A DNA stretch of 64,000 nt from Bdellovibrionales bacterium (GTDB lineage Bacteria > Bdellovibrionota > Bdellovibrionia > Bdellovibrionales > JAUICD01). A model generated the notes under the pieces. That model saw only the letters and a list, made by a program, of their open reading frames with translations, was not told the origin of the DNA and did no database searches. The DNA is taken from the NCBI GenBank assembly GCA_965262715.1, contig OZ253553.1:2656001-2720000 (forward strand). The letters are read 5' to 3'. Position numbers and translations under genes: made by a program. How positions within the stretch are numbered: the stretch's first letter is position 1; every line of letters begins with the position of its first letter. Positions 1-64,000 of this stretch are shown here, piece by piece.

Positions 1-586
1 CAAAATGTTCTGTTCCTTGAGGAAAATATGCGAGGTCTTTATCAGGAAGTTGAATCATATACTTTTCCATATCTTTTTTAGCTAAACTGATAAAGTAATT
101 TCCGATTCTATTGCCTAATCCTCTAGATCCACTATGAAGCATCACCCAAAGACTTTCAGATTCATCAAGGCAAAGCTCTATAAAGTGATTTCCTCCACCG
201 AGAGTTCCTAATTGAACCTCTCGCTTTTTTGCAGCAGCCAAAGGCTTTTCTTCAGTAAGTTTTTGTAACCCTTCCAGCTCCTTAGCCTCCTTTTTTTGCA
301 ATAACATCATCCATCTATTAAATTCAATTTGCAATTTTTTGAGTTCTTTCATAACCATTTCAACGCCAGATATAACTCGAACATGTTTAAAATCCTCAAA
401 GGTTTGAAACTCAAAACCTCTCTTGACATCCACTAAGATAAAGTCCATATTTCTATCTCTAGGATATAAACTTGTAATAACGTCTTTAACAAAATTAGAC
501 TTGTCACCTGCTGTCTGATTTACAACTAGAAGATGAAGCATCTCAATGAGATTGCAAAAAACTTCATTTATACAACTTTCTCCCAT
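1..586 (-). CDS. Chimeric ORF running off the window edge: degenerate FtsK/SpoIIIE-like N-terminal fragment fused in frame to the central/C-terminal part of RtcB
   Basis: Manual translation from ATG 586: MGESC...HLLVVNQTAGDKSNFVKDVITSL...DFILVDVKRG...EEKPLAAAKKREVQLGTLGGGNHFIELCLDE...HSGSRG. Nt 1-244 align to 5848-6091 of rtcB with about 15 mismatches (hand count). Confidence 0.75.
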   Translation of the reverse strand, partial: MGESCINEVFCNLIEMLHLLVVNQTAGDKSNFVKDVITSLYPRDRNMDFILVDVKRGFEFQTFEDFKHVRVISGVEMVMKELKKLQIEFNRWMMLLQKKEAKELEGLQKLTEEKPLAAAKKREVQLGTLGGGNHFIELCLDESESLWVMLHSGSRGLGNRIGNYFISLAKKDMEKYMIQLPDKDLAYFPQGTEHF

Positions 587-611
587 TTGAAGCCTCTCTA
601 GCCTCCTTGTT

Positions 612-806
612 CAACAGAAGTGTGAAAAAATAGACTTGACTCTCTATAATGTCGCTGAGGAAGATATGGACGTGAGATCATGTCAGTACTGGTAGAAGAT
701 TGAAAGCGGGCAGAAGAATAAAAACCTAACGACATTCTTTAAGGTTTGCCAAACTTTGGATATATATCCGAGTAGGATATTGAAGCAATTTAGTATTGAT
801 CAATGA
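612..806 (+). pseudogene. XRE-family helix-turn-helix regulator remnant
   Basis: Frame reads QQKCEKIDLTLYNVAEEDMDVRSCQYW*KIESGQKNKNLTTFFKVCQTLDIYPSRIL, with an in-frame TAG at 693 just before the XRE-like KIESG motif. Confidence 0.55.
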
Positions 807-869
807 GGTATTAGTGTATAATTTTAATTAATGTTATTTAAGGTCACCAATGTATTTTACTGATCACTC

Positions 870-3317
870 ATGAGGGTACCAATGGGCATTGACCTAGCAA
901 AGATACGATTTGACCAGTTTTTCGTCGAATGGAAAGCGTCACAATCTGCCATAATTAACGAGAGTGACACTCGCTTTCAGATGATTGATCGTATGTTAAT
1001 TGAGGTTATGGAATGGAAGCACTTAGATATACGCACAGAAAGGCATAGCTCATCTGGCTATGCTGATTATCTTTTATCTCGAGACAATAGGAGTTATTTA
1101 GTCATCGAAGCAAAAAAGAAAGATAACCTTCTCATCGATACAAGAAATCCCAATGTGGCTCACTACAAGGTGGGAGGATCTGCGCTTAAAAGTGCGGAAG
1201 AAGGCATAAAACAAGCTCGTAAATATTGTGTGGACGTTGGGGTCTCTTTTGCTGCTCTTACCACAGGAATTGAGTGGATATTCTTTACCGCTATTAGAAC
1301 AGATGGGCGACCTCCAGCAGAGGGGAAAGCTATTGTATTTCCGAATCTACAGTCCATAAATAAAAATTTTGCCAAGTTCTATGACCTCCTTTCTAAGTCT
1401 GGTTGTGATAAGGAACTAATAAGAGTTCGGCTACAAGAAGCTGAGGGGCTAGAGATAATATCTGAAGAGGAACTGTACTCAATCCAAGATCCTCAGAAAG
1501 CTCGATTCATGAAAAAATCTCAGATCGCACAAGACCTGAACCGAGTGTTTGACGAATTCTTCGGCACAATATCAGGAAATAATGATACAGAAATGCTCTC
1601 TAAATGTTTTGTTGAGACGAAGGAAAGCCGTGAAGCAGATACAACATTAGACAAAATTACACGAAAGTTGACGAACGATATTCAAGTCGTTAATAGCCGA
1701 GGAGTAGCTCTTGCAAAACGCATTGAAGCAGCAGTTGAATCTCGTAGAGGGGAATTTGTTCTCGTTATCGGAAATAAAGGAGCAGGTAAATCGACATTTA
1801 TTGATCGATTCTTCAAATTAGTACTTGAAAATAGTTTACGAAAACAATGTTTAGTTGTTAAAGTTGATCTAACGAGTGCTTCTAGCAGTCTTGATACACT
1901 AGATAGTTGGCTTACGAACTGTCTGAAAAAAGTTCTAGAACGGGAATTGTTTGATTCTTCTGCACCAAAATATGAAGAGCTACAAGGAATATTTTGGAAA
2001 GATTATCAAAGGTGGAAAGTGGGAGAACACAAGTTTCTTTATAAGACAAATCGAAATGAATTCAAAATTAAATTTGGAGAATACATATATAACTTAGCGA
2101 AAGAACAACCTAAAAAATACATAATTGAATTGTTGAGACATTCCATTAAGTCGCGACAGCTTTTGCCTTGCTTAATATTTGATAACACAGACCATTACCA
2201 ACAAACATATCAAGAACATGTGTTTCAATATGCACAATCAATCTTCCAAGAAGTTCTTTCATTCGTTATTTGCCCAATTACAGATCGAACCATTTGGCAG
2301 CTTTCAAAACAAGGACCATTACAGAGCTATCGAACTACGCAGTTTTACCTTCCAGTCCCTTCGACCAAGGAGGTTTTGCATAAAAGAATAAACTTTATCA
2401 AACAAAAAATAGAAGGTAAGTCTACAAGCGGAGAGTACTTCTCACAAAAAGGGATTCGCTTAAATCTTTCTGACATAAAAGGGTTTGCTCTCTGTCTTGA
2501 AGAGATTTTTATCAACACAGAGTATTTAGGGAAAATCGTCGGTTGGTTGTCTAATCATGATATTCGCAGAGGATTAAGAATTTCACAGGATATAATCACA
2601 TCACCAATCTTGAATATAGAGGAGCTTCTAAAGCTATACATTTTTAAAGGAAAATCGATACAAAAACAATCAATCAAAGAAAGAAAAATACGTCAAGCCT
2701 TAATACTAGGAAACTACAATACCTTTATAAAGAAAAATAGTAGTTTTATTTTAAATGTGTTTCAGGTAATTGGTACTGATATTACCACTCCTATGGCAAC
2801 ACTATCAATACTTCAGTTGTTAATGGATAAAGAAGTGTCAGCAAGCTCACCAATAGAGCCATACATGACAATTGATAAAATTGTGAATTATTGTGAACCA
2901 ATGGGTATTAGTCGCTCAGCCACAATTAAGCATTTAAAAGAGCTTTTGGAGTATAGGCTAATAGAACCGTATGACCCAACAGATTCAGATATATATATGG
3001 AGCAGAGGGTTAGAATTACATATGCAGGGCGTATTCACATGGATTTTGCTCTTAAGGATGAAACTTACTTTATACAAATGGCTCTTGCTACACAGATTCG
3101 ATCATCAGATATTGCGGTTCAAGGTCGAGGTATATTTTACAGTGGTGATAAAATGACTCGAAGTGACTGGCTTGAAATTGCTTGTCTTTTTGCAAACTAT
3201 TGTGATCAGCAAGATAGGCTTTTCGTGAATATACCAACTGTAGATTCATACTTAGGACAAAAAGAGCTTCGCAACCAATTTAGGCAACGTTGGATCAATA
3301 AAGATGAAATACTCTGA
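870..3317 (+). CDS. HsdR-N-like PD-(D/E)XK nuclease fused to a P-loop NTPase; candidate anti-phage protein
   Basis: N-terminal NESDTR...GYADYLL...VIEAKK...TTGIEW nuclease motifs; Walker A GNKGAGKST; Walker B LIFDNTD. Confidence 0.75.
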   Translation: MRVPMGIDLAKIRFDQFFVEWKASQSAIINESDTRFQMIDRMLIEVMEWKHLDIRTERHSSSGYADYLLSRDNRSYLVIEAKKKDNLLIDTRNPNVAHYKVGGSALKSAEEGIKQARKYCVDVGVSFAALTTGIEWIFFTAIRTDGRPPAEGKAIVFPNLQSINKNFAKFYDLLSKSGCDKELIRVRLQEAEGLEIISEEELYSIQDPQKARFMKKSQIAQDLNRVFDEFFGTISGNNDTEMLSKCFVETKESREADTTLDKITRKLTNDIQVVNSRGVALAKRIEAAVESRRGEFVLVIGNKGAGKSTFIDRFFKLVLENSLRKQCLVVKVDLTSASSSLDTLDSWLTNCLKKVLERELFDSSAPKYEELQGIFWKDYQRWKVGEHKFLYKTNRNEFKIKFGEYIYNLAKEQPKKYIIELLRHSIKSRQLLPCLIFDNTDHYQQTYQEHVFQYAQSIFQEVLSFVICPITDRTIWQLSKQGPLQSYRTTQFYLPVPSTKEVLHKRINFIKQKIEGKSTSGEYFSQKGIRLNLSDIKGFALCLEEIFINTEYLGKIVGWLSNHDIRRGLRISQDIITSPILNIEELLKLYIFKGKSIQKQSIKERKIRQALILGNYNTFIKKNSSFILNVFQVIGTDITTPMATLSILQLLMDKEVSASSPIEPYMTIDKIVNYCEPMGISRSATIKHLKELLEYRLIEPYDPTDSDIYMEQRVRITYAGRIHMDFALKDETYFIQMALATQIRSSDIAVQGRGIFYSGDKMTRSDWLEIACLFANYCDQQDRLFVNIPTVDSYLGQKELRNQFRQRWINKDEIL

Positions 3318-3491
3318 TCTTAAGGTGTGTCGGGATTTATTTTTCAGGGGATAAAAGGATAAGAATATAGAGCATATACCCTCTGTTAATGATGTAGAGT
3401 TCAGAAAGTGCTATCTGTCACCTATCTGTTGGAATTCTATAATGTTGTTTCGAATTTATTTTTAATATTTTGACATATAAGGAGATACATT

Positions 3492-4964
3492 TTGAAACAA
3501 AATCATATCCAAAACCATTTCAATATCAGGCTGTTGAAATTTTTACTGAATCAAGGTAGAGAATGCGAATGGATAGAGTTCAAAGAAAATAACTTTGACC
3601 CAGTTATTATTGGCAAGACACTTTCGGCTCTTTCCAACTCCGCATTTCTTCATGATGAAGCCTATGGGTATTTGATCTATGGCATCAAAAATGAATCCCT
3701 TGAAATTATTGGTACCAGCTATAAACCCAAAATACATAAGGTTGGCAATCAAGAAGTTGAAAATTGGCTAGCTACTCAATTAGATCCTCGGATTGATTTC
3801 CGTATTATTGAGTTTGATACCTCTGAAGGTAGAGTAGTATTCTTTAGAGTAGATGCGACAAGGGTGAGGCCCGTTTCATTCAAAGGAAATGAGTTCATAC
3901 GTATCGGGTCATACACAAAGAGACTGAAAGAACACCCTGAAATGGAAAGAAAAATCTGGGGGAAGGCATCAAGAGAATCTTTTGAAACTCAGAAATCTGA
4001 AGTTAACCTTACAGATGATCAAATCCTCAGCCTCCTTAATTATACGACATACTTCGATCTTACAGAACAACCCTTGCCCTCCAATAAAGAGTCCCTTCTT
4101 ACAAAATTAGAAGAGGAGAAGTTAATTGTCTCAGAAAAAAACGGAACTAAAGCAATTACAAACCTAGGAGCAATCCTATTTGCTAAAGACTTGAAACATT
4201 TTACCTATCTTCAAAGAAAAGCTGTTAGAGTGATTATATATAAGGGAAAAAATCGCTTAATTACTATAAAAGAGCTAGAAGAGAGAAAAGGCTATGCAGC
4301 AGGTTTTGAAGAGCTTGTTCATTATATTAATGACCAACTTCCTACTCATGAACAAATAGAAAAAACCTTGCGTAAGAAGATTCATGTCTTTCCAACAATA
4401 GCTATAAGAGAATTAGTAGCTAACATGCTGATCCATCAAGATTTCGACATTTCTGGTACTGGTCCAATGGTAGAAATTTTTTCAGATAGAATAGAGGTTT
4501 CTAACCCTGGTAAGCCTTTGATCAATACTCTACGACTTCTTGATCACAATCCTCGCTCAAGAAACGAAAAATTAGCTTATTTTATGAGAAGAATTAAAGT
4601 ATGTGAAGAAAGAGGGAGTGGGATTGATAAGGTTGTAGCTGCAACCGAGACAAACAATTTGCCAGCACCTAATTTCATTTATGAGGATCAGTATTTTAAA
4701 ACTATCCTTTATGGTCCTAAATCTCTTAAACAAATGACCAAACGAGATAAAGTACGAACAACTTATTTACATAGTTGTTTAAAATATATCTCTAGCGAGG
4801 TCATGACCAATGAGTCTCTGAGGAGTCGGTTGGGCATAAAGAAGGCAAATTATCCCTTGGCCTCAAGAATTATTAAGGAGACTCTCAAAGAAGAATTGAT
4901 TAAACCCAGTGATCCGGATAATAAAGCACCAAAGCATTCGAGTTACATTCCTTTCTGGGCTTAG
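3492..4964 (+). CDS. Schlafen/AlbA_2 domain plus HATPase_c_4 domain plus C-terminal HTH protein
   Basis: ECEWIEFKEN and GYLIYGI (AlbA_2); RELVANMLIHQDF, EVSNPG, RSRNEKLA and EERGSGI (HATPase_c_4). Confidence 0.85.
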   Translation: MKQNHIQNHFNIRLLKFLLNQGRECEWIEFKENNFDPVIIGKTLSALSNSAFLHDEAYGYLIYGIKNESLEIIGTSYKPKIHKVGNQEVENWLATQLDPRIDFRIIEFDTSEGRVVFFRVDATRVRPVSFKGNEFIRIGSYTKRLKEHPEMERKIWGKASRESFETQKSEVNLTDDQILSLLNYTTYFDLTEQPLPSNKESLLTKLEEEKLIVSEKNGTKAITNLGAILFAKDLKHFTYLQRKAVRVIIYKGKNRLITIKELEERKGYAAGFEELVHYINDQLPTHEQIEKTLRKKIHVFPTIAIRELVANMLIHQDFDISGTGPMVEIFSDRIEVSNPGKPLINTLRLLDHNPRSRNEKLAYFMRRIKVCEERGSGIDKVVAATETNNLPAPNFIYEDQYFKTILYGPKSLKQMTKRDKVRTTYLHSCLKYISSEVMTNESLRSRLGIKKANYPLASRIIKETLKEELIKPSDPDNKAPKHSSYIPFWA

Positions 4965-5323
4965 TTACATTAAGTAGAAATATAAATTATTGAAATTATT
5001 ACATTTATAAGTTAGCCCCTTTAGTAGAGTTACATTAACAACACATAAAGAAATTAATGCAATGTCTTTTTTTGAGACCTTCTAGGCCAATATTTTCTTG
5101 GAGGTGAATTCCCCACTATTTAGATCAAAAAAACTTTTCTCGCTCACTTTTTTACTTGCCCATTCCACCAGATTCAAATTTGTCCGTTTCCAGACCATCG
5201 AGTACATCTTTTCGACAATTTGAAGATGTTCGACCACCCCTACCACTTCCTATATAGAAATGCTGACTTTGTTAGCCTATCACGTCGAAGACCGAGGGGT
5301 TTGAGCCAAAACGATCTGTGTGT

Positions 5324-6520
5324 TTAACCTTTAACACACACAATTTGCTTTAAAGTATATAAGATTTCAACAAGGTCTTTTTGGGCTTCCATCACTTTGT
5401 CAATATCCTTATAGGCTTTAGGTGATTCATCTAAAACACCTTTATCTTTTCTGCACTCTACTCCTTTTGTGGCTCTGCGATGTTCTTCAAGAGAGATCAA
5501 TTGCTTAGCTTTAGTTCGGGACATCACTCTGCCTGCGCCATGAGAGCAGCTATGAAAACTCTCTTCGTTTCCAAGCCCTCTGACAATATAGGATTTAGCT
5601 CCCATACTGCCAGGTATAATTCCTAAATCGCCTACCCTCGCTCGAACAGCACCTTTCCTAGTTATATATACATTTTGATCATAATGATGTTCAATTTCTA
5701 CATAGTTGTGATGACAGTTGATAGCTTGCTTTTCTACTTTCATAAATGGAAAATCTTTCAATAACACTTCTAAAATATGTTTCATCATGATCTCTCGATT
5801 GATGCGAGCAAACTCTTGTGCCCAGTGGACAGCTATCATGTACTCTTTAAAATGCTCTGTCCCTTGAGGAAAATATGCGAGATCTTTATCAGGAAGTTGA
5901 ATCATATACTTTTCCATATCTTTTTTAGCTAAACTGATAAAGTAGTTTCCGATTCTATTGCCTAATCCTCGAGATCCACTATGAAGCATCACCCAAAGAC
6001 TGTCAGGTTCATCAAGACAAAGTTCAATAAAGTGATTTCCTCCACCAAGAGTTCCTAATTGAACTTCACGCCTTTTTGCAGCAGCCAAAGGATGTCTTTC
6101 AATAATACCATTGTAAATTTCTGCAAGTCCTGCCCACTGAGCTTCCACAGTTTTTGGCAGCTTGTTATGAGCAGATTGCCCCACAGGAACAACTGATTCG
6201 ATAGAAGATCGGATATTGGATAAAGAGTCAGGTAAATCTTTCGCTAGAAGATTGGTCTTTACAGCCATCATACCACAGCCAATATCTACACCTACAGCAG
6301 ATGGGATAACAGCTCTCATTGTAGGGATCACACTACCGATTGTAGCACCTTTTCCGAGATGAACATCTGGCATAGCAGCAATCCATTTATAAATAAAAGG
6401 AAGTCCTGCAATATTCTGAAGTTGCTTTTTAGCTTCCTGTTCAAATGGCACACCTCTAGTCCAAGACTTAATCATCTTTTTTGAACTACTGGTTAATATT
6501 TCATAGTTGGGTTTTTTCAT
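5324..6520 (-). CDS. rtcB: RtcB RNA-splicing/repair ligase
   Basis: MPDVHLG, VGVDIGCG, GGGNHF, HSGSRG, HHNY and SHGAGR motifs. Confidence 0.96.
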   Translation of the reverse strand: MKKPNYEILTSSSKKMIKSWTRGVPFEQEAKKQLQNIAGLPFIYKWIAAMPDVHLGKGATIGSVIPTMRAVIPSAVGVDIGCGMMAVKTNLLAKDLPDSLSNIRSSIESVVPVGQSAHNKLPKTVEAQWAGLAEIYNGIIERHPLAAAKRREVQLGTLGGGNHFIELCLDEPDSLWVMLHSGSRGLGNRIGNYFISLAKKDMEKYMIQLPDKDLAYFPQGTEHFKEYMIAVHWAQEFARINREIMMKHILEVLLKDFPFMKVEKQAINCHHNYVEIEHHYDQNVYITRKGAVRARVGDLGIIPGSMGAKSYIVRGLGNEESFHSCSHGAGRVMSRTKAKQLISLEEHRRATKGVECRKDKGVLDESPKAYKDIDKVMEAQKDLVEILYTLKQIVCVKG

Positions 6521-6955
6521 AATTGCTCTTGTTATTATTGTTTTGAATTGAATATTTATATTTCTTTTTTTAAGTATAGCATTTTTCGAGTTTTACATCT
6601 TAATAATTAAGACCATTCAGTATTTAACAGAGCCTAAATCGATGAAAATGAGCTAAAAAGAAGAGCTTCTGGTAAAATAGGCTCTGTAATATTTTCTTTT
6701 CTTCTGTAATCTCTAATTGGACAATAGGTAAATAATTAAGGTTTATGACACTTACAATGGCAAAGACTTTTAGAAATTATACAACAACGCCGTTTCGTCG
6801 TAGTAAATCTCCACAATTTTTAACTTTTTATCCATAACTTTCCAACAAGCAGCATAAGTTGGCCGTCCACTGACAAAAATAGTTATCTCTTTCCTTCTAG
6901 AGAGCATTAACCCCCCTTTTTTCGCGCTTTTATTTAAAAAACCTCATTTTTTATA

Positions 6956-6971
6956 TGGCATCTTTTTTGCT
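6956..6971 (+). promoter_or_regulatory. Putative sigma-54 (-24/-12) promoter for the vWA lipoprotein gene
   Basis: TGGCATCTTTTTTGCT has the exact GG-N10-GC spacing and lies about 58 nt upstream of ATG 7029. Confidence 0.6.
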
Positions 6972-7028
6972 CTGTTATATATATGTTTTTTTAATTTGTA
7001 CTTTCAATAATTTTAACAAGGAAGCTTC

Positions 7029-7901
7029 ATGAACCTATTATATAAATTAACTATTGCAGTATGCTGTTCAGCAATGATAGTGGCATGCTCTAACAATGCA
7101 GACTATCCATTAACTGAAGAACCAACTCAGTTGTCGGAGATGACTCAAGTGCACTTTCGACATGACACATCCCTTCCTCCTACATCAAAGACAATTTTAG
7201 TTCCACTATCTTTACATGAAGAGGACCATGACGAAGGAGAGGTTTATATAAGAGGTTCACAAGAACACAGTCATAAGCTAGAAGTGGCCCTTGTTCAGAA
7301 GTTAGAAGTGGTCTTTGTGATTGATACAGGAGCAAATATGCAAAGATATAGAAATGTGATTACAGATAGTGTGAGATATCTTAAAGATGAATTAGAAAAA
7401 CATCAAGTTTATCCCGAGTTCTGCCTTGTGACATTTAAAGATTCAGTAGAACAAACATGCCGTAGTTTTATTAATAATAATAATTTTACAGCTTTTCAAA
7501 GTTATATCTCTAATTTGAGATTGACTGGAGGAGGCGGAACAAATACACAAAACCCACTAGCAGGGTTAGACGCAGCAGCAGACATACCTCGTTCTCACAG
7601 TCAACGTATAATTATTCTGATCACAGACGCTTTACCTTGGTTAGAGGTCCATAGCTCACACAGACGTAGAGTTCCTCAGTATTCTAGAGTTCTTGATAAG
7701 CTTCACTCTCAATCTGAAACACCAGTTTTTGCTTTGACTCGCAGTCATGATTTATTTTTTGATCTTACAGAAGATACACTTGGTCAATGGTTTGACATCA
7801 GAAAGATTGAAAAGGAAGAGATTAGTATAGATTACGTTTTCAATCAAATTGGAGAATATCTCAATACATTGTATGATGGAGAACTTATTATTGCAGATTA
7901 A
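7029..7901 (+). CDS. vWA-domain lipoprotein
   Basis: Lipobox MIVAC; vWA strands VVFVIDTG, LVTFKD, GGGGTN and IIILITDA. Confidence 0.8.
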   Translation: MNLLYKLTIAVCCSAMIVACSNNADYPLTEEPTQLSEMTQVHFRHDTSLPPTSKTILVPLSLHEEDHDEGEVYIRGSQEHSHKLEVALVQKLEVVFVIDTGANMQRYRNVITDSVRYLKDELEKHQVYPEFCLVTFKDSVEQTCRSFINNNNFTAFQSYISNLRLTGGGGTNTQNPLAGLDAAADIPRSHSQRIIILITDALPWLEVHSSHRRRVPQYSRVLDKLHSQSETPVFALTRSHDLFFDLTEDTLGQWFDIRKIEKEEISIDYVFNQIGEYLNTLYDGELIIAD

Positions 7902-8123
7902 CAAAAACAACAAGAAGCGGTATCAAAACCCTATACAACTCAATACATTTTAAAAAATAAAATATCTACTTATATTAAAGGTTTTTTCTTTGTTTGAAAA
8001 TATTTTTTTACTTTTTTAAATTCTGCTGCAAATGAACTCATAATGAAAGATATGTGAGTGCAGGACAAAGGTGGGGTGGGGCTAGGGAGATAAATAGAAG
8101 AATTGAACTTGAATGGTAATGTT

Positions 8124-8402
8124 TTAGTCATTAAAAGTTAAAGACACATTGTAATCAGTAGCTATATTTTTTAGGCAATGTTTTACTGCTAGATTGGCAT
8201 TAGAAATGTGAAAAGGCGGCTTTTGCTTAATTTTTATCACATTGATAATCTCATCACCAAAAGAAGAACCTAATGCAATCACATCTGTAAAATCTAATGC
8301 CACAGGAAATTCTTCTGTCTTTAATAGCTCTTGCGCCATTTGTTTCCCATATTGACGATCTGTCAAGGTTTTACCAAAACGCTTCATCAAAATAACATTC
8401 AT
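8124..8402 (-). CDS. Stand-alone STAS-like (DUF4325) protein
   Basis: LTDRQYG...VALDFTDVIALGSSFGDE pattern typical of DUF4325. Confidence 0.75.
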   Translation of the reverse strand: MNVILMKRFGKTLTDRQYGKQMAQELLKTEEFPVALDFTDVIALGSSFGDEIINVIKIKQKPPFHISNANLAVKHCLKNIATDYNVSLTFND

Positions 8403-8560
8403 AGTTTCCTCAAAATATTATCTAACATTTTGTTTATAGATATACGACTCACACTTTTTATATTGTTATCTAAAAATTCCCCTTATAAGGGTATTTTACA
8501 TCTCTTTACAAATCTTTACAAGCTTTTACATATTAGTATATTTCATCTAACTGTTGATTT

Positions 8561-9105
8561 TTATTTATTTAATCGAAGTGACTTAGGATTGCCTGTAAAT
8601 ACTTTATAATTTTTCACTAATTTTGAGAAATCATAATCATCTGTGAGTATATTTATTCCCTTACCTTTAATCAAATTAGATACATAGGCATCATTAAAAT
8701 CACTTCTGCGAGAATCACACAGTACTTGATCAAATGACATCTTACTCATTTCATCATCGAGGCATTTGACTTGCTTTAATATTTTTCTTTTACTGTTTGT
8801 TCAATAATTTTAAAGGTTTCTGAAAAAGCCTGTGAAGGTCTATAATCACTCTTGTATTTTTTTATGTGAACATTATTGAAACGACAATCTATTCTTAAAT
8901 ATCTATTTATAAATTCAGACAAAATAAGGCTTGTAGTGTAGAGTGTTGAATCGGCTTTAAGTAATTTATTATAAAAGGAGCTATATTTTTTTATAGTACT
9001 TCTTTTATAATTTCCAATCGAGCAATAAAGAAATAACCAAATATTTGTGTCCAAAATATAGTGTTCTGATTTTGAAGGCGTATGTGTTTGTATATCAATG
9101 ATCAT
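8561..9105 (-). pseudogene. PIN-domain (VapC-like) nuclease split by a 1-nt frameshift
   Basis: ILDTNIW and SLILSEF in ORF 8776-9105; SDFNDAY and ILTDDYDF in ORF 8561-8749. Adding one A to the A5 run near 8782-8786 joins them (KEKILKQVKCLDDEMSK). Confidence 0.8.
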
Positions 9106-9454
9106 TGCCTAACTCTTCATCAATACTTTTTTCAACTTCTTCTGGATTTTCAAAATATTTTTTTGCAACGCTTATAACTCTTTTTAAAATTTCCATATCT
9201 GTTGGCTCAAGATCAAGAATTTCAAGTTTTTCATTAAGCTGATCACTTGTATATTTCTTATATAATTGACCTATAGCTGCATTTAAAAAAGCCGTAGTTA
9301 TAAGTTGAATGTTTTTAAAACTAACTTGTACGGAGATTTCTTTATCTAAAGCTTTTTCAATTCTCTGGTATAGACTATCACCTTCTTCAGTTGATATGGC
9401 TGAACTTTCTCCTATACATTCATAGACAGAGATAAGTAATTTTTTATTGTTCAT
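9095..9454 (-). CDS. STAS-like (DUF4325) protein
   Basis: GDSLY...VSFKNIQLITTAFLNAAIGQLY; SD AAGGAGA precedes ATG 9454; the stop overlaps the PIN start. Confidence 0.8.
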   Translation of the reverse strand: MNNKKLLISVYECIGESSAISTEEGDSLYQRIEKALDKEISVQVSFKNIQLITTAFLNAAIGQLYKKYTSDQLNEKLEILDLEPTDMEILKRVISVAKKYFENPEEVEKSIDEELGNDH

Positions 9455-9464
9455 ATAATCTCCT

Positions 9465-10370
9465 TTAAAATAAACTTTCTTGTGATTCTTCATTTGAAAG
9501 AATATAAGAGTTTTTATCATTTACATTAAACTCTATATTAACAATTGTGCCATCAAAATAGTTAGCAAACAAATTTTTATAAGATCCTGATTGGCTATTG
9601 TCCCAATAACCATCTCCTGAAATAATTTGAACCCTTCCTTTGTTTAGTTTTATAAATGAAAGCAGAGTACTAAGACCCATACCTCCAGGTATTTGATAAC
9701 TACGAGTAGTATTTCCCTCTTGGATAGCCCACTCAATAGCCTCAAAGGAGGAAATCTTTGATTGTCTATGTCTACTATAGTGTGACACATTTTTTTGGAT
9801 TGTAGAACCCAAGTTAACAATTGAAAAATCTACCTTACCTTTCTTAGGATAAAATTGGCCACAACTAAAGATATTTTTTGTATTACCGTGAGTTTGCGCA
9901 TTCATAAAAACTTCTAACATATTTTCTGTAACTTTCTTCTTCAAAAGAGGGGACATTTTAGGAAGATCGTGTATAGAAAATAATTTATCAGAGAGATATT
10001 TTAAGAAAACTTTGTGATCATCTTTTCTAAACTTTTTGTAGGGAATAGTCGTTCCCCAAATATCAGAAACATACCATCCTCCAAAATTGCTTAAAAAAGA
10101 ATTTCTAGAGAGAATCGACTCTATATTAAGAGGTAATTTTGAGACAGCTACTGAGTTTATAGCATTTTGTAGTTTTGTTATAATGGCTCCCAATACAGCA
10201 CTTAGATTTGCTTCAAACCAAATACAATCAGAAAAATCAATATCAATCTCATCAAGCATCAAATTTTTTGTCTTTGAATAAAGATCTAGTAGTTGTTCAT
10301 AACCTAAAAAGTTATTTTCAACTCTGTAGTCAAATTTATATGTATAATTCATCTGTTTATTCCCTACCAA
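9465..10370 (-). CDS. STAS-like plus GHKL/HATPase anti-sigma-factor-type kinase
   Basis: N-terminal IDFSDCIWFEAN; N-box LEVFMNAQTHG; G1 IVNLG; G2 GGMGL; DGTIVNIEF. Confidence 0.8.
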   Translation of the reverse strand: MVGNKQMNYTYKFDYRVENNFLGYEQLLDLYSKTKNLMLDEIDIDFSDCIWFEANLSAVLGAIITKLQNAINSVAVSKLPLNIESILSRNSFLSNFGGWYVSDIWGTTIPYKKFRKDDHKVFLKYLSDKLFSIHDLPKMSPLLKKKVTENMLEVFMNAQTHGNTKNIFSCGQFYPKKGKVDFSIVNLGSTIQKNVSHYSRHRQSKISSFEAIEWAIQEGNTTRSYQIPGGMGLSTLLSFIKLNKGRVQIISGDGYWDNSQSGSYKNLFANYFDGTIVNIEFNVNDKNSYILSNEESQESLF

Positions 10371-10598
10371 TATGTTTCAATTAGTCTAAAATAGACTTTG
10401 AACAGCTAATCTTTATCTATTTAGACTTTATAACTCTTTTCAAATAAAAAGATAGATTTTTGAACTCTTTTCCAGTTTCTTTGAGGTATTTTTTGTTTTC
10501 GCGCCTTTTTCAACTCCAAATTGCATTTTTCTTGTTTGTTCGTAATTTCTGCTAAAACAAAGCTATTGAAGGATTGTCAATTTTTAAAGGAGAAAGTC

Positions 10599-11281
10599 TT
10601 GTCTAACACTTCTTGTCCTTTAGGTCAACATTATGTGAAGGAGAACACACTCGTAGAACTAAAAAAAGTGGGATTGTTCCTGTATCTGAACATTGTCGAG
10701 TTAATCCTAAAGGTAAAGAAGATTTACTCTATGCGTCCAATATAAGACATCTCTACTATAACCGCTTGCAAAAAAAGTATCCCAAAATGCCAGCTATTAG
10801 AGGTTTTAGAGGATTTCATGAGTATGATCCGATGATTCAATTTTGGACAGAGTATTGGAAAGATAAAAAAAGATTGCCCAGAGAAGTAGATCCTTTGTTG
10901 ATTAAAGCTATGATTGCAGCTGAGTCGAGCTTCAGGCCTAGAGTGAGGACAAGTGATCCTAATAGCACAGCAGCTGGATTGATGCAACTAACAGGCAGCA
11001 CATTAAGAACTCTTAGAGGCAATCCAGATAGAAAAGATTATATTGAAGTTAGACATTATCCTGTCTATTTAGAGGATGATGAACATTTGGATCCACTCGT
11101 AAATATTGCAGCAGGCATTCGTTGGTTAGGGCATAAAATAGAGAAATCTCGTAAGAGAAACTCAAAAGATATAGCTGAAAGAATATTTGCAGGAGTTAAA
11201 TTTTATCATTCGTGGGATCAAGAAGGGGAGAATTATGCAAAAAAAGTTTATAGATATTACAATGCAACACTTAGTCAATAA
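10599..11281 (+). CDS. SLT-family lytic transglycosylase, probably frameshifted near the N-terminus
   Basis: DPLLIKAMIAAESSF, AAGLMQ and DPLVNIAAG motifs. SD AGGAG plus TTG at 10599 starts in another frame (CPLGQHYVKE); removing a duplicated GA near 10641 joins it to HTRRTKK. Confidence 0.8.
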
Positions 11282-11933
11282 GTATGTAATCATTATTATG
11301 ACTGTAAGTTTAATGTCATGCAGCCATATTGTATATGATGAAGATCAAAATTCAGAAAATTCTGATGAAGAAGTGTATGTAGAAGAATATTCTGCAATGA
11401 ATCCGCCTCAGAAAAAATACAAAGAAATTTACTGCACTCCAGAAGATGAGAAAAAAGGTATAAAGGCAACTATTGACAATTTGTATGTTGCTTGTGGTCG
11501 TTCCAAAATTCAACCTATAAAAAGCAGAACTTTAGAAATTAAGCGTATTTTTTTAGGCGTAGAAAAATTGCCTAGTGGTGATTTGTTATTAGGACATCAT
11601 CTTTTAATTTTAAAAGCTGGTGATAAAATTTTACAGAAAGTGCAAGTCGAAAAAGAAGGTTATGATCCATTTTGGAGAGAAGTTGTTTTTGTCAAAATCA
11701 GAAAGGGTGTTTATTGGCAAGACCTTAACAATGATGGATATCCTGAGTTTGCTATGTTAAAAACAGATACAGGCAATGCAATTTATAGGCGAGTTGATAG
11801 ATACACCCTCAAAGGGGACTCTTTTCATTTTTATGGGTATGGAAAGTATGTTTGGCATACGGGCCAGCATGTTTTATTGAATTGTATGAAATGTTGGAAA
11901 TTTGATTTGGATGAATGTAAAAAATGCACATGA
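11235..11933 (+). CDS. Hypothetical lipoprotein with Cys-rich C-terminus
   Basis: Lipobox LMSC; QDLNNDGYPE FG-GAP-like loop; CMKC...ECKKC tail; start uncertain. Confidence 0.6.
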   Translation: MQKKFIDITMQHLVNKYVIIIMTVSLMSCSHIVYDEDQNSENSDEEVYVEEYSAMNPPQKKYKEIYCTPEDEKKGIKATIDNLYVACGRSKIQPIKSRTLEIKRIFLGVEKLPSGDLLLGHHLLILKAGDKILQKVQVEKEGYDPFWREVVFVKIRKGVYWQDLNNDGYPEFAMLKTDTGNAIYRRVDRYTLKGDSFHFYGYGKYVWHTGQHVLLNCMKCWKFDLDECKKCT

Positions 11934-11981
11934 TTATTGTATTAATAGGTCATATTCTTTGAATATATACAAAAAACTTTT

Positions 11982-12380
11982 GTGGTGGAACTCATGAAAA
12001 AGCTACCTACTAACGCTTTAAAGATTATTATAGAAAAAGATAAGAGAAAGCATCGCATGTTTTTAGTACCTAAAAACAAAGCACAAGGAGTTATTGCTTT
12101 AATTAAACAGTTTGAAATTGATAATAAGATCAATAAAGATAAGGCAGATATAGATACAATGGGTATTTTTTCTAATTTGAATCAAAAGTACAGTAAGCCA
12201 GGAGCTATTTTGAGAGGAGCTAGACTGAAAGAAGGTTTATCTCAAAAAAAGTTAGCTGATCAAATGAAAATTGCGCAAACCCATATTTCAGAAATGGAAC
12301 ATGGTAAAAGACCTATTGGTAAAAAAATGTCTCAGAGATTTTCTAAAATCCTTAAAATTAATTACAAAGTTTTCTTATAA
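11982..12380 (+). CDS. XRE-family HTH regulator (antitoxin-like)
   Basis: PGAILRGARLKEGLSQKKLA...QTHISEMEHGKRPIG. Confidence 0.85.
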   Translation: MVELMKKLPTNALKIIIEKDKRKHRMFLVPKNKAQGVIALIKQFEIDNKINKDKADIDTMGIFSNLNQKYSKPGAILRGARLKEGLSQKKLADQMKIAQTHISEMEHGKRPIGKKMSQRFSKILKINYKVFL

Positions 12381-12724
12381 TTATCCTTTTAAAACCAGTG
12401 AGAATTTACGAAGTTGTTTACCATTCTAATCATGGCAGGCTAGTTGCCAATAACTTCATTTAGTAAAAAGCTATAATAACTTCAAAAAACGAATCTTATG
12501 AAAACTGTTTTTGTGGTTTTATTCAGGCCTTTTTAATGATGATTAAAAATTGTGCATCATATTATTAAATGAATTTGTAAAAATATTAAAAATATATATT
12601 GACTTGTATAAAAATCTTTTGATAGACTTATACAATTTAACTAATATTTTGATAAAAGGATTTGACCATATTATAAGGTCGTTAGCTTTTTATAAAAAGG
12701 AGGTGAAAGATAAATAGTAAAAAA

Positions 12725-13468
12725 ATGAAAATTATGTGGGGAGGGATATTTGCCTTCTCTGTGTTGGTTAGTTACAGAGTGTTTTTCCAGGAACCAGGAT
12801 CAGATAGAAGAATCAATACTGTCCTTTGGTTTCAAAATGCTGGGGAGATGCGAGCACTCTGCTACCAGGCTTTTAACTTAGCTCGCATAAAACTTGAGCA
12901 GGACTTCAATTCTCAACAAGTAGATCAAAAACAAAAACGGGCTATAGTTGTAGATGTGGATGAAACAGTTTTGGATAATAGCCCTTATACAGCTAAAAAT
13001 ATCCTTACTGAAAGAAGCTATCCTAATGGTTGGCAGAAGTGGATTGAGATGGTCGAAGCTCAGGCTTTACCAGGAGCAGTAGAGTTTTTACAATATGCTA
13101 CCAGTAAAGGAGTTAGTATCTTTTACATCACAAATCGTAAAAATGCAGTGCGAGCTGCTACCATCGAAAATCTCAAAAAAATAGGAGCTCCGGTAAAAGA
13201 AGAATATGTGATGATGAGAGAAACAGATTTTTCTAAAGAAACTAGACGGCAGCAGGTTTTGAAAGATCATCGCATAGTTCTGCTTATAGGAGATAATCTT
13301 GGAGATTTTGATAGAGTGTTTGATGTTCCAGATCAAGAGGCTCGCAATAATACTGTAGATAAAATGCAAGAGGAGTTTGGTAGAAAATTTATTGTTTTAC
13401 CTAATCCTATTTATGGTAATTGGGAGAGAATTATTTCTAATTACAGAGAAGCTCTTCGTTCCTATTAG
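12725..13468 (+). CDS. Class C acid phosphatase / 5'-nucleotidase, lipoprotein e(P4) family (HAD)
   Basis: DVDETVLDNSPY, YITNR, IGDNLGDF and LPNPIYGNWE motifs. Confidence 0.92.
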   Translation: MKIMWGGIFAFSVLVSYRVFFQEPGSDRRINTVLWFQNAGEMRALCYQAFNLARIKLEQDFNSQQVDQKQKRAIVVDVDETVLDNSPYTAKNILTERSYPNGWQKWIEMVEAQALPGAVEFLQYATSKGVSIFYITNRKNAVRAATIENLKKIGAPVKEEYVMMRETDFSKETRRQQVLKDHRIVLLIGDNLGDFDRVFDVPDQEARNNTVDKMQEEFGRKFIVLPNPIYGNWERIISNYREALRSY

Positions 13469-13589
13469 TTAATAGAAAATGGCTTTGATATTAAGATGGG
13501 TATTGGTAAATACAGCATCTTATTTGAGGACTCCTTCCTTTAAATAATTCATTTCATTAATAAACATGACTTTTGTAGATAAAATTAAA

Positions 13590-13691
13590 AAAGAAAAGTT
13601 AAGGCTTTATCTTTTCTTTTCAAAGGATTGTAAGTAAAAATAGCTTTCTTTATTTATTTACAAAGAAAACTTAACAGGTTATCTTTTCTTT
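13590..13691. promoter_or_regulatory. Two palindromic operator-like sites upstream of a Fic gene
   Basis: AAAGAAAA-N14-TTTTCTTT at 13590-13619 and 13662-13691. Confidence 0.55.
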
Positions 13692-13730
13692 TATAGGTCT
13701 TCATCATGACCTTAGTTGTGAGTATTTTTT

Positions 13731-14879
13731 ATGAAAAAAGCAAATTCACGTTTAGGAACTTATATACGTTGTAATGTTGCAGGAGAGAGTTATCAAGCTT
13801 TTATTCCACCTCCTCTCCCACCACAAATAGATTTGTCTCAATTACAAACATCTTTATCAAAGGCAAATCAAGCATTAGGGAAGCTCAGTGCCATTTTAGA
13901 GACTTTACCTGATGGTGATTTATTGCTTTACTATTATATTCGCAAAGAAGCTGTGTTGTCTTCCCAAATAGAGGGAACACAATCTTCTTTATCTGATTTA
14001 TTGCTATATGAAAGTACTGGAGAGGCGGTTCCTATTCGTGATGTTGTTGAAGTTTCGTCCTATGTGGCTGCTTTTTATCATGGTTTAAAGCGAATAGATA
14101 AAGGGTTTCCATTGTCTTTACGTCTTATAAAAGAAATGCATGAAATTTTACTTTCAAATGATTTTGGCAAAGGCAAACAGCCTGGGCAATTTCGCTCTTC
14201 CCAAAATTGGGTGGGTGGTAGCCGGCCAGGCAATGCCTTTTTTGTTCCTCCTCCAGCAAGCCACCTCATGGAATGTCTTGATCATTTTGAAAAGTATCTT
14301 CATGTTAAGCAGCGTCCTTATACCTCTTTGATTGATGCTGGTCTTATTCATGTACAATTTGAAACCATTCATCCTTTTTTGGATGGTAATGGTCGTATAG
14401 GTCGATTGCTTATCTCATTTTTTCTTATTTTGATGGGAGATTTACAAAAACCCATTCTTTACTTGAGTTTGTTTTTCAAAAATCATCGTTCTGTATACTA
14501 TGAAAAGCTCAATGCTGTGCGAACAGTAGGTGATTGGGAGGATTGGTTGGAGTTTTTCTTAACAGGTGTTATAGAAACATCTCATCAAATTATTGAAATT
14601 AGTAAAGCTATCTCTAATTTATATAAAAACGATTTTGCAACAATAGAACGTCTAAAACGCGCAAGGCTTTCTGCACACTTAGTTCATAATCTCTTACAAA
14701 AAAAAGCCATTGTTTCAGCAACTCATACAGCTAAGATATTAAATATTAGTACACCCACTGCACGAGCTGCTTTAAATAACTTAAAAGATCTGAATATTGT
14801 AAAAGTCAAACCTATTGGTAAAGAGCAGTTTTATATTTATACAGAGCTGATAAATCTTCTTGAAAAAAATGTTACTTAA
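13731..14879 (+). CDS. Fic-family protein with C-terminal HTH
   Basis: HPFLDGNGRIGR Fic motif; EAVLSSQIEGT inhibitory helix. Confidence 0.93.
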   Translation: MKKANSRLGTYIRCNVAGESYQAFIPPPLPPQIDLSQLQTSLSKANQALGKLSAILETLPDGDLLLYYYIRKEAVLSSQIEGTQSSLSDLLLYESTGEAVPIRDVVEVSSYVAAFYHGLKRIDKGFPLSLRLIKEMHEILLSNDFGKGKQPGQFRSSQNWVGGSRPGNAFFVPPPASHLMECLDHFEKYLHVKQRPYTSLIDAGLIHVQFETIHPFLDGNGRIGRLLISFFLILMGDLQKPILYLSLFFKNHRSVYYEKLNAVRTVGDWEDWLEFFLTGVIETSHQIIEISKAISNLYKNDFATIERLKRARLSAHLVHNLLQKKAIVSATHTAKILNISTPTARAALNNLKDLNIVKVKPIGKEQFYIYTELINLLEKNVT

Positions 14880-15004
14880 TAAAACTTTGATTATTCACCA
14901 TAAATAAGCATCATAAATAAATAGATTACTTTATGGAATGAATTTTAATAGCTCATCTGCAAATTGAACTTTAAGTTATTTTTTAAAACTGCTTCATTTT
15001 TACT

Positions 15005-15478
15005 CTAGTCACTTAAGACATCAACTCCTCTGTCGATGGGCTGATCAAGGCAGATAAAAGATTCTGTTGATTGAATTTCTTCAATACTCTGTAGTTTGTC
15101 AGATAAGAGTTGATATAACTTTTTAATGGAAGAAACACAAACTTTGATCACTAAAGCATATTTTCCAGTTGTGTAGTAAGCTTCAATAATTTCTGGAAAT
15201 GCTTTTAACTGTGACATTACATTCTGATTGCCTTTTGCACTTGTTAGGTGAATTCCGACAATAGCCTGGACATCCATCCCTAATACCCTAGAGTCAATGA
15301 TGATTCTAGACCCTTTTATTATGCCTAAATTGTTCATTTTTTGAATACGTTGATGAACCATGCCACCACTCACATTCAGCATACGGGCAATTTCCAAATA
15401 AGGCATACGGGCATCTTGGGAAAGAAAATAAAGGATCTTTCTGTCAATGGTATCAATTTGATAGTTTTCAAGGTTCAT
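15005..15478 (-). CDS. asnC: AsnC/Lrp transcriptional regulator
   Basis: IDTIDRKIL...DARMPYLEIA Lrp-type HTH; divergent from asnB. Confidence 0.88.
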   Translation of the reverse strand: MNLENYQIDTIDRKILYFLSQDARMPYLEIARMLNVSGGMVHQRIQKMNNLGIIKGSRIIIDSRVLGMDVQAIVGIHLTSAKGNQNVMSQLKAFPEIIEAYYTTGKYALVIKVCVSSIKKLYQLLSDKLQSIEEIQSTESFICLDQPIDRGVDVLSD

Positions 15479-15659
15479 AACTGCTCCAAATTAACAATTT
15501 AATACTTTATACCTTAAATTATAATGAATTCATTATAATTTCAACAAATATTGTAATATTTTACAATTATTGGTATGATAAAAATATTAAAATAGTATTA
15601 ACAGGCACTTAAAGTGTCATAATTATTAGAAGCACCAAGTCGTGAGGTTTAATTAAAAT

Positions 15660-17270
15660 ATGTGTGGATTTGTAGTCAATACTGGAACAACTACTCGTCA
15701 ATCAAAGCTGATTAAAGAGTTTCAAAAACTGTTACACCGAGGCCCAGATTCAAGTGTGATAAAGCATCCTTATCAAGATACTTCTATGCTTTTTCATCGG
15801 CTTGAAGTTCGAGGACTTAGCGAAACTGGTAATCAACCTTTTGATACAGATTTTGCCATGTTAGTTTGCAACGGTGAGATTTATAATAATGAAACGCTCA
15901 AGCAAAAACACTGTGCTGATTACAATTTTATTGGAACTTCAGATTGTGAGGTTCTTCTTCCTTTATTTAAGAAGTGGGGAATACATCAACTTTGTCTTGA
16001 AATAGACGCAGAGTTTGCTTTTGTTCTTTATGATAAAATAACTAATGAATTTTTTGCTGCTAGAGACCCTATTGGTATTCGGCCTCTTTTTTATGGTACT
16101 GATCAGAAGGGAGAGTTTTTATTTTCTAGTGAAGCCAAAGCTCTTCACAAGATTTGTAAAGACATTAAGCCTTTTCCTCCAGGACATTATTGGAGTCAAA
16201 AACAAGGATTTGTATGTTATCTTGATATCACACAAGAAACTTCACAAAAAATTGAAACAAATCGGCAAGAAGCCCTTATTAAAATTAAAAAGTATCTTAT
16301 AGAAGCCGTAGAAAAAAGATTGGAATCTGAGGTTCCAGTAGGCTTTTTATTAAGTGGAGGACTTGATAGTTCACTTATTTGCGCTATAGCTAATGAACTT
16401 TTACCAGGGCCTATTACCACTTTTGCTGTGGGTATTGATAAGAATCCTATTGATATCAAATATGCTCGTCAGGTAGCTGACTTTCTAAAGAGTGATCATC
16501 ATGAATATCTTTTTTCTTTTGAAGAGGTTCTTAAAGAGCTGCCTAATGTGATTTATAATTTAGAAAGCTATGATGTAACGACTATTAGAGCAAGTATTGG
16601 TATGTACTTGCTTTGCAAGTATATTAGGCAAAATACAGATACTGTTGTTTTACTTACTGGTGAAGTGAGTGACGAACTATTTGGATACAAGTACACTGAT
16701 TTTGCCCCTTCACCTTTGGCTTTTCAGATGGAATCTCAAAAAAGGATCAAAGAGCTTTATATGTATGACGTTCTGAGATGTGACCGTTGTATCAGTGCGC
16801 ACTCGCTTGAAGCAAGAGTTCCTTTTGGAGATATAAAGTTTGCTTCATTTATTTATAATCTTCATCCAGAGATGAAAATGAATCGTAATGGTGTTGGCAA
16901 ATCTTTATTACGAGAGGCATTTAGTTTAGGCGTTGGTCAAAATCAAATTCCTGTATTGCCACATAATATTCTTTTTCGTGAAAAAGCAGCTTTTAGTGAT
17001 GCTGTCGGGCATGCCTTAGTGGATCAACTTAAAGCTTATGCTGAGAAAAAATATTCTAAGGCTGATCTTTTAAAAGCACAGCTAAAATTTCCTCATTGTC
17101 CTCCACTGACTGAGGAAGCTTTACTTTATAGAGAAATTTTTGAAAATTTCTTTCCAAATCGAAGTCAGCTCATTAAAGCATTTTGGATGCCAAATCAGGA
17201 ATGGTCAAATTGTCAGGTAGGTGATCCGTCAGCTAGATGTCTTCCTAATTATGGAGCAAGTGGATTTTGA
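15660..17270 (+). CDS. asnB: Asparagine synthase (glutamine-hydrolysing)
   Basis: N-terminal MCG, HRGPD, NGEIYN, LSGGLDSS and EARVPF motifs. Confidence 0.96.
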   Translation: MCGFVVNTGTTTRQSKLIKEFQKLLHRGPDSSVIKHPYQDTSMLFHRLEVRGLSETGNQPFDTDFAMLVCNGEIYNNETLKQKHCADYNFIGTSDCEVLLPLFKKWGIHQLCLEIDAEFAFVLYDKITNEFFAARDPIGIRPLFYGTDQKGEFLFSSEAKALHKICKDIKPFPPGHYWSQKQGFVCYLDITQETSQKIETNRQEALIKIKKYLIEAVEKRLESEVPVGFLLSGGLDSSLICAIANELLPGPITTFAVGIDKNPIDIKYARQVADFLKSDHHEYLFSFEEVLKELPNVIYNLESYDVTTIRASIGMYLLCKYIRQNTDTVVLLTGEVSDELFGYKYTDFAPSPLAFQMESQKRIKELYMYDVLRCDRCISAHSLEARVPFGDIKFASFIYNLHPEMKMNRNGVGKSLLREAFSLGVGQNQIPVLPHNILFREKAAFSDAVGHALVDQLKAYAEKKYSKADLLKAQLKFPHCPPLTEEALLYREIFENFFPNRSQLIKAFWMPNQEWSNCQVGDPSARCLPNYGASGF

Positions 17271-17283
17271 CTTTAATCCTGAT

Positions 17284-17700
17284 TTAAGAAGGTTCTGATA
17301 TAATAGTAACGAGTTGAGGTAGAATAGATTCATTGGCGGGTAGTAAGCGGTAATCTTTTAATTGAGAAGGTTCTATCCATTTCAAATCAGTGTGATAAAG
17401 ATTTTTTATTTCACCTCGCCAAGATATCACTTTATAAAATAAAAGCAGTACAGCGTGACTTGAGCTGTATGCATAATTATGAGCTAACTTGAGGCTATCA
17501 ATTTCAGCAGTGATACTCAGCTCTTCTTTAAGTTCTCTTTTAAGAGCATCTTTTGGAGTTTCTTCCCACTTGATCTTTCCTCCTGGAAACTCCCAATAAC
17601 CTGCTGTACTTTGAGACTCTTCTGTCGGACGTAATCCTAGAAGTACTTTTCCATTTTGACATATCAGTCCGACAGCAACAGGAGTGTAATATCTATCCAT
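17284..17700 (-). CDS. mutT: MutT-like NUDIX (d)NTP pyrophosphohydrolase
   Basis: WEFPGGK...ETPKDALKRELKEEL Nudix box. Confidence 0.8.
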   Translation of the reverse strand: MDRYYTPVAVGLICQNGKVLLGLRPTEESQSTAGYWEFPGGKIKWEETPKDALKRELKEELSITAEIDSLKLAHNYAYSSSHAVLLLFYKVISWRGEIKNLYHTDLKWIEPSQLKDYRLLPANESILPQLVTIISEPS

Positions 17701-17863
17701 AATTAAGATTCCTCTTAAAATTTATATGATGGATTTTTAAAAGAAAGTCTATGAGTTATTTTATTCAGATAATTCTAATTATTGATCGTGTTACCTCATA
17801 GTTTTCAGTTTCTTCTTAAGAATCTGCGGTAAATATGATTATAAACTTTGTTTTTAAATTATT

Positions 17864-18124
17864 TTAAGCAACTTTTTGGCGAATAAGATAAAGGTCCCAT
17901 TTAGCTTGCATTGTTACCCATGTTTCTGCACTAATACCAAACACTTTTTCTAATTGAATAGCAAAACTTGCAGAGATTCCTCTTTTATTATTACAGATCT
18001 CTGAAATCTTTCTTTCAGCACAACCTATCTTTTCTGCTAGCCATTTTTGAGTTAATCCACGCTCTTCAAGCACCATTGTTTTTAAAAATTCACCAGCTGA
18101 GTATCTAACTTTTAATTCAATCAT
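17864..18124 (-). CDS. higA: HigA antitoxin
   Basis: AGEFLK...LTQKWLA...ISEICNNKRGIS...AETWVTMQAKWDL. Confidence 0.88.
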   Translation of the reverse strand: MIELKVRYSAGEFLKTMVLEERGLTQKWLAEKIGCAERKISEICNNKRGISASFAIQLEKVFGISAETWVTMQAKWDLYLIRQKVA

Positions 18125-18410
18125 GATAATCCATTACCTCAACGTTTATAAATTCTTCCTTATTGTATTGAAATATTATACACCATGGCTTTTCTATTGT
18201 TATTGACCAGAACTTTTTTATATTTCCTTTAAGTTTGTGAATCTTTAATGAAGGAGGTTCACAAATATTCTTTAGGTCTTTAAAAGAACTGACATCACTT
18301 AAAGGTTGTAAAAGTAATATAGCTCTTTTATTTAGTCTTTCAGGAAAACGCTTTGAGCCACCCTTCATTATAAGATCTTTAGTTATTTTTCCATTAGTAG
18401 ACCTAATCAC
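18117..18410 (-). CDS. higB: HigB (RelE/ParE-family) toxin
   Basis: PPSLKIHKLKGN...WSITIEKPWCIIF...VEVMDYH; overlaps the higA start. Confidence 0.85.
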   Translation of the reverse strand: MIRSTNGKITKDLIMKGGSKRFPERLNKRAILLLQPLSDVSSFKDLKNICEPPSLKIHKLKGNIKKFWSITIEKPWCIIFQYNKEEFINVEVMDYHD

Positions 18411-18411
18411 A

Positions 18412-18436
18412 TTTACATATTAACACATTATGTAAA
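18412..18436. promoter_or_regulatory. Putative HigA operator
   Basis: TTTACATA-N9-TATGTAAA inverted repeat between the higB start and a minus-strand TTGACA. Confidence 0.55.
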
Positions 18437-18481
18437 TATGTCAACTATCTTTAATAGTATTTAACTTTAAATTGAAAGTTC

Positions 18482-20263
18482 TTATTTTAAAGCTTTTCTC
18501 ATTCTTTGAAGGAAAGCTTTAGGCCCTTCAAAGCTTGTGAGAGTTAAGTCTTTTTGAAGGACTCCATCTTTATTATAAAAAAGTAAAGTTGGAAGACCTA
18601 AAACTTCAAACTCAGAAATCCATCTTGCCACATTTTCTGTTTCAGTTGTAGCGTCTATTTGTAAAAGTAAGAAGTTTTTAAATTCTACCTGCACATCAAT
18701 ATTGGCAAATGTATTGGTTTCCAATGCTTTACATACAGCGCACCATTCGGCTGTAAAGTCTATAATGATAGGTTGTTTTTGAGCGACACCTTCTTTAAAT
18801 AACTGATCTGTAAATTCTTCCCAAGGTGTTGAATTCTCATCTTCTACTGCTTGAGTATCTTGTGTTAAGAAAGCTTTTTGGAAAGCTGTATTTATTTGGT
18901 GATCAAAAAAGGCAATAGATAAAAATAAAATACCTATTATATAACAAGTAAAAGAGATACTTTTTCTTTTATTAAGTATTTTCATTAAGATATTTTCAAT
19001 CTTTGAGTTAGGATGAAAAGAAGTAAGCACTTTAAACTTCCCGTAAAAATAAATGCCTGTGAGAATAAATAGGATACCTAAGAGAGCACTTAAATAATGA
19101 AAATTTACAACAAAATTGAGATAATAGAGTGCCATGGCAATCATGCTTGTGCCAAAGAGGAACTTTACACCATCCATCCACGGGCCAGATTTTGGAAGTC
19201 GATTGATGAGTTGACTAAATGTTCCTAATAATACAAATAAAACACCAAGTCCCATAGCAAATGTAAAAAGTAATAAAAAGCCCAAGACAGTGTCTTGGGT
19301 CTGACTCACATAGGTGAGTATTCCTATGAGGACAGGCCCCACACAAGGACTTGCAACAATTCCTGATATCAGTCCTGCAAGAAAGACTCCTTTAAATCCT
19401 TTTTTGATTTTTCCCTCACTTAATTGCTTTTGTATCCATAAAGGAGTTTGTAGTTCAAAAACTCCATACATACTCAATCCCATCAATACAAATACAATGG
19501 CAATGACAGAAATAACTATAGGATTTGCTAACATGGCTCCAAAAAAAGAACCTGTTTTAGCTGCCATCACACCTAGAAAAGCGTAAGTAATGCCTATTCC
19601 AAAGACATAGCAAAGACTAAGGGCGAGGCTTTTTGACCTGGATTGTCCAATGACTTGTGTACCTAAAATAGAAAGGGTAATAGGGATCATTGGAAAAATG
19701 CAAGGAGTTAAGCTTGTTAAAAAACCTGCTATAAAAACGAAGAAAAGTGCCCAAAAAATACCTTTATTAAGAGCTTGATGGAAACGAGAGATAGCATCTG
19801 GTTTTTGAATGTGATTGCTCATATCTAGAGAAAATGGAATTTTTTTAGGAAGTAGACAAAACTCATCTGTACAAGCTTGATAAACCATCCATCCATCTAA
19901 TGTATGAATATCTGTGTTTTGTGCAATCTGCATTTGAGCAGATAACTGACCTTGGCCAACAAAGCCTTCTTGTGTCTTATCAAAGAATTTATCATAAAAA
20001 ACAATAGTAGGTTCAACCTTCAGAGATGAAAAAGTCACTTGTTGAGGGTTTTTTGGTTTCAGTTGGAACTTATCAAGATAAGCCTTATAGCCTTCCATTA
20101 ACTCGAGTTGAAATATAATTTGGTTCTTTTGATCATCTGTATTGTCAATTTGTTCAGCAGAAATAGATAAAGGATTTGGATGAGGAGTTGGCAATTGTGC
20201 TTGAGATGAGGTGCTTAAAACAAAATAAGTAAGACAGCAAATAAGGTATGGTAGTAACTTCAT
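18482..20263 (-). CDS. dsbD: Protein-disulfide reductase DsbD
   Basis: QACTDEFC, LTPCIFPMIPI, SPCVGP and thioredoxin WCAVC motifs. Confidence 0.93.
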   Translation of the reverse strand: MKLLPYLICCLTYFVLSTSSQAQLPTPHPNPLSISAEQIDNTDDQKNQIIFQLELMEGYKAYLDKFQLKPKNPQQVTFSSLKVEPTIVFYDKFFDKTQEGFVGQGQLSAQMQIAQNTDIHTLDGWMVYQACTDEFCLLPKKIPFSLDMSNHIQKPDAISRFHQALNKGIFWALFFVFIAGFLTSLTPCIFPMIPITLSILGTQVIGQSRSKSLALSLCYVFGIGITYAFLGVMAAKTGSFFGAMLANPIVISVIAIVFVLMGLSMYGVFELQTPLWIQKQLSEGKIKKGFKGVFLAGLISGIVASPCVGPVLIGILTYVSQTQDTVLGFLLLFTFAMGLGVLFVLLGTFSQLINRLPKSGPWMDGVKFLFGTSMIAMALYYLNFVVNFHYLSALLGILFILTGIYFYGKFKVLTSFHPNSKIENILMKILNKRKSISFTCYIIGILFLSIAFFDHQINTAFQKAFLTQDTQAVEDENSTPWEEFTDQLFKEGVAQKQPIIIDFTAEWCAVCKALETNTFANIDVQVEFKNFLLLQIDATTETENVARWISEFEVLGLPTLLFYNKDGVLQKDLTLTSFEGPKAFLQRMRKALK

Positions 20264-20353
20264 AATTAGAGATTAACAGAATAAAGGAGAATATGCAGGA
20301 TATAATTAAAAATATTTTCAACAAATTTTGTATGTTTGTTAGCTCTAACTTTT

Positions 20354-20369
20354 TGGCCACATTCTTGCA
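20354..20369 (+). promoter_or_regulatory. Putative sigma-54 (-24/-12) promoter
   Basis: TGGCCACATTCTTGCA with GG-N10-GC spacing, upstream of the SpoIID-like pseudogene. Confidence 0.5.
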
Positions 20370-20437
20370 TTATTTTGAAAGTGAGATAGAAAAAAGTTTT
20401 GATTTTAATGAATATGATAAAGACAGATAGGTATGTG

Positions 20438-22054
20438 ATGAAGAAAAAGATATGTTTTAAAATTTTAATTATTGTCTCTTCGGGGTTATTTTTAACATAG
20501 CAAATGGTAGCTTGTGCACCAGCAAAAAATAGTCTTCCAGAAGATTCTAGAAGTCATGGTCGTTTAGATCCTGAAGCTCAAAAAAGACTTGCTAGTCCTG
20601 AAGAAACAGCTAAAGAACATAAAGATGAAATAAAAAAGTTACAAAATCAAATTAACAATCTTGAAGGTCAAACTGACGGAGAAAAATTAGGGAACGAATC
20701 TAATTAGTTTAAGGTGAAGCCTCCATTGTAAGGTTGTTTGCTAGAGAGTTTTGATATCTTGGAAAATCTAGTTTATGCGTTATAGCTTATAAGATATAAG
20801 ACGAAACTTTAAGAGCTTTATGGTTGCTTATTGAAGCCAGAGACATGTTGAGTAAGCCTCAAAGAAGCTTAAAATATCAACAGACTGTGGAAGGGGAATA
20901 TCAAATATGGCTTGAAGCACAGGAAGATGAAAGATTAGAAGCAGAGAGATTAGAGGCAGAAGCGCGAAGAGAGGAAAATGGAGAAAAAATCACTCATTGG
21001 AAAGGTTTATCTTTTGAACAAAGAGAAAATCGAAGAAGGTCAGACCAAAATATTACAGATCAAATTGCTTTACAAGAGTTACCCGACAACTTAAGAGAGC
21101 AGCTAGAAGATATTGAAAATAATGATTCCCTGGTTCGAAATCGGTTAGCCAGAACAGAGCTTAATAGGCGGATGAATATGAGTTATGAGGAAAGATCAAG
21201 GTTATAGAGATTTGGAAGATTGTTTGATACTTGGCGTTTATCAGAAGAATTGCAACGTGAGGTTAAGCAATTACTTGAAAGTGACAAAGAAACTAGAGAT
21301 ACGAGAAGAAAAGCCGGTCAATGGGCAGCGGCAAAAGCCAGGGAAAAACGCCTACAATCTGCTGAACAGAATATTCAAGACCAAAGCATAGTTAATTATC
21401 ACAGAGCGAAGAAGCAGTGATCGTCGTAGTGAATGGAGTTTGATCAATGAAGTTCCTGTAGAGTGGTACATGCGCTCAGTGGTAGGCAGTGAAGTACCAC
21501 GTAGTTATACGATCAATGCCCATTTGGCTCAGACAGTGGCAGCAAGATCCTATTTTTTTAACAAAGCTTTAGAAGATCGAGGTGTACAGGCAAGAGGTTG
21601 GGATATTGACCCTACCCAATGCAATCAGGTTTACAGAGGTGTTGAGCAAGAACGCCAAAAGGGTGATTTAGCGGTTTCAGAGACAGCAGGCTTGGTTTTA
21701 ACTTATAATAACCGTTTAGCTCAAGCACAATACTATGCGTGCGGCCGTATGACTACTAAGGATGGAACTACAAGAAATAAAAATCCTCTTGAGAAGCCTA
21801 GGAATATTCCAAGTAATATTACTTGTTCAATTTTTCCTGAGAGAATTATAGATAAGCATGGATATGGAATGCCTCAATACGTTGCCAATGAGTTAACGAA
21901 AAAAGGATGGGAAAATACCAACGATAATGCTCCAACAGAAGGCGCTAGAGTGCCTGAAGATATTCATAAGCCGTGGGAATGGAGAGATGTTCTTTATTAC
22001 TTTTATAGAGGAGAGCATCCAAATGTGGAAATACAAGATTTTCGTAATATTTAG
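20438..22054 (+). pseudogene. Fragmented SpoIID/LytB-domain lipoprotein
   Basis: Signal peptide interrupted by TAG at 20498 before lipobox MVAC; several broken coiled-coil fragments; the last ORF has INEVPVEWYMRSVVGSEVP, AQTVAARSY, NQVYRG and HGYGMPQ. Confidence 0.75.
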
Positions 22055-22185
22055 ATTAGAATGTTTATTTTAAACTTGTTGTAAATATAAATAATTCATG
22101 TACTTGCATAAATATTAATTTTCCAATATAATAAACCTCACCTAAAAATCATATAACTGTATTTCAGCCAAAAAGGTCGTTAAAC

Positions 22186-23037
22186 ATGCAAGGACCAACA
22201 GGTCAATCAAAAAATTCTCCTTTGCCTGAGTCTTTTTTTGTAGCACTTGATATAGAAACAACTGGTTCATATCCTGTAAAATGGGAAACTTGTGAAATTG
22301 CAGGGGTGAAATGGAAAGATGGTCAAATTGTAGATGAGTTTTCTCAATTAGTGCGTCCGAGAGGGCCCATGCACCCTATTGCATATCAAATTCATGGTAT
22401 TTCTGCATCTGCATTAGATCATCAACCTTATATTGAGGAAGTTTTACCTGAGTTTTTAAACTTTATTGAAGATGCAGCTCTCATTGCGCATCATGCCCCT
22501 TTTGATATAGGTTTTTTATCTTATGATATTGAAGAGAGATGTGGATTGCCGCTTCCTACAAACAAAATTATATGCACCTCTCTTTTATCTCAAAAACTTT
22601 TCCCCCAAAGTTCTAATTATAAATTAAAAACACTCATGGAATATTTAAAACTAGAACAGCCAAAACCTTATCATAGGTCTTTGAACGACGCAAAAGCTTG
22701 TTTATTATTAGCTTTAGAATGTTTTAAAAAAGTTCAGCCTTTAACAATGGATTTGATGGAATCTCTGATGGGAGTTTCATTAAAATGGCCGTATTTTTCT
22801 TTAAAGCAGCTTGAAGCAAAATCAGATATGAAAGTTTTAATCGAAGCTATTTTAGATAAAAAGCAAATAAGCATTATATACCATAGAGGCTCGAGACCAG
22901 GAGCTTCTCGCACAATCCTTCCTATAGGGCTTGTCAGAAATCCTACAGGGGATTTTTTGGTAGCTGAAGATCAATCGTATAATAAATCTAAAAGGTTTTA
23001 CCTGAATTTTGTGACAGATATACGCTTAATTCATTAA
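22186..23037 (+). CDS. DEDDh (DnaQ-like) 3'-5' exonuclease with C-terminal WYL domain
   Basis: ALDIETTG, HHAPFD and HRSLND; tail ISIIY...RTILPIGL...KRFYL. Confidence 0.85.
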   Translation: MQGPTGQSKNSPLPESFFVALDIETTGSYPVKWETCEIAGVKWKDGQIVDEFSQLVRPRGPMHPIAYQIHGISASALDHQPYIEEVLPEFLNFIEDAALIAHHAPFDIGFLSYDIEERCGLPLPTNKIICTSLLSQKLFPQSSNYKLKTLMEYLKLEQPKPYHRSLNDAKACLLLALECFKKVQPLTMDLMESLMGVSLKWPYFSLKQLEAKSDMKVLIEAILDKKQISIIYHRGSRPGASRTILPIGLVRNPTGDFLVAEDQSYNKSKRFYLNFVTDIRLIH

Positions 23038-23085
23038 AAAGACAAATATTAACTGCCTTTCCAATCAGAGTTACGAAATAATTAC

Positions 23086-24519
23086 TTGTTTATAAAAAAC
23101 AATAGAGATTATGATAAGATAATGAAAAACACTCCAAGTGAAAGAATACATCTCAAACTAGATCCTTTCTCTAACTTTGGCTTAAGTCATACTCAAAGAC
23201 ATTCTTTATTAGTCTTTTTAAAAAATATTGTAGGTAGTGGTATTCCTTTTCTGCTTGTGCTTTATTTGGCCTCTTCCACAGTAAATGTGACTGCGGCAAT
23301 GGTTCTGGGTTACTTAATAGCTTCTCTTACATTTATTTATATTCTTTTAGACCGCTTTGAAAAAACACAAGAGGTACCATTATTCTATATAGGAGGAGAT
23401 ATTTGGCTTTTTATATTGCTGATTGTTGCAGCCTTAGGATTGCTTATTAATGCTTCAGAGGTTAGTTTTGGAAAGCACTTTTTGGAATTACATTGGATAC
23501 TATTACTTTACACTTTTACTTATGCTTTTTACTTGTTTCCAGGAATTAAACGGTTTTTTCATATTATTACCATTTTTGGCATAGTTATCTCTACCTATGG
23601 TATCATACAACATTTTTTTGGAATTGATATTTTATATCAGATAGGGCTAACATCTCAGTCAGCTACTTACTTAGGACCTCCATTGAGAATTAATAATTAT
23701 TTAAACTTTCCTACTGAAGGTTATTATCAGGTTAGAGGTTTCTTTCAGAGTCATGTTGATTATGGGATATTTTTTAATATGGTCCTCTGTTTTCCTATTG
23801 CTGGGCTTTTCTTACTCAAAAATATAAGCTTAGGTTATCGAATTTTTTTAATGCTTACATCTGCTTTAATACTCTTAAGTGTATTATGGACTTATGACAA
23901 AGGTGTGTGGACTTCTACTATTGTAAGCTTGCTGGTTATGTCAGGATTTGTTAGCCGCAAAGTTTTTATAAAAACACTTTTAATCATTTCATTTGTATTT
24001 GGGATGTTTTATTATTTTGATAGCACCTTTCAAAAACAGAATATTGTTCTTGATAAACACTATCATAATGAAGAGACTAGGATGGACATTTGGAAAGCCA
24101 ACTTAGCAATGTTTCTTGATCATCCATGGATAGGCTTAGGACTTAAACAAGATGAAGTGTATATCAGACAATATTATCAAAAACTAAATATTGATAACTG
24201 GGAAGTCGATCATGCTAATAATACCTATATTTATTGGTTATCAACAACAGGCTCTTTAGGATTTATATCTTATATGCTATTTATATTGACTTTTTTATTA
24301 ATGACAGGACGTATTTGGATTGAAGTTCCTGCGTCTAATACATGGCATAAGGTTTTTATACTTGCTTTATTAGGTGTTCAGATCGTTATGCATGTGGGAG
24401 GATTAGCATATTGGAATATAAGATCAGCACAGTACTTCTTTGTTTTTTCTTTAGCAATGATAGCTTATATTTATAAGAAATACAATGAAGCTACTGTTTT
24501 TGATGATTATTGTCTTTAA
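23086..24519 (+). CDS. O-antigen ligase (Wzy_C) family membrane protein
   Basis: Multiple TM segments; RMDIWKANLAMFLDHPWIGLG and HANNTY...TG..G motifs. Confidence 0.85.
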   Translation: MFIKNNRDYDKIMKNTPSERIHLKLDPFSNFGLSHTQRHSLLVFLKNIVGSGIPFLLVLYLASSTVNVTAAMVLGYLIASLTFIYILLDRFEKTQEVPLFYIGGDIWLFILLIVAALGLLINASEVSFGKHFLELHWILLLYTFTYAFYLFPGIKRFFHIITIFGIVISTYGIIQHFFGIDILYQIGLTSQSATYLGPPLRINNYLNFPTEGYYQVRGFFQSHVDYGIFFNMVLCFPIAGLFLLKNISLGYRIFLMLTSALILLSVLWTYDKGVWTSTIVSLLVMSGFVSRKVFIKTLLIISFVFGMFYYFDSTFQKQNIVLDKHYHNEETRMDIWKANLAMFLDHPWIGLGLKQDEVYIRQYYQKLNIDNWEVDHANNTYIYWLSTTGSLGFISYMLFILTFLLMTGRIWIEVPASNTWHKVFILALLGVQIVMHVGGLAYWNIRSAQYFFVFSLAMIAYIYKKYNEATVFDDYCL

Positions 24520-24551
24520 AAGCTTGGGTCTTTGTCTGCTCAACTAGCAGA

Positions 24552-25316
24552 TCAAATTTTGAAAAATAAATCTAGTGATAGTGAAATGTCAAAACTTCTA
24601 TGAATTTGACGATTGTTGAAAGATGTAAGGTTGCTACCAAAACCACCACCACCAAGACTTTGGCAATCAACTTGTGCTCCCTGTGTACATATGATCTCAC
24701 TAAATAAAAAAGTTCTTGCTTGCACACTTGGTCCTATACCGATCATATCACTAAAGAAATATACATATCCAAGTTGAATAATAGCCCCCATACCTTTATT
24801 TAAGCTAAGATCTAAAACCTCGCTCCGATTTATACCACTATTTATTGGGTTATAATTAATTCTATTAGATTCGAAATCTTGTCTTAGGCTGTGTTGGCCA
24901 GTTACAAAGAATAGATAAGTTGCATTAACATACCAACCTGAATGCATATATCCAAAGGTAACGCCTAGTCCAGATGTGTTTATATGTATGTAGTTATTAA
25001 TTTTTATAAAGTTCATGTCGTAAGTAACTCCAGCAAAAAAGCCAGCATCAAATTTAAAATAAATACCTAGATTACCAATTATACTAAGTGAACGAGCTGT
25101 AGGGTTTTGTAAGTCATTACCAGAAAAGTTACCATCTTGATAGCTTCTATATTCTAAAAAGTCGTTTTTATGGCTAATATGGGAAATTCCAAATGAAGGT
25201 TTAATAAGGATAGCACTATGTGCTAAATGTCCTAGATTTAAAATACAAAATATGAGTATTATAAATAATGACTTTTTTTCTATGAGGGCTTTGAACTTTA
25301 TAGACTGATATTTCAT
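24552..25316 (-). CDS. Hypothetical outer-membrane beta-barrel protein
   Basis: Signal peptide, amphipathic G/Y/F-rich strands and an aromatic-rich C-terminus. Confidence 0.6.
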   Translation of the reverse strand: MKYQSIKFKALIEKKSLFIILIFCILNLGHLAHSAILIKPSFGISHISHKNDFLEYRSYQDGNFSGNDLQNPTARSLSIIGNLGIYFKFDAGFFAGVTYDMNFIKINNYIHINTSGLGVTFGYMHSGWYVNATYLFFVTGQHSLRQDFESNRINYNPINSGINRSEVLDLSLNKGMGAIIQLGYVYFFSDMIGIGPSVQARTFLFSEIICTQGAQVDCQSLGGGGFGSNLTSFNNRQIHRSFDISLSLDLFFKI

Positions 25317-25589
25317 AGAGAACTCTCTTTTCTTGTTGTTATTTATAGGTTTTCAATAAACAAAAAAACTGTCAAGTCTATATTATGTCATCCTTAAGTG
25401 CAGTACACAATGTTTCTAATTTATCTAGAAGTTGTCTTATGACTTAAGTTTCTCGGCAAATGGACAGTTAGAGTCATTGGTTCGTATATCATTATTCAAA
25501 GTAATTTAAGAAGACATATACTAAAGAATTGAAGTTTGTTTTAGAAATACAATGAATTACCACTAATGACCTTTGGCAAGCTTCTTTTT

Positions 25590-25854
25590 CACTAAAATGC
25601 ATCTGACCTCTTGAGGCGAGCCTCTCGAGGCGAGCCTCTGGTCACTTTCTGGCAGTAAACCCGACGGCTCTTACGGTCGTCGGCAAACAGCTTACTGCCT
25701 AGAAAGTCTAATGCATTTTAGTAGGGAGGATCTCCTTATTTCTTAACACAATGTTAGGGAAATTTTATCCTTGCCATCAGGTCATTGTCTAGAAAACCTG
25801 TTCATTTTTAGGAAGGAGATATCTTTCGTCTTTTTACACCATGTTAAGGGAAAT
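25590..25854 (-). repeat. Dispersed structured repeat: one full unit plus one partial unit
   Basis: Outer stem ACTAAAATGCAT/ATGCATTTTAGT; inner stem CTTTCT-A-GGCAGTAAGC/GTTTACTGCC-AGAAAG; the partial unit overlaps the thiQ stop codon. Confidence 0.85.
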
Positions 25855-26503
25855 TTTTTATTTCTTTATTATCCACTACTTGACCTTCTGAGAGTGTAAT
25901 AATTTGATTGGCAACTTGATCAATGTCCTTTTTATTATGTGTTACCATAATGACAGGAATATCAAAATCCATTGCTACTTTTTTGATCAAAGATCTAGCT
26001 GCATCATGCCTTTTCTCATCTAAAGAACTAAATGGCTCATCTAATAATAGGACTTTGGGCTGGCTCATGAGGGCATTTGCTATAGCTAACCTTTGCCTCT
26101 CTCCACCAGATAAATGTAAGGCTCTTTGCTTTAATAAATGAGTCATATCTAAGGTATTTTCTAGATGATTAAAAATATTTTTTAGCTGTTCTTTTGACTT
26201 ATGGCGAGGTTTTCCTGCAAATCTCATGTTCTCCTCTACAGTCATGTGAGGAAATATGTCGCTATCTTGAAAAACAAAACCCAATTGCCTCTTCTCAGAA
26301 GGTAGTATCGCTAAATCCTCTCCTCTAAAATTCCAAAAAAAAGAAGGACACTTTTGAAGACCTAGCAAAACTCTTAGAAAAGTGGTCTTACCACTACCAC
26401 TTGGGCCTACAATGGCGGTAATACCTTTGTCAGATAAGGATAGCTTAGATATATCTAATTTAAAATGACCAAAGTCTACGAAAATATTTTTAATTAACGA
26501 CAT
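25844..26503 (-). CDS. thiQ: ABC transporter ATP-binding subunit (thiamine-type)
   Basis: GPSGSGKTT, LSGGERQR and LLLDEPF motifs; operonic with thiP/thiB-like genes. Confidence 0.75.
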   Translation of the reverse strand: MSLIKNIFVDFGHFKLDISKLSLSDKGITAIVGPSGSGKTTFLRVLLGLQKCPSFFWNFRGEDLAILPSEKRQLGFVFQDSDIFPHMTVEENMRFAGKPRHKSKEQLKNIFNHLENTLDMTHLLKQRALHLSGGERQRLAIANALMSQPKVLLLDEPFSSLDEKRHDAARSLIKKVAMDFDIPVIMVTHNKKDIDQVANQIITLSEGQVVDNKEIKNFP

Positions 26504-27965
26504 AAGAACTTCTTTTTACTTTATTTACAATAAAAAAACAAAACCACATCAAAAATCCAGATAATAACATAAATAAAAGAACCCAAGCAGCTCCTGTAAA
26601 CCTATAACTGGATATCATACTATTAAGTAATAATCCCAATGTTGAACTACTATCTTTAAAAATCATTAAGGATAATGCAAAGTCGCCAGCAGCCCAAAAG
26701 GCAGCAAGCCCAGCTAAATGAAAGGCTAAAGATTTTGATTGAGGCCAGGTGACATGTAAAAAAATAGACCAAGATCCATGCCCCATTAATCTTGCAAGTT
26801 GTCTTTGCGAAGCTAATCTAAAAATTTCTCCTGACCATTTCCAACGATATAGTCCTCCTAAGAACAAAAGCGATAACCCTAATGAAGTCAAAAAAGAGGC
26901 TTGTACTAATGATCTTAGTTCCCATTGCCAGTAATAAGATAAGAACAAAAGTGAGAACCCCATTACAGCTGTACTTGGCATCATAAAAAGCAAATAAAAT
27001 TTATCTAAAAATGCACTAGGGCCTACAAAAGCGATAAGGCTTAGAAAAAATAAAATCACACACCCAGTTAAAAAGCTGATAAAAAGAGTTCCTCCAAATG
27101 ATTTTAATAACAATAAAGGGTTAGATAAAATGACAATAAAAGAAGACCATCCAGCAATAAGATCTACAAAACATGAAGAAAGTAATACGAACGTGATGAT
27201 AACAGGTAAACAGATAAGCCATTTAGAGCCTATATTTTGGTAATCCCATGTTGGTTTTTTCTCTTTGATACAAGGAATAAAATAAATAAAGAAAAGAAGA
27301 ATAAATATTTGATAAAAAGAAAGAAGCGCTGCTGAAGTTAGATTACCTTCAAAGCGAATCAATTCATAAATAGCCATCTCTGTTGTTACCCATTTGCCCC
27401 CACCTAAAAGTAAAGGAATAGAAAAAGAACCCAGACAAAAACAAAATAGAGTTAAAAAAATTGTAAATAGATCTCTTTTAATATTTGGGAGTAACACATG
27501 AAAAATAATATCTTTTTGAGAATGTCCAAAAATTCTTGCAAGAATTATTTGGGATCCACAGCTTTCTTTAAAGGTACGAGCAAGCATGATGGATACAAGG
27601 CCTGAATATATCACTACATGAGCTATTACAATACCAGATAGTCCATAAGGAAAATCAAAAGGGAGTAAAGAAAAAACTGTTAAAATAGAAAAAATCACAA
27701 ATAAAGATGGAAAAAAGCTTGGAAGTAAAATAAATATTTCTAAAAAGGGTTTATTCTTATACTTTATTAACCCTAAAGCTCCAAAAATACCAATAAAAAG
27801 ACAAGTCAAAGCACTCCAAAATGCTTGAACAAAGTTCCTATAAAAAACTATTAACGGAAAATGAGGTAGAGTTAAACTTTCAAAGTGATTGATGCTACCA
27901 AAAAACACAATGAGATATGGTAATAATAAAATCAATACTAAGAATATTTTAATCAATACTTTCAT
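26490..27965 (-). CDS. thiP: ABC transporter permease with two TM modules (ThiP-like)
   Basis: Very hydrophobic; duplicated EAA-like loops; FSIPLLLGGG..TTEMAIY motif. Confidence 0.75.
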   Translation of the reverse strand: MKVLIKIFLVLILLLPYLIVFFGSINHFESLTLPHFPLIVFYRNFVQAFWSALTCLFIGIFGALGLIKYKNKPFLEIFILLPSFFPSLFVIFSILTVFSLLPFDFPYGLSGIVIAHVVIYSGLVSIMLARTFKESCGSQIILARIFGHSQKDIIFHVLLPNIKRDLFTIFLTLFCFCLGSFSIPLLLGGGKWVTTEMAIYELIRFEGNLTSAALLSFYQIFILLFFIYFIPCIKEKKPTWDYQNIGSKWLICLPVIITFVLLSSCFVDLIAGWSSFIVILSNPLLLLKSFGGTLFISFLTGCVILFFLSLIAFVGPSAFLDKFYLLFMMPSTAVMGFSLLFLSYYWQWELRSLVQASFLTSLGLSLLFLGGLYRWKWSGEIFRLASQRQLARLMGHGSWSIFLHVTWPQSKSLAFHLAGLAAFWAAGDFALSLMIFKDSSSTLGLLLNSMISSYRFTGAAWVLLFMLLSGFLMWFCFFIVNKVKRSSYVVN

Positions 27966-27981
27966 TATGATAGAAAATTCC

Positions 27982-29055
27982 TTATTGGAATTGCTTCCAG
28001 TATCGAAGATAAGCTTTTTCCTCTTTTCGAAGAGAGTGATTCTTAGTCAGGGATATCTTTGGTAATTTTTCGAAAACTGTTTTTTCTTCTACAGATTCAA
28101 TAATAGGAAACATATAGTTTTTTGTCATAATTAACTTTTGAACCTCTTTGTGATGTAGAAACTTTACAAACTTTATTGCAACTTCTAGACGAGGACTATT
28201 TGCAACAACTCCTGCAAACTCGATTTGATAAGGATGACCTTTATCAAAACTCATGACTTGAAGTTCTGTGTCATTTTCTTCTATCCAGTGGTAAGCAAGA
28301 GATGTAAGGTAAGAAAAAGCTGTATGAGTTTGTTTCTTTGTAAATAAACCATAAGCTGCGCTCCATGAAGGAGAGATAAAATAGGCTTTTTTGATAAATT
28401 GGTGAAGTGTTTCCTCTCCAAACTGATGAATAATCCAAACCAAAAATTGAAAACCAGGAGAGCTGCTCCTAGGATCCATTAAAGAGTATTTCATATTAGA
28501 TGTGAAAATATCTTGAGGTGTTTTAAAGAATGTTTGTTTTTGAATATCTTCTTTCTGTCTGTAAATAAAGGTAAAGGGAGACCAATTATAAGGTACAAAG
28601 ACATTAAATGGGGTAATATCTTCTTTAGATAAATGTGTTTCACGTAGTCTTTTAGAAAGCTTGATATCTTCACTAAGTGGAGTCTCTTTCCATTTTAGAA
28701 GTTGATAAGCTTGCTTAAGAGAAAATTGATCAAGTCCTAAAACAACATCTGCATCAACACTATTTTTTATTTTTAATTCAGTTTTTAATCTTTGTACAAG
28801 CATTCTTGCATCGCCAATGTTCTCAAAATGAACGTCGCAATGAGTTTCTTCTTTGAAAAGCTTTTTTAGATCAGTGCCAGGACCTGTTGGACTGGCAAAT
28901 GAAGAATAAGTGTAGACATAAACTTCACATAAAATCTCTTGAGTTATCTTTGAAGTTATAAAATTGTAAATAATAAATGAAAATAATAGAAATACAACAG
29001 TAGTTAAAGCAATGATGTTTTTGAAGGTACAATAGGTTCTCATATATTTTACCAA
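27982..29055 (-). CDS. thiB: Thiamine ABC transporter substrate-binding protein
   Basis: VYTYSSF...GPG, ADVVLGLD, DPRSSSPG, WSAAYGLF and SYLTS.AYH motifs. Confidence 0.85.
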   Translation of the reverse strand: MVKYMRTYCTFKNIIALTTVVFLLFSFIIYNFITSKITQEILCEVYVYTYSSFASPTGPGTDLKKLFKEETHCDVHFENIGDARMLVQRLKTELKIKNSVDADVVLGLDQFSLKQAYQLLKWKETPLSEDIKLSKRLRETHLSKEDITPFNVFVPYNWSPFTFIYRQKEDIQKQTFFKTPQDIFTSNMKYSLMDPRSSSPGFQFLVWIIHQFGEETLHQFIKKAYFISPSWSAAYGLFTKKQTHTAFSYLTSLAYHWIEENDTELQVMSFDKGHPYQIEFAGVVANSPRLEVAIKFVKFLHHKEVQKLIMTKNYMFPIIESVEEKTVFEKLPKISLTKNHSLRKEEKAYLRYWKQFQ

Positions 29056-29269
29056 ATGTGCTATTGATGCTTTTAGACAGAGTGATAGAATAGAGTATGT
29101 TATATATATAAGTATTTTATTTGATAGTCAAACCTCACTTATTTTCGAAGTTATAATAGAATAAACCAATACTTGCCTATTACAGTGTAATATTTATTTG
29201 CTTTTATTTGACTTATATCAAAAGTTCAAATATGAGATATATTGTTAAAACTGATGAGATATTAATAAG

Positions 29270-30949
29270 ATGTTCAAGGCATTATTGTTGTTTTTATTTG
29301 TATTTGGAGCTTCAACTTCCAAGGTTCACGGGATATCTAAAAAAGAAGATAGAGAATGTGCTATTGCACTTGTAAAGGCTGGAGAAATTGAGCCTTCTAG
29401 TAGGCAAGAACATTCTCCTAGTAATGATGAACTGAATGGAGATAATGCGAGTACTTTTAGATATTTCTGGCATAAAAATTCTACTAATATTTCTGTTTTG
29501 AAAACCTTTGCAGATAAAATACATATTATGAAAAGTCATGATGATGCCCTTCATATATATGCAAATCAATTGTTAATAACCGCTATTTTCTCATTTATGT
29601 TAAAAATGAAAGAACTCATAGAGGCAGGTACTATAGATATTGATATATTACCTGATTATATTAAAGAGACTATCTCTTCACTTGATGAATTTTCTCCTGT
29701 TGAAATGTTTATACGTGCTCATGTTATAAATAAAACTGCTGAGCAATTAGAAATCTCTGGTAAAATTGATTTTAAGTATCATGAACTTCGAAGTATGAAT
29801 GGAATAGAAGAAATAGCATTTCAGAATGAAAATAGTTATTTTAAAGAAGATGAAAAAAGCATGAGAGGTAAAAGATATAGTAGGTTTTATATTGCCGGTC
29901 TTGATCATGTTAGTGAAAGTCTAAACTTAGCTCAATCCCTATATTCAAGAGCTATAAGTTCAAGATCTATGAACCCTTACACTACACATATTCCAGAATT
30001 TGCAGCGTTGATTGATTCACATATAGCTTTTATTGAAGTGAGTATTGGGACTCAAAGGTCTTCTAGTAAGGCAGATAGACTAAGATTATTAAGTTTGTTG
30101 AAAGAAGAAGCAAACAAGCGTCGATATTTGAAAATCGTTACTTACTTCTGGTGGTTTAATTTTAATTTACGTCTTGCTATTCTTGTCACTCCTTCAGAGG
30201 AAAGAGATAGAGGTCATATCTTTTTTTCTGAGAGCATTGGAAGATTAATAGCTAATGATCAGCTAGAAGCTTTATATCTTGAAGCTATGTATAAATATTC
30301 CAGCCATGTAGAATCTGATAAGAATGATAGTTTATATACTCTACCTGAATTAATGGAATCTATTTGTAAAATATTTGATGAGTTTCCAAAAAGAATTCTA
30401 ATCCCTACAATAAGCAAATTGGGAATTATTTCTCTTAGCAAGACTGATGGAACTAAAGTGCAATTGATTCGCTTAAGAGATAAACCTATTAATGTTAATG
30501 GTATACTTATGTATCCTGATGAGCTTTTTATTGATGATATAAAGTTCGATAGTTCAAATAAGGAAACTGGCAGCACCGTACATGTTTTTGATTCTTATTT
30601 TAAGAAAAAATTAGGAACACTTAAGAAACCTGATAGACAGGCAGCTGAATATATTTATTTTAAGCTGACTCGTGAACATTTTAACTTTGTAACCATAATA
30701 AACCTCAAAGATACCATAGAAGAGGGTGACGATGAATATATCAATCTCTTAAGCTTTATTCCAAGTCGTTTAAACCGGACGCCTAATGATGTTAGGGAAT
30801 TTATAAATAGAGGTGAAAGAGTTATTATTAGACTGGTTTCAGAAATAGTCGAAGAACTTGATATAATTGACAAGTCTTCCCTGTCCGGCTTATCTGAAGA
30901 ACAAGTAACAAGGTTATACTATCTAATGATAGATTATTTTCTTAAATAG
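29270..30949 (+). CDS. Secreted hypothetical protein, paralog family member 1
   Basis: Signal peptide; shares GLDH, HIPEFA.LID.HI.FIE, VTY.WWFNFNLRL and FP.RI.IPTI blocks with the ORFs at 31283 and 34457. Confidence 0.8.
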   Translation: MFKALLLFLFVFGASTSKVHGISKKEDRECAIALVKAGEIEPSSRQEHSPSNDELNGDNASTFRYFWHKNSTNISVLKTFADKIHIMKSHDDALHIYANQLLITAIFSFMLKMKELIEAGTIDIDILPDYIKETISSLDEFSPVEMFIRAHVINKTAEQLEISGKIDFKYHELRSMNGIEEIAFQNENSYFKEDEKSMRGKRYSRFYIAGLDHVSESLNLAQSLYSRAISSRSMNPYTTHIPEFAALIDSHIAFIEVSIGTQRSSSKADRLRLLSLLKEEANKRRYLKIVTYFWWFNFNLRLAILVTPSEERDRGHIFFSESIGRLIANDQLEALYLEAMYKYSSHVESDKNDSLYTLPELMESICKIFDEFPKRILIPTISKLGIISLSKTDGTKVQLIRLRDKPINVNGILMYPDELFIDDIKFDSSNKETGSTVHVFDSYFKKKLGTLKKPDRQAAEYIYFKLTREHFNFVTIINLKDTIEEGDDEYINLLSFIPSRLNRTPNDVREFINRGERVIIRLVSEIVEELDIIDKSSLSGLSEEQVTRLYYLMIDYFLK

Positions 30950-31044
30950 AAATGGCCTTGTTGCACAAATCTCATCTTAAATCTTTATGCAACATATATG
31001 GATATGGATCCGTCTGTTAAGCAAGCAAAAAATGTAACATGTTA

Positions 31045-31200
31045 TAAGATAATGAAGATATCCTCTCTACTAAAATGCATCAGGCTTTCTAGGCAGTCAG
31101 CATTTTCTTGAAGGGGAGGTAGTAAATAGAAACTTTACTTAACATTGTGTTAAACAATGAGAGGAATCTTCTTCCTAAAAATAGACAGGTTCTTTAGGGA
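31045..31200 (+). repeat. Two partial units of the dispersed structured repeat
   Basis: TAACATGTTATAAG...CTACTAAAATGCATCAGGCTTTCTAGGCAGTCAGC and CTTAACATTGTGTTAAACAATGAG...CTAAAAAT. Confidence 0.75.
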
Positions 31201-31282
31201 AACAATTTATTAGGATTTTCCTTGACTAATATCAGAAACTATTATATAAAGTATTTCCTTTAAAGTAATAGAAAGACATTAA

Positions 31283-32365
31283 ATGTTGAAGGTATTAGCA
31301 GGGATTATTTTTTTATTAGTAGGATCGCATTTAGAAGCTCAAGGAGTTACACCTCCTAATGAAAATGGTATAAATTCAACAGATCCATCTTGTATCCTTG
31401 CTCTTCAATGAAATAAATACTTTGCTGAGACTGAAGATCAACTGGAGGGATATGATAAATCCTACATTGCTGGTCTTGATCACGCCATGGAAAACTTGAG
31501 ATTAGTTCAATCTTTAAGAGAGAGGCTGCGTAATGATAAATCTATTGATGCTCATACTTTACATATTCCAGAATTTGCAGATTTAATTGATACACATATA
31601 ACTTTTATTGAGGACGGTATTAAATCTCAAAGATATGGTGACGAATCTGACAGGTTAGAGTTATTAGAAAGGCTTAAATCTGAAGGACAACAACAAAAAA
31701 CTTCAAGGACAGTGACTTATCGTTGGTGGTTTAATTTTAATTTACGTCTTTCTTTTTTTGCCACTCCTTATTCTATAGAATTTATAACAAATGATGAGTT
31801 AGAAGATATTTATAAAAACCCAGTATATTTCTCTCCTTATAAAGTCGAGATGATTGAAAAAATAAGATTTTTGTTGGATAAATTTCCAGAAAGGATCATG
31901 ATTCCTACAATACATAATTTGGGCATTATGTCTATAAATAAAGTCTATGGAACAGGAATACATCTTATTGGGTTAAGGAATAGACCTACTATAAATATGG
32001 ATAGAATAAAAGATGCATCTCCTGGCTTGTTTTTTTGGCATGATATATTTCATATATTAAAGGAGGATGTTAATGATTCACCAGAATTTCTTTCTCGGTT
32101 TCAGCAAAAGTTAGTAGGTCTTCCAAGATATCAAAGGAAGTTAGTTGAGAGTATTTACCTTCAATTGACTTATGAATTAAGGCTCTCTCTTAAGGAAGGC
32201 GAAGAAACATTTATTATAAAAGGCAGGCGATTTCCAATAATAAGGCCACCATCAAACTTTTTATTGAGGTTGGTTTTATTGGTAAAGGATGCCTATGGAC
32301 TTGAACAATTCTGGAGGCTCATTTCAGAGGTCAGTCAAGAACTTGCGTTATCTGATAACAAATAA
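31283..32365 (+). pseudogene. Secreted paralog family member 2 with an in-frame TGA
   Basis: MLKVLAGIIFLLVGSHLEAQ...CILALQ*NKYF...IAGLDHAMENL; TGA at 31409 is in frame with ORF 31487-32365. Confidence 0.75.
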
Positions 32366-32458
32366 ACTCTTTTAAGTAAGAGAGGTAAAGACAAGCTTAA
32401 AATAAATTAAATCACACACAATTAAATCTGTTAAGCTATCATTATGAGAGATCATATT

Positions 32459-32610
32459 TTACAAAAAAATACATCTAATATTGTATTAAACTACAAATAT
32501 TTACTATAATATTTGTAGAAAACTACATTTTTTATCAAGATGAGTCGTTTTTTACAAAAAAAATATAAAATATTGTATTTAACTACAAATATTTAGTATA
32601 ATATTTGTAG
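32459..32610. promoter_or_regulatory. Duplicated palindromic operator array upstream of a Fic gene
   Basis: CTACAAATATT-N6-AATATTTGTAG at 32491-32518 and 32583-32610, each preceded by a degenerate TACAA...TTGTA copy. Confidence 0.65.
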
Positions 32611-32658
32611 AAAATAATGGTTTATTGATAACATATTAAATAAAGAGGTTAAGCTAAA

Positions 32659-33894
32659 ATGTCTAAGGATGACTTTCATTTTTTAAACAGTCAGGTCTGG
32701 TTAAAGTACACTCAAGAAAGATATTTGCCTCTGGATGAGATCAAATATCGTTTGGAAGGTCTTGGTATTCAAAAAGATAGTTGGCATGAAATCAGACAGC
32801 AAGTTCTAAGCTTTAGAAAAGTGGGAGCTGTTATTTTTAATTTGGATAGTATAGGTAAAACATTTTGGTATTATCCTGCGGATTGTATTTACAAGAAACT
32901 TTATCAAATTGAAAAGCTTGGTATTTCTCTATTCTATCAAATAGAAAATTATAGTGCTTTTAAAAATGAGTTTATAAATTATTCATTAACGGAAGAATCT
33001 GTGACCTCTTCTATTTATGAGGGAGCTAATAGCACAAGGGCAAAAGCCAAGGAGCTTATTGCCATAGGTCATCGGGCAAAAAATAAAGATGAGCAGATGT
33101 TAATTAATAATTATAAAGCTATGCAATGGGTTAAAAAAAATTTCAGTCTTCCAATATCAAATAGTCTTATTTTAAGGATACATAAAATTATAACAGATAA
33201 AACTTTAGAGAAAAACTGTGGTCAATTCCGTGATGATGTTGTTTATGTAGGAAAACATGAAGGGGTATTATATAGTAAAATAACAAAAACTTTAGAAGAG
33301 ATCACTTATTTAATAACGAATCATCCAAGATTTCTAAATGGTTTAGATAAATTAATGCAGAGCATATTTTTTCATTATTTTATTGCTTATGTTCATCCAT
33401 TTTTTGACGGTAATGGCAGGACTGCAAGAACTTTGTTTTACTTAAGTGCAATGAAAAACAATCTTAAATTTGTGGAGTTGCTTTCTATTTCTGCAAATTT
33501 AAAGCATGGTTCGAAATATGAACGGTCCTTTGACTTAGTAAAGAAATATGAATTTGATTTAACATATTTCATTGATTTTTGTTTGGATTCATTGATTTTC
33601 GCACTTAATCATACACATCAGCGTGTAAATTATCTTAAAAATATTTCAAGGCTTATTGATATTATAAGAGTTAACAATCATCAAATATTTTTATTACAAA
33701 AAATGACTTTAAACAAATACAAACCGATCACTATTGAGGAATATGCAGAAAGTATAAATAAGTCAAGAGAGCTTGCCAGAAAGGATTTGAAAGATTTAGT
33801 AAAAAAGAAATTGTTAAGTGAATGTAAAAAAGGCAAAAAGTATGTTTATTATATTGAAAACAAAGTATTAAGTCAGAAGCTAAAAATGCTCTAA
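32659..33894 (+). CDS. Fic-family protein with C-terminal HTH
   Basis: HPFFDGNGRTAR motif; SSIYEGA helix. Confidence 0.92.
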   Translation: MSKDDFHFLNSQVWLKYTQERYLPLDEIKYRLEGLGIQKDSWHEIRQQVLSFRKVGAVIFNLDSIGKTFWYYPADCIYKKLYQIEKLGISLFYQIENYSAFKNEFINYSLTEESVTSSIYEGANSTRAKAKELIAIGHRAKNKDEQMLINNYKAMQWVKKNFSLPISNSLILRIHKIITDKTLEKNCGQFRDDVVYVGKHEGVLYSKITKTLEEITYLITNHPRFLNGLDKLMQSIFFHYFIAYVHPFFDGNGRTARTLFYLSAMKNNLKFVELLSISANLKHGSKYERSFDLVKKYEFDLTYFIDFCLDSLIFALNHTHQRVNYLKNISRLIDIIRVNNHQIFLLQKMTLNKYKPITIEEYAESINKSRELARKDLKDLVKKKLLSECKKGKKYVYYIENKVLSQKLKML

Positions 33895-34240
33895 GATTTC
33901 TTATTAATCATCCATGTAAAAGTTATATAATCTCAATATCTATAGGATTTGAGTTGGTAACTTCATCAAATATTTTTTATTCATTAACTTGTATTCCAAT
34001 GCTAAGAGCAATTTATGCGAGTAGGCACTTCTCACAGGTGAGCCAAGAACTTGCCTTATCTGATAATAAATAAGCTTTTTTAAAAAATAAAAAAGTAAGC
34101 TGATTACATTTTTTGTAATCTTTTATTTTCATGCATGTAAAATTTACATAGTCTCAATATTTTATTGTATTTAATTATTCATACTGAACAGTAATTGTTT
34201 TAAGTGAATAATATCTGTCTATTCAGCGCACTGAAATATA

Positions 34241-34389
34241 CGATTTCCTTAACATGATGTTAAACAATGAGGGGAGTCTCCTTAGTAAAATGCCTCATAC
34301 TTTCTAGGCATTGCCTTATTTGCCAAACGACGTGAGCCAGTTTGGAGGCAATGCCAGAAAGTCGCCAGAGGCGAGATGCATTTTAGTGA
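34241..34389 (+). repeat. Dispersed structured repeat, full unit
   Basis: CGATTTCCTTAACATGATGTTAA...CTTTCT-A-GGCATTGCC/GGCAATGCC-AGAAAG; apical stem CCAAAC/GTTTGG; ends GCATTTTAGTG. Confidence 0.85.
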
Positions 34390-34456
34390 ATTAGTCATTG
34401 ACTTATATTTAAAATTATCATATATAAATATCTTCATGAATAATATGGGAAACATT

Positions 34457-35860
34457 ATGTCTAGAGGTTATTTATTATTATTTTGTGCTTTTATATCCAA
34501 GACTGCAATTGTACATGGAGCATCTGATAACCTTGCAATACCGGAAATGACTGAACTCTCGAAGAGCGATTTAGAAGGAATGACAGCGGCAGGTTTATTT
34601 TGTGTTGATGCTCTTATGAATACAAAGAAAGTTAGATCAAATGAGTACTCAAATGAAACAGAGCAGAGCTTAAAAGATCGGGGGTACAATGAGAGGCTTA
34701 TTGAAGGGCTTGATCACGTGAATGCAAATTTAAGACTGGCTCAGTCTTTAAGAGATAGGTGGCGTGATGAATCCATTGACCTCAATACTTTACATATACC
34801 GGCATTTGCTGATCAAATTGATCTACATGTAAAGTTTATTGAAGGAATTATTAGATCTCAAAGCTCTAATGATAAAGTTGAGAGGTTAGAGTTATTAGAA
34901 GAACTTAAAGCTGAGGCACAGCATCGTAAAAGTTCAGAGAGTGTGACTTATCGATATTTCTTTAGTCTTAACTTACGTCTTTCTATTCTTGCAACTCCTG
35001 CAGGGGAAAGATATAAGAAGGCGGCTTATGAGCCTAGGTTTGATAATTCCGAACATTTTCAAAAATGGATGAGAGATACTAGTGGATTTCGAAAATGGAT
35101 AATCGATGATAGTGAATTAGAATCTGATTATGCGATAATTCAAGGAATAAATAATAGATATGTAGATTTTAATAGTCAAGATCAGGGTGAAGTTCTTGAT
35201 GCTATTCGTAAAGGAGTTGCACGTTTAACACCTTATGAACGTAGTAAAGTTGAAAGATTTTTATATTTGATAAACGTAATGTTTGACGACACTGAGTATG
35301 AGGCTTTTAAATTTGTAAATTTATTACATGATTTTCCAAGAAGGATTATGATACCGACAATATATGATTTAGGTATTATGTCTATAAATAGGACTTATGG
35401 AACAGGTGTGCATCTTATTGGCTTAAGTAAGAAATCATATGGAAGTTACTTTAGTGGAGATTTCAATTATGTATTTTTTCTTAGGAATATAAATGAGAGT
35501 ATAATGATGGATATAGATAATTCACAGATGGTTACACATTTTCAAAGTATGTTAGCAGGTCTTACACCACTCCAAAGGGAAAATGTTGAGATCGCTTATT
35601 TTGGTGCAACCTATCTATCTGAAAGATCGTTAGAAGATTTTCCTATAGACTTTTCACTTGTTGAGTATGAGATTTTAAAAATGTATGGACATAAAGTAAA
35701 TGAGCAGATGCTTGATGAAGGCGAACGTATTTTTATTTATCTTCTTATAAGCTCATGGATAAAAGAAAGAGGTATGGTCAAAACGATTGTATTAGTAAAT
35801 GAGTATCTTGATGAACATCCAGAATTAAAGGAGGAGATTTTAGAGATATTAAATGAATAA
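34457..35860 (+). CDS. Secreted hypothetical protein, paralog family member 3
   Basis: Signal peptide MSRGYLLLFC; GLDH, HIPAFA, VTYRYFFSLNLRLS and FPRRIMIPTIYDLGIMSIN blocks. Confidence 0.8.
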   Translation: MSRGYLLLFCAFISKTAIVHGASDNLAIPEMTELSKSDLEGMTAAGLFCVDALMNTKKVRSNEYSNETEQSLKDRGYNERLIEGLDHVNANLRLAQSLRDRWRDESIDLNTLHIPAFADQIDLHVKFIEGIIRSQSSNDKVERLELLEELKAEAQHRKSSESVTYRYFFSLNLRLSILATPAGERYKKAAYEPRFDNSEHFQKWMRDTSGFRKWIIDDSELESDYAIIQGINNRYVDFNSQDQGEVLDAIRKGVARLTPYERSKVERFLYLINVMFDDTEYEAFKFVNLLHDFPRRIMIPTIYDLGIMSINRTYGTGVHLIGLSKKSYGSYFSGDFNYVFFLRNINESIMMDIDNSQMVTHFQSMLAGLTPLQRENVEIAYFGATYLSERSLEDFPIDFSLVEYEILKMYGHKVNEQMLDEGERIFIYLLISSWIKERGMVKTIVLVNEYLDEHPELKEEILEILNE

Positions 35861-36058
35861 TCCAATATCCAATAATTGATAAAGGTGAGAGGAATTAGAT
35901 AAGAGATTATTTGCTGGTCAAGTTTTTTTGGAAATGAATACTATACAATAATTTTTTCAAATGAAGTGTCGACTTTATTTATAGACATCTTGTTGAACTT
36001 ATTGACTTATAGCAGCTATCATATTTAGATGCTCTCATAAGTAATGAGGAAAAATATT

Positions 36059-36319
36059 ATGTTTAAAGCTTATTTATTATTATTTTGTGGGCTTTTAATA
36101 AGTGCAAAAGTTGTAGCGACTGAACATGAAATTAAAATGGATAACTTAAATCTTTGTGCAACAAAGCCTATAAGAGTTAAAAAAATTGAAAGATATAATC
36201 ATATTATCAAATTGCTTGAAGAGGCTGGTGCAATACATGAGGAAGAAGTTGATGCAGTACATGAAGCAACAGATACTAATACAGTATTCGGCTATTTTAG
36301 GAGCCTGTTTCGACCATAA
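36059..36319 (+). CDS. Short secreted protein, probably a truncated fourth paralog
   Basis: Signal peptide MFKAYLLLFCG and upstream region resemble those of 29270 and 34457. Confidence 0.55.
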   Translation: MFKAYLLLFCGLLISAKVVATEHEIKMDNLNLCATKPIRVKKIERYNHIIKLLEEAGAIHEEEVDAVHEATDTNTVFGYFRSLFRP

Positions 36320-36383
36320 AATTTCCTCTTAATTTTTAAAAACAAAATACTTTCAATAGATCAAAAAAGCTAATGCTGTTCAA

Positions 36384-37538
36384 ATGAATTTAAAGAATCT
36401 AGATTTTGAAACAAGAGCTATTTATGCTGACCAACTTCCAGATGAACTCACTGGAGCTGTGATTACTCCTATAACACTTTCTACCACATTTGTTCAAGAC
36501 TCTCCTGGGGAGCATAGAGGTTATGAATACTCACGTAGCGGTAATCCTACACGTATGATCTATGAAAGGCATTTAGCTAATTTAGAGTCAGGAAGCTATG
36601 GTTTTGCCTTTTCATCAGGATCTGCTGCTCTTACAACTCTACTCCATCTTTTTAAAACAGGTGATCATATTATCTCTATGAATAATATTTATAGTGGCTC
36701 AGTTTGTTTAATCAATCAATTTATAAAAAGTCAGGGGATTAAGGTTGACTTTGTAGATCTATCAGATATTCATCAATTTGAAGATGCTATTTGTGAAAAC
36801 ACAAAATGTGTTTGGGTAGAGACTCCGACAAACCCTACATTAAAGCTTATTGATATAGGAAAAATATCTCAAATAGCTAGAAAGAAAAATATCTTAGTAG
36901 CTGTTGATAACACTTTTATGAGCCCTTTTTTTCAAAGGCCACTTTTATTAGGTGCAGATGTCAGTTGTCATTCAACGACTAAATATATTGGTGGCCATAG
37001 TGATGTAGTTGGTGGTTTTATGGCTGTGAAAAATAAGGAATTGGCTGAAAAATTGTACTTTTTACAAAACTCTCTTGGAGCTATTGCATCGCCTTTTGAT
37101 AGCTTTATGTGTTTACGATCTCTTAAAACTCTAGGTATTCGAATGAAAGCGCATGCTTTCAATGCACAGAAGATAGCTCATTTTTTAGAAGATCATGCTA
37201 AGATAGAGAAAGTTATTTATCCTGGATTAAAAAGTCATCCACAACACAGTTTAGCTCAAAAACAGATGTATGGTTTTGGAGGAATGTTGAGTTTTTACCT
37301 TAAAGGAGGACTTAAAGAAGTTAGAACTTTTTTAAGAAAATTACAAATATTTAACTTAGCAGTGAGTTTAGGAGGCACAGAATCTTTGATAGCGCATCCT
37401 GCAATTATGACACATGAGTACCTCTCAGAAAAAAAGCGTCAGAACTTTGAGATCACTGATAATTTTATTCGAGTGAGCGTTGGTATTGAAAACTTCCAAG
37501 ATCTTATTAACGATTTAGATCAAGCTCTCACCTTTTAA
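36384..37538 (+). CDS. Cystathionine gamma-synthase/gamma-lyase (PLP-dependent)
   Basis: YEYSRSGNPT, ETPTNP, DNTFMSP and HSTTKYIGGHSD motifs. Confidence 0.93.
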   Translation: MNLKNLDFETRAIYADQLPDELTGAVITPITLSTTFVQDSPGEHRGYEYSRSGNPTRMIYERHLANLESGSYGFAFSSGSAALTTLLHLFKTGDHIISMNNIYSGSVCLINQFIKSQGIKVDFVDLSDIHQFEDAICENTKCVWVETPTNPTLKLIDIGKISQIARKKNILVAVDNTFMSPFFQRPLLLGADVSCHSTTKYIGGHSDVVGGFMAVKNKELAEKLYFLQNSLGAIASPFDSFMCLRSLKTLGIRMKAHAFNAQKIAHFLEDHAKIEKVIYPGLKSHPQHSLAQKQMYGFGGMLSFYLKGGLKEVRTFLRKLQIFNLAVSLGGTESLIAHPAIMTHEYLSEKKRQNFEITDNFIRVSVGIENFQDLINDLDQALTF

Positions 37539-38233
37539 CATGATGTAAAAAAGCAAAGAATATCTCCCTACTCAAAATGAACAAATTTTCTAGGCAATTA
37601 CCATTTTACTGATGGTGTGAACCATCAGGCTGACTATGGTACATAACAACGATTTCCTTAACATAGTGTTAAGGAATGAGGAAGTCCTCCTTAGTAAAAA
37701 TGCCTCAAGCTTTCTAGGTAGTAAGCTTTTTACGACGACGAGAGTCGTCGAGCTTACTGCCAGAAAGTTGCTAGAAGCAAGAGATATTTTGAGTGAAAGA
37801 TCGAAATTAATAAGCTTTCTTAAACGTTGAGATATATATGACAATATTTATATGTACGATAATAGAAGCAAAAAGTCATTTTCTTACTATAAAGCTAAAC
37901 CTTAACCTACTGCGAAGATTTGAGTACTTGTTAGAAAATTGGTTCCTTAACATGATGTAAAAAGCAAAGACTATCTTCTTACTCAAAAGGAACAAACTTT
38001 CTAGGCAATGACCATTTTACTGATGGTGTGAACCATCAGGCTGACTATGGTAAATAACAACGATTTCCTTAACATAGTGTTAAGGAATGAGGAAGTCCTC
38101 CTTAGTAAAAATGCCTCAAGCTTTCTAGGTAGTAAGCTTTTTACGACGACGAGAGTCGTCGAGCTTACTGCCAGAAAGTTGCTAGAAGCAAGAGGCATTT
38201 TGAGTGAAAGATCGAAATTGATAAGCCTTCTTA
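37533..38233 (+). repeat. Direct duplication (~290 bp, period ~411 bp); each copy holds a partial and a full structured repeat unit
   Basis: 37535-37822 and 37947-38233 are near-identical; apical hairpins CTGATGGT-GTGA-ACCATCAG and CGACGAC-GAGA-GTCGTCG. Confidence 0.92.
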
Positions 38234-38520
38234 GACCTAAAGAGGTTATAGATCTACTTATAAATCAAGAGAATGCTGACATTTTAGGAAGATACATGCT
38301 TCAAGGTACAAATTACTCAAAAGAGGAATTTATAGAGATTGAAAATGAGATTATTAGAAGTAAGGAGGACCAAGTAATGAAAAGCACTTATGATCGATTG
38401 ATTGATGAAGGAATAGAAAAGGGAATGGAAAAGGTGGCTTTGCGGATGTTAGAGCAAAATATGGAACTGAAATTTATTGCCAAAATAACAAATCTTTCAA
38501 TCCAACAACTTAAAAAATAG
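38210..38520 (+). pseudogene. 3' remnant of an Rpn-family (recombination-promoting nuclease/putative transposase) gene; retains a 47-aa C-terminal ORF at 38377-38520
   Basis: MKSTYDRLIDEGIEKGMEKVALRMLEQNMELKFIAKITNLSIQQLKK is a typical Rpn C-terminus; SD TAAGGAGG at 38361-38368. Confidence 0.7.
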
Positions 38521-38804
38521 ATTCTAAAAAAAGAAAGCTGGGAGCATAGCGGGTTTTTGTTTTGCATTCAGACATGTAAAGGTTATATCTTACTTTAAGC
38601 ATTTCTTAGTATATTCAATATTGATTCAAATTGATACAAGATAAAAATAAAAAAGATTTTTTATTTTGATTTTCAAAAAATACATGTACAATAAAGAACA
38701 TCAAGTCTTGATTTTTTATCATAAGAATTTTCCATTAAAAACTAGTCAAAATGTTTTAAATCCAAAAAAAACTAAAGTACAGTCAACAAAAAGGAATTTA
38801 TTTT

Positions 38805-39348
38805 ATGAGCAGTAATAGTATCTTTGATCAATTCACCCATCAATACCCTGTGACCAAAACTCTAAGGTTTGCCCTCAAGCCCATTGGTAAAACAGAAGAG
38901 AACATAAAGAAAAAAGGGTTACTTAAAAAAGATGAAGATTTATCTAAAAAGTATAAACAGGCCAAAAAAATTATTGATGAATATCATAAGAATTATATAA
39001 ATGAAAAACTTAAAAGCTTTTCTTTTAAAATAGAAGACCTACAAGAATTTTCTGACATATATCATAACCTTAAAGAAAATAAAAATGATGATAAACTGCA
39101 AGAAAATTTTAAAACACAACAAAGCAAATTACGTAAAATTTTAGCAGATCAATTTAAAAATAAAAGATAGTTCTATGCCTCAGAATGCAGATGCCAATGG
39201 AGCTTATCACATTGCTTTAAAGGGTCAGTTGATACTTAAACAATTCTCAGAAAATAAAGATACGAAAAGCTTTAAACTAAATTTAAGTAATAAAGCATGG
39301 TATGAGTTTATCCAAAATAAAAAAAATATATCCCGTTGTAAATACTAA
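38805..39348 (+). pseudogene. cas12a: Internally deleted cas12a (Cpf1): N-terminal ~120 aa abutting the C-terminal ~57 aa
   Basis: FTHQYPVTKTLRFALKPIGKT...KKIIDEYHK (Cas12a N-terminus), then at 39175 MPQNADANGAYHIALKG...SNKAWYEFIQ (RuvC-III/C-terminus), offset by one base. Confidence 0.9.
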
Positions 39349-39594
39349 TACTATAGAAAATCGAGATATCAAAACAAAAAGCTCAGACAAAACTCAAGTT
39401 GCATGAAATATAAGCTTTGAATTTTAAAATGATATAACTTTTAAAAAGTATGTATATAACCAAACATATTGTACTTGCTATTTGAATTTACGAAACATGA
39501 AGATAAAGGTTTGGATATCAAAAATTTTGGATAAATCTGTTGATTCTTTAGTTAAAAATTGACATAAAAAAAGACTCTCAGTAAACAAGAAGTT

Positions 39595-39928
39595 ATGAAA
39601 AACGATGAAGTGCTAATTGAGCGTATTCGATCCATTCTTTCAAGGCGGAAGGGATTGTTCTCTGAAAAAAGAATGTTTGGTAGTGTTTGTTTTATGCTCA
39701 ATGGCAATATATGTGTTGGCACTTGGAGGAAAGGATCGCTAGAAACACGATGAGATACTTGCAGAACCACACACCAAGCCTGCTAACATGAGTGGTCGAA
39801 TAGTGAAAGGATGGGTGCTTGTAGATCCAGAGGGTATCGAAGATATGACAGTATGGATCAACAGGGCTATCAAATTCACTAACAGCCTTCCTTCTAAATG
39901 GTCCACTTCAGAACCGTTAAACAAATAA
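39595..39928 (+). pseudogene. TfoX N-terminal-family gene, frameshifted
   Basis: EKRMFGSVCFMLNGNICVG, then in another frame EPHTKPANMSGRIVKGWVLVDPEG...WINRAIKFTNSLPSK; break near 39740-39750. Confidence 0.75.
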
Positions 39929-40062
39929 CCACAATTAAGAAAGATGACTACAAAACATAAGTTTTTCCTAGAGCAAAGACTTTTTTCAATACATTTGATA
40001 AAATTTGTATACACCATAATGAGGTATAAAAAAGCTGTTTATTCCTCAAAAATAGGCTATAA

Positions 40063-41256
40063 TTGAGTTATAACTTAGAAAAAAGAGATATCTTAGATAA
40101 GGAAATAGACTCAATGATGCCTTTAAAAAAGAAGATATGGAATTGGCAGAAAGATGAGTGGCCAAACTTTATTTACCAATCCAAAGACTTAGAAGATTTA
40201 GAGCAAACATTCTTACACAATTCAGGTGTGCTTTTTGGCATCTTTAAACATTTAAATGATCAAGATCAATTAAAGGTAGAAATCATTAGCCAAGAAGCTT
40301 TAGAAACATCTGAGATTGAAGGGGAATACCTTGATCGAGAAAGCCTGCAATCTTCTATAGCTCGTCATTTTGGATTAAAAATAACTCAAAAGAAAGTTTC
40401 CTCTCCAGAACGTGGAATCTCTGATCTCTTAATAGATCTTTACAAAAGTTATGATAAAGAATTAAGGCATGAAACCTTATGCCGTTGGCATTACAAGTTA
40501 ATGGGTCATCGTAATGATTTAAGAAATATTGGCTGCTATCGGACTGGGAAAGAGGCAATGCAAGTGATCTCTGGTCCTATACATGCTCCTTATGTTCATT
40601 TTGAAGCACCACCTTTTAAAAGAGTCAAAAAAGAAATGGACAGTTTTATCAACTGGTTCAATATAACAGCTCCAAAAGGCAAATCATCTTTATCTACACT
40701 TGCTCGCTGTGGAATAGCTCATCTTTATTTTGAATGTATTCATCCTTTTGAAGATGGCAATGGGCGAATTGGTCGAGCTTTATCTGAAAAAGTCTTAGCA
40801 CAGAGTTTAGGCAAACCAACTTTAATTGCATTAGCAACTATCCTAAATCAAGATAAAAAAGCTTATTACAAGGCCTTAGAGCAAGCTAGTCAAAAAAATG
40901 AAATCACTGATTGGCTTTGTTATTTTGCAAAAAAGATATTACAAGCACTTTGTTACACACAGTCCCTTATGGAGTTTCTCATTGCAAAAGCAAAGCTATT
41001 TGAACATTTGCAGAGTTGCCTCAATCCAAGACAGGAAAAATGTTTATTGAAAATGTTTCAAGCAGGGCCAAATGGATTTACTGGAGGTTTGAGTGCAGAA
41101 AATTATATCAGAATAACTAAAGCCACACGTGCCACAGCAACCCGCGACTTAAATGATCTTGTTGTCAAAGGTGCTCTCAATAAAACAGGAGAACGTAAAT
41201 CAACACGTTATACCCTTAATATAAAAGCAACTGGGCCTACAAAGTCCACAAGCTAA
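40063..41256 (+). CDS. Fic-family protein (DUF4172 N-terminus, C-terminal HTH)
   Basis: WNWQKDEWPNF, TSEIEGE, HPFEDGNGRIGR and ATATRDL motifs; true start probably near 40114. Confidence 0.92.
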   Translation: MSYNLEKRDILDKEIDSMMPLKKKIWNWQKDEWPNFIYQSKDLEDLEQTFLHNSGVLFGIFKHLNDQDQLKVEIISQEALETSEIEGEYLDRESLQSSIARHFGLKITQKKVSSPERGISDLLIDLYKSYDKELRHETLCRWHYKLMGHRNDLRNIGCYRTGKEAMQVISGPIHAPYVHFEAPPFKRVKKEMDSFINWFNITAPKGKSSLSTLARCGIAHLYFECIHPFEDGNGRIGRALSEKVLAQSLGKPTLIALATILNQDKKAYYKALEQASQKNEITDWLCYFAKKILQALCYTQSLMEFLIAKAKLFEHLQSCLNPRQEKCLLKMFQAGPNGFTGGLSAENYIRITKATRATATRDLNDLVVKGALNKTGERKSTRYTLNIKATGPTKSTS

Positions 41257-41279
41257 TCATTAAAAGATAAATACCTTCT

Positions 41280-42749
41280 TTACATCATTAAAAAAAACTT
41301 TATTGGTATTTTTACAATGCCTTGCTTTTTGAGATGCTCTATATCGGCACTCTCAGATATGATGACTGCATAGTCCCCAGATATTTTTTTTAAGGTTTTA
41401 ATTGACTGCTTACAATCTTTTTTCCCCATTCCAGTCTCCATAACAATCTGTTTTTTGTTATCAATTTGAACAATAAAATCTGCTCCGCCTTTTTGAGGAT
41501 CATATCTTATATTTCCTATACCCTTGGCAGTAAATTCACAGGTTAAATGCATTGCAACGATATCTTCTAAGTATTTGCCAAAATAGTTTAAAAATGTTGA
41601 ATGTTTTCCTGTTATTCCTAAAAATGCAGCTCTGATAGTAGGAGATGCAAATAAATATTTTGATGGTTTTGTGATTTTAGATGGATTAGAACCATAAGGC
41701 GCAACTTTAATGAGCAGTTCTGTCTGTTCTATAGCATCAAGAAGCTGTTGAATAGTTATTTTAGAAAATTTCATACGATCCGCTAATTTATGAACACTCA
41801 ATGTATCACTTGAAGATATAAGAAATAATAACGTATTGATGGCATTGAGAGTCGTTTGATTAAAAGATTTGAGGTGAGTTATGTCTTCTAAAATGATTTT
41901 ATTTATAACCTCTTGTATGGATCTGAATACATGAGAAGTATTTGATATTTCAAGAGTTGATGGTATAGTGCCTTTTTGTAAATAGTTTCTGATTTCTATT
42001 TTTGGTTTTTCTGGTATCTTGACCCAATATTTCTGCACTTCAGAGTTTAATTTTTTTAATTTTGTATACACCTCTTGACTGTTTTTAGAATAATAAACAG
42101 CTTCTTTGATTTTTTCTTTAAGCTTTGGGTTGGGGTGAATGTTTCTTCCAAGCATTTGATACTCTGTAAAACTGAGTGGATATAATTTTTCAGTAATAAC
42201 TCTTCGGCTAATATCTACATTGGCTTGTAAAGTCAAAGCTGAAGAGCCAGTACAACAGATAAAGGCTTTTTTAGTAGAATCATATATGGTTTTTAAAGTA
42301 AGGCCCCATTGAGGATCATATTGAGCTTCATCAATAAACAAAAAAACTTGATACTCTAATGTTTCAAAAGATTCTCCTAATATCTCTTTATAAGATTCAA
42401 TGACATCTAATAAGCTAAAGCCTCGTATTTTGAGATCATCAAGAGATATGCACAAAATGCGTTTGTTATCATCTACTTTTTCATAAATATGCAAAAATAA
42501 CTGTGACAAAACAGTTGTCTTACCAATACCCCTTAATCCAGGTATCAAAAACCATCTTTTTTCAGACTTTAATAAATAAAAATCATCAAAATACTTTTTA
42601 AGTGTAGGATAAATATGCCTCTTAGGGTAGCTTGTCTTATCCTGATCTGCTCTAACAACACTGTTTTTCAACCGATTGTATCCTATACTTAACTGTTGTT
42701 GCACATACTCTGTAACTTGACTTTTCATTGCACTCTCCCTCAAATCCAT
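41280..42749 (-). CDS. AAA_14 ATPase with DUF4143-like C-terminal nuclease fold
   Basis: GLRGIGKTT, FIDEAQ, TGSS, PLSFTEY and ADFIV motifs. Confidence 0.85.
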   Translation of the reverse strand: MDLRESAMKSQVTEYVQQQLSIGYNRLKNSVVRADQDKTSYPKRHIYPTLKKYFDDFYLLKSEKRWFLIPGLRGIGKTTVLSQLFLHIYEKVDDNKRILCISLDDLKIRGFSLLDVIESYKEILGESFETLEYQVFLFIDEAQYDPQWGLTLKTIYDSTKKAFICCTGSSALTLQANVDISRRVITEKLYPLSFTEYQMLGRNIHPNPKLKEKIKEAVYYSKNSQEVYTKLKKLNSEVQKYWVKIPEKPKIEIRNYLQKGTIPSTLEISNTSHVFRSIQEVINKIILEDITHLKSFNQTTLNAINTLLFLISSSDTLSVHKLADRMKFSKITIQQLLDAIEQTELLIKVAPYGSNPSKITKPSKYLFASPTIRAAFLGITGKHSTFLNYFGKYLEDIVAMHLTCEFTAKGIGNIRYDPQKGGADFIVQIDNKKQIVMETGMGKKDCKQSIKTLKKISGDYAVIISESADIEHLKKQGIVKIPIKFFLMM

Positions 42750-42774
42750 AGCTTATACATTTAAAATGTACCAG

Positions 42775-42868
42775 TTTTAGTATATTGTAATATATTAAAA
42801 ATATCAACTTTTAATATACTAAGATATACTAAAACGATTATTCTTTAGTATATTCTAGTATACTAAAA
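42775..42868. promoter_or_regulatory. Triple palindromic operator array with 34-bp period
   Basis: YTTTARTATA-N6-TATAYTAAAA at 42775, 42809 and 42843. Confidence 0.65.
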
Positions 42869-43398
42869 ATACAAATTAGAATATGGTACTCAAGGCAATT
42901 CTTATTACAGAGCTAAAATGAGGGATTTTGTGGAGATGACTCTCATCATCTGAAGTCATGCTTCAATTTATCATAATAATTTGAAGTTATATCCCTGTGA
43001 ATTTAGGATTGTAAGAGAAAATGATATTTCTATAGAACTTCTCATAAAAATTATTGTAACATTAGAAAACAAAATATTTTTTGTTTAAATGTGTAGTTTG
43101 TTTCATTTATATATACAATTTAAATAAAGAATCACTTATATCTTACCGATAATTAAACATAGTATCTTTTTTAAATCACAAAATTCTTAACATCACAGTT
43201 TTTCTTCTACTTAACAAAAATAAATGAAAGGGCATTCAAAGTGAATGGCTTGTATAAAACAAAGCATACTTAGAAGCATTACTTTATGCCTATTCATATT
43301 ATTATGCTTACAGAAAGACTGCATATAGTGTGGATCTTGCTAGAAATATCCTAAAGATTGATGCTCGCTGAAACAAAGGTTCTGTAGCTTTTGTCATG

Positions 43399-43653
43399 CT
43401 AGGATAAAAGAGGGTCTAATTTACCTTGATCATCTAAGTTGGCAAGTTCTTGGAAGCCTCCAATAAACTTGTCATCAATAAAGATTTGAGGGACTGTTCT
43501 CATACCTGTTTGTTTTTGAAGTTTCTGAAAGTCTTCTATATTTTCATCAGTGAAGCAAATGTCTTCAAATGGTTGATTTTTATTTTGAAATAAATGTTTT
43601 GCTCTGTCGCAATAAGGGCAATAGGTTTTAGAATAAATTACCACTTTAGCCAT
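43399..43653 (-). CDS. grxC: Glutaredoxin 3
   Basis: CPYC, TVPQIFI and IGG motifs. Confidence 0.92.
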   Translation of the reverse strand: MAKVVIYSKTYCPYCDRAKHLFQNKNQPFEDICFTDENIEDFQKLQKQTGMRTVPQIFIDDKFIGGFQELANLDDQGKLDPLLS

Positions 43654-43988
43654 AAATATCTCCTTTTTGAGTAGAATAACAGAATGACAGTTTTTTTGGC
43701 AGAGTTATTATTATGAGGCTTATCTTATATTATAATAAAAGTGTGACTTTTTATTCACATAGAGCTTTTAGCTTTTATTATAGATGTAGGTAGCTTATAG
43801 ATTGATTATTTCATATCTATTTTAAGAGTTGTCAATTTGAGTTATTTGCAATATTAAGTTTAAAGCTAAATCTAAATTTGATGAGATATATAATTTATCA
43901 TTTATTTATCATTTATTTTTTATAATATCTTTTGCATTTTTTGATAGAAAGTGATATAGGTGCAAGTTAGGTTATTAGGCACTTTACA

Positions 43989-45041
43989 ATGAGAGACAAC
44001 ATCTTAGATAAGAGATCACAATATAAAAAGGCAGGGGTTGATATTCAAGCTGGCGAGGAGCTTGCTGATTGGTTGAAAGACCATGTATCACAATCTGCTT
44101 CTAACAGGTCTGATGAACTTCAAAAACATCTTATATCAGGTATTGGAGGCTTTGCTTCTGTTTTTAGGCTTCCTACTGGTTATAAAAAACCTTGTTTAGT
44201 GAGCTGTACAGATGGGGTGGGCAGTAAGCTTCTCTTAGCTATTCAATCTGGTAAGTTTCGAAGCTTAGGGAAAGATTTAGTAGCTATGTGTCTTAATGAT
44301 TTGATTGTGCAAGGGGCATCTCCCTTATTTTTTCTAGATTATTTTTCAACGGGAAGGCTAGATATGACTTTGACTAAAGAATTTCTTTTAGGAGTCAATC
44401 TGGCTTGTAAGGAAGGGAGATGTTTGCTTGTGGGGGGTGAAACAGCTGAGATGCCAGGTTTTTATCCAAAAGGGCACTTTGACTGTGCTGGCTTTGCTGT
44501 AGGTGTTGTTGAAGAGGATCAATTGATTACCGGTGCGAACATGCAGGAAGGGGATTATGTTTTGGGTATTGAAAGTTCGGGATTTCATAGTAATGGTTAT
44601 TCTCTTTTACGTGAGATATTTAAACATGACCTTGAAAGTTATCTTGATCAGCTGCTTATTCCTACTAGGTTGTATGTTGAGCCTATTTGCAATCTTTTAA
44701 AGCAGAAGGTGGATATTCATGGTATGGCCCATATTACAGGTGGAGGTATGGACAATATCAGTCGTGTTTTGAAAAAAGGATTATCTTTAACTATAGAAGA
44801 TTGGGTATGGCCTCCTATTTATAAGGAGATCCAAAATCGGACAGGTATGGGTGTTAAAGAAGCCTTAAAAACCTTTAATTGTGGTATTGGTTACGTTTTG
44901 ATCATTCCGCCAAAATTCTTGAATGCCGTTCAAAAGGAGTTTGATCTTCATAAATGGAAATCTCGTCGTCTTGGCATTCTTAAGTTGAGTGATTATTCAT
45001 CTTTGCATTACAAACTTGACGAACAGATAGAAAATAAATAA
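43989..45041 (+). CDS. purM: Phosphoribosylformylglycinamidine cyclo-ligase
   Basis: YKKAGVDI, TDGVGSK, GGETAEMPG, SSGFHSNGYSL and HITGGG motifs. Confidence 0.96.
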   Translation: MRDNILDKRSQYKKAGVDIQAGEELADWLKDHVSQSASNRSDELQKHLISGIGGFASVFRLPTGYKKPCLVSCTDGVGSKLLLAIQSGKFRSLGKDLVAMCLNDLIVQGASPLFFLDYFSTGRLDMTLTKEFLLGVNLACKEGRCLLVGGETAEMPGFYPKGHFDCAGFAVGVVEEDQLITGANMQEGDYVLGIESSGFHSNGYSLLREIFKHDLESYLDQLLIPTRLYVEPICNLLKQKVDIHGMAHITGGGMDNISRVLKKGLSLTIEDWVWPPIYKEIQNRTGMGVKEALKTFNCGIGYVLIIPPKFLNAVQKEFDLHKWKSRRLGILKLSDYSSLHYKLDEQIENK

Positions 45042-45106
45042 AGCGATTAATTTTTATTTTGCTTAAGCCGACATATTTTTATGTCTATTTAAGTGAAGGG
45101 AAGATT

Positions 45107-45301
45107 ATGAACTCTCAAGAAAATCAATTACAAAATTTGACTAATGATTCTATTATAGCTGAATATCATTGTTGTTATCTTTGTGGTGAACAGTTGGTTT
45201 TTTCATATAAAACGGATGATTTTTACCAAAAGATTATTGAGCAATCAGTTTGTAAGAGTTGTGGTTTTAAGAGTAAACCAAAACAATTTAGCTTGCAGTA
45301 A
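45107..45301 (+). CDS. Small zinc-ribbon protein
   Basis: CYLC...CKSC pairs; start inferred at MNSQ. Confidence 0.6.
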   Translation: MNSQENQLQNLTNDSIIAEYHCCYLCGEQLVFSYKTDDFYQKIIEQSVCKSCGFKSKPKQFSLQ

Positions 45302-45361
45302 TACTTGGCACTTTAGCTCAAATGATTCTAACTTATTTGTAATGTAGTCAAGTTAGAGGAC

Positions 45362-46006
45362 TTACTCTAAAGGAAAGACATAAGTGGTTTGGAGTACTTT
45401 ATCTTTTAAAGTGTAAAACTCTATAGGATGTTTTTGAGTGATTAGGCCTTTAGTTTTGATGAATTTTTTAACTTTAGGATATACTTTCCAAGGGCTAATA
45501 GCAGGTGATCCTTTAAAATAAGCTATAACTGATTTTGTTTTAGGCAGTTTTTTGACATGATATATTGAAGGTATTTGTTTGGGAGTGTTATTTATGACAC
45601 AACCGGCATGGCTTTTTAGATATTGTGTTTGTATTTTTTCTGGATCACTTAAATACTCACCAAAGGTTGTTTGACAGTCATAGCCATTTTTCCATGCCCA
45701 TTTTTCAACTTCAGTAATACTTGAATTGATTTTATGATAAGCACCAGTATGATTTTTATAGATGAGGTACTTTGGTCCAAAAAAACTAATTTCTATAGAA
45801 ACGGTTTTAAATCCACCTAATCGTATGTAAATTACGAAAGCAAAACTACAGAGAGTTGTGATGCAGAATAAAATAATTAACATTATAATACTCTTTTGAT
45901 TATTTAATTTTTTCATAACAAAGTTAATTAAAGGAAAAAAGTGTATAAGGCAAGGGCTTGCTTGTTTTGTAAAATCAGTTTTTAATAATTCAATGGAATT
46001 GATCAA
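45362..46006 (-). CDS. GyrI-like small-molecule-binding protein with N-terminal TM
   Basis: HTGAYHKI, TFGEYLSDP and FKGSPAISPWKVYPK motifs; true start probably near 45917. Confidence 0.7.
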   Translation of the reverse strand: MINSIELLKTDFTKQASPCLIHFFPLINFVMKKLNNQKSIIMLIILFCITTLCSFAFVIYIRLGGFKTVSIEISFFGPKYLIYKNHTGAYHKINSSITEVEKWAWKNGYDCQTTFGEYLSDPEKIQTQYLKSHAGCVINNTPKQIPSIYHVKKLPKTKSVIAYFKGSPAISPWKVYPKVKKFIKTKGLITQKHPIEFYTLKDKVLQTTYVFPLE

Positions 46007-46490
46007 ATATATTCAAAAAATCAAAATATTGATATGTGATTTAGATGGTGTTTTCACAGATGGTCGTATTTGGTTAGGTCCTGAGGGTCATTGGAGGCGC
46101 GCATTTTATGTACATGATGGTGTTGGTATTAAAAGGCTACAAAAAGCAGGTTATAAAGTGGCCATCATTACAATGTCTGATGCAGAGGATGTAAGAAAAA
46201 GAGCAGCTTATTTAGGTGTAGATTATTTTTACGATAAAGTTTTAGAAAAAGCCACACCTTATGCCGATCTATTAAAAAAGACAAAATTCGATACAAATCA
46301 GACAGCTTATATAGGTGATGATCTTCCGGATGTTCCTATTCTTCAAAAATGTGGTTTTAGCGCAAGTGTGCCTAATGGAATGGATGATGTAAAAAAAATA
46401 GTACATTATGTGACTAAAAGTCCAGGAGGAAGAGGCGCAGTTAGGGAAGTATGTGAACTTTTATTAAAATATGGTTATTATAGTAGGTAA
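45993..46490 (+). CDS. kdsC: KDO 8-phosphate phosphatase
   Basis: DLDGVFTDG, DGVGI, YIGDDLPD and GGRGAVRE motifs. Confidence 0.9.
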   Translation: MELIKYIQKIKILICDLDGVFTDGRIWLGPEGHWRRAFYVHDGVGIKRLQKAGYKVAIITMSDAEDVRKRAAYLGVDYFYDKVLEKATPYADLLKKTKFDTNQTAYIGDDLPDVPILQKCGFSASVPNGMDDVKKIVHYVTKSPGGRGAVREVCELLLKYGYYSR

Positions 46491-46515
46491 GGTAGGGCTG
46501 TGAAAAAGGCAGGAA

Positions 46516-46675
46516 CGATTTCCTTAACATAATATAAAAAGAATGGGGGTATCTGTGTTACTAAAAATGAACGGATTTTTGAGACAGTCAGCATTTTCTG
46601 AAGACTTTGAGTCTTCAGGCCGACTGTCCAAAAACAGCCAGAGGCTTGCCTCGAGAGGCTGGTTCATTTTTAGTG
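46516..46675 (+). repeat. Dispersed structured repeat inserted at the 5' end of a beta-barrel gene
   Basis: ACTAAAAATGAAC/GTTCATTTTTAGT; TTTTTG-A-GACAGTC/GACTGTC-CAAAAA; CTGAAGAC/GTCTTCAG. Confidence 0.85.
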
Positions 46676-47418
46676 TATATATACTGGTGATGTTTTGTTT
46701 TACAGGGCATATTTTTGCGCAAGATGATGTTCATTTGACAGATAAAGAGCTTGCAAGAGAGTCTGTCTTGCCAGTTATTGAGAATCCTCAATCAGTAAGG
46801 AACCGTAATGTGTCTAAGGCAGGTTCATTAAGTCTTTATCCTTTAGCTGGTGCTGTGGTCAATAATCCATTTTTCTTTAACTTAGCTTTTGGAGGAACTA
46901 TTGGCTATCATTTCAATGAATTTCATAGTATTAATTTACTTGGTGCTTATATGTATAGCACTTCAACAAAGTATGTGGATGATATTGTTAATAATGATGA
47001 GCTTACAAATGATGGAGGGGGTATTATTAGAAGTCATTTAAGGGAGTTTAAAAACTTTCCTAAAGTTAATTTGTTAGCACTTCTGATGTATGAGTTTTCT
47101 CCTTTGTATGGTAAGATGAGTTTTTCAAAAAATATGGTTTTAAATACTGACCTCGTACTTTCAGCAGGAGGTGGAACAATTATTTTTGGTGGTGGAAATT
47201 ACTTGCCTGCTTTTACTCTAGGGATAGGACAGAGGTTTTATTTTGGAAAGAACTGGGGGATTCGATTTGATCTTATGGGATTGATGTATCCTGGTCCTAA
47301 TTACACTTCTCTAAAAGGACCACCAATACTTGATAATAATGAATATACTTTAGAGAACTTTAATCGTCAGTTCACTTTTCACTTCTTATGTTCTGTAGGT
47401 CTTGTTGTTTTATTTTAA
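46543..47418 (+). CDS. Outer-membrane beta-barrel protein of the gliding cluster (GltA/B/H-like)
   Basis: SVRNRNVSKAG, NNPF, GYHFNE and FSPLYGKMS motifs; paralog of the next gene. Confidence 0.75.
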   Translation: MGVSVLLKMNGFLRQSAFSEDFESSGRLSKNSQRLASRGWFIFSVYILVMFCFTGHIFAQDDVHLTDKELARESVLPVIENPQSVRNRNVSKAGSLSLYPLAGAVVNNPFFFNLAFGGTIGYHFNEFHSINLLGAYMYSTSTKYVDDIVNNDELTNDGGGIIRSHLREFKNFPKVNLLALLMYEFSPLYGKMSFSKNMVLNTDLVLSAGGGTIIFGGGNYLPAFTLGIGQRFYFGKNWGIRFDLMGLMYPGPNYTSLKGPPILDNNEYTLENFNRQFTFHFLCSVGLVVLF

Positions 47419-47829
47419 GATGGTTTCTAAGATTTAAAATATATTTTTGTTAACATTTCCAATTTCTGTAAATAATATGATATATAGAAAACTTAAGATA
47501 AATTGGTGTTGATGATGGATATCAATAGATCCTTGTTGGCTGACACTAATGCCAGTTTGCCAGGCTACCAGATTCCAGAATATATGTTGTAAAATGCAAT
47601 ATCTATTTTTGAGACTATTTCTGCTCATATTTAATTTCTAAAGCTTTTATTAGATAGACTTTAGATTTTCTTTAGTTCTATAATAAACTTATGCTTGGTA
47701 TTTTAAAAGGTTATACTAGTAGAGTTATAGTCTAGATTTGCTTTATCTATTGTCTGGCTTTTGTTCACTCATTTCTAAAAATAGCAATACAATGTATATA
47801 AGAGGTCTTAAGAATCAGGGGATATTTTT

Positions 47830-48633
47830 ATGTTTCGTTTTTTATTTATTGTGGTTGCTCTTTGTTTTTGTTTAATTCAAAATTCCTTTGCACAATTATC
47901 AGATAGGGGACAAAGACGGGTAGTTGCTCAAAATCAACAAAGACCATCTTCTACAGATAATTATTCAGCAGAGGACCTAAGACAATTAGTTCTTTTTAAA
48001 GACATTGTTGTGATACAGAGAAGGTTTTTACCTAAGGTTTCACGTTTTGAATTTCATCCCAGTATTAGATGGATCATTAACGATCCTTTTCATTATCACT
48101 TTATGGGATTTGGTAAAATTGGCTATCACTTCAGTGAACCTTTAGGTATTGAACTTTTTGGTGGTATAGTATTTGGTCCTAATCGTAAAGTCACAAATGA
48201 TCTGCAAAGAATAAATATTCAAGTTAGTTCAGTGGTATTTCCTAAGTGGCTCTATGGTGCTGCAATTAAGTGGTCTCCTCTTTATGGTAAGTTTGGAGGA
48301 GTAGGTAATACTATTTTACCTTTTGATATGTATTTTAGTTTAGGGGGTGGTCTGTCCCACCTTGAAACAACAGTTAAACTTGAAGGAGATGAGGTATTCG
48401 CTTGTAATGCTAATGCTATTACAGTGAACATAGAAGCAGGTCAATTGATCCCCTTTTCCAAAAGCAGTGCATTGAGGTGGAGCGTTGGATGGTTTTTACA
48501 TCCTAAGATATTTGAATGGGAATGTGAAAGAGGGATTTCGTTAGGATCAGACCAAGCACCAAGGGGGTTTGTACAAGATATTTATCTTTCTTTAGGATGG
48601 AGTTTCTTTTTCCCTGGAGCAAAGTATAGATAA
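47830..48633 (+). CDS. Outer-membrane beta-barrel protein of the gliding cluster (GltA/B/H-like)
   Basis: VIQRRFLPK..RFE, NDPF, GYHFSE and WSPLYGK motifs. Confidence 0.75.
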   Translation: MFRFLFIVVALCFCLIQNSFAQLSDRGQRRVVAQNQQRPSSTDNYSAEDLRQLVLFKDIVVIQRRFLPKVSRFEFHPSIRWIINDPFHYHFMGFGKIGYHFSEPLGIELFGGIVFGPNRKVTNDLQRINIQVSSVVFPKWLYGAAIKWSPLYGKFGGVGNTILPFDMYFSLGGGLSHLETTVKLEGDEVFACNANAITVNIEAGQLIPFSKSSALRWSVGWFLHPKIFEWECERGISLGSDQAPRGFVQDIYLSLGWSFFFPGAKYR

Positions 48634-48721
48634 TGAAATGAAATTTATATCTATAATTATGATTTATGATGCCGATATATAGTAAAAGATGATTTCATTT
48701 CATTCAATCTAGGATAAGGTC

Positions 48722-50356
48722 ATGATAAGACTGAAATTACAGTGGTTTATTTTTATTTTTGCTTATCTCATTATCGATGTAGATATACATTCCTTTTTAT
48801 CTGTGGATATTAAAACATCCTCATTTGGTATATCGTCATTGCAAGCACAAGAGCAAAAAAGAAGAAGAGTGAGAAGACGATCTCCAGCGTCTAGGCAATT
48901 AAATTCTGCGTTAATCTCAGCAAAACAAGGTGACTTTACAGAAGCGTCTCTCAAATTATTTAATTTACGTTCTCATCCTGATTTTAGAAATAGAAGAGGA
49001 AAAATTTATTATCTACTAGGACTTATGCTTTTTAAGATGGACTTGCATCAAGTATCAGCTTTTCAGTTCAGTGAAGTAATTAGTAGACAGGATAAAAAAT
49101 ATCTTCAACCTAGTATAGAAAAGCTTATTCGTTTGACATCTGAAATTTTAAATTCAGATGCTGTTTTAAATTATTCTTTAGGTAGAATTAACTTAAAAAG
49201 ATTTCCCAAAAAATATAGAGATCAATTGCAACTCCGTATTGGTGAAGCTCAAATAAAAAATAAACAATTCACAGAAGCTATTCGCACTCTTGGACGTGTG
49301 AATGAAGGTAGCTTTGCTTATCCAAAAGCAAAATATCTAGAGGGTTTAGCCTATGTAGAAAATGATCAACCAAAGAGAGCTTTTCGATCTTTTGCAAAAT
49401 TAGCAGATAGTAGATCTGAGCGACCAGTTAATGATTCTGTACGCACTACAGCTCTTATGGGAATGGCCAGAATGTCCTATCAACTTCAAGATTGGGATCG
49501 TGCAATAGAATTGTATAGACGTATCCCCAAAGACACAGAGCAATGGTTTGACTCTCTCTTTGAAATTACATGGGCACAACTTAGGGCAGCTAAATTGAGG
49601 TTTACATTGGGAAATTTCCATTCTTTGCATTCGCCTCATTATGAAGCAAACTATCAACCTGAATCTTTAATTTTAAGAGCTATTTTATATCTATATATTT
49701 GTCAATATGATGAAATGGGAAGAACATTAAGCTTTTTTGAGAAAGTTTATTTCCCTGCAAGGAAAAAGTTGAGAAAGTATATGGGTACTAATCCTAGTCC
49801 TAAAAATATTTATAAGGACTTTGATTTAGTGTATCAAAGTCATGCCTCATATCAAAGCCAAGAAAGTATGAAGATCCCTTACATTGTCGCAAAAAGCATT
49901 CTTAGAGAAGGAGATGTTAAGGATGGAATGTCCTATATCACACAAGTGAATGCGGAATTGGAGAAAGTCCAGAATATGCCGGATCATTGGCAGAACTCTA
50001 AACTTGGACGTTATGCTAAAAGGCTTTTAAGTAAGAGAATACAAAACGCTCAACTTACAATAGGACAGAACATTGCTGCCCATATGAGACGTATAAGAAA
50101 AGAACTAGCACAAATGATTAGTCAACATGGATTGGCTCGATATGAGATGTTGAATGCTAAAAAAGATACTCTTAAAACTAAAATTGCATTAAAAAAGAGC
50201 ATGGGAAAAAGCATGCAAGCTGAAAAAGGTAGAAGCTTTTATGTGCAAGGTGGTTATGAGTACTGGCCTTTTCAGGGGGAATATTGGCTAGATGAGCTTG
50301 GTAATTATTACTATTTAGGCGTCAATAGCTGTGAGAAATATGCAAAAAATAATTAA
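48722..50356 (+). CDS. gltC: TPR gliding-motility protein, GltC-like
   Basis: TPRs and C-terminal YEYWPFQGEYWLDELGNY...C. Confidence 0.7.
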   Translation: MIRLKLQWFIFIFAYLIIDVDIHSFLSVDIKTSSFGISSLQAQEQKRRRVRRRSPASRQLNSALISAKQGDFTEASLKLFNLRSHPDFRNRRGKIYYLLGLMLFKMDLHQVSAFQFSEVISRQDKKYLQPSIEKLIRLTSEILNSDAVLNYSLGRINLKRFPKKYRDQLQLRIGEAQIKNKQFTEAIRTLGRVNEGSFAYPKAKYLEGLAYVENDQPKRAFRSFAKLADSRSERPVNDSVRTTALMGMARMSYQLQDWDRAIELYRRIPKDTEQWFDSLFEITWAQLRAAKLRFTLGNFHSLHSPHYEANYQPESLILRAILYLYICQYDEMGRTLSFFEKVYFPARKKLRKYMGTNPSPKNIYKDFDLVYQSHASYQSQESMKIPYIVAKSILREGDVKDGMSYITQVNAELEKVQNMPDHWQNSKLGRYAKRLLSKRIQNAQLTIGQNIAAHMRRIRKELAQMISQHGLARYEMLNAKKDTLKTKIALKKSMGKSMQAEKGRSFYVQGGYEYWPFQGEYWLDELGNYYYLGVNSCEKYAKNN

Positions 50357-50530
50357 TTAATAATTATTTAAAAAAAATTAAGAAAACACAGCTCAATATC
50401 CGAAAAAAATTAAAGACCTTCGGGTTAATGAATGCAAATTAGCTGAATATTTATTTGCTTCATTATCCTTATTTTCCTTTTATTAAAAAATAAGGTAAGA
50501 AATGAATCGGTTAATATGTAGAGGTAGACT

Positions 50531-53500
50531 ATGAAACACATCGATAGGAGCAAAATGAATACAATAAAATATTTATTGATTTTTATTTTCTTTTTTACAG
50601 GGACTATTGTCGAAAGTCAGAACCGTACTGTAAAAGATCTCATAAATAAGGTTTCTAAGCAAAAGGTTAGAAAAAAAAGAACGATTCTACCTGAGACGTT
50701 ATCATCAAGGCCTAAAAGAATTCAAAAGTCTCAATTAAGAGCTGTTGCTCCAACGAGAAGAAGCAGTGTTTTATTTAAAGCCAAAAATCAAGATGAAGCA
50801 GAATTAGGAAGGTTATTAGACGAAGAAATAAAACAACTTTTTACACTTATGAAACGTTATCAAAGAAGCAAAAATCGTGGTGAGGTTTGGTTGCGGTTAG
50901 CTGAACGGTATATGGAAAAGTCTAAACTTGTAGAGTTTACCCTGCAAGAGAAATTTGATGAAAGACTAAAGGCGTGGCAAAGCACTAAAAATAAAGGAAG
51001 ATCTCCTAAATTAAGCTTAAAGTCTGCTCATGATTTCAAAAGAAAAGCTATTTCACTGTACAAGCTTTTTTTAGAAAACTTTCCAAAAGATAATAAAATA
51101 GATCAGGCTTTGTTCTTTTTGGGATATAATCATTATGATTTAGACGATTTAGAAAAAGGTGTTAAATATTATAACCAGTTATTAAAAGAATATCCAAGAA
51201 GTCCTTATGTAGAAGAAGTGTATTTCTCTTTGGGTGAATATCACTTTGAAAAAGGCGAATGGTCTAAGGCTAAAGAACATCTTCTTAAAATACTTCGCAG
51301 AAAGAAAAAAGGTAAGTTTTATAATGTTTCTACATATAAGCTGGCGTGGTGTGAATTTAATTTAGGTAATGGTGGCAAAGCTATAAAGTACTTAGAACGA
51401 GTTTTAAAAAGAACTCAAATGTTAATAGCAAAAGGTCAGCAGAGAAGCAAGACGAGAGCAGAGTTTAGTCCTATTTATTTATCTGCTGAAACAGCCAGAG
51501 ACTTAGTTGTTTTTTACTCTAAAGTAAAAAATTATAAGATAGCTAGAGCATATTTTCAAAGTCTTCTTAAACCAGATGATGCCAATAAACATCTTGAACA
51601 GTTAGCTTACATCTATGCTGATAATAAAAATCAAAAAGCTACTCGCTATTTATTTAAGAGCTTAATTACAGATGATCCTTATTCTAAAAAAGCTTTTGAG
51701 TATCAGAAAGAAATTGTAGAAGTCTATTATGGCTTTAAGTCTTCTGTTTTTAAATCAGAGCTCTTTGATTGGGTAGTTCGATACTCCAAAAAGAGTAAAT
51801 GGGGTATGAGAAATGCTCAAGATGCAGAAGTTCTACAAGAAGCTGAAGATGTTCGAGAAGTTGCTTTAAGAGATTATATTTTAAACATTCATAAAACAGC
51901 TCAAAAGTCTGAGTCTGTCAGATCTAAAAAAGATGCTATTTCAGGATATAAGGTTTACCTTAAATATTTTCCAAAGCACAAAGAAGCTATAGAGATGAGA
52001 TTTTACTATGCAGAGCTACTTTATGATATGAAAATGTTTGAAGAGGCAAGTAAAAATTATCTTAAAGTTGCAGATATTAAGCCAAAGAATAAATATACAG
52101 ATGATGCTGTGATGAATGCTATATTAGCTTTAGATCAGAAGTTGCAAAAATCTGATGGTCGTTTAAGCAAAGATATTAAAAAGATTCCTTATAAGACAGC
52201 TGAAAGACAGTTTTTGTTAATAACCAAAAAGTATTTGCCTGTAATAAAGAAGTCTCATCCTGATCGTGTAGCGAGTATTGAATTTAAAAGATCCTATATT
52301 ATGTATGCACATAATCATTTTGAGTCAGCGTTAAAGGCTTTCTGGACTATTATAAAGTCCTATCCTCGAACTGAATTTGTTGAGTCATCAGCTCATCTTA
52401 TTTTAGATATTCATAACTTACAAAAAGACTACAAGGGTTTAATCGCTTCGGGCACAAAACTTGCTATATCTGAAAAGTTAAGTCCAAATCTGAGAGCTGA
52501 AATTAAAGACATTGTTGAAAGGTCTCAATTTCAAATTGCTCAAGGTTTAGAAAAGAAGAGAGAATATCAAAAAAGCGCAGAAGCTTATTCTGGCTTTGCT
52601 AACAAAAATCGTAATTCTAAATTATTCTCTGTTGCTGTTTTTAATGCTGCTATTAACTTTGAGAAGGCAGGTGATGTTTTAAAAGCTATTCAATATCATA
52701 GACATGTTTTAAATCAAAAAGATGGTCTTTCCAAAAAGAATCATCATCAAAAGTCTAGGCGTATTTTAGCTACTCTCTATGAAAAAACAGGACAATTGGA
52801 AAGAGCGGCAGTTCATTTTGAGGAATATGCAAAAAGCTATCCCAATGATCAATATACTGCTGAGTCCTATTACAATGCAGCTATCATTTTTAAAGGGCTT
52901 AGAAGAAATAGTAGGGCTATTCAAACTTCAATTCTTATTATAGTGTAGCTCAAAAATCTAAAAAAATTAACAGAGCAAAATATTTAGCTATTTTAATATC
53001 TATTGCAGAAATTCATGAGAAGGCTGGAAACAGAAACCGTGCTTATGCTTATTATGAAAGATATATAAAAGAAAACTCTCCAGATGCAAGTACACTTATA
53101 CTTGCGCATGTGCGTTTAGCTCGTCTTTCTAAGGCATTGAAATGGAGAAAACGAACGGATGATTGGTATAAAAAAGTTGTTGCTGTTCAAAAGGTTTATC
53201 CTGATGTAGGAAAATCAGAAGCAGCAGAAGCTAAATTTCATCTTCTACAAGAAACATACAAAAAATTTAAATCTATGAAAATACCTGCCAATGAATCTCA
53301 GCAAGCTAAGGTTATTAATCAAAAGTTAGTACTTTTAAAAGACCTAAATGGTAAATTAGCAGCAGTTATTATTTATGATGATCCTGATTATATTATTCGT
53401 TCTGTGACATTAATAGGTGAAGCTAATGAGCATTTTACTAATGCTGTAATGACAGCTCCTCTACCAAAAGGTTTAACTAAGCAGCAACAGAAAGAGTATA

Positions 53501-54396
53501 AAGAAGCAGTAGATAAAAAACTAGCAGCTCTTCCAAGGCGTACAGCTATAGAAAATTATAAACTAGCTATTCAAAGATCTTCTGATTTAAAGACCTATAA
53601 TGATGCAGTGAAAAAAGCGTTTGAAAGACTAAGTGTCATGCAACCAAACACTTACTTTAGGATGAAAGAAACTCCTATCAAAGTGGTTAAATTGGATTTG
53701 TACAAACTGAAACAGGCAACAGAAGATAATAAAGGATATGCTCCTTTTATTACTGCTATTCAGAGTGAGGACGAATCTGATGTGATCAGGGAGGCTTCAA
53801 AAATCCTCGCTAAGAATGAAAAAAACGGAGTAGTGCTTAATGGACTGGCAGTTTTTTATCTACAAACTAAAAGACCAGATCTTGCTAAAATCTATTTAGG
53901 GAGGGTTTTAAAAACAAAATTGCCAAAGGTTGTCTTACAAAATAACAGAGCTGTAGCACTCCTTATGGAAGGTGGTAGTATTAAACCAGCTGTTGATGAT
54001 CTGTTTAATACATTGAGAGAAAATGAAACACTAGGACCTGCTGCTGCCAACTTAGGTTATATTTTATTGGATCATCAAGATATAGTAAACAGTGTTCGTT
54101 TCTTGGAAACAGCAGCTGAGAAGTTTCCAGAAGATCCTGCCATCTTAAATAATTATGCTATTGCTTTAAAATATACAGAAGAATTTGATAAGGCGAAAAC
54201 CTTTTATGAGAAAGCTATTTCTAAAGATAGTTCTAATATGGATATTCAGCTTAATTATGCCAGGTTGTTAGTTGATCAGTTTAAAGAAAATGAAAGGGAG
54301 AGAGCTGCAGAAATTCTGAATAAATTAAAGTTTATTGGAAGTGATAACAAGATGATTGATGAGGCTGACCTCTTATTGAATCAGATACGTCAATGA
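50531..54396 (+). CDS. Large TPR gliding protein (GltD/AgmU-like with GltE-like tail), interrupted by a 1-nt frameshift near 52923
   Basis: Continuous TPRs; adding one A in CAAAC gives IQNFNSYYSVAQKS..., an open frame into ORF 53110-54396. Confidence 0.75.
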
Positions 54397-54477
54397 GAGA
54401 ATGTTATAATAGATTAGGGATTTCTTATGATAGATGAAAGAGACAAAGTTAATTTAAAGTATAAGGAGGAAATAAAT

Positions 54478-54756
54478 ATGAAGCCTTGGTTTATGTTTAT
54501 TTTATTAGTATTTTTTACTACTTTATTGTGGAATGCAGATCTTTCTGCTCAGCAAAAGAGTAAATCAAAAAAAAACAAAACGCAAGTTATCGACTTTGAA
54601 GATCAGTTGGTAGAAGGAGACGTGAGTCGATCAGAACTCTTACTTTTATTACAGAAGAAAGAGTATAACCTTGGACGTTTGATTGAACTTAGAGAGGATT
54701 TTTTACCTGAGTTGCGTCGTGCACAACAAGATATAACAAGCGGGAGTAAACAGTAG
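54478..54756 (+). CDS. Small secreted gliding protein, GltF/CglF-like
   Basis: Signal peptide; IDFEDQLVEG and LIELREDFLPEL motifs; SD AAGGAGG before ATG 54478. Confidence 0.7.
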   Translation: MKPWFMFILLVFFTTLLWNADLSAQQKSKSKKNKTQVIDFEDQLVEGDVSRSELLLLLQKKEYNLGRLIELREDFLPELRRAQQDITSGSKQ

Positions 54757-54816
54757 TATGGTGGCTTTCAATAAATAAGCTTAATTTAAGAAGTAATAAA
54801 TATCAGCAAGGAATGA

Positions 54817-57708
54817 ATGATGAATATGAGATCTCTTTTCATTAAAATTTATAAGAATGGACAGCTTATAGAGGTCAAGCAGTTTCATGCAGAGCGTATT
54901 GTTCTAGGTAGTGGAGATGTAAATGTAGATATTCGTTTGGAAGGTCTTTTGCCTTCTTCTCATGCTGTTATTCAAAAAGAAAGTGATGGCCTTTATCATG
55001 TTGTTATTTTAGCAGGTGTAGAGCCTGGTATTTTTGTGTCTGGCCAACAAGTTTGGCGGTACCCTCTTGTATCTTATGGAGTTTTCCAATTAGGTTATTA
55101 TCATATAGAGTTTTGGGAGATGCTTTCTCAGAGAGTATCAGTACCTCCTCATCCTCCAGTTGTAGCACATCCTATATCAAACCCCTTTGATGAAGATCAA
55201 AAAACACAAGTTACTACTACACAAACTGTCTCTTCACCAATAGATCCACTTATACAAACTCAACAGGATTCACCATTTCATCCCTCGTATTCGGAGATAC
55301 CTACACAAAGTGGTCCTGTTCCACCACCTCAAAGCCCACAGTTTCCTTCGCATCCAGAGATACCTACACAAAGTGGTCCTGTTCCACCGCCTCAAAGCCC
55401 ACAGTTTCCTTCGCATCCAGAGATACCTACACAAAGTGGTCCTGTTCCACCGCCTCAAAGCCCACAGTTTCCTTCGCATCCAGAGATACCTACACAAAGT
55501 GGTCCTGTTCCACCACCTCAAAGCCCACAGTTTCCTTCGCATCCAGAGATACCTACACAAAGTGGTCCTGTTCCACCGCCTCAAAGCCCACAGTTTCCTT
55601 CGCATCCAGAGATACCTACACAAAGTGGTCCTGTTCCACCGCCTCAAAGCCCACAGTTTCCTTCGCATCCAGAGATACCTACACAAAGTGGTCCTGTTCC
55701 ACCGCCTCAAAGCCCACAGTTTCCTTCGTATCCAGAGATACCTACACAAAGTGGTCCTGTTCCACCGCCTCAAAGCCCACAGTTTCCTTCGTATCCAGAG
55801 ATACCTACACAAAGTGGTCCTGTTCCACCGCCTCAAAGCCCACAGTTTCCTTCGCATCCAGAGATACCTACACAAAGTGGTCCTGTTCCACCACCTCAGG
55901 TAGCAGAAGGTGAACCTTATCCGGAGGCAACCACAGAAGTGCAACAAAATCTATTACATTCAATACAATCAGATATGTTGAGGTCATCAGCTTTTACTTT
56001 GCCAACTGAAGTTCCAGTATCTGTGCTTACAAAGCCTGCTCAACAAGAAGTAAAACAAACATTTGTGCCAAAAGAAAATATTGTTCATTCTTCACCATCA
56101 CAAGTTGGAGTATTACAAATAGAGGAAGAACCTTCTGGTCGACAGGAAGGTGAGAGTTATCGTAGAAAAAGAACATTCGCAGACAATAGTCATGTCAAAG
56201 ATATTAATGAGAGAGTTCAACCAGAAAATGGCAGTGTTGTTAAAGTGATTGTAGCTTGGAATGATAAAATTCTTAATACACTTTATTTTGATTATAACTC
56301 TACTGTAAAAGTTGGTAGTCATTCTAAAAATGATATAGTATTACCTGTATTTTCTGATTCTAAAGATTCGCACTCACTTATCAAAATTAAAAATTTAGCA
56401 TCTTTATTTGTTACTTATGAGATGAAAGGTGTTTTAGTTAAAGGTTCTGAAACGATCACTTTTGATGATATGATCAATAATGGAGCAGCATCAAGGCAGG
56501 ATACAGGTTTTACAATTGATCTACAGAGAGGAGAATTAGCTCGAGTTGATTTTGATAGTGGAATTTCAATTTTTGTAAAATATACTGTACCTTCACCTAA
56601 ACCTCTGATTGGACCTTTCTTTGACTTCACCTCTGGAGAGTTAAATACTATTATTATGGCCATTGGTGGTTCTATTATTATGGCTATCTTCTTTTTAATA
56701 GCCCATGAGCCTGAAGTGGTGAAGTTAGAGGATGAGGTTGAAAGAAAGGCTATTTTCGTTTATAAGCCACCACCTCCACCGCCTCGTATTGATCCTATAC
56801 CTGTAAAACCTAAGCCTATAAAAGTGAAGCCTAGGAAAGTTAAAAAAATGGCTAAGAAGCCAAAAAAGCCAGCACAAAGGGTAAAAACAGTAACTAGGCA
56901 GAAGCAAGTAAATAACAAAAAAACAAGAGTTGCTCAACGGAGACCTAAAAAAGAAGGTAAAAGAGGAGGAGGAAGAAAGGCCAACAAATCAAAAAACCGT
57001 CAAGCAGTTGCATCGGCTAATGCAAATAAAACTAAAAACCGCAGTAGAGGTGGTGGTGTTGCAGCTGGAAGAAAGAATAAAAAAGATGTGAGTAAATCAG
57101 GATTACTAGGAGCTTTTGCAAAAGGAGGTCAACAAGATTCTTTAAGAGAAGCTTTTGATGGAGCAGGTGTCGTAGAAAACCTAGCTCAACGAGCAAAAGG
57201 TCGTGGTGGCGGTAGAGGCGGCGGTATTGGAGGAGAGCTTGCAGCTATAGGTAAAGGTGGAAGAGGAGAAAGCACTTACGGTGTTGGCGGTATTAAAACA
57301 AAAGGTCGCGGAGGTGGTGGCGGTGTTAAAGGTGCTGGACAAGGATCTTTAGGCGGCAAACTAAATGTGCGAGTTGATGTTTCTGGAGGTGCTGGAGAAT
57401 CTTTTGAAGGTGTTATTGATAAGGAAGCTGTTCGAAGAGTTGTGAAAAGAAATGTTAAACAGTTGAGGACTTGTTATGAAAGACTTGCTCAAAAGGATCC
57501 GAATGCTTCTGGACGAGTAGATTTAAATTGGACAATTGGGAAGCATGGTCGTGTAGGAAGTGTTAAAGTGGTTAAATCGCAAATTAAAGATCGAAGTACA
57601 TTGGATTGTATGAAGTTACGTTTAGCAGCGTGGAGATTTCCAGACCCTCCAGAAGGAGTCATTGGAGATATAAACTACCCATTTGTATTTGTAATATCTA
57701 GGCAATAA
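54817..57708 (+). CDS. gltG: GltG/PglI-like protein (FHA-like N-terminus, TM, AgmX/PglI TonB-like C-terminus)
   Basis: TM near residue 620; Pro/Lys and Gly-rich linker; IDKEAVRRVV...LRTCYE...WRFPDP...YPFVF. Confidence 0.75.
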   Translation: MMNMRSLFIKIYKNGQLIEVKQFHAERIVLGSGDVNVDIRLEGLLPSSHAVIQKESDGLYHVVILAGVEPGIFVSGQQVWRYPLVSYGVFQLGYYHIEFWEMLSQRVSVPPHPPVVAHPISNPFDEDQKTQVTTTQTVSSPIDPLIQTQQDSPFHPSYSEIPTQSGPVPPPQSPQFPSHPEIPTQSGPVPPPQSPQFPSHPEIPTQSGPVPPPQSPQFPSHPEIPTQSGPVPPPQSPQFPSHPEIPTQSGPVPPPQSPQFPSHPEIPTQSGPVPPPQSPQFPSHPEIPTQSGPVPPPQSPQFPSYPEIPTQSGPVPPPQSPQFPSYPEIPTQSGPVPPPQSPQFPSHPEIPTQSGPVPPPQVAEGEPYPEATTEVQQNLLHSIQSDMLRSSAFTLPTEVPVSVLTKPAQQEVKQTFVPKENIVHSSPSQVGVLQIEEEPSGRQEGESYRRKRTFADNSHVKDINERVQPENGSVVKVIVAWNDKILNTLYFDYNSTVKVGSHSKNDIVLPVFSDSKDSHSLIKIKNLASLFVTYEMKGVLVKGSETITFDDMINNGAASRQDTGFTIDLQRGELARVDFDSGISIFVKYTVPSPKPLIGPFFDFTSGELNTIIMAIGGSIIMAIFFLIAHEPEVVKLEDEVERKAIFVYKPPPPPPRIDPIPVKPKPIKVKPRKVKKMAKKPKKPAQRVKTVTRQKQVNNKKTRVAQRRPKKEGKRGGGRKANKSKNRQAVASANANKTKNRSRGGGVAAGRKNKKDVSKSGLLGAFAKGGQQDSLREAFDGAGVVENLAQRAKGRGGGRGGGIGGELAAIGKGGRGESTYGVGGIKTKGRGGGGGVKGAGQGSLGGKLNVRVDVSGGAGESFEGVIDKEAVRRVVKRNVKQLRTCYERLAQKDPNASGRVDLNWTIGKHGRVGSVKVVKSQIKDRSTLDCMKLRLAAWRFPDPPEGVIGDINYPFVFVISRQ
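55294..55899 (+). repeat. 63-bp intragenic tandem repeat, 9 full copies plus 1 partial
   Basis: Encodes EIPTQSGPVPPPQSPQFPS(H/Y)P. Confidence 0.98.
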
Positions 57709-57752
57709 GGAATAAATAATTTTTAAGATTAAAAACTTAAAAGGAGTTCATA

Positions 57753-58430
57753 ATGGAAGAACAGGTTTTTGAAGAAGTCGTAGCACAAAATCATTGGATT
57801 GTTCAAGCATTTATTGACGGAGGGATTCCCACCATGTCAGCAATTGCTTGTATTGGTATTTTAACCACCATACTCATTATAGAAAGATTTCTTTCTTTGA
57901 GGAAGTTTGGAGTTAATAAAGAAGATTTTAATGAAAAAATATTTGGAATGATTTTAAGAGGTGATGTGAAGCAAGCTGTGAACTTTTGTGATTCCAGAAT
58001 TACTCCTTTAACAGAAACCTTAAAAGCAGGCTTAGTTCAAGTTCTCAATTCTCGAGCAGATGAAGAAGTGCAAGTAGCTATGGATGCCGCTGTTTTAAGA
58101 GAAACTCCTAAAATTGAAGGATGGACAGGCTTTTTAGCAGTTTTTGGTAATGTGGCGACTCTTGCAGGTCTTTTAGGTACAATCATTGGATTGATTAAAG
58201 GTTTTGGAGCTTTATCAGAAGTTGATCCAGCAGAGAAAGCCAATATTCTTTCACAAGCTATTTCTCACGCATTGAACTGTACAGCTTTTGGACTAGTTGT
58301 GGCTATTCCAGCTTTGATTAGTTTTGGATATTTTCAGGTTAGAGTCGGTCGTATCATAAATGATATGGTAGAAAGCTCTATGAGTTTAATGAACTTAGTT
58401 GTATCTAATAGAGATAAATTAAAGGTTTAA
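57753..58430 (+). CDS. aglR: MotA/TolQ/ExbB proton-channel subunit (AglR-like)
   Basis: ATLAGLLGTIIGLI and ALNCTAFGLVVAIP motifs. Confidence 0.75.
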   Translation: MEEQVFEEVVAQNHWIVQAFIDGGIPTMSAIACIGILTTILIIERFLSLRKFGVNKEDFNEKIFGMILRGDVKQAVNFCDSRITPLTETLKAGLVQVLNSRADEEVQVAMDAAVLRETPKIEGWTGFLAVFGNVATLAGLLGTIIGLIKGFGALSEVDPAEKANILSQAISHALNCTAFGLVVAIPALISFGYFQVRVGRIINDMVESSMSLMNLVVSNRDKLKV

Positions 58431-58432
58431 TT

Positions 58433-58918
58433 ATGGCATCGATTGAAGGTAATTCATCTGAAAGAGAGATCAATTATGAATTGAATATTGTTCCTTTTAT
58501 TGATTTGATGAGTGTTTGTATTATTTTCTTACTATTGACAGCTGTTTGGACTCAAGTATCAATGATCCAAATTGGAAGCTCTGTGTATGGAAAAAGAATG
58601 GATGATCAAGAGAATACTCCTCCCAGACCAGTGGTAAATTTGGAAGTGCTGGTAGATAAAAGAGGATATACTATTATTGTAGGACAAGAAACTCCTGTGT
58701 CTGTACCTCAGATAATAGGAATTGATGGTGAAGAAGCATATGATCAGAGAAATTTAATTCTTGTTTTAAAGAGTATTAAGGATAGATATCCTGATAAAAA
58801 AGATGCTTTGATTGCGCTAGAGGATGATCTTGTTTATGAAAATTTAATTCAAGGAATGGATAGCCTTTTACTCGCAGGATTTCCTGAAGTGGCTATTAAA
58901 ACAGGGAGTGTTCGATAA
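58433..58918 (+). CDS. ExbD/TolR subunit (AglQ-like)
   Basis: ELNIVPFIDLMSVCIIFLL motif. Confidence 0.8.
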   Translation: MASIEGNSSEREINYELNIVPFIDLMSVCIIFLLLTAVWTQVSMIQIGSSVYGKRMDDQENTPPRPVVNLEVLVDKRGYTIIVGQETPVSVPQIIGIDGEEAYDQRNLILVLKSIKDRYPDKKDALIALEDDLVYENLIQGMDSLLLAGFPEVAIKTGSVR

Positions 58919-59514
58919 TGGCTATATATGCACCGGGTAAGAGAAGTAGAAATAATCGCATGGATAAAACAACTCGTAAGATTGTGGCACAGCTTTCTTT
59001 AACGGCAATGGTGGATATGTTCACTGTTTTAGTGGTGTTTTTATTAATGAATTACAGGACCACAGAGACTGTTCTTTATATACCCAAAGAGGTTGAATTG
59101 CCAACAGCTTCTGAAACTAAGGAACTTAAGCCGGCTCATGTTGTGACAGTTTCTCCAAAAGAAATATTAATAGATAAGGAGAGGGTAGCTTCATTTAGAG
59201 AGGTTAGGGACCAAAGGGATTGGATGGTCATTAATTTGAGAAACAGGTTAGTTGAAATGTTTCGTCGAGATGAGTTAGAATATAACTCAAGAATAGCTGT
59301 ACAATTAAAAGAGGCTACTTTAGTGGATCCTAGGGATGCTGAAAGAGAAAAGGCAGCTTTACGTAAAATCACTATTCAAGCAGATAAGGATATTGATTTT
59401 TTAACTATCAAGAAAATCATGTACACAGTCACAGAGGCAGGTGCTCAAGAGATTAACTTTGCAGTGATTATAGTACCTAAGCCAGAAGATGCTGCTGCTC
59501 CTCCTTCCAGTTGA
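58918..59514 (+). CDS. aglS: ExbD/TolR subunit (AglS-like)
   Basis: LSLTAMVDMFTVLVVFLL and IQADKDIDF motifs. Confidence 0.72.
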   Translation: MAIYAPGKRSRNNRMDKTTRKIVAQLSLTAMVDMFTVLVVFLLMNYRTTETVLYIPKEVELPTASETKELKPAHVVTVSPKEILIDKERVASFREVRDQRDWMVINLRNRLVEMFRRDELEYNSRIAVQLKEATLVDPRDAEREKAALRKITIQADKDIDFLTIKKIMYTVTEAGAQEINFAVIIVPKPEDAAAPPSS

Positions 59515-59769
59515 TCTTCATTCATAATGAAGTCTCTGAATTCATATCTATAAATTTATTTTGATATTTATGATTAAAAGTTTGTAGTCATCGGACAATT
59601 ACTCTGTGGAAAAACTCGCTTTTTTTGACATAAAGATCAAAACATCATTGAAAATATCCTAAAGAAAGTTATATATTGAAAATAGACTAGGCTTAACTAC
59701 TTTAAAGTCAAAACTTCAATGTTTAGTATACAATTTGATGTATCAAAGAAGATAAAATCATGTTAAGGT

Positions 59770-60348
59770 TTGAATATGAGCTATAAATGGATACTTTTAA
59801 GTTTTATTTGTGGATCATTGACTTGGACTTTTGCATCTAGAGCTGCCATAGATTCTCGTAATACTTCACTTTCTAATCAGATGAGTGTTGAGTGCAGAGA
59901 TTTAAAGAGATCATTTTTAAGAGTGAGTGTTCATGGTTCTAATTTACGTCATTTTCGTGTGACAAAGACACCATCTGGTCAACCTTATCAACATTTAAGT
60001 TTGAGATGTCGTCGTGGAAATTGTGTAATTGTTAAAGAGTCTAAGTTTGTAAACCGCTATTTACCGGATCACCCTAGTGCAGATGAGGATGGTTTTGTCA
60101 CTTATCCAGACATAAATCCTAAAAGAGAGCAAGCGGCTCTTAGAGCTGCCGTCACTGAACTTTCTGTTTTAGCTAGACAGAAGATTTGTGGTTCATCTTT
60201 ACATGAAGCTTCTGATGGCTTGCTTGTTAGATACAGCTTAAGTCGCAAAGTAGAAAGCGATGTATTTAACTTCAACCAACAAGACCGAATCATCTCTTGG
60301 GTTCGTAATTTTAAAGATGGTAGAAGCACTATTCTAAACTTCAATTAG
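59770..60348 (+). CDS. Secreted FlgC-like protein
   Basis: Signal peptide; SNL...TKTPSGQPY and YLPDHPSADEDGFVTYPDIN resemble flagellar rod FlgC. Confidence 0.6.
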   Translation: MNMSYKWILLSFICGSLTWTFASRAAIDSRNTSLSNQMSVECRDLKRSFLRVSVHGSNLRHFRVTKTPSGQPYQHLSLRCRRGNCVIVKESKFVNRYLPDHPSADEDGFVTYPDINPKREQAALRAAVTELSVLARQKICGSSLHEASDGLLVRYSLSRKVESDVFNFNQQDRIISWVRNFKDGRSTILNFN

Positions 60349-60406
60349 ATTAAGAAATTTCCATAACATGATGTTAAATAATGAGAACATCCTTGTTTTG
60401 TTTTAT

Positions 60407-60486
60407 TCCGGCAATCCGGCAATCCGGCAATCCGGCAATCCGGCAATCCGGCAATCCGGCAATCCGGCAATCCGGCAATCCGGCAA
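60407..60486 (+). repeat. Perfect 8-bp tandem repeat (TCCGGCAA)x10
   Basis: Read directly from the sequence; follows a 5' stub of the structured repeat at 60356-60392. Confidence 0.98.
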
Positions 60487-60585
60487 TCAGTATCTGGTAA
60501 CAGTTTGCTGGACTGCTAGATCCCTTATAGATAAAGGTACTTTAATAAGAGAGATTGTCTATTAAGTTTATGAAATACAGCCATT

Positions 60586-60864
60586 CTATTTTGAGGATAT
60601 GTTTCGAGAAGAATTTCTTTTTCTGTGTCTTTCAAAAACAACACCATTGAGTGATCTTAAATTAAGAGTTTGTTCTTCTCTCCCAGGTTTGAAGGTGCCT
60701 TTAACTAAACTTCTTGGAATCTTAAGTGTAAGTCCTTGATCTTTATGATAGAACTTTACTGTTTTTTCATTGAAACTCTGAACAACTCCAAATATTTGTA
60801 CATTGCCAATTTCTGCATGAGCAGTAAAGCCTATCAAAAAAATAAATAAAACTATACGAAACAT
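60586..60864 (-). CDS. Small secreted hypothetical protein
   Basis: SD AGGAG; signal peptide ending AHA. Confidence 0.65.
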   Translation of the reverse strand: MFRIVLFIFLIGFTAHAEIGNVQIFGVVQSFNEKTVKFYHKDQGLTLKIPRSLVKGTFKPGREEQTLNLRSLNGVVFERHRKRNSSRNISSK

Positions 60865-60911
60865 AATCTCTCCTGTTTATAAGGGTTAAGGATGAATTAA
60901 ATATTTTGTGT

Positions 60912-61703
60912 TCATTCTCTTCCTCCTCTTCTTGGTCTTCTCTGGCGTCTAGGGTTAGATGGTTCTTCATCTGCTTGGATCGTTTCAGTGCCTCCTATGT
61001 AATTGTTATGGCCATCAAGTGTATCTTTCGCACATTCATTAAGGTTTGTTGGACATGGACATAATTTTCCACTTGCAATGCCTGTAGAACAATTATACCC
61101 CGCAATGTCACAAATAAAGATATCTGTATTAACAGGTATACCATTAACAGAGCAATTTCGGACATTTGCATAACATAAATGTGTATCGCCGATGTTAAAT
61201 CCGTGGCGTCTTTGTTCCTCTCTAGTGAATATCTTAGCTCTCATAGGACCTATGTTCTGACAAGAAATATTGTTATCAACCCTCACCATTCTTACTCCAT
61301 TTCGATAACGGTTACGACCATCAATATTATCCCTAAAGCATTCCCTTGGATCTGTTGGGCACATACATCCACCATAAGTGCAAGGTCCAACATCGCACAT
61401 GACTGAAGCTTCATTTAGAGGTATGACATCAGAACCATGATTTATAGGTAAGCAATCTTGCACCGTTGCATAACATAATAGGTTTTGACCACTATTAAAA
61501 CCATGACGTCTTTGTTCTTCTCTGGTAAACCTTTTAACCCCTATAGGAGTTATGTATCTACAATTTTGAAGTTGAGCACTAAGTTGAGCACTAAGTTGTA
61601 TAGGTTGTATCAAAATTGAGCAGAAGATTTGAAAAGCTATAAAAGATATAAATACAGTGATATAGGAGATATAGGAAGAGTAAAAAATATATTTATTTTT
61701 CAC
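60912..61703 (-). CDS. Secreted Cys-rich protein with two repeated domains
   Basis: FTREEQRRHGFN...LCYA.V..C and C.CPT...EC..D..DG.N.Y each occur twice. Confidence 0.7.
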   Translation of the reverse strand: MKNKYIFYSSYISYITVFISFIAFQIFCSILIQPIQLSAQLSAQLQNCRYITPIGVKRFTREEQRRHGFNSGQNLLCYATVQDCLPINHGSDVIPLNEASVMCDVGPCTYGGCMCPTDPRECFRDNIDGRNRYRNGVRMVRVDNNISCQNIGPMRAKIFTREEQRRHGFNIGDTHLCYANVRNCSVNGIPVNTDIFICDIAGYNCSTGIASGKLCPCPTNLNECAKDTLDGHNNYIGGTETIQADEEPSNPRRQRRPRRGGRE

Positions 61704-61987
61704 AGATAGTCCTTAGTCTTTGTTTTAATGACTTAACTTAGATTCTTATCGATAGAAAGGAATAAAAACTTAAATAAAAATAAGAAATTGTGACTTGTTA
61801 TTAGACCGCTTCTAATACTACATTAGCAAGTTATTCAGTGTCATGATAAAGAAGGTACCAAAAGACTTTTCTGGGAGCACTTTGGGTATATATGAATTTT
61901 TAAAAGTTTATTAATAAAAAGATGGATTTGTGGAATCGTTGTTTTTATAATTTTTTTGAAGTTGTTGCAAGAACATTTAATTTAATG

Positions 61988-62146
61988 ATAATAGCTATGA
62001 CAGGTTTCTTCACTAGCAGCAGGCAACCCCCGTGCCTTGTATTCCTGTCATTTTATGATTTGATTATAGAATCGAATATTTTAGTGAAAGCTTTGTCTTC
62101 TAAGGCACTGGCCTGAGCTAGATCAGAAGCCTGTCATAGCTATTAT
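61988..62146 (+). other. ~160-nt rod-like inverted-repeat element (candidate ncRNA or MITE)
   Basis: 22-bp terminal IR with one G-T pair; nested CTAGC/GCTAG, CAGGC/GCCTG and GTGCCTT/AAGGCAC; apical ATTTGATT/AATCGAAT. Confidence 0.6.
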
Positions 62147-62225
62147 AGAGCAAGGTTTTGTGTAACGGCTCTATATTTTAATATAAAACCATTGGCTTGC
62201 CAATGAATGTAGTACTAATTATCCT

Positions 62226-62837
62226 TTATATCTCAACGCCTATTAGGATGATAGGTACAGCTGGAACTCCTCGTCCCTGACGAACAATATTGTATAATTC
62301 ACGTTCATAATAAGCTAGCCCAGAACTCATATTCTTTTGTAAAGACTTCATAGGGAGTATTTCAATACCAACATCAATTTTATCACTGACATAAAAGCTT
62401 AAGTGTTTCACAAACAGATCATAAGCTACAAAAGCATATTTACCAAATTGGACCTCAACTGCAATGCGATCTTTGATAAAATCTGTTTGATTGGAGCTAT
62501 TAATGGGAGTTTCACCAGATAATTCTATTTCTTTTTTTTGCTCATTTGTAGACATTGTAAGTGTTTTTCTAGTAAGCTTTTCACTTTTTGTAACCCAATA
62601 ACTGACTCGGCTTTCTTTCCATTGCCTTTTATTAAATAGTTTTTTAAATTCCTTATTTATTTCTTTTGGGTCATATAATATTTTTCCTTTTTTTGTTTTT
62701 TCTTTTGAAATTTTAGTTTTACATTTTTTTCCATCTACTAGAGATATAACTTCTTCTAATTCTTCCCAAAGTTTTTTTTTGTGAACAAGGATATATTCTT
62801 TACCGTTTAAGTGGGAATAAAATTCAGATATTTTCAT
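62226..62837 (-). CDS. BglII/BstYI-family type II restriction endonuclease
   Basis: QTDFIKDRIAVEVQFGKYAF and DVGIEILPMK motifs. Confidence 0.85.
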   Translation of the reverse strand: MKISEFYSHLNGKEYILVHKKKLWEELEEVISLVDGKKCKTKISKEKTKKGKILYDPKEINKEFKKLFNKRQWKESRVSYWVTKSEKLTRKTLTMSTNEQKKEIELSGETPINSSNQTDFIKDRIAVEVQFGKYAFVAYDLFVKHLSFYVSDKIDVGIEILPMKSLQKNMSSGLAYYERELYNIVRQGRGVPAVPIILIGVEI

Positions 62838-63790
62838 ACATTAGTGTTATTAAATAAACTTATTTGGTTAAGATGATTGTCATTTTTATGAGATGGCTTC
62901 TTTATCAAATTGGATTTTCCAGGATCATAAATAGGAGTATTCATTTGGCGAGTTTTTAATAAGCCATCTTTAAGTTCTTTAATCCTGTCACAAGTGATTT
63001 GAATGTATTTTTTATTTACTTCCGCTCCTATGGCTTTCCTTTTATGCTTAAGAGCAGCAATTATACTTGTACCCGAACCTAAAAAAGGATCTAAGACCCA
63101 ATCATTTTTGTTTGTCATAGAAAGCACTAAACGTTCTATTAGTTCAACAGGAAATTGACAAGGGTGATTTGTTTTTTCTACATGATTGTTTTTGACATTA
63201 GGTATGACCCATAAATCCCCAGGGTTTTTTCCTAAAGGATTACAGGAATATTGACCTGCTTTTGGGCCCTTAAAGTATTTCTTGCCTGGGTACTTCTGAG
63301 GAACTCTAACAGGGTCAAGATTAAAAATATAATCATCTGTTTTGGTAAACCAAACAATGGTTTCATATCTTCCTGAAAATCTTTTTGTGCAGTGCAAACC
63401 GTGTTCAAAATGCCATATAATACGGTTTCTCATTTTTAAGTTAAGAGATGTAAAGATAGGATTTAAAACTATATCTAAAGGAGTAATAGAACCATTATTG
63501 ATATAATTACCGACTTGCCAGCAAATACTGCCTTTTTTAGATAAAATGCGGGTGCACTCTTTAATCACCTGAGTTTGTTGTTGGATATAAGTGTCTAATT
63601 TGAGTTTATTTTCATACTCTTTCCCAATATTATAGGGAGGAGAAGTGACTATAAGCTGTATGGATTCATTAGGAACTTGTCTTAAAAGCTCAAGACAATC
63701 ACCAGGATAAAGCACCTTTTTTGAGTTTTTATTAAACTCAGAGTCAATATGGAGCTTCTTAAATGAACTTTTTAAATAAGAGGTTAACAT
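62834..63790 (-). CDS. Site-specific DNA methyltransferase (N4-C/N6-A, beta class)
   Basis: IVTSPPYNIG, HPCQFP and VLDPFLGSGT motifs; overlaps the REase start. Confidence 0.92.
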   Translation of the reverse strand: MLTSYLKSSFKKLHIDSEFNKNSKKVLYPGDCLELLRQVPNESIQLIVTSPPYNIGKEYENKLKLDTYIQQQTQVIKECTRILSKKGSICWQVGNYINNGSITPLDIVLNPIFTSLNLKMRNRIIWHFEHGLHCTKRFSGRYETIVWFTKTDDYIFNLDPVRVPQKYPGKKYFKGPKAGQYSCNPLGKNPGDLWVIPNVKNNHVEKTNHPCQFPVELIERLVLSMTNKNDWVLDPFLGSGTSIIAALKHKRKAIGAEVNKKYIQITCDRIKELKDGLLKTRQMNTPIYDPGKSNLIKKPSHKNDNHLNQISLFNNTNV

Positions 63791-64000
63791 TTGAGAAGGC
63801 TAACATATTCTTAGAATTGATGACAAGCTATTGCTTTAATAGAGGTTGATTATTATAAAATTTATTTTCAATACTAGCTTGCTCTCTCACCAAAGATTGC
63901 CTTTCTTGACGTTTTTGTTTGGCATATTGAAGATGTAATCTTTCTTGTCGTTGCTGTTCTTTTTTCATTTGTTCCTCATGTTTAATCTCTAGTCTTTCTT

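Follow-up and report, generated by a model that had tools for sequence, protein, structure and literature searches.

A three-armed, REP/BOX-like intergenic repeat in an uncultured Bdellovibrionales bacterium, probably selfish and read through its folded top strand

What is a short, foldable sequence that recurs between unrelated genes, and how did it come to be there so often? Within the window, the 64-kb stretch of DNA analysed here, a sequence-only reading had reported about 11 full or partial copies of such a unit, and a covariance model (cmsearch) and nhmmer, which agree with each other, find five full and six partial units in the same places (Table 1). The element reaches about 8-14 nt farther 5′ and about 5 nt farther 3′ than the core given there. 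The stems that had been quoted can be read directly: an outer stem formed by ACTAAAATGC and GCATTTTAGT, inner stems that carry a bulged A, apical stems capped by GAGA and GTGA loops, and a hairpin of GCCAGAGGC. In our reading, this unit of about 155 nt, which folds into three arms and sits between genes of an uncultured Bdellovibrionales bacterium (genome G000), represents an undescribed family of REP/BOX-like selfish repeats that is likely read via its folded top strand.

Table 1. Repeat units in the window and elements of the reference copy
Feature	Position	Strand	Called by / details
Full unit	25586-25770	-	cmsearch 134.9 bits; nhmmer model 3-156
Partial unit: 5′ module, P1 5′ strand, P2 start	25778-25860	-	covariance model; nhmmer model 6-83
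Partial unit, 3′-truncated	31035-31117	+	nhmmer model 15-97
Partial unit: 5′ module, P1/P2 start	31126-31203	+	cmsearch 49.7 bits; nhmmer
Full unit, reference copy	34236-34392	+	cmsearch 145.1 bits; folded as DNA and RNA
12-nt motif TTTCCTTAACAT	34244-34255	+	invariant alignment columns; left half of imperfect palindrome to 34263
P1 5′ strand	34284-34296	+	pairs with 34375-34387; helices 3-4, 93.7-97.5% paired
P2 hairpin: P2a, bulged A at 34306, P2b, internal loop, apical stem and loop	34299-34362	+	
P3, GCC-AGA-GGC-type small hairpin	34363-34373	+	helices 8-9
P1 3′ strand GATGCATTTTAGT	34375-34387	+	folds and pairing test
Partial unit without P2 3′ base, P3 and P1 3′ strand	37522-37635	+	nhmmer model 14-117
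Full unit	37645-37799	+	cmsearch 142.8 bits
Partial unit	37934-38055	+	covariance model; nhmmer; repeat family D4
Full unit, second copy of 411-nt duplication	38056-38210	+	cmsearch 148.1 bits
Full unit between HAD-hydrolase gene and next gene	46511-46679	+	cmsearch
Solo 5′ module	60350-60415	+	cmsearch 30.9 bits; repeat family D3

The family is abundant and dispersed, well in excess of what chance would give. Across the 2.94 Mb of G000, a first nhmmer pass with an HMM of four copies (E<1e-3) returned 454 matches spanning 60,458 bases (2.06% of the genome), and after one iteration there were 461, 303 of them full length, which together make up about 2% of the DNA. They lie on both strands (249 plus, 212 minus) and, by crude ORF calls of at least 100 aa, 428 of the 461 overlap ORFs by less than 10%, while 17 lie mostly within them. 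Units adjoin unrelated genes, occupy convergent (53 of 356), divergent (49 of 367) and tandem (117 of 1202) intergenic regions, and form 249 clusters on both strands of the chromosome, of which 159 are single units. Where inverted unit pairs enclose a gene, that gene has a housekeeping or defence function. Beyond G000, the family was seen just in a congeneric MAG, G001 (a single 2.57-Mb contig, in which the model matches at least 150 times and BLAST gives about 490 candidates), and in three contigs of a probable sister strain; two close relatives, G002 and G003, contain zero copies. The family multiplied separately in G000 and in G001. The nearest neighbour of a copy lies within its own genome for 143 of 143 copies from G001 and 37 of 41 from G000, and the median best within-genome identity amounts to 0.958 and 0.894, respectively, against a between-genome maximum of 0.817.

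The fold of the unit is a three-way junction composed of an outer stem, P1, a long arm, P2, in which a bulged A is conserved, and a small hairpin, P3. Relative to shuffles, one unit has a folding z-score of -6.35 as DNA and -5.07 as RNA. Among 60 diverse copies (48 pairs, 2862 cells), 92.7% of the cells are paired, compared with 34.7-49.1% when partners are slid, and 33 of the 48 pairs are altered on both sides, which bears out the earlier claim that a nested structure is kept by compensatory changes. Cells changed on both sides number 456, against a mean of 146 in shuffled controls, none of which reached that value (0 of 500). In helix 5, within P2, both-side changes occur in 12 of 16 pairs, and pairing reaches 96.9%. 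G000 alone contains 32 distinct perfectly paired haplotypes of P2b, 18 of P3 and 14 of P2c, and the bulged A persists even when the adjacent pair goes from T-A to G-C. Nearest-neighbour copies display 172 double WC-to-WC changes alongside 389 pair-breaking single changes; by our own rough arithmetic, independent mutation would be expected to yield about a dozen such doubles.

The 5′ part of the unit behaves differently. Its motif TTTCCYTAACAT, 12 nt long, is nearly invariant, and the 'TTAACATnnTGTTAA' part, which had been listed in the shared architecture, turns out to be a conserved sequence motif and not a co-varying helix: covariation is absent from the helix of the 5′ motif and its palindrome (helix 1) in the 60 copies. 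Conservation within the unit is highest in the left half of the palindrome; the right half decays, with one arm pair broken and uncompensated in 24 of the 60 copies. Between nearest neighbours in G000, the motif differs at 3.3% of its sites, the stems at 7.4%, other unpaired positions at 11.0% and the remaining 5′ module at 17.7%.

Which strand, and which kind of nucleic acid, carries the fold? The fold is specific to one strand: GNNA loops appear solely in the top strand. Tetraloops cap 192 of 238 single apical hairpins, and of these 115 are GNRA, 144 GNNA and none UNCG; TNNC, the complement of GNNA, is essentially absent among the loops listed. G-U pairs are in weak excess over A-C overall (323 to 215, about 1.5 to 1), and the relation is reversed in P3 (27 to 55). 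We infer that the intermediate, RNA or single-stranded DNA, is more probably the latter.

Sites with and without a unit can be compared directly. Paralogous sequences of both kinds exist (families C, D and E), the orthologous HAD-gene junction that is filled in G000 by 46511-46679 is empty in G001, and unit sites differ between G000 and contigs that are about 90% identical to it. The junctions vary, in that three are clean without duplication, one (family G) carries a duplication of about 24 bp of flank, and several represent replacement instead of simple insertion. The unit has no terminal inverted repeats. Testing 5-mers at all offsets over 194 copies with distinct flanks revealed no target-site duplication (at most 6 matches, against no more than 4.6 in shuffled controls); this test is blind to a 2-bp duplication, and the three clean filled/empty pairs show none.

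Many arrays simply repeat the unit in tandem together with flanking DNA, for example as 257-nt units. Between rpsQ and rplN, within the ribosomal-protein operon, lie three or four co-oriented copies, and 53 nt of the rpsQ 3′ end are repeated with each. At this orthologous site, the 5′ module and P1 are near-identical between G000 and a sister contig, while about six matched double changes separate the two in P2b, P2c and P3. In the window, the partial unit 25778-25860 lies head-to-tail against 25586-25770, whose P3 is longer because an 11-14-nt sub-repeat of the GCCTCGAGAGGC type is present in additional copies. A composite dimer is formed by 37522-37635 and 37645-37799, the latter with perfect 10-nt palindrome arms (TTCCTTAACA-N3-TGTTAAGGAA), and 37934-38055 belongs to a 411-nt tandem duplicate of 37548-37832 (95% identical). 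An array of the TCCGGCAA octamer directly follows the solo module on its 3′ side. Hairpin-only copies (model 45-152) exist as well, P3 of some copies gains one to three additional 11-14-nt units, and one such unit (place 34366) is an indel between sequencing runs. Every copy breaks short-read assemblies.

What might move such a unit? As had been stated before, the window contains no cognate transposase for it. A RAYT route, which the earlier reading proposed to check, fails in the congener G001, where copies run into the hundreds but a Y1 gene is missing; Y1 (PF01797) has one match in G000 and none in G001, and the sole G000 locus (L037, ±1.5 kb) contains no unit. G001 has no match to Y1_Tnp, RVT_1, Transposase_20 (IS110) or rve and only three DDE_Tnp_1 genes, compared with 53 DDE_Tnp_1 matches in G000, and IS4-like genes are the sole DDE family common to both genomes. 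In G000, seven multi-copy IS gene groups from six IS families have ends unlike those of the unit, TTTCCYTAACAT and TTTTAGTGAAAC, and no IS family was found at a fixed distance from units. YhgA-like genes, present 19 times in G000 and 16 times in G001, are just as frequent (16) in the copy-free G003. An RNA associated with CRISPR-Cas12a was discarded; the Cas12a carried by both unit-rich genomes comes with a canonical 36-nt repeat array of its own, and its locus (2,580,000-2,606,000) contains no unit. The recent burst in G001 took place in a complete genome that showed no Y1/RAYT, reverse transcriptase, IS110-type or rve gene and just three IS4-like genes, with ends that do not match. The mover might conceivably be an enzyme outside the classes known to act on structured repeats, or a co-opted host factor, with the invariant TTTCCYTAACAT and the bulged three-way junction of one strand as its signal for recognition and cleavage in a mobilisation system of a new, structure-reading kind, a proposal that we regard as rather doubtful.

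How might a fold be preserved while its sequence drifts? We envision that a putative enzyme recognises the folded top strand together with the invariant 12-nt motif, and that only copies retaining both would be copied again, which would explain why lineages differ by compensatory pairs and why single copies decay after insertion. The intermediate would be single-stranded, with DNA favoured over RNA. Whole helices may be swapped between copies through gene conversion, and stable hairpins may trigger local tandem duplications that grow into arrays. On balance, then, this abundant intergenic family of about 155 nt, whose fold is kept by matched changes, is probably non-autonomous selfish DNA. With about 460 copies, the family is far more than a small set of RNA genes. 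A selfish REP/BOX-type nature is indicated because the units are almost all intergenic, occur in both orientations and in all spacer types, and show filled and empty sites and lineage-specific bursts. Among the classes proposed earlier (REP, MITE or structured RNA), REP- or BOX-type behaviour, with about 460 copies, agrees with these results, whereas a MITE in the strict sense does not, since terminal inverted repeats and target-site duplications are both absent. Counting against this reading are the failure to find a mobilising enzyme, the lack of uniformity among insertion junctions, and the absence of a replication-strand bias: ssDNA transposition of the IS200/IS605 type should leave one, yet the 249 clusters of G000 are balanced (130 leading, 119 lagging).

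Could the fold be selected in a transcript instead? The units might be functional structured RNAs (cis leaders, stabilisers or small RNAs), multiplied for use by the host. GNRA enrichment (115 of 192 apical tetraloops) would fit an RNA-level role too, as would the orientation of units within 100 nt of a gene start, which point toward the gene in 35 cases and away in 6; the strand-specific fold, the overall excess of G-U pairs and the co-oriented rpsQ-rplN copies point the same way, and pneumococcal BOX elements are described as transcribed and able to affect neighbouring genes in the cited sections (PMC3049150). In tandem-gene spacers, however, 63 regions are co-oriented and 43 opposed (p = 0.06), copies occupy every spacer type beside unrelated genes, and orthologous sites are gained, lost or swapped among close relatives. 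The G-U excess is small and reversed in P3, the 25 GUUA loops match GNNA but not GNRA, conservation peaks in an unpaired-looking DNA motif rather than in a helix, and promoter-like or terminator-like signals are not above chance. A comparison of the window with Rfam gives 0 matches at gathering score, in line with the earlier failure to recognise a known family, and for one unit just chance-level miRNA models (E 0.39 and 7.9). We consider an RNA function unlikely. An explanation to which we assign similarly little probability dispenses with a dedicated enzyme: host processes alone, namely replication slippage at stable hairpins, unequal crossing-over and gene conversion, would spread the unit and keep the family uniform, and hairpin-templated repair would keep its arms complementary. 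Arrays of unit plus flank (257-nt units, 53 nt of rpsQ, about 24 bp), the whole helices swapped at rpsQ-rplN and the lack of a transposase candidate speak for it. It leaves unexplained, however, how the unit comes to occupy unrelated new single-copy sites (159 of the 249 clusters comprise one unit; paralogous insertions), the near-invariant 12-nt motif outside the hairpin and the preference for GNNA loops, and such repair would remove the conserved bulged A and the unpaired junction.

The conserved motif invites yet another reading, a host-domesticated DNA site in which a dimeric protein binds the 23-bp palindrome TTCCTTAACA-N3-TGTTAAGGAA and the hairpin is a passenger. The exceptional conservation of the left half, the perfect 10-nt arms of some copies and the solo 5′ modules are consistent with this, but the free decay of the right half (24 of 60 copies) makes for a poor fit to a symmetric operator, the hairpin itself is strongly constrained, and G002 and G003 do without the site; we deem it quite improbable. 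Barely probable is mobilisation in trans, with the unit as a classical MITE and the DDE transposase of a resident IS as its mover. IS4-like genes of G000 and G001 could be such a source, and, like the MITEs of the cited sections (PMC3049150), the unit combines small size with AT-richness and extensive base pairing. This reading is nevertheless already largely refuted by the lack of terminal inverted repeats, of a 5-nt duplication in the 194 copies, of IS ends resembling those of the unit, and of any IS family at a fixed distance from it.

Small structured repeats occupy a few percent of many bacterial genomes, and for most such families (BOX, ERIC, RPE and others) we know of no copying agent. 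Our family offers a clean test case by virtue of its great abundance, its separate amplification in two sister genomes, its sharp invariant motif and its strand-specific three-way junction, and the list of candidate enzymes is short because one host, G001, is almost without transposases. The enzyme, if found, would reveal how such repeats spread and could yield a new structure-guided DNA-handling protein. The family also drives fast turnover of intergenic DNA and can lead covariation-based searches for new RNA genes astray.

To judge from the cited sections, the closest parallels are REP/REPIN sequences mobilised by RAYT (Bertels and Rainey, 2011, PMC3116915), which likewise form hundreds of short intergenic hairpin repeats per genome (in ssDNA or mRNA), lack terminal inverted repeats and target-site duplications, occur in clusters, tandem arrays and lineage-specific populations, and keep their structure while their sequence drifts. 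A REPIN, as described there, consists of two inverted REPs of 20-30 nt, whereas the present unit is a single asymmetric element of about 155 nt that combines a three-way junction with an invariant 5′ motif set apart from it. The REP-RAYT system moreover expects a cognate Y1 gene, usually repeat-flanked, in each active genome, and G001, with the most recent burst, has none. The BOX repeats of Streptococcus pneumoniae (Croucher et al., 2011, PMC3049150), regarded as parasites that can nonetheless influence gene expression, are, in the sections cited, similarly modular composites with pairing end modules and an internal sub-repeat of variable number, have no known transposase and are confined to a narrow clade; the corresponding sub-repeat here is the GCCTCGAGAGGC-type unit that lengthens P3. 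The likeness rests on build and not on sequence, homology to boxA/boxB/boxC is unlikely given the different host phylum, and the three-way junction, bulged A, GNNA apical loop and 12-nt motif are particular to our family. With bacterial MITEs (Correia/NEMIS, RUP, Nezha), as portrayed in the same sections, it shares being small, AT-rich, base-paired, non-autonomous and abundant (PMC3049150), but the terminal inverted repeats, target-site duplications and parent IS with matching ends of those elements were not found for it.

IS200/IS605 ends and their derivatives are recognised as folded ssDNA by Y1 TnpA, and the unit would work in a comparable manner, with a subterminal structure of one strand read by an enzyme and no terminal inverted repeats or target-site duplications, as far as the cited sections describe that system (PMC6006769). 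The left-end and right-end hairpins are dissimilar, which sets the two apart, and derivation from such an element (a PATE) was rejected given the missing Y1 gene in G001 and the balanced replication strands. Integron attC sites, about 60-140 nt long, also conserve a folded strand with extrahelical bases rather than a sequence, and chromosomal arrays can exceed 100 copies, in one orientation and in one cassette array next to intI; the 249 clusters, scattered over both strands of the chromosome, speak against such an array. Rickettsia palindromic elements are structured selfish repeats of about 100-150 nt, for which we know of no mobilase. They are known for in-frame insertion into genes, unlike our family with its 17 of 461 matches mostly inside called ORFs, and both sit in a reduced, low-GC and probably host-associated genome.

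The consensus unit is about 155 nt long. A short, A/T-rich leader at its 5' end is followed by the 12-nt motif TTTCCYTAACAT, the left arm of an imperfect palindrome (in its fullest form TTCCTTAACA-N3-TGTTAAGGAA), and a weak small hairpin (GGAG...CTCC) lies between this palindrome and a three-way junction. The junction comprises the outer stem P1 (ACTAAAAATG.../...CATTTTTAGT), the long hairpin P2, made up of P2a, a bulged A, P2b, an internal loop and an apical stem-loop, and the small hairpin P3 of GCC-AGA-GGC type, which is longer in some copies by extra 11-14-nt GCCTCGAGAGGC-type units; the 3' end reads ...TAGTGAAACAG. A subfamily carries an extra insertion between P2 and P3, at model position ~117-120. 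Positions of units and neighbouring features are collected in the table.

Units and neighbouring features (window coordinates unless prefixed by G000, the genome under study)
Feature	Position	Remark
Full unit, reference copy	34236-34392 (+)	
Unit at HAD-gene junction	46511-46679	
Subfamily with 87-88-nt insertion	G000:C1:57482-57717, 66301-66852, 87973-88208, 1975581-1976149, 2255495-2255730	
Tandem units of 257 nt	G000 558.5-562.3 kb	
411-nt duplication including a unit		in the window; repeat family D4
Octamer array	60407-60494	perfect TCCGGCAA, ~10 repeats, directly after a solo 5' module
63-nt (21-codon) repeats	55155-56021	~14 tandem copies, up to 98% identical
ORF containing the 63-nt repeats	54817-57708	963 aa, no Pfam match
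Three paralogous genes	29270-30949, 31487-32365, 34376-35860	no Pfam match; units between them
Join in a contig of run X6	33859 to 36382	via only ~570 nt
Apparent gene debris	38047-38520, 38805-39170	beside a unit cluster
IS30-like insertion	G000:C1:399668	at the centre of a unit palindrome; TTAACAT, then IS30-like right end
Resemblance to G000 IS5-like right end	30953-30975	GGCCTTGTTGCACAAA, just before the partial unit at 31035
Type V-A CRISPR-Cas12a locus	G000:C1:2589828-2605954	intact, outside the window; ~40 repeats of GTCTAAGAAGACTTATTAATTTCTACTATTGTAGAT

A sequence-only reading had listed eleven units in the window, all of which are present (five full, six partial), and its claim that their structure is conserved by compensatory changes is borne out. 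For alignment A1, 189 distinct full copies were thinned to less than 88% mutual identity, giving 61 representatives; a variant of 190 nt and a truncated copy of 139 nt were removed and the reference unit was added, which left 60 copies, 28 from G000, 28 from G001 (a metagenome-assembled genome of the same genus) and four from contigs of a third genome, G004. In the RNAalifold fold of A1, to which two 5' helices were added by hand, 92.7% of the 2862 cells pair, as against 34.7-49.1% with partners slid by 1-3 columns; this structure came from the same sequences and is favoured over its slid versions, but the margin is nonetheless very large. Both sides change in 33 of the 48 pairs, and cells with changes on both sides number 456 against a shuffle mean of 146, a count that none of 500 shuffles reached. 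The number of further standard pair types is not distinctive in A1 (103 of 500 shuffles equal it), and the palindrome shows no covariation in this alignment: the left arm does not vary, and the right arm accumulates changes that are not compensated, one pair being broken in 24 of the 60 copies.

A separate count over 251 distinct full G000 copies found 98.3% of cells paired in P2a, 97.2% in P2b, 92.6% in P3, 88.3% in P2c and 86.7% in P1. Some single pairs occur as all four Watson-Crick types, and G000 alone holds 32 distinct perfectly paired helices for the 10-bp P2b, 18 for P3, 14 for P2c, 10 for P1 and six for P2a, which requires many separate compensatory events rather than one inherited change. 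Between nearest-neighbour copies, differences amount to 3.3% in the motif, 7.4% in stems, 11.0% in other unpaired positions and 17.7% in the rest of the 5' module in G000 (0.95%, 3.2%, 4.8% and 13.5%, respectively, in G001). The G000 stem differences comprise 172 Watson-Crick-to-Watson-Crick doubles and 45 other doubles, along with 211 singles that keep a G-U-type pair and 389 that break or repair a pair. Copies thus decay, yet matched doubles far exceed the expectation under independent mutation, which rough arithmetic places at about a dozen. These data support the reading that the structure of the unit is under selection.

Which strand folds, and does it do so as RNA or as DNA? Against shuffles, the fold scores z = -6.35 as DNA, -5.07 as top-strand RNA and -5.23 as bottom-strand RNA. 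G-U outnumber A-C combinations in the G000 stems (323 vs 215 overall; reversed in P3, 27 vs 55), a weak top-strand signal. Apical loops could be folded for 249 of the 251 distinct G000 copies, the apical part being too short in two, and 238 formed single hairpins, 192 of them with tetraloops (115 GNRA, 144 GNNA, no UNCG). Among the loops listed, those of the complementary TNNC type are all but missing, and this strong asymmetry implies that the folded strand is the one written as plus. Twenty-five loops are GUUA, which matches GNNA and not GNRA; Nakano et al. reportedly described d(cGNNAg) in 2002 as a very stable DNA tetraloop motif. GNRA is described as the classic RNA tetraloop class (PMC4371310), and d(GNA) loops as very stable in DNA (PMC3201870). 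With GUUA falling into GNNA and stable DNA loops being known, the loops favour neither RNA nor single-stranded DNA. The proposal of a candidate new structured RNA survives as regards a structure under selection, and the unit may act as RNA or as single-stranded DNA.

The genome-wide search that the sequence-only reading had suggested was carried out as an HMM census of G000, a single-contig genome of 2.94 Mb and 33.6% G+C in which the window spans C1:2656001-2720000. A model built from four window units gave 454 matches, which together span 60,458 bases (2.06% of the genome), and one iteration raised this to 461, of which 303 are full length (249 matches on the plus and 212 on the minus strand). 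Scored against crude, greedy ORF calls of at least 100 aa, 428 of the 461 fall essentially between genes, and 17 are for the most part contained in an ORF. The matches form 249 same-strand clusters, 159 being single units and the largest an array of 16, with no replication-strand bias (130 leading vs 119 lagging clusters). Intergenic regions of every type hold units (53 of the 356 convergent, 49 of the 367 divergent and 117 of the 1202 tandem ones), and the genes next to units are mutually unrelated (an ABC transporter, Fic proteins, a PLP enzyme, a HAD hydrolase, ribosomal proteins, ParAB, NifU, SufE). With gene starts crudely defined by a Shine-Dalgarno-like motif and an ORF of at least 80 aa, a co-oriented start lies within 100 nt of the unit 3' end in 35 of 257 clusters and a divergent start within 100 nt of the 5' end in six of 257, a clear orientation bias near gene starts. 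Gene ends show no comparable bias (50 vs 64); tandem-gene spacers hold co-oriented units only in 63 regions, opposed units only in 43 and both in 11 (p = 0.06). Promoter and terminator content of the units does not exceed that of shuffles.

Among 41 related genomes, BLAST found the unit in three: G000, G001 and G004. Within a five-genome family, a covariance model returned at least 150 copies each in G000 and G001, 12 in G004 and none in the relatives G002 and G003. A scan for TTCCTTAACATNNTGTTAA over 28 of 64 parts of the genomes of 185,579 species listed matches mainly from G001; loci of unrelated taxa among the 19-mer matches listed carry no unit and were dismissed as chance matches. G001 and G000 share only ~70% nucleotide identity in coding DNA. 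The unit-bearing G004 contigs (C1, C4 and C11; loci L213-L218) share 83-95% identity with G000 over kilobases, and G004 is placed in another genus, whose other member, G003, is free of units. The simplest reading is that these contigs probably belong to a sister strain of G000, having been mis-binned into G004. A search of metagenome contigs for close relatives that might reveal insertion polymorphisms yielded only proteins of 51-52% identity.

Several comparisons bear on mobility. In paralogous families C, D and E, comparison of filled with empty sites shows a unit that interrupts otherwise continuous sequence and has no duplication beside it; in family G, ~24 bp of flank are duplicated, including the Shine-Dalgarno site and start codon, and in family F only a diverged 5' module remains. 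A filled/empty pair in 'family B' was discarded as a replacement within a larger composite repeat. The HAD-gene junction is occupied in G000 and empty in G001. Between the sister contigs and G000, one site holds a unit in the sister only, another holds the full hairpin module in G000 and only a 23-nt loop inside P1 in the sister, and a third is wholly replaced, a comparison that shows fast turnover at unit sites. Contigs of four public runs over 20 kb break at units, and none bridges one; no RNA run is listed for the region. All 143 G001 copies and 37 of 41 G000 copies have their nearest neighbour within their own genome, with a median best identity of 0.958 (G001) and 0.894 (G000) within and a maximum of 0.817 between genomes, so that multiplication, or homogenisation, of the family has taken place independently in each lineage.

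Whole helices appear to be exchanged between copies. At the rpsQ-rplN site, where the sister contig has three units and G000 four, the final 53 nt of rpsQ recur ahead of every unit. The 5' module and P1 hardly vary between corresponding units, which differ in P2b, P2c and P3 by about six matched double changes, the flanking genes being ~91% identical. These matched changes are too many for point mutation in place, and we therefore infer gene conversion from other family members, whose break points would fall within conserved blocks of the unit. Arrays are plain tandem copies of the unit plus its flank.

What copies the family is a potentially valuable question. The gene content of G001 was searched family by family. 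The RAYT route raised earlier fails there, G001 being rich in units yet encoding no Y1_Tnp (one in G000); the family is not RAYT-driven in this congener. A reverse transcriptase fares no better (RVT_1, three in G000 and none in G001), Transposase_20 (IS110) is missing from both, rve falls from 25 to none and DDE_Tnp_1 from 53 to three. YhgA-like Transposase_31 counts 19 in G000, 16 in G001, 16 in unit-free G003 and one in G004. RAYT/Y1, reverse transcriptase, IS110, rve, IS4-like and YhgA-like enzymes were thus rejected as mobilase because they are absent from G001, have non-matching ends or are equally numerous in G003. G000 is rich in IS30-, IS4-, IS5-, IS256- and IS3-like elements, whose ends show no resemblance to unit ends, and no IS family of this genome lies at a fixed distance from units, the exception being a 1082-aa multi-copy gene of a larger repeated island. 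As for an autonomous parent, a search for units whose 5' and 3' halves are separated by a gene returned only the 88-nt insertion variant and unrelated genes, and the genes between inverted pairs of unit ends are ordinary ones. A link to Cas12a was likewise abandoned: the TNB-domain match common to G000 and G001 belongs to a canonical type V-A locus, which carries 36-nt repeats of its own. A Cas12a-sized ORF occurs in G001 as well.

Copies of IS elements in G000 number 24 (IS30-like), 21+9+3 (IS4-like), 14 (IS5-like), 11 (IS256-like) and ~10 (IS3), besides 19 YhgA-like genes. The IS30-like insertion in a palindrome accounts for some 'solo' 5' modules, and the IS5-type end also adjoins a unit in a sister contig. 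Looser CCGG-rich arrays of ~8 nt (GCCGGATT, CCCGGAAA and similar) flank several other G000 units and occur in the sister contig; together with the octamer, they may represent a second repeat type travelling with units. The three paralogous genes correspond to repeat families D2 and D6 of the window (65-78% identical), and the X6 join implies that some relative is without the third paralogue and its unit. Within the gene debris, one ORF groups with YhgA-like (Transposase_31) genes, and a 121-aa ORF, which lies a long way from the intact locus, has a Cas12a REC1 domain and no other. G000 also encodes ankyrin-repeat, TPR and Fic proteins, and only 77% of its DNA lies in ORFs of at least 100 aa; its heavy load of mobile and host-interaction genes suggests a host-associated lifestyle.

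How does the family relate to known repeats? Rfam holds nothing like the unit, and a narrow search of open-access literature on Bdellovibrionota repeats and MITEs found no description of it, which is not proof that none exists. The suggestion of a REP or MITE family holds on its REP side. The family is not a MITE: TIR, TSD and a parent IS were looked for and not found, a 5-nt target-site duplication being absent at any offset in 194 copies. REP/REPIN elements are the closest kind in how the unit would work, but it has neither their cognate RAYT nor their doublet build. In build and state of knowledge, the pneumococcal BOX element comes closest; it is described as composite, with pairing end modules, an internal sub-repeat in varying number and without a known transposase, and its authors judged it parasitic but transcribed (PMC3049150). 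We read the units as an undescribed REP/BOX-like family, and the interpretation drawn from sequence alone is supported in part.
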